This document shows positions 1 to 64,000 of a DNA stretch of 64,000 nt, in pieces; within the stretch, counting starts at the first letter, position 1; each line of letters opens with the position of its first letter. Both the position numbers and the translations under genes were made by a program. This DNA comes from Torpedo marmorata (Eukaryota). The notes below the pieces were generated by a model. That model was given only the letters and a program-made list of their open reading frames with translations, made no database searches and was not told the DNA's origin. The DNA lies in contig OZ360233.1 in NCBI GenBank assembly GCA_977017645.1, positions 18,352,001 through 18,416,000 on the forward strand, read 5' to 3'.

Positions 1-48
1 CGGCTCAGCGAAATTCCTCGCACATCACACACTGCGTGTTCGTTCCAG

Positions 49-387
49 GCACAAATGGGGAAATCTAGTGACCCACGGACCGCCGGAACGGATGGCCGCG
101 TGAAGGCAGACCGTGTCACTGAGCTCCAGGTACCCAACAACGGCTACCGTATATTTTTGGTACATTCAAATTCCCGTGGAATCTTGGATAGAGATGTTGA
201 AAATCTACAACTCAGGAAATGTGGTTCCATCTCACGGTTGTCCGGACAGGATGACGGGTTCCTTGGAGAATATGGGCCGGATATTCCACCTCATTATCCC
301 CAAAGCTCTTGAGCGGGACTTGGCCGTTTATCTCTGCACGGTGCTACTCATGCTGTTCCTGGGAAATTGCGGAGACGCACAAAAGCT
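49..387 (+). pseudogene. TCR V pseudogene (family 1c), leader outside window
   Basis: Acceptor ttccag at 43-48; frame hits TAG after 6 codons; Cys23 lost; YFWYIQ...AVYLC remnant; RSS CATGCTG-23-ACAAAAGCT at 349-387. Confidence 0.85.
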
Positions 388-640
388 CATTCTGAGATGG
401 GAAGTGGTTTGAGAGAAAACGTAAGAAAGAAGACGGAAGAACGCGATAAGAATTGCGAAACGTTAAGCAGGTGAAAGAGTGAGACAGAATGAGCTTGTGG
501 AATAGAACAAGAGAAGGGGAGAGATGGTGGAGTGAGTGAAAGGGAGGGAGGAGATACACAGAGGGAAGGAGGAAGACGCGGGTTAGTGTACAGATAGAGG
601 GAGAAACTTGCGTGAAGGAAGGGGAACGAGATGCAGACTT

Positions 641-683
641 TCTTGGTCTGCAGTCAAATGGTCTACCACTGAGCTATGCCCTC
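641..683 (-). pseudogene. tRNA-Cys(GCA) 5'-half retrocopy (tailless retropseudogene)
   Basis: Minus strand reads GAGGGCATAGCTCAGTGGTAGACCATTTGACTGCAGACCAAGA, matching vertebrate tRNA-Cys nt 1-43 as I recall it; flanked by ~20-bp imperfect direct repeat (625-644 / 684-703); absent from paralogous promoters. Confidence 0.85.
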
Positions 684-867
684 ATCGAGATACAGACGTT
701 CTTAACAACTCGGTCTCATTGGTTCAATAATGGACACACGAACCAATCCTGTGTGAGGGAAACACTCTCATATCTATCCCCAGGCGTTGGTACGCTATAA
801 CATCGCCCCACGCCTTGTTTTGCGGTAACACAAATAAATATTCGCGTTTTACCGTAATCCGCGTACC

Positions 868-913
868 ATGTCCCTCCTGCGTTGTTTGCTGATTCTATGG
901 GTCGTTCTGACTG
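868..913 (+). CDS. Distal (extra) leader exon MSLLRCLLILWVVLTG
   Basis: accATG, 46 nt, hydrophobic signal peptide, G|GTGAGT donor; no V exon of its own. Confidence 0.8.
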
Positions 914-1239
914 GTGAGTCTGTCTGAGTGGTCATCGACTTCTGTCCATCGTCCTTTATCGACGTGTCTCCCTCTTTAACCTAATTAAAGTTCGGCGATT
1001 CCCCCAAGACTCACACTCCTTCGCTCACCCTCTGTTTACTCATTTAAGATTTCACTCTGTGCTCACTTAACTCACTCGCGCTGTCTCTCCCGCACTCCCG
1101 CTCTCGCCCCTCGCCGCTCTCGTGCGAGGGAAACGACCCCAGCCTCCAACAGAGGTTCTTCTGCTTCCGACGTGCGCTGGCGAACATATATCGGCGAGCA
1201 TTTGTAAAATATCTTTCTTTCGCATTTAGGCCGGGCACC

Positions 1240-1665
1240 ATGTTTCTCCTGAGTTGTTGGCTGATTCTATCGGCCATTCTGCCTGGTGAGACCCGTTGGT
1301 CAACACGTGACGTGCTGGATCAGCGCCATTCCGCGCCATTCACACATTCTGTGTTTTGTTCCAGGGGCGACTGGGAACGATTCAGTGACCCAAACACCTC
1401 TGGAATTGAGCATCGACGGAGAGCAGATCGTATCACTGAGCTGCATTTACTCGATGAGTCCCTTCGCATATTTTTGGTACATTCAACGTCCTGGAGACTC
1501 TCCCAAATATATGCTGAAGATCTTCACGTCGGGAGATGTGTCTCTGTCTCACGATTGTTCGGAGATGATATCGGCTTCCTTGGAGAAAAAGAGCCAGAGA
1601 TTCCATCTCAAAATCTCAGAAACCCGCGAGGAGGATTCCGCCGTTTATCTCTGCGCCGTGGAGCT
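1240..1665 (+). CDS. TRAV: TCR alpha/delta V segment, family 1a (leader 1240-1285, V exon 1365-1665), open
   Basis: Leader MFLLSCWLILSAILPG, GT-AG intron 79 nt, DSVTQ...SLSC...YFWYIQ...DSAVYLCAVE, followed by RSS. Confidence 0.88.
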
Positions 1666-1704
1666 CACACTGTTCCAGGGCGGTGGCGGATCCGCACAAA
1701 AACT
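1666..1704 (+). other. 23-bp-spacer RSS
   Basis: CACACTG-23-ACAAAAACT. Confidence 0.92.
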
Positions 1705-1989
1705 CACCTCGAGAATTTCCATCGCTCGCTGTGGCTAGGGGGCGCACTCGGGCACCGGCAGCCAGTTCTGTCGGTCAGCGCACTGGAAGCGTCAACACGA
1801 CCTTCCTGGAGAGTCTGCTGAAAACGGCAAAACCGAGTTGCAGGAGATTTGCCCTCCTCTGAGAGTTTCTCTTACTCTGCCTCCTCTGTGTCAGATTCCT
1901 TACTTTGAGGTGGAAGGTAGCAAGCCAGGGAAAGAGAAGGAGTGTTCTTGTGATGGAAATTGTGAGATTAATAAAGCGGTCTGTTTCGG

Positions 1990-2344
1990 ACAGATGCGTG
2001 TTCCTTCGGCCTGTCCTTTCTAAAATCAACAACAAGCTCCTTGGTATTGGTGACATTAAGAACAGGATTGTTGTTCTGGAACCACCCAACCAGGTTCTTG
2101 ATTTCCATCATGCATTTAGTCTCATAATTCCCAGTTATCCGGCCAACACTGGTAGCGTTGTCATCTAATTTGTAGATTGAGTTGGAGCTGAACTTGGCTG
2201 CACAGTCATGGGTGCCCATGGCATAGATTAGGGGACAAAGCAGGCAGCCTTGGACTGCTCCTGTGTTGATGGTCAGCGAGGAGGAGGTGATGCTGGCGAT
2301 CAGCACTGTTTGGGTCTGCAGTGAGGAAGTCAAAAATCCAGTCG
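1990..2344 (-). mobile_element. Rex1/Babar-like LINE RT fragment (resumes at ~5090-5330 after CR1)
   Basis: Minus-strand SSSLTINTGAVQGCLLCPLIY...KLDDNATSVG...TKELVVDFRK. Confidence 0.75.
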
Positions 2345-5089
2345 TTCTTTCAGGCGTTATAGAACAGTGGGGGGGGGGTGTGGGGGGTGGAGGGGTCGCA
2401 TTGCTTGTTAGGGAAAACATTACAGCGGTGCTTTGGCAGGATAGATTGGAGGGCTCGTCCAGTGAGGCTATTTGGGTGGAATTGAGGAATGGGAAAGGCA
2501 TGAAAACACTAAGGGAGTGTATTATACACCACCGAATGGGAAGAGGGAATTAGAGAAGAAAATTTGTAAGGAGATAGAATATATGTGTAATAAACATAAG
2601 GTGGTGATTATAGGTGATTTTAACTTTCCACACATTGACTGGGACGCCCATACTCTAATAGGGCAGGATGGGTTGGAGTTTGTCTTATGTGTTCAGGAAA
2701 GTTTTCTGAATCAATACATAGAATTACCGATTTGATAGGGGGCAGTATTGGATATCCTATTTGGGAACGAGATAGGTCAGGTGACAGAGGTTTGTGTTGG
2801 GGAACACTTTGGGTCCAGTGATCATAATACTATTAGTTTTAGGTTGATAATGGAGAAGGATAGGGCTGGGCCTAAGGTTGAGATTGTTGATTGGAATAAG
2901 GCAAATTTCGAGGAGATGAGCAAGGATTTCGAGGGTGTGGATTGGGATAATTTATTTTTAGGGAAGGATGTCACAGATAAAATGAGGATATTCAAAGGGG
3001 AAATTTCGAGAGTACAGAGTCGGTTCGTCCCTGTGAGGATTAAAGGAAGAGTTAGAAAATATAGGGAACTTTGGTTTTCAAAGGATATTGGGAATTTGGT
3101 TCTGAGGAAGAGGGATGTGTACAACAGGTATAGACAGCAGGGAATAGATGAGGTCCTTGAGGAATATAAGGAGTGTAAAAAATCTTAAGAAAGAAATTCG
3201 AAAGGCTAAAAGGAGATATGAGGCTGCTTTGGCAGGCAAGGTAAAAATAAATCCAAAGGGATTCTACAGGTACATTAAAAGCAAAAGAATAGTGAGGGAT
3301 AAAATTGGGCCCATTGAGGATCAGACGGGTAGGCTATGTGAAATGTCAGAAGAGATGGGGGAGATTTTAAATGAATTTTGTTCTTCAGTATTTACAAAGG
3401 AAAGGAATATTGAGCCAGGTGAAGTAACGAAATCTGGCAGCGAGGTCATGGATAATATAAAGCTTAATGAGGAGGTAGTATTGGCTAATTTAAAGAGTAT
3501 AAAGGTGGATAAATCTCCAGTTCCTGACAGGATATTCCCGAGGACCCTGAGGGAGTTTAGTGTACAAATAGTGGGGGCTCTGACAGAAATATTTAAAATG
3601 TCACTGGCCACGGGCGAGGTGCCGGAGGATTGGAGGGTAGCTCATGTTGTCCCGCTGTTTAAGACGGGCTCTAAAAGTAAACTTGGAAATTATAGGCCTT
3701 GTGAGTCTGACATCTGTGGTGGGTAAATTAATGGATAGTGTTCTTAGAGATGGTGTATACAGTTATTTGGAAAGACAAGCATTGATTAGGAGTAGTCAAC
3801 ACGGTTTTGTTCGTGGTAGATCATGTTTAACAAATCTCATAGAGTTTTTCGATGAGGTTACCAAGAAGGTTGACGAGGGGAAGGCTGTGGATGTTTTCTA
3901 TGTGGACATTGGTGAAGCATTTGACAAGGTTCCGCATAAGAGGCAAGTTAAGAAGGTTCAAGCATTAGGTATTAACGACGAAGTAGTGAAATGGATTCAA
4001 CAATGGTTGGATAGGAGATGCCAGAGAGTAGTGGTGGAAAGCTGTTTGTCAAATTGGAGGCCGGTGACCAGTGGAGTGCCTCAGTGATCGGTACTGGGTC
4101 CATTGTTGTTTATCATATATATTAATGATCTAGATGATAGGGTGGTAAATTGGATTAGTAAGTATGCAGATGATCCGAAGATTGGTGGTGTTGTGGACAG
4201 TAAAGAGGGATATGAAAGCTTGCAGGGGGATATAGGACAGTTAGAAGAGTGGGCGGAAACATGGCAGATGGAGTTTAATACTGATAAATGTGAGGTGCTA
4301 CATTTTGGTAGGATTAATCAGCAAAGGCCATACATGTTAAATGGAAGACAATTGAGAAGTGCATTAGAACAGAGGGATTTAGGAATTCTGGTACATAATT
4401 CCCTGAATGTTGAGCCACACGTAGATAGGGTGGTGAAGAAAGCATTTGGTATGTTGGCCTTCATAAATCAGAGTATTGAATATAGGAGTTGGGATGTCAT
4501 GTTGAAGTTGTATAAGGCATTGTTGAGGCCAAATTTGGAATATTGTGCGCAGTTTTGGTCGCCGAACTATAGGAAGGATATAAACAGAATAGAGAGAGAG
4601 CAGAGGAGATTTACAAGAATGTTGCCTGGGTTTCTGGGTTTGAGTTATAGGGAAAGATAGAACAGGCTGGGACTTTATTCCATGGAGCGTAGGAGGTTGA
4701 GGGGTGATTTAATAGAGGTATTTAAAATTATGAAGGGGACAGATAGAGTCAATGTGGACAGGCATTTTCCATTGAGAGTGGGGAAGATTCAAACAAGAGG
4801 GCATGGATTGAGATTGAAGGAGGAAATGTTTAGAGGAAACATCAGGGGGAATTTCTTTACTCAGAGGGCGGTGGGATGGGGGAACGAGCTTCCGGCCGAA
4901 GTGGTAGATGCAGGTTCAATTTTAATGGTTAGGAAAAGTTGGATAGGTATATGGACGAGAGAAGTGTGGAAGGTTATGGGCCGGGTGCGGGTCAGTGGGA
5001 CTAGGTGGGAGAATGTGTTCGGCATGGACTAGAAGGGTCGAACAGGCCTGTTTCTGTGCTGTAACTTTTATATGGGTATCTGGTGATAT
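2345..5089 (+). mobile_element. CR1-clade LINE, 5'-truncated, disrupted ORF2 (EN + RT)
   Basis: IIGDFNFPHIDW, GSSDH, SQHGFVRGRSCLTNL, SGVPQ*SVLGP, KYADD, LEYCAQFWSP, MERRRLRGDLIEVFKI; stops and frameshifts. Confidence 0.92.
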
Positions 5090-5584
5090 GACAGGGTCCC
5101 AGATGCTTTCGATTGGCCAAAGGTTTTGAGGTGAGGGTGTGGAACGAAGATGTTTCGGTGATCTAGGTGATTTAATGCAGAGTGGAGAGTCAGTGATATG
5201 GCTTCGTCCTTTGACCTATTGTGGGGATAGGCCAACTGAAATGCGTCCAGGTCATTCCCCAGATCGGAGTTAATTCGCTACATAACCAAGTTCTCAACAA
5301 TTCATCACAGTCGGTCACTTTGCTCTTATTGAGCAAGTAGGGGAGGGAGAAGACTGGAAGCGAAGCATGTGGGGGAAGGGCAGAGAAGGACAACCAAAGA
5401 GAAGCATTTATACCTGCTCGTTTTAATTCGTTCCATCGCAGCGTCATTCAGAACCAATGACCATTCCTGTGCTAGCGAAATGCTATAAATCTCAGCGCTG
5501 CGGCTGCTGCGGACGTGAATTTGTAAACTTACAGCGGGGAAACACGTAAGAACATATTTTTGTTTTGACCATTATTCGGGAACC

Positions 5585-6049
5585 ATGTCCCCAAGAGGTA
5601 CCTGCTGATTCTATGGGCCATTCTGCCAGGTGAGACTCTGTCTGATCAGTTAGCGCGTCCCGCGGATTCAGCACAGTCCCGTACCGCTCCCACACTCCGT
5701 GATTCCGTCCAAGCACGAGAGGGGAGGATTATGTGACACAAGGACCGCCGGTAGTCATGGCCGAGAAAAGGCAGACCGTGCCACTGAGCTATAGTTACTC
5801 GACGAGTCAATCCGCATATTTTTGGTACATTCAACGTCTTGCAGAACCTCCCAAATATTTGCTGAAAATGTACAGCTGGGGATATGTGGCTGCATCTCAA
5901 GTTTGCGCAAGAGGAAATCGGTGTTCTTGCAGACAAAGGGCCAGAGGTTCGACTTGACTGTCTATGGGACGCTTGTGTCGGTCAGCGCCGTATATCTCTG
6001 CGTCGTGCAGCCCACTGATCCAGGGCGATGGTGGGTCCTCAAAAACACT
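5585..6049 (+). pseudogene. TCR V pseudogene (family 1b)
   Basis: 1-nt deletion in leader gives TGA at codon 8; acceptor ccagg>ccaag; Cys23>Tyr; frameshift; RSS CCCACTG-23-AAAAACACT. Confidence 0.88.
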
Positions 6050-6904
6050 CTGGTAATTAGAAATAGGCAGTGCCACCAGGGGGCGTGCTTTCCCCCACAC
6101 AGTCCTCACCAGTGCACAGGACGGAGACGGCAACTGTGCATCACGGGAGATAGTCTTCTCCAAAGTGCAGCGCCGGTATTTACCCTGGCGTGAGGAAAGA
6201 CGTTTGTCTCACTCTCTGTTCCGAGGAGGAGGGGAGGAATTTAGAGAAAAGCGCGGATTAGGGTGGACCGCCTTTTGCGAGAGAGGAGGAGTGACAGGAA
6301 CTGCTTGGATAGGGAGTGAGCGAAAGGGTGAAAGGAATTTAGAGAGAAAGGTGAGGAGTGAGAGAGAGCGAATGAAAGGGAGAGATCGTGATTGACGAAG
6401 AGAGATATCACAGGAGGGAGGAAGTGGACAGGGAGTTGTATGTGAGAAAGAGTGTGAAAATGATTTACTGACGGAGATATTGAGAGGGCAAGAACGGGAG
6501 TGAAAGGGACAGGCGGTAGGTGCGACTGTGGGAATTGAAGGGAGGGAGAGATTGGCACTGCTCACGAAAGTTTAAATAAGTGTAAGACGGAGTCGCATAG
6601 AGGTAGGAAGCGTAAAAGAACGCGAGAAGGGGCGAGAGGGTGCAGGAAAACGAGTGAAGGTGATGGAAAGGGCGGAGCAAGAGAGAAGAAGAGAGAGACG
6701 TGGGGAGTGTAAATATAGATGGAGAAACACGTGCGAAAACGACGGAGAATGAGAAACGGCCAACATTAACAACGAGTTTTCATTGGTCCAACAACGGCGT
6801 CCTTTTGAGCCCCTATGTGAGGGGATTGGCGGCTACTGACGTGACCCCTCTTTTTATATCGGGGTAGCATATGGAAATATTCGGCTGTTTACCTTCACAC
6901 TGGC

Positions 6905-7378
6905 ATGGTCCCCATTGAGTTGTTTGATGATTCTATGGGCCTTTCTGCTTGGCGAGTCTCTGTCTGATTGGTCAGCGCTTGTCCCTCCCGGCTCAGTGCA
7001 ATCCCGCGCATCTCAGACACTGCGTGTTTCGTGCCAGGCACAAATTGGGAAAATTTGGTGACCCACGGACAGCTGTAACGGATGGCCGCGGGAAAAAAAG
7101 ACGGTGTCACTGAGCTCTTGGTACCCGACAAGGATTACCGTATATTTTTGGTACATTCAAAATCCCGTGGATTCTTCCACATATTTGATGACAGTTTACA
7201 GCTCAGGAGATGTGGTTCCGTCGCACGATTTCCCAGACAGAATGACGGTTTCCTTGGAGAAAAATGGTCGAATATTCCACCTCAATATCTCCGAAGCTCT
7301 TGGAGCGTACTTCGCCGTTTATCTCTTCGCAGTGCGGTTTGCACTGTTCCTGGAGATTGCGGAGACTTTCAAAAGCTC
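6905..7378 (+). pseudogene. TCR V pseudogene (family 1c)
   Basis: Out-of-frame leader, GC donor at 6952, both canonical Cys lost (W, F), heptamer TGCACTG. Confidence 0.85.
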
Positions 7379-8196
7379 ATTCTGATAATTTGCAATGACC
7401 GCTATCACTAGGGGCCGCTCTGGGTAGCCGCCAGCCTATCCTGACCCGCCCATGGAATAAATGCGACAGCGAGATTTCCCTGGTGAGGGTCTTCTCACAC
7501 GACAGCGTTGAGCAACAGGAGTTCGTAGCTGCTCTGAGAAAAGACGTTTCTCTTCCTCTCAATCTCCAGTGACGGAGGTTCTGAGGTGGAGGGGAAGAAG
7601 ACCGAGTGATGCATATTTGGGTGGACATTGTTTCGCGAGAGAGCAGCAGCGTCAGGAAAATGTTTGCGAAAGGGATTGAGGGATAGTGTGGGAGAAATAG
7701 ATAGGGAATCAGACGGGACAGATGAGAGAGAGAGAGAGTGAGAACAAATGAGGTAGAGATAGAGAGCGCGAAATTGAGAGTTAGAGAGATGGGAAGTTAT
7801 TTGAGAGAAAACGGGAGAGCGTGTTAAGGATTGCGAAACGTTAAGCAGGTGAAAACGTGAGACAGAGTGAGGTAGAGGAATAGAACGACTGAAGGGGAGA
7901 GAGGGTGGAGTGAGTGAAAGCGAGGGAGGAGATACGCAGAGGGAAGGAGAAAGACGCGGTGAATGTACAGATAGAGAGAGAAACTTGCGTGAAGGACGGG
8001 GAACGAGATGCAGACTGTCGTAACAACTCGGTCTGATTGGTTCAGTAATGGTTCAATAATTGCCAAACCAACCAATCCTGTGTGAGGGAAACACTCTCAT
8101 TGCTGTTCCAGGCGTTTGTCCGCTCATAACATCGACCCACCCCTTGTATAGCGGTAACTCATAGAAATATTCGCTTTTGACCTTAATCCGCGTACC

Positions 8197-8242
8197 ATGT
8201 CCCTCCTGAGTTGTTTTCTGCTTCTATGGGCCGTTCTGACTG
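8197..8242 (+). CDS. Distal leader exon MSLLSCFLLLWAVLTG
   Basis: accATG, 46 nt, G|GTGCGT donor. Confidence 0.78.
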
Positions 8243-8564
8243 GTGCGTCTGTCTGATTGGTCACCGACATCTGACCATCTTCCTTGCTCTCCGTGTCTCC
8301 CACTTTAATCTAATAAAAGTTCGGTGATACCCCAAGACTCACACTCCTTCTCTATCCCTCCGTTTACTCATTTACACTTTCATTCTGTGCTTACTGATCT
8401 CCCTCGCGCGATCTCTCCCGCACTCTCTCGCTCCTCGTCGCTCTAGTGCGAGGGAAACAACCCCTGTCTCCAAGAGAGGTTCTTCTGCTTCCGACGTGAG
8501 CTTGCGGCCTTTTATCGGGCGAGTATTTGGAAAATACCGTTCTCCCGAATTTAAGCCGGGCATC

Positions 8565-8987
8565 ATGTTCCTCCTGAGTAGTTGGCTGATTCTATGGGCC
8601 GTTCTGCCTGGTGAGACTGATTGACAACTCATTTTGCGTGGATGCAGCGCCATGCAGCGCCGTTCACACATTCTGTGTTGTTCCAGGGGCGAGTGGGAAC
8701 GATGCAGTGACCCAAAGACCGCCGGAACTGATAGTCGATGAAGGGCAGATCGTATCACTGATCTGCAGTTACTCGATGAGTGCCGAGGCATATTTCTGGT
8801 ACATTCAACGTCCCGGAGAATCAACAAAATATTTGCTAAAAATTTACACGTCAGGAGATGTGGTTCAGTCTCACGATTTTCCGGAGAAGATATCGGGTTC
8901 CTTGGAGAAACAGAGCCAGAGATTCCACCTCAATATCTCAAAAACCTGTGAGGAGGATTCCGCCGTGTATCACTGCGCTGTGGTTTT
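8565..8987 (+). CDS. TRAV: TCR alpha/delta V segment, family 1a (leader 8565-8610, V exon 8687-8987), open
   Basis: MFLLSSWLILWAVLPG; DAVTQ...SLIC...YFWYIQ...KTCEEDSAVYHCAVV. Confidence 0.82.
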
Positions 8988-9026
8988 CACTCCGTTCCAG
9001 GGCGGTGGAGGATCCGCATAAAAACT
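8988..9026 (+). other. 23-bp-spacer RSS, divergent heptamer
   Basis: CACTCCG-23-ATAAAAACT. Confidence 0.8.
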
Positions 9027-9434
9027 CTCCTCGAGAATTTCCATCGCTCGCTGTGGCTTGGGGGTGCACTCGGTGACGGGCAGCCAGTCCTGACCGTCCG
9101 CTCAATAGAAGCGACAACACGACCTTCCTGGAGAGTCTGCTGAAAATGGCAACGCGGTGTTGCAGAAGATTTGTGCTCCTCTGAGCTATTCTCTTTCTCT
9201 GCCTCCTCTGTGTCCGATTCCTTAGTTTGAGGTGGAAGGTAGGAAGTCTGGGAGTGAGAAAAAAATGGATAGCTGTTTCCAAGAATATTGTAGGAAAAGG
9301 GAAGGAGTGTTTTAGTGATGGAAATTGAGAGATTAAAAAAGTGGTGTGGGTAGGAGTGGAGCGTTACCCCTCGGCCTGCCCTTCCTAAAATCAACAAGCT
9401 CCTTGGTCTTGGTGTCATTAAGAAACAGATTGTT

Positions 9435-10076
9435 TATACTCCAGATGTAGCTACGACCCAATCCAATAACTGCTCTTTTCGGGGTTATTGAACCAGACAT
9501 AGGGAGTTTTTCTGTACCTGTTCAACGGGTTGTGGCCTTCTCTACATTGTTGGCTATAAGAGCCATCCTATTCAAATGGAAAGATTCTGGATCTCCAACA
9601 GTGTTTCAATATTTTCCTCGTATTATGTCTTGTTTAAGCTTAGAAAAAGTTAGATATTATGTATTTGATTCATGGGTGAAATTTGAAGATAAATGGCGAC
9701 CTTTTATGTCTTATTTTCATATGATGTAAGTGTTTCTAATGTAATTAGATGTATTTAGTCTTCCTTTGTTTTTTGATTTACGGTAGGAACCAAAAATTAC
9801 AAAATATGTTTAACCTTCAGGATAAGCTGCTCAGCTGTTTTTTGTTAGTTGTTTTTTTTAAAATTAGTGTTGGTTCGGTGGTTTTTGTTTAATATATAAT
9901 ACTTTTGATTTTTTTTAAATTGTCACCTATTGCAGTGGAGCGGGGATCGAATTTATACTGTTTGAAGTTTTATTTTAATATTTATAAATATGTGATATTG
10001 TATTTTCAATTTCGTTCTATTTTATTCATTGTATTGTATTTCTTATAAAAATAAAAATTAAAAGATTTAAAAAGAA
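9435..10076 (+). mobile_element. L1/Tx1-clade LINE 3' fragment inserted in Rex fragment
   Basis: ORF2 C-terminus (LLAIRAILFKWK...LSLEKVRY...KFEDKWRPFMSY), T-rich 3' UTR, A-rich tail, AGATTGTT repeated at 9427-9434 and 10077-10084. Confidence 0.8.
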
Positions 10077-10645
10077 AGATTGTTGTTCTGGAACCACCCA
10101 ACCAGGTTCGTGATTTCCATCCTGCATTCTGGCTCATCTTTTCCAGTTATTCACCCAACACTGGTGGTGTCGCCATCTAATTTGTAGATTGAGTTGGAGC
10201 TGAACTTGGCTGCACAGTCATGGATGCCCATGGCATGGAGTGGGGGCCAAAGCAGGCAGCCTTGGAGTGCTCCTGAGTTGATGGTCAGCGAGGAGGAGGT
10301 GATGTGGTTGATCAGCACTGTGTGGGTCTGCCAAAGAGGAATTCAAAGATCCAGTCGCAGTGGGATGGACAGAGTTCTAGATCCTTCAGCTTGGTCATAG
10401 GCTTTGCAGGTATGAGGATGTTGAACGCCGAGCTGTAGTCAATGAACAACAGCCCCACGAAGGTGTTTCGGTGGTCCAGGTGATTTAATGCAGAGTGGAG
10501 AGTCAGCGATATTACGCCGTCAGTTGACCTGTTGTGGCGATTGGTGAACTGAAGTGGGTCCAGGTCCTTCCAGAGATAGGAGTAAATTCGCTCCATACCC
10601 AACCTCTGAAAACACTTCATCACAGTCGGTCAACTTGCTCTTCTT
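10077..10645 (-). mobile_element. Rex1/Babar-like LINE RT fragment
   Basis: MMKCFQRL...LDPLQF..RHNRSTDGVIS...LLFIDYSSAFN. Confidence 0.8.
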
Positions 10646-10676
10646 GGGCACGTCAGGGAGGGAGGAGATTGGAAGC

Positions 10677-13600
10677 AAATACACACCGAAATGCTGGAGG
10701 AACACAGCCGGTCTCGCAGCGTCCATAGGTGGGACAGATATCTAACCAACGTTTCGGCCTAAGCCTTTTTTCAAGGAATAAGTAAAGCTCAGGAAGGCGT
10801 CAGAATAAAAACTGAAGACTGGCAGGTGGAGGAGTCCAGAATAACAGGTGTTTTTTTATTTTATTATTTTATTTAAACTTTTAAATCACAAAATACATAA
10901 AATAAAATATATAATCATCAAAATACATGTGATACATTTTCACCCCCCACCTCCCTCCCCTCCCTAACACCCCCATCCCCACTAATCTAGTAATATAAGT
11001 AAAAATAAAAATAAAAATAGAAAAAAAAGGAAAAGATAGTATAAGGGGAATATCATCTATAAACTAATTCTATTACGGAGGTCAAGTATGCCAGTAGATC
11101 CGATATCTAGAGATCTTCAAATCCCTAAACCCACCCACATCTCTCATATATGGGCTCCAAATTTTCAAAAAGAAATAATATTTATTACGTAAATTAGAAG
11201 TAATTTTTTTCCAGTGGTATACACGAACGAAGTTCTGCATGCCATCTTTCTAATCCTAAATCTAAATCAGATTTCCAAGTAATAGCAATGCATTTTTTCG
11301 GAACCGCTAAAGCAATTCGTACAAATTCTACTTGAAACATACTTAATTTCTTTTTAATACTAAATTTTCTAATATCTCCAAATAAAAATAACATAGGATC
11401 CATTGGAAATGTAATATTAAATACTTTATCTAAATTTGTTTTAACTTTCAACCAAAAATCTTGAATCTTTGGACAAAACCATGTAGAATGAACAAAAGAA
11501 CCTTCCTCATTATTGCATCTAAAACATAAACCTGATAATGTCGGATTAAATTTCTTTAGTTTTTTAGGTGTTAAATATAATTGATGAAAAAAATTGTATT
11601 GTACTAATCTATATCTAACATTAATAATCTTCGTCATACTTAATTTACATAATTCTTTCCAATGATTTTCATCTATTCTTACATTCAAATCTAATTCCCA
11701 TTTTAATCTTGATTTATGAATTCCTACTTTAGGCATTTTCCTCTGAAACAATTTATACATTTGAGAAATAAATTTATTAACTTCTCCATTAGTAACTAAT
11801 AATTCTAATTCATTTTTTCTTGGTAAAATCAAAGCATGACCTTATTTCTCGATTAAAAAGCTTTAACTTGATAATAAGCTAAAAATGTATTATCTAATAT
11901 ATTAAATTTATCTTTCATTCTTTGAAACGTAATAAATCTTCCAGCTTCAAAACAATCATTAATCTTCTTAATTCCATTTTGAAACCAAATTTTAAATAAT
12001 TGATTATTAATAGTAAATGGAATAAGTCCATTTTGATATAAAGGCATCCTTGGAGAAATCAATCCTTTTCCGCCTATTTCCTTATCCGTCTTATTCCATA
12101 TTTCTAACAAATGTTTAAAAATAGGCGAATCTTTCTTTCTTGTTGATATTAATTTAGAATCCCATTTATAAATAATTTCTTCTTTAGCGTCATCACCTAT
12201 ATTATTTAATTCTATTTTAATCCAAGCAGAAGTTTTATTTGAATCAAAAAATTCATTAACAAATTTTAATTGGGCTGCTTTATAATAATTTTGAAAATTA
12301 GGAAGTTGCAATCCACCCAACTCGTAAGTCCAAGTTAACTTTTCCATGCTTACTCTTGCTAACTTTCCTTTCCACAAAAATGTCCTAATAATATAATTTA
12401 AATCTTTAAAAATTTCTTGAGGAATTCCAAAAGGAATTGATTGAAAAAGATACTGAACTCTTGGGAAAATATTAATTTTCATTACCCATTAAAGTTATGG
12501 GTAAATCTTTCCAATTCTCTAAATCTTTCTTTATTTTCGCAAATAATGGTAGATAATTTAATTTATATAAATTTTCCAATTTTGTATCAACCCGCAAATA
12601 TTTAATTCCTTCTTTAGCCCATTTAAATTGTGTAATTTCTTTACATCTAGTATAATCACCTTGAGATAAAGCCACTATTTCACTCATATCTGAATTAATT
12701 TTATATCCAGATATTTCACCATATTCTCTTAATATAATAGATAATTGTTGAAGTGATATAGTAGATTTTGTCATATATATCAATACATCATCTGCAAACA
12801 AACTAATCTTATGTTCTTCCATTCAACTTTAATACCCACTATTTTAGGATCTTTTCTAACTAATTCAGCCAAAGGTTCTATTGCCAAAACAAATAAAGCT
12901 GGTGACAGAGGACATCCCTGTCTCGGAGAACGTGTCAAAGAAAATTTTGGCGATATTTGTCCATTTGTAATTACTTTAGCTGATGGTTCTTTATATATAG
13001 TTTTAATCCAATTTATAAATGTATTTCCAAAACCAAATTTTTCTAATACCTTAAATAAAAAATTCCATTCTAATCTATCAAAAGCCTTTTCAGCATCTAA
13101 TGTTACAACTAATGGTAAATCTTGTTTCTTTTTGTGCAAACCAATTAAACTAATTAATCTAGCTATATTATCCTTTGAATATCTATTTTTAATAAAACCA
13201 GCTTGATCTAGATGTATCAAATCTGGCAAATATTTAGCCATTCTATTTGCTAAAAGTTTTGCCATTATTTTATAATCTACATTTAATAATGAAATAGGTC
13301 TATATGATTCAGTTTTTAATACATCTCTATCTTTCTTTGGTATAACTGTAATTATAGCATTTAAAAATGTTTTCGGTAATAAATGAGTTTCCGTAATTTG
13401 ATCTAATACTTCCATATATGGAGGTATCAATAAATCTTTAAATTCTTTATAAAAGTCTGATGAAAACCCATCATCACCCGGAGATTTACCATTCTTCAAC
13501 GAAGAAAAAACTTCACTAACTTCTCTCATTGTAAAAGGTAAATCTAAAGAATCTCTACTCCGGTTATTCAATTTAGGTAATGTGATTTTAGATAAGAATC

Positions 13601-15516
13601 TATTAATTTTAGAATCATCTTGATCAATCTGCGATCTATATAAATTCTGATAGTAGTCTTTAAAAGATTCATTTATCTCTTGAGGTTTGTAAGTTATTTC
13701 TCCAGTATTTTTCTTCCTTATAGCATTTATAGTTTTAGAAACTTGTTCCTTTTTCAATTGCCATGCCAAAACATTATGTGCTCTTTCTCCTAATTCATAA
13801 TATCTTTGTTTAGTTTTCTCAATTAATTTTTCCATTCTATATGTTTGCAACAAATTATAATGTAATTTCCTCCCTATTAAACGATTTATTTTTTGAATTG
13901 ATCTATTTCTCTGTAAATCTTTCTCCATAAATTCAATTTCCGTCTCCAATTTTTCTGATTCACTAAGATAATCTTTCTTAATTTTAACGGAATAATTTAT
14001 TATTAAGCCCCTTAAATAAACTTTTAAAGCTTCCCAAACCATAAATTTATCATTAGTAGAGTTAACATTTATTCGTAAACATTCCTGAATTTCTCTTCTT
14101 ATATATTCACAAAAATCTTTCCTTTTTAATAACGACTAATCAAATCTCCAATTATATATAGTTTTTTCTCTTTCCGGGATTATACAAGACAATAACAAAT
14201 GTGAGTGATCAGAAATTACCCTCGCTTTATAAGATACTTGCGTTAATCTATCTTGAACTTGTGATGATAATAAAAATAAATCTATTCTAGAATATGAATC
14301 ATGTCTAAAAGAGTAAAATGAATAATCTTTTCCCCTAGGATTCAATCTCCACCAAATATCTATTAAGTTTAAATCTTTCATCAAACTAAGAACTTTTTTC
14401 ACAATTTTAGGTCTAACAGATGATCTTGAAGTTCTATCCATTATTGAATCTAAACAACAATTGAAGTCTCCCCCAATTAAAATATTCTCATTAGCATCTG
14501 ATAAATGCAAAAAAGCATCTTGGATAAACTGCTCATCGTCTGGATTTGACACATATAAATTCATAAGTGTACAAGATTCTGAATAAATTTGACAATGTAC
14601 CAAAACATATCTTCCTGCTACGTCTGTAATTACCGATTGTATCTTAAAAGGTAATTTTTTATTAACTAATATAGCTACACATCTTGCTTTAGAGTTTAAT
14701 GAAAAAGACACCACATGGCCAACCCACTCTCTTTTTAATTTTTGATGTTCCAACTCTATCAAATGAGTCTCTTGTAAGAAAGCTATATCTACCTTCAACT
14801 TTTTAATATATGCTAAAGTTCTTTTTCGCTTATTTGGATTATTAAGCCCATTTATATTTATACTTACAAAGTTTATATTCTTACTATCCATCATAATCAA
14901 ATAGTATAAGATTTTTCTCTTTTCTTTCTATTCTTTACTGTACTTGAGGGGATATCAAGTAGTTCACAATTTAGGAGGGGAAAGCCAGTGTATTTGATTG
15001 AAACAGAATAACAGGTGTTAATTGGATATGGATGGAGGATAAGTGAGAATTGATTTTGGCTCTGTTAAGGGAGNNNNNNNNNNNNNNNNNNNNNNNNNNN
15101 NNNNNNNNNNNNNNNNNNNNNNNNNNNNNNNNNNNNNNNNNNNNNNNNNNNNNNNNNNNNNNNNNNNNNNNNNNNNNNNNNNNNNNNNNNNNNNNNNNNN
15201 NNNNNNNNNNNNNNNGGGAAAAGCGACAGGTGGAAGTAGAACGGGAGATGTTGAACGAAAAATTGAGAAGCCGATGTTAATGCCATCCGGTTGGAGGGTG
15301 CCCAGACGGAAGATGAGGTGTTGCTCCTCCAACTTGCACGTGGTCACAGTCTGGCAGTGCATGAGACCATGGACAGACATGTCAGAAAGTGAGTGGATCG
15401 GGGAATTGAAATGGGTGGCCACTGGGAGATCCACGCGATGGCGGCGGAGAGAGCCGAGGTGCTCAATAAAGCAATCTCAGAGTCTGCGCCCTGTGTCTGC
15501 GATGTAGAGGAGACAA
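10677..15516 (-). mobile_element. Penelope-like element fragment (GIY-YIG C-terminus), split by L1 insertion
   Basis: DLPVATHFNS...CKLEEQHLIFRLGTLQPDGINI at 15434-15250; terminal sequence at 10677-10852; imperfect flanking repeat GAG(G/A)AGA(T/C)TGGAA. Confidence 0.75.
10853..15003 (-). mobile_element. L1-clade LINE, 5'-truncated, near-complete but disrupted ORF2
   Basis: EN 14900-14136 (ININGL, FLQETH, GGDFN, SRID, SDH); RT 14042-12472 (KSPGDDG, YRPISLLN, DAEKAFD, RQGCPLSP, FADD); CFRC-H-C motif; poly-T at 10853; exact 16-bp TSD CAGAATAACAGGTGTT. Confidence 0.93.
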
Positions 15517-15752
15517 GAGAAGACTGGAAACGAAGCATGTGCGGGAAGGGCAGAGAAAGACAACCAGAGAGACTGCATTTAGATCTGCTCGTTTATATTG
15601 GTTCCAGCGCAGCGTCATCCAGAGCGAATGATCAATCCTGTGCGAGGAAAAGCAACCAATCTCGGAGCGGCGGCTGCTGCTGACTTGAAGTTGTAAATAT
15701 AGCAGGACAACATGTGAGAAAATATTGTTCTTTTGACCTTCATTCGGGCACC

Positions 15753-16182
15753 ATGTCCCTCAAGAGGTACCTGCTGATTGTATGGGCCATTCTGGCAGGT
15801 GAGTCTCTGTGTGATGAGACAGTGCGTCCCGCTGATTCAGCGCAATCCCGTGCCGCTCACACACTCCGTGTTTCATTCCAGGCACGAATGGGGAGGAATC
15901 CGTGACCCAAGGACCGCCGGAAATGACGGCCGAGGAAAGACAGACCATGCCACTGAGTTGTAGTTACTCGACGAGTCAATCCGCATATTTTTGGTACCTT
16001 CAATATCTTGGAGAACCTCCCAAATATTTGCTGAAAATGTACAGCTCGGGTGAAGTGGTTCCGTCTCACGATTTTCCGGATCGGATGTCGGGTTCTTTGG
16101 AGAAAAAGAGCCAGCGCTTTCACTTGACTATCTCTGGGGCTCTTGTGAACGACTCCGCCACGTATTTCTGCGCCGTGCGGCC
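15753..16182 (+). CDS. TRAV: TCR alpha/delta V segment, family 1b (leader 15753-15798, V exon 15882-16182), open
   Basis: MSLKRYLLIVWAILAG; ESVTQGPP...PLSC...YFWYLQ...DSATYFCAVR. Confidence 0.88.
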
Positions 16183-16221
16183 CACACTGTTCCTGGGCGA
16201 TGACGGATCCGCACAAAAACT
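16183..16221 (+). other. 23-bp-spacer RSS
   Basis: CACACTG-23-ACAAAAACT. Confidence 0.92.
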
Positions 16222-16605
16222 CGTTTTGAGAACGAGGAAGGTGCCGTGCAGCGCCGCGATTTACCCTTGCGTGCGCAAAGGCGATTATGTTCCTCCTCGT
16301 TCCGAGAAAAACGGGGATCAATGTGAACAGCGTTTTACCAGAGAGGAACGGAGACAGGAAATAAAGGGAAAGAGAGTTAGCGAGAGATTGATAGAAATTT
16401 AGAGAGTTAGGAAGAGAGAGATTAAGTTGAGCAGTGAGAGAGAGAGGGAGTGAATGGAAGAGGGAGGGATGTGATGGACGAAGAGAGACGAAAACGCAAG
16501 GGATGGCGACCGAGAGCGGTACTGAGAGAGAGTATGATAGTGAGTGAATGAGGGATACATTGAGCGAGGAGGATGGGGAGTGAGCGGGAGTGGATTCAGA
16601 AAGAA

Positions 16606-16640
<35 letters not shown>

Positions 16641-16913
16641 GAGAGAGAGCGAGAGCGAGAGAGAGAGAGAGAGAGAGAGAGAGTGAGAGATGTGGAGTAT
16701 ACAGAGAGGCGGAGAAACGCGAGAAGGACGGAGAATTGGAGACGGTCGGCATTAACAACCTGCTCAATGGTAGCGTCAACCTGACCCAAAAAGAAATGCT
16801 GTGCGACGAAAACGACCTGTGCATCCCCCGGGGTTGGATGCTCCTGACCACCCCATCTCGTATATCGGTGTAACATCAGGAAATGTTCTTCCTTTGAGTT
16901 ACATTCGGGCACC

Positions 16914-17297
16914 ATGTACCCCCTGATTTGTTTGTTGACTCTATCGGCCGTTCTGCCTGGTGAGTGTCTCTCTGGTTTATCAGCACGTGTCCGCCGGTTC
17001 AGCGATTCGTGTTTCGTTCTCGAAATGATTGGGGAAGTTTATGTAACATATGGACCGCCGGAACGCATGACAGGTACATTCAATATCCCGGAGAACCTCC
17101 CAGATTTTGATGAAAATGTACAACTGAGGCGATGTGGTTACGCCTCAAGATTTCGGAAGAAGATGTCGGATTTCTTTGAGGCAAAGAGCCAGGGGGTCCA
17201 CTTGACTGTCTACGGGACGCTTGAGTCGGACTCCGCCGTGTATATCTGCGTCGTGAAGCCCACTATTCCAGTGCGATGGCGGGTCCGTATAAAACGA
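16914..17297 (+). pseudogene. TCR V pseudogene
   Basis: Intact leader MYPLICLLTLSAVLPG, acceptor AG>CG, internal deletion removing Cys23/CDR1, frameshifts, degenerate RSS. Confidence 0.85.
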
Positions 17298-18179
17298 AAT
17301 CGAAATGGGCAGTGCCACCAGGGGGCGTGCTCTTCCCCCAACACAGTGCGGACCAGTGCACAGGACGGAGTCGGCAACTGTGCCTCCGGGCGAGAGTCGT
17401 CTCTAAAATGCAGCGCCGAGGTTTAACCTCGCGTGATCAAGGACGTTTGTCTCACTCACTGTTACAAGGCGGAGGGGAGGAATTCAGACAAAAGCGCGAA
17501 TCTGGTGGTTCGCCTTTTGCGAGAGAGGGGGAGAGACAGGATCTGCTGAGATAGGGAGTGAGCGAAAGGGTGAATGAAGTTCAGTAGAAAGAAGGTGCTG
17601 AGTGAGAGAGAGTGAATGAAAGGGAGAGATTGTGATTGACGAAGAGAGATATCACAGGAGGGAGGCAGTGGGGAGGGAGTGGTAAGTAAGGAAGAGTGTG
17701 AAAATTATTTAATGAAGGAGACATTGAGAGTGCAAGAGCGGGAGAGGGACAGAGGGAATGTGTGACTGGGGGAGAATGAAATTGAAGGGAGGGAAGCGAT
17801 AGGCACTGCTCTCGAAAGATTAAATAAGTGTAAGACGGAGTCGCGTGGAGGTAGGAATCTTAACAGAACGCGAGAAGGGGCGTGAGAGTGCAGTAAAACG
17901 AGTAAAGGTGATGGAAAGGGCGGAACGAGAGAAAAGAAGAGAGAGGCCTGGGGAGTGTAAATATAGGTGGAGAAAGACGTCCGAAAAAGACGGAGAATGA
18001 GAAACGGCCAACATTAACAACCTGTTTTCATTGGTTCAACAACGGCGCTCTCTTGAGCCCATGTGCGAGGAGGTCGCCCTCCTGTGTGTCCCAGAGGATG
18101 AGCTGCTACTAACGAGACCCCACTGTCTTATATCGGGACAGAATATGGAAATATTCGGCTATTCACCTTCATTCTGGCT

Positions 18180-18637
18180 TCCTCACCATCCAGTAGTTTG
18201 CTGATTCTTTGGGCCGTTCTGCTTGGCGAGTCTCTGTCTGATTGGTCAGCGCGTGTCCCTCCCGGCTCAGCGCAATTCCTCGCATATCACACACTGCGTG
18301 TTTCATTCCAGGCACAAATGTGGAAATCTAGTGACCCACGGACCGATGGAACGGATGGCCGCGGTAAGTGTCGCTGAGCTCTGGTTACCCGAAAAAGGCT
18401 GCCGTATGTTTTTGGTTCATTCAAGTTCCCGTGGAGTATTGGATATATTTGGTGAAAATGTACAGCGCAGGAGATGAGGTTCCGTGTCACGATTGTCCGG
18501 ACAGGATGACGGGTTCCTTGGAGAAAAGGGGCCGGATGCCTTAATATCTCCGAAGCTCTTGAAGCGGACCTGGCCGTTTATGTCTGCGCGGTGCGGCTCA
18601 CACTGTTCCTGGGATATTGCGGAGACGCACAAAAGCT
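18180..18637 (+). pseudogene. TCR V pseudogene (family 1c) with intact RSS
   Basis: No leader ATG, GC donor, deletions and frameshifts; RSS CACACTG-23-ACAAAAGCT at 18599-18637. Confidence 0.85.
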
Positions 18638-18904
18638 CATTCTGAGATGGGAAGTGGTTTGACAGAAAATGGCAGAAAGAAGACGGGAGAGCGTGTTAAG
18701 GATTGCGAAAAGTTAAGCAGGTGAAAACATGAGACAGAGTCAGGTAGAGCAATAGAACGAAAGAAGGGGAGAGAGGGTGGAGTGAGTGAAAGTAAGGGAG
18801 GAGATACACAGATGGAAGGAGAAAGATGCGGGGAGTGTACAGATAGAGGGTGATATTTGCGTGAAGGACCGGGAACGAGATGCAGACTGTCTTATCAACT
18901 CGGT

Positions 18905-19015
18905 CTGATTGGTTCAATAATGGCCACACGAACCAATCCTGTGTGAGGGAAACACTCACATATCTGTCCTAGGCGTTGGTTCGGTCATAACATCGCCCCA
19001 CCCCTTGTATAGCGG
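18905..19015 (+). promoter_or_regulatory. Putative promoter of distal leader (representative of 7 copies)
   Basis: ATTGG 18908-18912, CCAAT 18933-18937, CGCCCCACCCC box, TGTATAG about 50 nt before ATG; similar block upstream of each distal leader. Confidence 0.55.
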
Positions 19016-19057
19016 TAACACAAATAACTATTCGATTTTGACTTTACTCCGCGTACC

Positions 19058-19103
19058 ATGTCCTCCCTGAGTTGTTTGCTGATTCTGTGGGCCGTTCTGA
19101 CTG
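19058..19103 (+). CDS. Distal leader exon MSSLSCLLILWAVLTG
   Basis: accATG, 46 nt, G|GTGAGT. Confidence 0.8.
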
Positions 19104-19448
19104 GTGAGTCTGTCTGATTGGTCAGCGACGTCTGTCCATCGTCCTTGCTCTACGAGTCTCCCTCTTTAACTTAATTAAAGGTGGACAATTCCCCCAGGTC
19201 ATACCCTCTCCGTCGCACGTTTCCCACCGTTTAATCATTTACACACTCTCCGTTTACTGAACTTCCTCACGGTCGCTCTATTTCTGTCGCTCTACCTCTA
19301 TCTCTCTCTCTCTCGCTCCTCGCCGTTCTCGTGAAAGAGAACCGGCTCGTGTCTCCAACAGAGTTTCTGCTGCTTCCACGTGAGTTTGCGCTCTTCTATC
19401 GGGCGAGCATTTGTAAAATATTCTTCCTTCGAATTTAATCCGGGCATC

Positions 19449-19874
19449 ATGTTCCTCCTTTGTCCTTCGCTGATTCTATGGGCCGTTCTGCCTGGTGAGA
19501 CTGATTGATCAACACGTGTTCCGCGGGGTCAGCGGCGTTTCGCGCCGTTCACACATTCTGTGTTTTGTTCCAGGGGCGAGTGGGAACGATTCAGTGACCC
19601 AAGAACCGCCGGAATTGATTTTCAATGAAGGGCAGATCGTATCACTGAGCTGCAGTTACTCGATGAATCCCAATGCATATTTTTGGTACATTCAACGTCC
19701 TGGAGAATCTCCCAAATATTTGCTAAAAATCTACACGTCAGGAGATGTGGTTCCGTCTCCCGATTGTCCGGAGAGGATATCGGGTTCATTGGAGAAAAAG
19801 AGCCAGACATCCCACCTCAATAACTCGAAAACCCTTGTGGAGGATTCTGCCGTGTATCTCTGCGCCGTGAAGCT
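19449..19874 (+). CDS. TRAV: TCR alpha/delta V segment, family 1a (leader 19449-19494, V exon 19574-19874), open
   Basis: MFLLCPSLILWAVLPG; DSVTQEPP...SLSC...YFWYIQ...DSAVYLCAVK. Confidence 0.88.
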
Positions 19875-19913
19875 CACACTGTTCCAGGGCGGTGGCAGAT
19901 ACGCACAAAAACT
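19875..19913 (+). other. 23-bp-spacer RSS
   Basis: CACACTG-23-ACAAAAACT. Confidence 0.92.
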
Positions 19914-20214
19914 CACCTCGAGACATTGAATCGGACCCTATGGCTAGGGGGCGCTCTCGGCCACGCAATGGAAGCGAATACGCGACCTTCCTGGAGAGTC
20001 TGCTGCAACGCCGAGATGCAGGAGATTTTCCCTCCTCTGAGCGTTTCTCTTTCTCTGCGTCCTCTGTGTCTCATTCCGTAATTTGAGGTGGAAGGTAGGA
20101 AGTCAGGGAGAGAGGAAGAAATGGATAGCTGTTTGACAGAATATTGTATGAAAATGAAGGAGTGTTTGTTAGATGGAAATTGAGAGGTTAAAAATGCGGT
20201 AAACCGCGCGGGTG

Positions 20215-20455
20215 GGTGTGACCGGTAGGTGATCCTTCGGCCTCTCCTTCCCAAAATCAACAACAAGCTCCTTGGTCTTGGTGAAAATAAGAACAAAAGT
20301 GTTGTTCTCGAACCACCAAACCAGGTTCACGATCTCCATTCTGCATTCTGACTCATCTTTTCCAGTTATTTGGCCAACACTGGTGGTGTCTTCAGCGAAT
20401 TTGTCGGTTGAGTTGGGGCTGAACTTGGCTGAACAGTCAATTGGTGCACATGGCA
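20215..20455 (-). mobile_element. Rex1/Babar-like LINE fragment
   Basis: KFAEDTTSVGQIT...TKTKELVVDFGK. Confidence 0.7.
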
Positions 20456-20856
20456 GAGATTGAAGGGAGGGAGAGATTGGCACTGCTCTCGAAAGATTAA
20501 ATAAGTGTAAGACTGAGTCGCGAAGAGGTAGGAAGCGTAACAGAACGCGAGAAGGGGCGAGAGGGTGCAGGAGAACAAGTGAAAGTGATGAAATGGTGGA
20601 GCGAGAGTGAAGAAGAGGGAGACGTGGGAATGTAAATATAGGCGGAGAAACACGTGCGAAAAAGAGCGAGAATTAGAAATGGTCAACATCAACAACCAGT
20701 TTTCGTTGGTCCAACAACGGCTTCTTATTGCGCCCACGTGCGCGGAGGGCGCCCTTCTCTCTGACGTAGACGATGGGCTGCTACTGACTAGACCCCATGT
20801 CTGATATCGGGGCATAAATGTTGAAATGTTCGTCTGGTGATCTTCATCCCGGCTTC

Positions 20857-21317
20857 CTCCCCAAGTTGAGTTGTTTGATGAATCTATGGGCCATTCTGCT
20901 TGGCGAGTCTCTGTCTGATTGGTTTCCCACCGGCTCAGCGAAATTCCTCGCACATCACACACTGCGTGTTCGTTCCAGGCACAAATGGGGAAATCTAGTG
21001 ACCCACGGACCGCCGGAACGGATGGCCGCGTGAAGGCAGACCGTGTCACTGAGCTCCAGGTACCCAACAACGGCTACCGTATATTTTTGTTACATTCAAA
21101 TTCCCGTGGAATCTTGGATAGAGATGTTGAAAATCTACAGCTCAGGAAATGTGGTTCCATCTCACGGTTGTCCGGACACGATGACGGGTTCCTTGGAGAA
21201 TATGGGCCGGATATTCCACCTCAATATCCCCGAAGCTCTTGAGCGGGACTTGGCCGTTTATCTCTGCACGGTGCTGCTCACGCTGTTCCTGGGAAATTGC
21301 GGAGACGCACAAAAGGT
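20857..21317 (+). pseudogene. TCR V pseudogene (family 1c), duplicate of 49-387
   Basis: No start, GC donor, early TAG; RSS CACGCTG-23-ACAAAAGGT at 21279-21317. Confidence 0.85.
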
Positions 21318-21570
21318 CATTCTGAGATGGGAAGTGGTTTGAGAGAAAACGTAAGAAAGAAGACGGGAGAACGCGATAAGAATTGCGAAACGTTAAGCAG
21401 GTGAAAGAGTGAGACAGAGTGAGCTTGTGGAATAGAACAAGAGAAGGGGAGAGATGATGGAGTGAGTGAAAGCGAGGGAGGAGATACACAGAGGGAAGGA
21501 GGAAGACGCGGGTTAGTGTACAGATAGAGGGAGAAACTTGCGTGAAGGAAGGGGAACGAGATGCAGACTT

Positions 21571-21613
21571 TCTTGGTCTGCAGTCAAATGATCTACCACT
21601 GAGCTATGCCCTC
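21571..21613 (-). pseudogene. tRNA-Cys(GCA) 5'-half retrocopy, duplicate
   Basis: Same insert as 641-683 at offset 20930. Confidence 0.85.
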
Positions 21614-21797
21614 ATCGAGATACAGACGTTCTTAACAACTCGGTCTCATTTGTTCAATAATGGACACACGAACCAATCCTGTGTGAGGGAAACACTCTCA
21701 TATCTATCCCCAGGCGTTGGTACGCTATAACATCGCCCCACGCCTTGTTTTGCGGTAACACAAATAAATATTCGCGTTTTACCGTAATCCGCGTACC

Positions 21798-21843
21798 ATG
21801 TCCCTCCTGCGTTGTTTGCTGATTCTATGGGTTGTTCTGACTG
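21798..21843 (+). CDS. Distal leader exon MSLLRCLLILWVVLTG
   Basis: accATG, 46 nt, G|GTGAGT. Confidence 0.8.
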
Positions 21844-22158
21844 GTGAGTCTGTCTGAGTGGTCATCGACTTCTGTCCATCGTCCTTTATCGACGTGTCTC
21901 CCTCTTTAACCTAATTAAAGTTCGGCGATTCCCCCAAGACTCACACTCCTTCGCTCACCCTCTGTTTACTCATTTAAGATTTCACTTTGTGCTCACTTAA
22001 CTCACTCGCGCGGTCTCTCCCGCACTCCCGCTCTCGCCCCTCGCCGCTCTCGTGCCAGGGAAACGACCAGAGGTTCTTCTGCTTCGGACGTGCGCTGGCG
22101 AACATATGTCGGGCGAGCATTTGTAAAATATCTTTCTTTCGCATTTAGGCCGGGCACC

Positions 22159-22584
22159 ATGTTTCTCCTGAGTTATTGGCTGATTCTATCGGCCATTCTG
22201 CCTGGTGAGACTCGTTGGTCAACACGTGACGTGCTGGATCAGCGCCATTCCGCGCCATTCACACATTCTGTGTTTTGTTCCAGGGGCGAGTGGGAACGAT
22301 TCATTGACTCAAACACCTCCGGAATTGAGCATCGACGGAGAGCAGATCGTATCACTGAGCTGCATTTACTCGATGAGTCCCTTCGCATATTTTTGGTACA
22401 TTCAACGTCCTGGAGACTCTCCCAAATATATGCTGAAGATCTTCACGTCGGGAGATGTGGCTCTGTCTCACGATTGTTCGGAGATGATATCGGCTTCCTT
22501 GGAGAAAAAGAGCCAGAGATTCCATCTCAAAATCTCAGAAACCCGCGAGGAGGATTCCGCCGTTTATCTCTGCGCCGTGGAGCT
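22159..22584 (+). CDS. TRAV: TCR alpha/delta V segment, family 1a (leader 22159-22204, V exon 22284-22584), open
   Basis: MFLLSYWLILSAILPG; DSLTQTPP...SLSC...YFWYIQ...DSAVYLCAVE. Confidence 0.88.
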
Positions 22585-22623
22585 CACACTGTTCCAGGGC
22601 GGTGGCGGATCCGCACAAAAACT
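22585..22623 (+). other. 23-bp-spacer RSS
   Basis: CACACTG-23-ACAAAAACT. Confidence 0.92.
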
Positions 22624-22904
22624 CACCTCGAGAATTTCCATCGCTCGCTGTTGCTAGGGGGCGCACTCGGGCACCGGCAGCCAGTTCTGTCGGTCAGTGC
22701 AATGGAAGCGACAACACGACCTTCCTGGAGAGTCTGCTGAAAACGGCAAAACCGAGTTGCAGGAGATTTGCCCTCCTCTGAGCGTTTCTCTTACTCTGCC
22801 TCCTCTGTGTCAGATTCCTTACTTTGAGGTGGAAGGTAGCAAGCCAGGGAAAGAGAAGGAGTGTTCTTGTGATGGAAATTGTGAGATTAATAAAGCGGTC
22901 TGTT

Positions 22905-23263
22905 TAGGACAGATGCGTGTTCCTTCGGCCTGTCCTTTCTAAAATCAACAACAAGCTCCTTGGTATTGGTGACATTAAGAACAGGATTGTTGTTCTGGAA
23001 CCACCCAACCAGGTTCTTGATTTCCATCATGCATTTAGTCTCATTATTCCCAGTTATCCGGCCAACACTGGTAGCGTTGTCATCTAATTTGTAGATAGAG
23101 TTTGAGCTGAACTTGGCTGCACAGTCATGGGTGCCCATGGCATTGATTAGGGGACAAAGCAGGCAGCCTTGGACTGCTCCTGTGTTGATGGTCAGCGAGG
23201 AGGAGGTGATGCTGGCGATCAGCACTGTTTGGGTCTGCAGTGAGGAAGTCAAAAATCCAGTCG
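22905..23263 (-). mobile_element. Rex1/Babar-like LINE fragment (resumes ~26001-26240)
   Basis: Duplicate of 1990-2344. Confidence 0.72.
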
Positions 23264-36375: not shown

Positions 36376-36823
36376 CACCTCGAGACATTGAATCGGACCC
36401 TATGGCTAGGGGGCGCTCTCGGCCACGCAATGGATGCGAATACACGACCTTCCTGGAGAGTCTGCTGCAACGCCGAGATGCAGGAGATTTCCCCTCCTCT
36501 GAGCGTTTCTCTTTCTCTGCGTCCTCTGTGTCTGATGCCGTAATTTGATGTAGAAGGTAGGAAGTCACGGAGAGAGGAAGAAAACGGATAGCTGTTTGCC
36601 AGAATGAAAATGAAGGAGTGTTTGTTAGATGGAAATTGAGAGGTTAAAAAAGCGGTAAACCGCGCGGGTGGGTGTGACCGGTAGGTGATCCTTCGGCCTC
36701 TCCTTCCCAAAATCAACAACAAGCTCCTTGGTCTTGGTGAAAATAAGAACAAAATTATTGTTCTCCAACCACCAAACCAGGTTCACCATCTCCATTCTGC
36801 ATTCTGACTCATCTTTTCCAATT

Positions 36824-38305
36824 ATTATCGAGCGGCACAAATGCGATTTGTTGCATATTTTTTTGAAACTGAAGTGGGTTGGAATAGAACTAGGAGAAAT
36901 AGGAGAAAAGAAACCACAAGAATGCATATACAAATGGAATTCAAAACTGCTGACAGGGGTTAAAGAAACGCCGTTATTAAATCATTTGATTAATGCTTGG
37001 AATAAAGTTAATGATGACATAGGGTTGAAAGGAAGTATATCACCCAAAATGCCTTTGATACAGAATAATCTGATACCATTTACAAAAGATAATCAAATTT
37101 TAAATACTTGGTCATTAAAAGGAATAAAGAAGATAGAAGATTGTTATGAAGGAAATCAAATGATGTCATTTATACAATTACGGAATAAATATGGAATACC
37201 TAATAATACACTTTTTTGTTATTTTCAATTAAGAGGTTATTTAAGAGAAAACGTAGGTCCAGACTTGTTGTTACATGATTGTAGTGAGGTAGAAACTCTT
37301 ATTAGGAAAGGAAATACTAAGAAATTTACTTCTATAGTGTATTCTTTGCTACAAAGGGGAGCTTTAAAACGAGGACTTCATAAATCTAGACAAAGATGGG
37401 AACAAGATCTTAATGTTATAATTGATGAAAAAAGGTGGTCGGATTTATGTTTAGATAGTATGACTAATACTGTTAATGTAAGATATAGATTGGTACAATA
37501 TAACATTTTACATCAATTATATCTTACACCACAAAAATTGAACAAGATAAAGTCTACGATATCAAATGGATGCTTTAGATGTGGTGAAGAAGAGGGAACT
37601 TTTTTACATTCAACGTGGTCATGTTCAAAAGTTAAAGGTTTTTGGATAGAGTTAGGAAATCGGTTAAAACAAATTACAGGTGTTACATTTCCACAGAATC
37701 CTGACTTATTTTTATTGGGAAACGTGGAAGGAACTCGACCAAAATTGAAGTTATCTACATGGCAATTGAAATTTGTTAAAATTGCATTAGCAGTAGCAAG
37801 GAAATGTATAGCAGTAACTTGGAAATCGGATACAAATTTAAGTATGGATAGATGGAATTCAGAGATGCAGAGTTGTATTCCATTGGAAAGAATAACATAT
37901 AATATGAGGAATAAATATGGGGTATTTTTGCAAATTTGGCGTCCATTTATCCAATTATTAGGAATGAATATTTAAATGTGTTGCCCTACATCCTAGACCT
38001 TACTGACTCTCTGAAATTTAAATTTAAAGAACGAACATTGTTGAATATCTTGCACCGAGCCGTGGACCCGTACAGATATTTTTCTTCCTCTATCTTTCTT
38101 TTCTTATTTTTAGTAAGGGGAGGGAATAAGGGATGGGAAGGGTGGAGGGTGGGTTGTTTTAGTGAGGGTGGGTTTAGATGGGGTTAGAATCACGGTAATA
38201 CGAATTTTGTATGTATTGAATTTATTAATGTTTATTATGTACCTTGTACTATTCTGTATTATTGTGAAAAATTTGAAAATTTAAAATAAAATATAAAAAA
38301 AAAAC
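36824..38305 (+). mobile_element. L1-clade LINE 3' fragment
   Basis: ORF2 C-terminal region with CFRC...H..WSC zinc knuckle, ending QIWRPFIQLL; 3' UTR; AATAAA and poly-A. Confidence 0.88.
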
Positions 38306-38906
38306 GAAAAAACAAGCTCCTTGGTCTTGATGACACTAAGAACAAAATTGTTGTTCTCGAACGACCCAACCAGGTGCTCTATATCCATTTTGCAATCTGA
38401 CTCATCTTTTCCAGTTATTTGGCCAAGACTGGTGGTGTCTTCAGCTAATTTGAAGATTGAGTTGGGGCTGAACTTGGCTGAACGGTCAATTGGTGCACAT
38501 GGCAGAGATTGAAGGGAGGGGAGCGATAGGCACTGCTCTCGTAAGATTAAATAATTGTAAGACGGAGTCGCGTAGAGGTAGGAAGCTTAACAGAACGCGA
38601 GAAGGGGCGTGAGGGTGCAGGAAAACGAGTGAAGGTGATGGAAAGGGCGGAACGAGAGAAAAGAAGAGAGAGACGTGGGGAGTGTAAATATAGGTGGAGA
38701 AACACGTCCGAAAAAGACGGAGAATGAGAAACGGCCAACATTAACAACCAGTTTTCATTGGTTCTTCAACGGCGCTCTCTTGAGCCCATGTGCGAGGAGG
38801 GCGCCTTCCTGTGTATCCTAGAGGACGGGCTGCTACTAACGAGACCCCACTGTCTTATATCGGGGCAGAATATGGAAATATTCGGCTGTTCACCTTCATT
38901 CTGGGT

Positions 38907-39053
38907 TCCTCACCATCCAGTAGTTTGCTGATTCTTTGGGCCGTTCTGCTTGGCGAGTCTTTGTCTGATTGGTCAGCGCGTGTCCCTCCCGGCTCAGCGC
39001 AATTCCTCACATATCACACTGTTTCTGGGATATTGCGGAGACGCACAAAAGTT
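38907..39053 (+). pseudogene. V-less relic with RSS, duplicate
   Basis: RSS CACACTG-23-ACAAAAGTT at 39015-39053 without V exon. Confidence 0.88.
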
Positions 39054-39473
39054 CATTTTGAGATGGGAAGTGGTTTGAGAGAAAACGGCAGAAAAAAGAC
39101 GGGAGAGCGTGTTAAGTATTGCGAAAAGTTAAGCAGGTGAAAACGTGAGACAGAGTGAGGTAGATAAATAGAACGAAAGAAGGGGAGTGAGAGTGGATTC
39201 TCTGAAAGGGAGGGAGGAGATACACAGCTGGAAGGAGAAAGATGCGGGGAATGTACAGATAGAGGGTGCAATATGCGTGAAGGACGGGGAATGATATGCA
39301 GACTGTCTTATCAACTCGTTCTGATTGGTTCACGAATGGCCACACGAACCAATCCTGTGTGAGGGAAACACTCACATATCTGTCCTTGCCGTTGGTTCGC
39401 TCATAATATCGCCCCACCCCTTGTATAGCGGTAACACAAAGTAATATTCGATTTTGACCTTAAACCGCGTACC

Positions 39474-40284
39474 ATGTCCTCCCTGAGTTGTTTGCTGATT
39501 CTGTGGGCCGTTCTGACTGGTGAGTCTGTCTGATTGGTCAGCGACGTCTGTCCATCGTCCTTGCTCTACGAGTCTCCCTCTTTAACTTAATAAAAAAGGT
39601 AGACGATTCCCCCGAGTCATACCCTCTCGGTCGCACGTTCTCCCACCGTTTACTCATTTACACACTCTCTGTTTAATGAACTTCCTCACGGTCGCTCTGT
39701 CGATCTATCTCTCTCTCTCTCTCGCTCCTCGCCGTTCTCGTGAGAGGGAAACGGCCCGTGTCTCCAACAAAGTGACTGCTGCTGCCGACGTGAATTTGCG
39801 CTCTTCTATCGGGCGAACATTTGTAAAATATCCTTCCTTCGAATTTAATCCACGCATCATGTTCCTCCTTAGTTGTTAGCTGATTCTATGGGCCGTTCTG
39901 CCTTGTGAGACTGATTGATCAACACGTGTCCCGCGGGGTCAGTGCCGTTTCGCGCCGTTCACACATTCTGTCTTTTGTTCCAGGGGCCAGTGGGAACGAT
40001 TCAGTGACCCAAGAACCCCCGGAATTGATTGTCAATGAAGGGCAGATCGTATCACTGAGCTGCAGTTACTCGATGAATCCCGCTGCATATTTTTGGTACA
40101 TTCAACGTCCTGGAGAATCTCCCAAATATTTGCTGAAAATCTATGCGTCAGGAGATGTGGTTCCGTCGCCCGATTGTCCGGTGAGGATATCGGGTTCATT
40201 GGAGAAAAAGAGCCAGACATTCCACCTCAATAACTCGAAAACACTTGTGGAGGATTCTGCCGTGTATCTCTGCGCCGTGGAGCT
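39474..40284 (+). CDS. TRAV: TCR alpha/delta V segment, family 1a; V exon 39984-40284 open; usable only via distal leader 39474-39519
   Basis: Proximal leader 39859-39904 has TAG (39877-39879) and weakened donor T|GTGAGA; distal leader intact. Confidence 0.75.
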
Positions 40285-40323
40285 CACACTGTTCCAGGGC
40301 GGTGGCAGATCCGCACAAAATCT
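40285..40323 (+). other. 23-bp-spacer RSS
   Basis: CACACTG-23-ACAAAATCT. Confidence 0.88.
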
Positions 40324-40769
40324 CACCTCGAGACATTGAATCGGACCCTATGGCTAGGGGGCGCTCTCGGCCACGCAATGGATGCGAATACACGACCTTC
40401 CTGGAGAGTCTGCTGCAACGCCGAGATGCAGGAGATTTCCCCTCCTCTGAGCGTTTCTCTTTCTCTGCGTCCTCTGTGTCTGATGCCGTAATTTGAGGAA
40501 GAAGGTAGGAAGTCACGGAGAGAGGAAGAAACGGATAGCTGTTTGCCAGAATGAAAATGAAGGAGTGTTTGTTAGATGGAAATTGAGAGGTTAGAAAAGC
40601 GGTAAACCGCGCGGGAGGGTGTGACCGGTAGGTGATCCTTCAGCCTCTCCTTTCCAAAATCAACAACAAGCTCCTTGGTCTTGGTGAAAATAAGAACAAA
40701 ATTATTGTTCTCCAACCACCAAACCAGGTTCACCATCTCCATTCTGCATTCTGACTAATCTTTTCCAGT

Positions 40770-42245
40770 TATTATCGAGCGGCACAAATGCGATTTGTTG
40801 CATCTTTTTTTGAAACTGAAGTGGGTTGGAATAGAAATAGGAGAAAAGAAACCACAAGAAATTATATACAAATGGAATTCAAAACTGCTGACAGGGGTTA
40901 AAGAAACGCCGTTATTAAATCATTTGATTAATGCTTGGAATAAAGTTGATGATGACATAGGGTTGAAAGGAAATCTCTCACCCAAAATGCCTTTGATACA
41001 GAATAATCTTATACCATTTACAAAAGATAATCAAATTTTAAATACTTGGTCATTAAAAGGAATAAAGAAGATAGAAGATTGTTATGAAGGAAATCAAATG
41101 ATGTCATTTATACAATTACGGAATAAATATGGAATACCTAATAATACACTTTTTTGTTATTTTCAATTAAGAGGTTATTTAAGAGAAAACGTAGGTCCAG
41201 ACTTGTTGTTACATGATTGTAGTGAGGTAGAAACTCTTATTAGGAAAGGAAATACTAAGAAATTTACTTCTATAGTGTATTCTTTGCTACAAAGGGGAGC
41301 TTTAAAACGAGGACTTCATAAATCTAGACAAAGATGGGAACAAGATCTTAATGTTATAATTGATGAAAAAAGGTGGTCGGACATATGTTTAGATAGTATG
41401 ACTAATACTGTTAATGTAAGATATAGATTGGTACAATATAACATTTTACATCAATTATATCTTACACCACAAAGATTGAACAAGATACAGTCTACGATAT
41501 CAAATAGATGCTTTAGATGTGGTGAAGAAGAGGGAACTTTTTTACATTCAACGTGGTCATGTTCAAAAGTTAAAGGTTTTTGGATAGAGTTAGGAAATCG
41601 GTTAAAACAAATTACTGGTGTTACATTTCCACAGAATCCTGACTTATTTTTATTGGGAAACGTGGAAGGAACTAGACCAAAATTGAAGTTATCTAGATGG
41701 CAATTGAAATTTGTAAAAATTACATTAGCAGTAGCAAGGAAATGTATAGCAGTAACTTGGAAATCGGATACAAATTTAAGTATGGATAGATGGAATTCAG
41801 AGATGCAGAGTTGTATTCCATTGGAACGAATAACATATAATATGAGGAATAAATATGGGGTATTTTTGCAAATTTGGCGTCCATTTATCCAATTATTAGG
41901 AATGAATATTTAAATGTGTTGCCCTACCACCTAGACCATACTGACTCTCTTAAACTTAAATTTAAAGAACGAACATTGTTGAATATCTTGCACCGAGCCG
42001 TGGACCCGTACAGATATTTTTCTTCCTCTATCTTTCTTTTCTTATTTTTAGTAAGGGGAGGGAATAAGGGATGGGAAGGGTGGAGGGTGGGTTGTTTTAG
42101 TGAGGGTCGGTTTAGATGGGGTTAGAAACACGGTAATACGAATTTTGTATGTATTGAATTTATTAATGTTTATTATGTACCTTGTACTATTCTGTATTAT
42201 TGTGAAAAATTTGAAAATTTAAAATAAAATATAAAAAAAAAACCA
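40770..42245 (+). mobile_element. L1-clade LINE 3' fragment, duplicate
   Basis: Near-identical to 36824-38305 (ORF 40795-41913). Confidence 0.88.
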
Positions 42246-43669
42246 AAAAACAAGCTCCTTGGTCTTGATGACAATAAGAACAAAATTGTTGTTCTCGAAC
42301 GACCCAACCAGGTGCTCTATATCCATTTTGCAATCTGACCCATCTTTTCCAGTTATTTGGCCAAGACTGGTGGTGTCTTCAGCTAATTTGAAGATTGAGT
42401 TGGGGCTGAACTTGGCTGACTAGTCATTGGTGCACATGGCAGAGATTAAAGCGATGGAGAGATTGGCACTGCTCTCGAAAGATTAAATAATTGTAAGACG
42501 TAGTCGCGTCGAGGTAGGAAGTGCAACAGAATGCGAGAAGGGGCGAGTGGGTGCCGGAAAACAAGTGAATGTGATGGAAAGTGTGGAGCAAGAGTGAAGA
42601 AGAGAGAGACGTGGGACTTTGTTAGGACTCCCTAAAGTTCTTGCATTTCGGAATACCACGAGATACGGCGAACCTATGTTTGGAGTTAACTCCAGATAAA
42701 GTGTTAAACAAAGTGTACTAACAAGACAAGATTGAGCAAGAGGATATTGCAATGTATCGGGATAGGACCACTAACGGATAATCGTGATGAAAAATGGCGT
42801 TTATGGATGGGGACTGAATAACTAGTGGGATTCAATGTGTGTGAAGTTGCAGGGAATTACGAGGAAGGAGCGTGAGAAAGGTGTCTAAAACAGGCAAGGA
42901 GAGAGTGAGAGAGAGAGAGAGAGAGAAAGAGAGTGAGAGAGAGAGAGTGAGAGAGAAAGAGAGTGTGAGAGAGATAGAGAGTAAGAGAGAAATGGAAATT
43001 AAGAGAATCTCGTGTAAAGAGGCAGAAAGAGAGAGAACGAGAAAGGAGATATGGGTACAAATGCCAAGGGTAAGGTGGCCATGATAGAGAGCGAAAGATG
43101 TTAGGAGGAATAAGCTCAGATTGAGTGCGATGTGGAAGCAGAGAGACAGTAAGTGCGGAGCTGAGAGCGAGGACGTGAGAGAAGCAGAGGGATATAAAGA
43201 AAGAGTAATGGAGGAAGAGAAAAACAGATAGAGCGGAGAGAAATGGAGCTCTTTTATCGGTACTAGCCCTGCACTGATGCAACAGATCGACTGGCCGACA
43301 CGTCTGAAGCGATGACAAGGTTGCACTGAAAGTGACTGTACAAGTCCGGACAGTCGTTCCCGAGAGGACGTTTTCACCCCGCAATGTGGGACGGCCCCAC
43401 AGCGTCCACAGAGCGAGAGAGGGTGAGAGAGTGAGAGTGAGTGTTTGTGTGTGCGAGAGAGATAGAGAGCAGAGAGCGCGAGAGAGAGACAGAGAGAGAG
43501 TGACAGAGAGGGCGAGAGAGAGAGTTACGGAGAGCGGAGAGAGAGAGGGAGATAGAGGGTGAAGAGGAAAAGTAATATAAGAGGTTGATTGACGGGGATA
43601 GAGAAGTGGAGTCACAGAAAAAATAAATAAACTGCACTTAAATCAGGCAATCATATGAATTGAAACAGC

Positions 43670-43870
43670 GCAGATACTGATTGGTGTCTATCAGCTCAGC
43701 CCTGTTCACCAGTCAGTCCTGCAGGTGGACCACGCCCACAGTGTGACCGCTGATATGACTTTATTCTCCAATATCGGTGAATTGGCGTTAAGGTTGCAAA
43801 GCAAACTGCCATTTGATCGCGCCTGACGCCTGTTCGATGCGGTCGTGTGTTACTTCCTGATAATATTGAG
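43670..43870 (+). pseudogene. Family-2 promoter and truncated leader relic (V exon absent)
   Basis: ATTGG, CCACGCCC, CCAATATCGG, TGACGCC then ATG at 43837 with leader-like sequence cut after TAATATTGA. Confidence 0.7.
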
Positions 43871-44185
43871 GAGAGGGGGAGTGAGTAGTTCGCAAGGTTC
43901 AGAGAGAATGACAGAGGAGACAGAAAGAGAGGGAAAGGGGGAGAGAACAGAGAGAGGGAGAGAGATAAGAAATATGAAGTGTGAAAAACAGAGAAGGAAA
44001 ACATTGTGAATGGCGACCCACGTGTCTCAGCTCTGTTTCACAAGCAAATCTCGCAGCAGGATGCCACCCATGTTATTGCACAAAGTGAAGACTGTCCGCT
44101 GATCATAATTTACTGTACAATATAGGTGGAGGTATGAAACCTTTGAAAATAACCCGTCTCTTTCTCGCGCCTGATGCCACACAGC

Positions 44186-44626
44186 ATGCGTGTCCCGGGT
44201 CCCTAGATTGACCGTGTTGCCTGCCGAATCTCTGCGGCATTGTGTAGAATGGGTCCCGCGGGATACGTGGAAGCCCAAGATGTTCACCCACTCCGTTCTT
44301 TATTGCTAGAACGAGTGTGAGAATATCAGTCACCCATGACCGAGTAAGAACAGAACGTAGTCATGAACTGTACTTACTCGATAGCTGGTGAACATATTTT
44401 TGCTACATTCACCATCGGAGGCTGGAGTTGGGATGTTTCCAACTACGTGCTGAAGGTATTCAGCGAAGGAAAGATGGAACGGCTCCCAGTATGTCCGGAG
44501 AGGTTTACCGCTGTTTTGCAGAAAGACAGTACATATCAATATTTCCGAGGTGCTGGTATCGCACTCCGTCGTGTACCTCGATGCCATGAAGCCCACACTG
44601 TTGCAGGGTGATGGCGAACAAAATCC
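44186..44626 (+). pseudogene. TCR V pseudogene (family 3)
   Basis: Degenerate leader, MNCTYS...CPERFTA..., second Cys lost; RSS CACACTG-17-ACAAAATCC. Confidence 0.8.
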
Positions 44627-46046
44627 AACCATGTATGTTGCAAAGAGCGTGCACTGAAGCACGCGGACGCACGAACGCCAAAGGGACAGCAAGAAACACA
44701 TGAGAGTCACCTTTTCCCCATTAAAAGGGCGATAATCGGCAGCAAATATCGCCCAATCTTCAGGTATTGATCCTGAATTCACCTCATACCTCCAGGCAAA
44801 AGTCGAGACATCATATAGGATTTATATAATGAGGGCGACAGAGGGCGCGCTTTGCCGGGGAAGAGTCGCACGCGAAATTCAGAAAAATAGTTCGGCCAAG
44901 ATTGAGAAATTGTCCCTGAATGCAAGTTAATACGACTAAGAACATTATGCAGGATTTCCAGAACACCTCAATGTCTCATACTCCGTTGTCTGCAACAGGA
45001 CATGGCGCGTGAAAACATTGCTCGAAACACACCTTTCACCACTTTGTTACAGTTCCCTGAAGTTCTTGCATTGAGGAGATACTGCGAATATACATTTCGA
45101 GAAAGCAGCAGATAAGGTGTTACACCAAAGGTTACTACACGAGACAATATTCAGTAAGAGAGTATTGCCATATATAGGGGATAGGACTACTGACAGACAA
45201 CTGTGATGAAAAGGGGCGTTTGTGGATGGACACTGAATACCTCGTGGAATTCACCGTGGGCTTCATAGAGTGCTTCCTCACGATGATGGTCCCGATAAAC
45301 GGAACTCGTGGAATGACTTCGAAAAGGCGCATGGCGCATGACAGATGGGTGAGAAAGTAGTGAGATGAGCGAGGGGAAAGGGGAAATGAAGAGATAGGTT
45401 ATACAGCGAATTGTGGATATGCGGTGAATGAGCGTGAGAATGAAGATAAAACTGGCAAGTAGAAAGAGAGAAAGACAGAGAGAGAGATAGTGAGTGAGAG
45501 AGTGAGAGAAGTAACGGAGAAATGGAGTTAAAGAGAATACGGTGGAAAGAGGCAGAAAAGGGAGAAAGAGAAAGGGTATATGAGTACGAATAACTGGGGG
45601 AATGTGGCCAGGATAGAGAGGAAGAGATGGTCAGAAGAATAAGGTCAGAATGATTGCGAGATGGTCGCAATTACGCAGGAAGCAGAGAGACAATGCGGGC
45701 GAAGCTGAGAGCGAGGAACGTGAGTCAAACAGAGGGAAGTAAAGAAAGAATAATGGAGGAAGAGAAAGACAGATCGAGCAGAGAGAAATGGAGAGGGAGG
45801 CAGTAATAAAGCTCACCCTGAAAGTTTTGACGATTCACACGAGGGAGCGTTCTCGCCTCGATGCTCTTGCGTCGGTTCCTGCCCTGGACATCGATGCAAC
45901 AGATCGAAGGATTGACAGGTCTGAAGCCATGACAAGGTTGCACTAAAGTTGACTCGACAAGTCCAGACAGTCTCTCACGAGAGGTCGTTAACACCCCGAA
46001 GATCGTGGGACGATACTCCAGTGTCCATAAAGCGTGAGAGTGCCTA

Positions 46047-46095
<49 letters not shown>

Positions 46096-46415
46096 TAGAG
46101 AAAGAAAGTGAGAGAGAGAGAGAGGGAAGGAGAGGAAGAGAAAAAGGAAGATGGGAGGTGAATGACAGTGAGATAGAGAAGATGAATCATGGATAAAAAT
46201 AAATAAACTGCACGTAAAACAAATAATGAGATGAAATGAAACAGCGCAGATACTGATTGGTGCCTTTATCAGCTCAGCTCTGTTTATCAGTCAGCCCTGC
46301 ATGTGGGTCACGCCCCCTGTCTGACCGCTGATATGACTTTACTCTCCAATGTCGGTGAAGTGGCAGTACGTTGGTAAAAGTAAATTGCATTTTGATCGCG
46401 CCTGACGCCTGTACG

Positions 46416-46847
46416 ATGTGGTCCGTGTGTTGCTTCCTGATGATATTGATCACGTTGACCGGTGAGTTTCTGTCTGAGTGTTCACCGAGTTTCCCATAAG
46501 TTGAACACGCTCGTGGATTGTTCATTCATTGTGTCATTTGTTGCAGGGACGAGTGGGAAAGATTCAGTGACCCAGCACCCGCCTGGAATAACGGCTGAGG
46601 AAGGACAAACGATAGTAATGAAATGTGCATACACGACAGCAAATAGTTACATTTTTTGGTACATACAACATCCCGGGGAATATCCAAAATACCTGCTGAA
46701 GATATATAGCGCAGGAAACATGATACGGTCTCCAGAATGTGAGGAGAGGTTTACTTCTGCTTTGGAAAAAGTCAAAAAGATGGCTCATCTAAATATTTCC
46801 GGGACGCTTGTATCGGACTCCGCCGTGTATCTCTGCGCCATGGAGCC
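46416..46847 (+). CDS. TRAV: TCR alpha/delta V segment, family 2 (leader 46416-46461, V exon 46547-46847), open
   Basis: MWSVCCFLMILITLTG; DSVTQHPP...MKC...IFWYIQ...DSAVYLCAME. Confidence 0.88.
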
Positions 46848-46886
46848 CACACTGTTGCAAGGAGATGGCAGATCCGAACCAATACT
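46848..46886 (+). other. 23-bp-spacer RSS, weak nonamer
   Basis: CACACTG-23-ACCAATACT. Confidence 0.78.
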
Positions 46887-46899
46887 CAGGCTGTGTTCT

Positions 46900-46999
46900 A
46901 CCTTTGCTACATAAAAGACACTGTTTGACCTGCTGAGTTCTCCAGCATTTGTGTTTTTTACTACATTATTACGGTGTCTACAGATTTTCGTGTTTACTT
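46900..46999 (+). mobile_element. 100-bp Penelope-like terminal fragment with 9-bp TSD
   Basis: CTGTGTTCT at 46891-46899 and 47000-47008; GACCTGCTGAGTTCTCCAGCATTT resembles the reverse complement of the element end at ~10685-10715; absent from five paralogs. Confidence 0.75.
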
Positions 47000-48950
47000 C
47001 TGTGTTCTGTAAAGTTCATTCAATAGAGGGCGCTCCGAATAGGGAAACAGGTGCTGATGAATTGGATTCCCGCGAGCGGCACGTGGTGCCTTTCAGAGGA
47101 CGACACTCAGCGAAAAAAGTCACCAGAACATTAGCAATTCGTCTTTGATACAATTCGTACGCATAAGCACAAAGAAGCAATTAAGATCGCATTAACGGGG
47201 CATCTTAGTGTTTATTATTACCGTTTATCTACAACAAGATACAACAGTTGACAACCTTTGTCGAAATCGTATTTAAAATACTTTGATCAAGTTCGCCGGA
47301 ACAGTTACAGCGAGGATAGAGGGAAACATGGAGATTGAGTGACTTTCTTCATTCCCGAAAGATCGTATAAGGTGTCACGCGAAAGGCTACTGCACAGAAT
47401 ATACACCAGTTAGAGCCTTCTGAGTGGATGAAGGAATCGACGCTTTAAAGGAAAACAATATAGTGGAGCCAAAAGGGCGATTTTCAGATGCACAATTAAT
47501 TACTGGTAGAGATCTACAGGTTTCAATCTGTTGTCTCATCGTGTGATTATCCACGTTGATTATCTCGAGGAAATGGCCATGCGCGATATAAAATTGGTGA
47601 TTGATACAGTGACACGTGGGTTAACAAGGAGTAAGTAAGAAGAGTAATGGAGAGGGGGGAGTGAGTAGTTCTCAGTGTTCAGAAGTATGACGAAGAAGAG
47701 AGAGAGAAAGAGAGAAAGTGAGAGAGAGAGAAAGAGAGAGAGAGAGAGGAAGAGAGAGAGAGTGTGAGAGAGAGAGGAAAATATGGTAGAGATCAGAGAG
47801 AGGGAGATATATAAGAAATATGAAGAGAGTGAAAAGACAGAGAAAAGACATTGTGAATGGCGACGCACTTGGCTCAGCTCTGTTTCACAAGAAAATCTTG
47901 AGGAGAGAGAGGGAGAAAGGGCAAGGCGAGAGAGAGGTGGCGATGCAGGGAATGGCGAGGAAGGAGCGTTAAGAAGATGTCAAAAACAGGTAAGCAGAGA
48001 GATGGCGAGAAATATAGAGGGAAAGAAAGAGAGAGTGAAAGAGAGAGAGAGTGAGTGAGAGAGAGAGAGAAAGAAGGATGAGAGAAATGGAGATAGAGAT
48101 TGTGGTGGAGGGAGAAATAAAAAGGGGCTCTGGTACAAATGACCGGGAAAAGGTGACCAGGATAGAGGAGATGATGGTCAGAAAAACGTCAGAATGATTG
48201 CGACATGGTCGCAATTACGCAGGAGGTAGAGAGACAGTAAGGGCGGCGCTGTGAGCAAGGACAAGAGAGAAGCAGCGGGAAATATAGAAAGAATAACGGA
48301 GGAAGAGAAAGACAGATAGAGAAAACAAATGGAGAGTGAGGCAGCATTGAAGCTCACCCTGAGAGGTTTGACGATGCTGACTAGAGGGCGTTCTCAGCCC
48401 GGAACTCTGGTGTCCGTACATGCCCTGGATATCGATGCAACAGATCGAATAATCGACAGGTGTGAAGCCATGACAAGATTGCCCAAACGTTGACTCCACC
48501 AGAATGGACAGATTCTCACGAGAGGGCGTTTTCATGCTGCAGAACATGTGACGGATCTTCNNNNNNNNNNNNNNNNNNNNNNNNNNNNNNNNNNNNNNNN
48601 NNNNNNNNNNNNNNNNNNNNNNNNNNNNNNNNNNNNNNNNNNNNNNNNNNNNNNNNNNNNNNNNNNNNNNNNNNNNNNNNNNNNNNNNNNNNNNTAGAGT
48701 GATAGAGCAGTGGAGTCAGAGAGGGAGAGAAATACTGTATATAAACTGAATGTAATACAGGCAATGAGATTAATTGAAACAGCACAGATACTGATTGGTG
48801 CGTTTAACTGCTCATCTCTGTTTACGTCAGCCCAGCAGGAGGGCCACGCCCCCTGACTGACTGCTGATATAACCTTACTCTCCAATATCGGTGAAGAAGC
48901 GTTAAGGTCGTCAAGTATACTGCCGTTTGATCGCCCCTGACGCCAGTATC

Positions 48951-62329: not shown

Positions 62330-63279
62330 CCGGCTGTGCGCTTGAAGAGCGAAACAGGTGTAATGCACATGCATTTCGCGAGCGTCACGTGGTCTCCTTC
62401 AGAGGATGAAACTCAGCGCAAAACTCGCCCGAATTTCAGCAATTCGTCTTTGTTACGAACCGTACGCATGAGCACAAATAAGCAATTTTCATAGGTTTAA
62501 CGGGGCATCTCAGTGTCGTTTATAAACAACAACACACAACGGTTGACAATTCTCCCGGAAATCGTCTATAAACCACTTTTTTCGAGTTTCTCGTAATTGT
62601 TACACCGGGGTTAAAGGGAAACATGGAGAGAGAGTAAACTTTTCATTCCCAAAACATCGTATAAGGTGTCACGTGCAAGGCTACTTCCCAAAAGATAAAT
62701 TAAGTTAGATTATTCTGCATGGATGAAGGAAACGACTCGTTAAAAGAAAACAAGTAGTGGAGACAAATCGGCAATTATCCGATGGACAATTAATTACTGG
62801 TCGAGAGCCACATCATTCAATGTGTTGTCTCATCGAGTGAACATCCACGTTATTTATCTCGAGCCAATGTCCTTGCGTCATGTCATGGCATTGGCGATTG
62901 ATACAGCGAAAGGTGGATTAGAAAGGAGTGAGTGGGAAGAGAAATAGAGAGGGGAGAGAGAGTAGTTCGCAAGTATCACAGAGAATGACAGAGGAGAGAG
63001 GGAGTGAGAGAGGGAAAGAGAGGGAAATGGGGGGAGGGGAGAAAGAGGGAGGGAGAGAGATACGAAATATGAAGAGAGTGAAAAATGAGAGAAAAAAGAC
63101 TGCGAATGGCGACCGATTGGCTCAGCTCTGTTTCACCACAAAATCACGCAGCAGTGTGATACCACGTTTTTTCACCAAGTGAAGACTGCCTGCTGGTATT
63201 ATTGTACTGCACCATATAGGTCGAGGTACAAAGCCCTTGAAAGTAACCAGTCCCTCGCTGGAGCCTGCTGCCACACACC

Positions 63280-63711
63280 ATGCGTGGACCGGGTCCCTAT
63301 ATTGGCCGTGTTGCCTGCCGGATCTCTGTTACAGTGGCCAGAGTGGGTCCCGCGGGATACGTAGAAGCCCAGGCTGTTCACGAACTCATTTCAGGAACGT
63401 GTGGGAGACTTTCAGTGACCTTGGACCGAGGAAGGATAGACCGTAGTACTGAACTGTAGTTACCCGATAGGTGGTGAACATACTTTTGGTGCATTCTGCA
63501 TCGTCGGGTGGGGTTGCAGAGTATTCGTTGAAGGAAGTCAGCACAGGAAACATGGGCCAGCCACCAGAATGTCCGGAGAGGTTTACCGCTCTTCTATAGA
63601 AGACAGCAGGATGGCTCATCTAAATATTACCCCGCTGTTGCTGTCGCACTCCGTCGTGTATCTTGGTGCCATGCAGCCCACACTGTTGCAGGGCGATGGA
63701 GAACAAAAGCC
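63280..63711 (+). pseudogene. TCR V pseudogene (family 3)
   Basis: Leader lacks GT donor, frameshifts, VYLGAMQP; RSS CACACTG-17-ACAAAAGCC. Confidence 0.8.
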
Positions 63712-64000
63712 GATCATGTGTGCTACAAAGAGCGTGCACGAGAGTTGGCCATAGCATGAAATCCAAAGTGACAGCAAGTAAAATGCGTGGGTCACGTGGT
63801 CTCCATTAAAAGGGCGATAATCGGGAGCAAATATTCCCCAATTTTCAGGAATTGATCCTAAATTCGACTAATACCCCCAATCACAGATAGAGCCATCATA
63901 TTGGATTTATACCATGAGGACGCCAGAGGGCGCGCTGAGGCGGGAAAGTGTCGGAAGCGACGCTCAGAAAAAGAATTCACCGTAGCTTGAGGAATTTATA

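Follow-up and report, generated by a model that had tools for sequence, protein, structure and literature searches.

Tandem leader exons in a T-cell receptor alpha/delta-type V family of Torpedo marmorata, and the likely derivation of the distal leader from a neighbouring V gene

Every one of the 55 members of an alpha/delta-type V family of T-cell receptor (TCR) genes in Torpedo marmorata has two 46-nt leader exons in tandem upstream of its V exon, whereas Ig and TCR V genes normally carry one. Seven copies lie in the window, a 64,000-nt stretch of contig OZ360233.1 (assembly GCA_977017645.1, positions 18,352,001 to 18,416,000), and the family was traced through 456 kb around it. Both leaders are present in 55 of 55 members, and not one of the other 155 V-like loci in the same scan has two, so the arrangement is not due to chance. 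The copies are not independent and collapse to 36 clusters when grouped at 1% divergence and to 20 when grouped at 3%. A single leader is the rule in every other family examined in the locus. On balance and with modest confidence, we favour the reading that most copies would start at the distal promoter, which has no V exon of its own, splice the distal leader to the V exon and skip the native, proximal leader.

The family falls into three subfamilies (M, 37 copies; T, 8 copies; Q, 10 copies) that are 18–38% apart in spacer and intron. The seven window copies are arranged as follows:

718–913, + strand: copy 1 (T), distal promoter and leader; ATTGG 718, CCAAT 743, leader exon 868–913
914–1121, + strand: copy 1, distal donor followed by V-type intron (about 25 nt) and CT-rich spacer, without a V exon
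1122–1285, + strand: copy 1, proximal promoter shortened to about -120, with intact native leader 1240–1285
1365–1704, + strand: copy 1, V exon 1365–1665 and 23-bp-spacer RSS 1666–1704
8036–9026, + strand: copy 2 (Q), distal leader 8197–8242 (GTGCGT donor), proximal leader 8565–8610 intact
8687–9026, + strand: copy 2, V exon 8687–8987 and off-consensus RSS 8988–9026
18908–19913, + strand: copy 3 (M), distal leader 19058–19103, proximal leader 19449–19494 intact
19574–19913, + strand: copy 3, V exon 19574–19874 and RSS 19875–19913
21673–22623, + strand: copy 4 (T), without ATTGG; distal leader 21798–21843, proximal leader 22159–22204 intact
22284–22623, + strand: copy 4, V exon 22284–22584 and RSS 22585–22623
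28967–29957, + strand: copy 5 (Q), distal leader 29128–29173 (GTGCGT donor), proximal leader 29496–29541 without ATG
29618–29957, + strand: copy 5, open V exon 29618–29918 and off-consensus RSS 29919–29957
35380–36375, + strand: copy 6 (M), distal leader 35530–35575, proximal leader 35911–35956 with TAG
36036–36375, + strand: copy 6, open V exon 36036–36336 and RSS 36337–36375
39324–40323, + strand: copy 7 (M), distal leader 39474–39519, proximal leader 39859–39904 with TAG and T at donor position -1
39984–40323, + strand: copy 7, open V exon 39984–40284 and RSS 40285–40323

Each of the 14 window leader exons spans 46 nt, with its 3' boundary in phase 1. An earlier note on this DNA had described two such leaders before each of the seven V exons, and the description extends to the whole family. 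Joined to the distal leader across an intron of 440–470 nt, the 301-nt V exon gives an open frame in 7/7 window copies; joined to the proximal leader across 76–79 nt, it does so in only 4/7. The defects are ATA in place of the start codon at 29496 and TAG in the leaders at 35911 and 39859, as had been noted. Likewise, the statement that the distal leaders are all intact applies to the entire locus, where ATG, open frame and GT are retained in 55/55 copies. Proximal leaders are intact in 46/55 and dead in 9/55 (ATG lost in seven, TAG in two), and the proximal donor is weakened by T at position -1 in 5/55, with a G>T change in copy 39859. The V exon is open in 8/9 proximal-dead genes, and 7/9 belong to the subfamily with a weak distal donor and an off-consensus RSS. 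The claim that V exon and RSS stay intact in the proximal-dead window genes applies to the open V exons at 29618, 36036 and 39984 but not to the RSS at 29919, which is off-consensus, as is the RSS at 8988; the nonamers at 36337 and 40285 read ACAAAATCT. ARAGORN identified no tRNA gene in the window.

The V exons encode an Ig V-set domain in which the two cysteines and the conserved tryptophan are present (Pfam V-set, E=2e-12), and TCR alpha chains are among the top single-domain PDB matches. A 23-bp-spacer RSS lies 3' of V in 55/55 copies (off-consensus in the 10 Q copies) and the leader is split by a phase-1 intron. Open V exons are found in 52/55 copies, with one nonsense change against 13.9 expected and a pN/pS of about 0.5, a pattern indicative of purifying selection. 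Elasmobranch TCR alpha/delta V families share with this family the V-set domain, YxC end, 23-RSS and LP-G leader end, and the elasmobranch TCR alpha/delta V LOC129694719 of skate is the best of the protein matches listed, at 49% identity; no close orthologue above 50% was found among these matches, which comprise six, three and the best 150 of 2805 from successive searches, a further one having given none. None of the 157 relative proteins examined had an N-terminus informative on leader use. In the available text of a nurse shark study, the alphaV5 primers encode QEGEII and DSAVYH (PMC5931798). The YHC ending of subfamily Q, which could be taken as a sign of decay, was rejected as such because this expressed nurse shark alpha V family shares it (PMC5931798). 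No J or C motif was detected in the 856 kb scanned or in another scan of 200 kb. The second V domain of a shark two-V model, which we take to be of NAR-TCR type, has its best genome-wide match 1.19 Mb downstream on the same strand.

The distal unit likely derives from a separate V gene that has lost its V exon and kept promoter and leader, a captured origin that the earlier note had proposed and that three features of the DNA support. First, the two units are not sisters in the tree, and the distal one instead groups with the fb and fdY pseudogene families (support 93/79). The promoter score between distal and proximal units is 18, whereas each scores 34–62 against the f1c, fdY, fb or fdS families. 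A tandem duplication of the native leader was rejected on these grounds, as the two units are not closest relatives. Second, the distal promoter has upstream homology that the proximal one lacks: the proximal promoter upstream of about -125 is gone, CCAAT/ATTGG boxes included, and its -230 to -126 region shows homology with none of the families (z about 0–1), while the corresponding distal region reaches z 3–8 with four families. ATTGG and CCAAT each occur in 47/55 distal promoters, compared with 1/55 and 0/55 proximal promoters; in three related single-leader families, ATTGG occurs in 26/28, 10/10 and 15/16 copies and CCAAT in 28/28, 7/10 and 16/16. The boxes had been placed before every distal leader; they are present before most, and copy 21798 lacks ATTGG. 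A CRE-like half-site is found in only 4/55 distal promoters, as opposed to 28/28, 10/10 and 15/16 in the single-leader families. Third, V-type intron homology ends about 25 nt past the distal donor, no V exon lies between this donor and the proximal unit, and the CT-rich spacer that follows is specific to the two-leader family. Leader hydrophobicity is 3.09 in distal and 2.54 in proximal leaders, the distal value being closer to the single-leader families (2.96–3.35). Distal leaders end in VLT and proximal ones in LP.

We picture a single old rearrangement, predating the divergence of the three subfamilies, in which the upstream gene would have lost its V exon and the downstream gene its CCAAT region; the fused cassette would afterwards have been amplified to 55 copies. 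The distal leader would then be a V-less remnant of a neighbouring V gene, positioned 440–490 bases upstream of the V exon. In first-exon definition, the cap-proximal donor is favoured, and in RNA started at the distal promoter this would be the distal donor. No conserved acceptor precedes the native leader, which would therefore usually be read as intron. U1 pairing energy is stronger for the distal donor in 44/55 copies, about equal in two and weaker in nine. GTGCGT is the distal donor in these nine, window copies 8197 and 29128 among them, and the claim that the weaker donor is in every case the proximal one does not hold. Farther down the locus, GTGAGA and GTGCGT donors are also present in V genes of the ordinary type with one leader. 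Some copies, those of subfamily T, probably continue to use the native leader. The distal leader may rescue the proximal-dead genes, a suggestion based on two to four mutational events. A more far-reaching version, which we regard as doubtful, is that one deletion joined a V-less promoter-leader to the V gene next to it and that the resulting chimera founded the largest V family observed in the region, with M moving towards the distal and T towards the proximal unit, the distal leader obligatory in Q and the TAG copies, eight "pseudogenes" expressed, and promoter replacement in progress in 55 antigen-receptor genes.

Selection on the two leaders bears on whether the distal one is used. In subfamily M, 6/46 sites of the distal leader are variable against 0.36 under neutrality (p=0.0017), whereas the proximal leader, with 16/46, is at the neutral level (distal versus proximal p=0.026); these and the other conservation p values come from several tests and are uncorrected. 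Between subfamilies, the distal promoter differs at 30/170 sites against 0.34 neutral (p=0.0002), although constraint is much the same in the two leaders and the proximal promoter (0.17, 0.20 and 0.23) and distal and proximal promoter constraint does not differ significantly (p=0.29). Over a tree of about 1.07 changes per site, the distal leader shows no inactivating change. Dead pseudogene leaders are also slow, with 0.52–0.68 changes per site in fb leaders versus 1.33 in the fb V, and therefore the expected number of inactivating hits falls from 6.5 to roughly 3–6, with a probability of zero hits of about 0.003–0.06. For the same reason, the overall leader substitution rate was rejected as evidence of selection, since dead fb leaders equal its slowness. 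The direct comparison of inactivating changes (0/31 versus 3–4/50) was not significant (p=0.28–0.29), and the leader pN/pS values of 1.16 and 1.04 have no power over 15 codons. The evidence for selection is real but moderate, and use of the distal leader, as the earlier note had it, is supported for M by conservation and by the missing inactivating changes but not for T, where the pattern is reversed.

The strongest alternative, though an unlikely one, is that the distal leader is a silent relic, that transcription starts at the proximal core promoter, perhaps aided by the distal CCAAT boxes about 500 bp away as upstream elements, and that the nine proximal-dead copies are ordinary pseudogenes. 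A dead fraction of 16% is not unusual here, as several f1c V exons are broken and the fb and fd neighbours are dead, and the other 46 proximal leaders are intact. Moreover, the proximal unit is of the native type, with an LP end as in other families and the skate homologue, and GACGTG is present in 49/55 proximal promoters, as in f1c. Its 3' (hydrophobic) half and donor are more conserved than those of the distal leader (0.32 versus 0.56 changes per site), and the surplus changes of the proximal leader are concentrated in codons 4–7, in a cluster that looks like gene conversion. The general claim that the proximal leader is decaying was therefore too broad. It is also relevant that the orphan-like leaders of pseudogene family fdY keep ATG in 25/25 and GTGAGT in 22/25 copies without a usable V. 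Against a silent relic stand the lack of inactivating distal changes, the neutral level of the M proximal leader and the ratio of the M distal leader to its flanks, which at 0.36 is tighter than in the dead-leader controls (0.6–0.7).

It is less probable still that both units are live alternative first exons sorted reciprocally, with M keeping the distal leader, T keeping the proximal leader and Q having lost the proximal ATG. Conservation is indeed opposite in T (window copies 868 and 21798), where 8/46 distal and 1/46 proximal sites vary (p=0.03); ATTGG is gone in 5/8 T copies, the T promoter region contains an insertion, and both leaders lie below neutral divergence between subfamilies. However, the T signal comes from eight copies and is driven largely by one divergent copy on a long branch, the T distal leaders retain ATG, open frame and GTGAGT in 8/8, and Q, which most needs the distal leader, has the weakest distal donor. 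It is very improbable that the proximal leader is included as an internal exon or that the distal leader only modulates expression as an upstream ORF: unspliced read-through of the distal leader gives a 19-codon ORF in 55/55 copies and acceptor-like AGs lie between the leaders in 18/55, but there is none in 37/55, their positions are not conserved, the AG just before the T proximal ATG would leave the leaders out of frame (46+10 nt) and the ATG-to-ATG distance has no fixed phase, and inclusion of the internal exon was largely rejected.

If most copies do start at the distal promoter, the closest known parallel is found in mouse. Splicing of the TRBV12-2 (Vbeta5.1) leader to TRBV13-2 (Vbeta8.2) was reportedly first described in 1987. 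According to the available text of the immgenT preprint, this leader was found on the TRBV13-2 V exon in 46,029 of 69,248 transcripts, about two thirds, with little or no such splicing detected beyond the TRBV12/13 families (10.64898/2026.01.30.702900). Clones designated "TRBV12-2 + TRBV13-2" also appear in Table 1 of PMC12414154. The proposal in the earlier note is thus not as novel as it suggested, as splicing over a native leader onto a downstream V is already documented. As far as these sources describe it, the mouse pair resembles the present family in that an upstream V promoter and leader stand in phase with a downstream V possessing a leader of its own. In mouse, a complete V gene acts as donor, whereas the donor here lacks a V exon and lies 440–490 nt from the acceptor. 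Unlike in the mouse pair, the arrangement is fixed in 55/55 copies, the native promoter is shortened and the native leader is dead in nine. Leader use is demonstrated in mouse and only inferred here. Compared with an ordinary single-leader V gene, the proximal leader, 76–79-nt intron, V exon and 23-RSS are the same, while an extra, complete promoter-leader-donor unit lies upstream and the upstream half of the native promoter is gone. The literature searched, mostly outside subscription journals, contained no account of V genes with L-PART1 exons in a tandem pair, nor of a V family that is served by an orphan leader; closer precedents may be among the other leader-splicing events tabulated in S5K and S5L of the immgenT preprint.

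The mature receptor would be identical with either leader, as only signal peptide, 5' UTR and promoter would differ, and therefore the immunological impact would be limited. If the distal leader is used, standard annotation with one leader misreads the family: promoter and leader primers would be wrongly chosen in up to 55 V genes, and eight usable genes would be miscalled as pseudogenes. Such use would also demonstrate that leader borrowing, an oddity of one mouse V-beta pair, can turn into the fixed design of a whole family. The array also offers dozens of natural variants for the study of promoter elements (the CCAAT pair versus the CRE-like site) in V transcription and accessibility in cartilaginous fish.

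In eight family members, a third leader match at about -1050 belongs to the neighbouring pseudogene, whose leader is dead. The CT-rich spacer gives 20 minus-strand matches (E 0.14–0.96) at homologous places upstream of fb leaders, a weak hint that it may be inverted promoter DNA. It also scores z 6–7.6 against fdY and f2 upstream DNA, mostly through GA repeats, and this signal is not colinear with the fb-side one.

The two-leader arrangement is a real feature of f1, the V gene family under study, and is family-wide. All leader and V exon coordinates of the seven window copies proved correct on re-examination (distal ATGs at 868 and 21798 in subfamily T, 8197 and 29128 in Q, and 19058, 35530 and 39474 in M). 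Across an annotation span of 456 kb around the window, in which 210 V-like loci were found, two leaders are present in all 55 f1 genes (M 37, Q 10, T 8). In the remaining classes of the span, f1c (28 loci), fb (47), fd (45), and f2 (35), all counted with fragments, at most one leader was detected per locus, and families further downstream have a single leader wherever any was detected. The distal leader retains its ATG, open frame, and GT in 55/55 genes, and its donor reads GTGAGT (44), GTGCGT (10), or GTGGGT (1). Among the 55 proximal leaders, 42 are unblemished, seven have ATA for ATG, two have TAG, and five have T at donor position -1, one of which also has TAG. The V exon is intact in 52 of the 55 genes, including eight of the nine whose proximal leader is broken by ATA or TAG. 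The copies are not independent, representing 54 distinct sequences that collapse into 36 clusters at 1% and into 20 at 3%; the tree requires two changes for ATA, two for TAG, and three for the -1 T, or fewer if the defects were spread by gene conversion.

Codon 7 of the proximal leader reads TCG, TAG, or TAT in one clade (window positions 35929 and 39877; paralogues at 18.225-18.254 Mb and 18.450 Mb of C45, the contig OZ360233.1). Since TAG is a one-step intermediate between TCG and TAT, a stop codon may lie in the ancestry of the five TAT copies, four of which also carry T at donor -1.

The window occupies C45 18352001-18416000 in an assembly of 6.2 Gb, and its + strand is densely arrayed with V gene segments, each with a 23-bp-spacer RSS. 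These segments match Pfam V-set and have TCR alpha chains among their top single-domain structure matches. The nearest named protein is a skate gene model (49% identity), and the second V of a shark two-V model has a matching V domain 1.19 Mb downstream. Together, these findings lead us to interpret the stretch as part of the V region of a TCR alpha/delta locus in an elasmobranch. No J or C genes were found in the DNA scanned (856 kb and 200 kb). A search of the 100 kb that precede 18.046 Mb found no V gene, which places f1 at the extreme 5' end of the V array.

What has been amplified throughout the array is a cassette of four genes, f1c, fd, fb, and f1 (e.g. window 15860-19913): fd and fb are dead and merely carried along, f1c is often broken, and f1 is almost always intact. 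Much of the array consists of large near-identical block duplications (C45 18352700 vs 18436226, approximately 83.5 kb), with further block repeats 25-34 kb apart (C45 18210757, 18235578, 18260380, and 18294574); very recent changes in copy number, or haplotypes duplicated by the assembly, could account for some of them. At C45 18.73-18.78 Mb, an open-looking V family alternates in tandem with a frameshifted one, each with a single leader.

The proposal of the earlier note that the distal leader derives from a captured upstream promoter-leader is well supported. The proximal leader is the native one, since it aligns without a break to other V families together with the V exon and the 76-79-nt intron between them. 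Homology of the proximal promoter to other V promoters stops at about -125; farther out no homology to any V class was detected (z -0.8 to 1.2), and ATTGG and CCAAT occur in 1/55 and 0/55 copies. The distal unit comprises a full-length V promoter, leader, donor, and approximately 25 nt of V-type intron; its -230 to -126 region matches four V classes (z 3-8), and ATTGG and CCAAT are each present in 47/55. Beyond it lies a roughly 200-nt CT-rich spacer seen in f1 only. A tree built on promoter, leader, and donor sequence puts the distal and the proximal units in separate clades (100/100 each) that are not sisters, and the distal units group weakly (93/79) with pseudogene families fb and fdY. In the simplest history, one rearrangement would have deleted the V exon of an upstream gene together with the upstream promoter of a downstream gene. 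This event would predate the divergence of M, Q, and T, between which the spacer differs by 18-31% and the short intron by 26-38%, and the arrangement is accordingly old despite many young copies.

In reverse-complement orientation, the spacer (e.g. window 19130-19330) weakly resembles GA-rich DNA that precedes the fb, fdY, and f2 promoters and may be an inverted promoter remnant, an uncertain reading in low-complexity sequence. In subfamily T, a short insertion flanked by a near-direct repeat lies upstream of the distal promoter (window ~636-690); it presumably resembles part of a tRNA-derived SINE, and ARAGORN found no tRNA in the window.

The f1 V exons are clearly under selection, with one nonsense change against 13.9 expected and pN/pS of 0.49-0.58 between subfamilies (intervals below 1). 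For the leaders and promoters, all p-values are nominal and uncorrected for test number. No change hits the ATG, GT, or frame of the distal leader, against 6.5 expected from adjoining non-coding rates (P=0.0016), while the proximal leader has 3-4 against 6.6 (P=0.10-0.21). However, dead leaders also change slowly, which weakens the case for distal selection: the pseudo-V exons of fb change more than twice as fast as the dead leaders that precede them, and fdY pseudogenes, whose acceptor and V are gone, retain ATG in 25/25 and GTGAGT in 22/25. Scaled by these controls (0.45-0.9), approximately 3-6 distal changes are expected (P ~0.003-0.06), and inactivating changes compared directly between distal and proximal leaders do not differ significantly (p=0.28-0.29). 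By variable-site counts, which are robust to gene conversion, 6/46 sites are variable in the M distal leader, compared with a neutral level of 0.36 (p=0.0017), a ratio of 0.36 compared with 0.6-0.7 in dead-leader controls, and the M proximal leader varies at 16/46. The counts are reversed in T (distal 8/46, proximal 1/46; p=0.03), where much of the effect comes from a single divergent copy and 5/8 copies lack ATTGG; in Q (6/46 and 3/46) they do not discriminate between the leaders. The claim that the distal leader is always intact and the proximal one decaying holds for reading frames and not uniformly for substitution rates. Between subfamilies, every unit varies less than the neutral 0.34, with 0.18 for the distal promoter (p=0.0002), 0.17 for the distal leader (p=0.026), 0.20 for the proximal leader (p=0.059), and 0.23 for the proximal promoter (p=0.038).

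A transcript from the distal promoter would present two donors to a single acceptor, that of the V exon. First-exon definition favours the cap-proximal donor, and given this preference the expected product would join the distal leader to V through a 440-490-nt intron, a junction that is in frame in all seven window copies. By U1 5'-end pairing energy, 44/55 copies have their stronger donor at the distal leader, two have donors of about equal strength, and nine, all Q, have the weaker donor there. Acceptor-like AGs between the leaders are absent from 37/55 copies and not conserved in position elsewhere, making the proximal leader unlikely as an internal exon. If the distal donor were unused, a 19-codon upstream ORF would result. 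Other features complicate this picture. The CRE-like half-site of single-leader families occurs in only 4/55 distal promoters, and a near match, GACGTG, in 49/55 proximal ones. Q may simply be fading, as its proximal ATG is lost in 7/10 copies, its distal donor is the weakest, and its RSS is off-consensus. On the sequence evidence, the distal leader is likely in use in the main subfamily M; for the reading as a whole, confidence is slightly better than even.

About 50/55 f1 copies have the hexamer ATTAAA or AATAAA 70 nt past the distal donor (distal intron +69/+70; e.g. window ~984), which may signal premature polyadenylation or simply reflect AT-rich sequence by chance.

In mouse, the TRBV12-2 leader is spliced onto the TRBV13-2 V exon over the native leader in 46,029 of 69,248 transcripts, and that report describes few or no such events beyond the TRBV12/TRBV13 families (10.64898/2026.01.30.702900). 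Similarly, f1 would use an upstream leader over the native one. Unlike the mouse pair, it has a donor that lacks a V exon and is a fixed feature of all family members, so f1 does not strictly belong to the same class. No report of the f1 arrangement was found in the literature searched, where coverage of subscription journals was poor.

Finally, the 25 fdY copies in 18.05-18.45 Mb, among them those at window 16914 and 33633, have an intact-looking leader and have lost acceptor, V frame, and RSS. They form a second orphan-like leader class, which might be spliced onto a V farther downstream or may be a slow-decaying relic.
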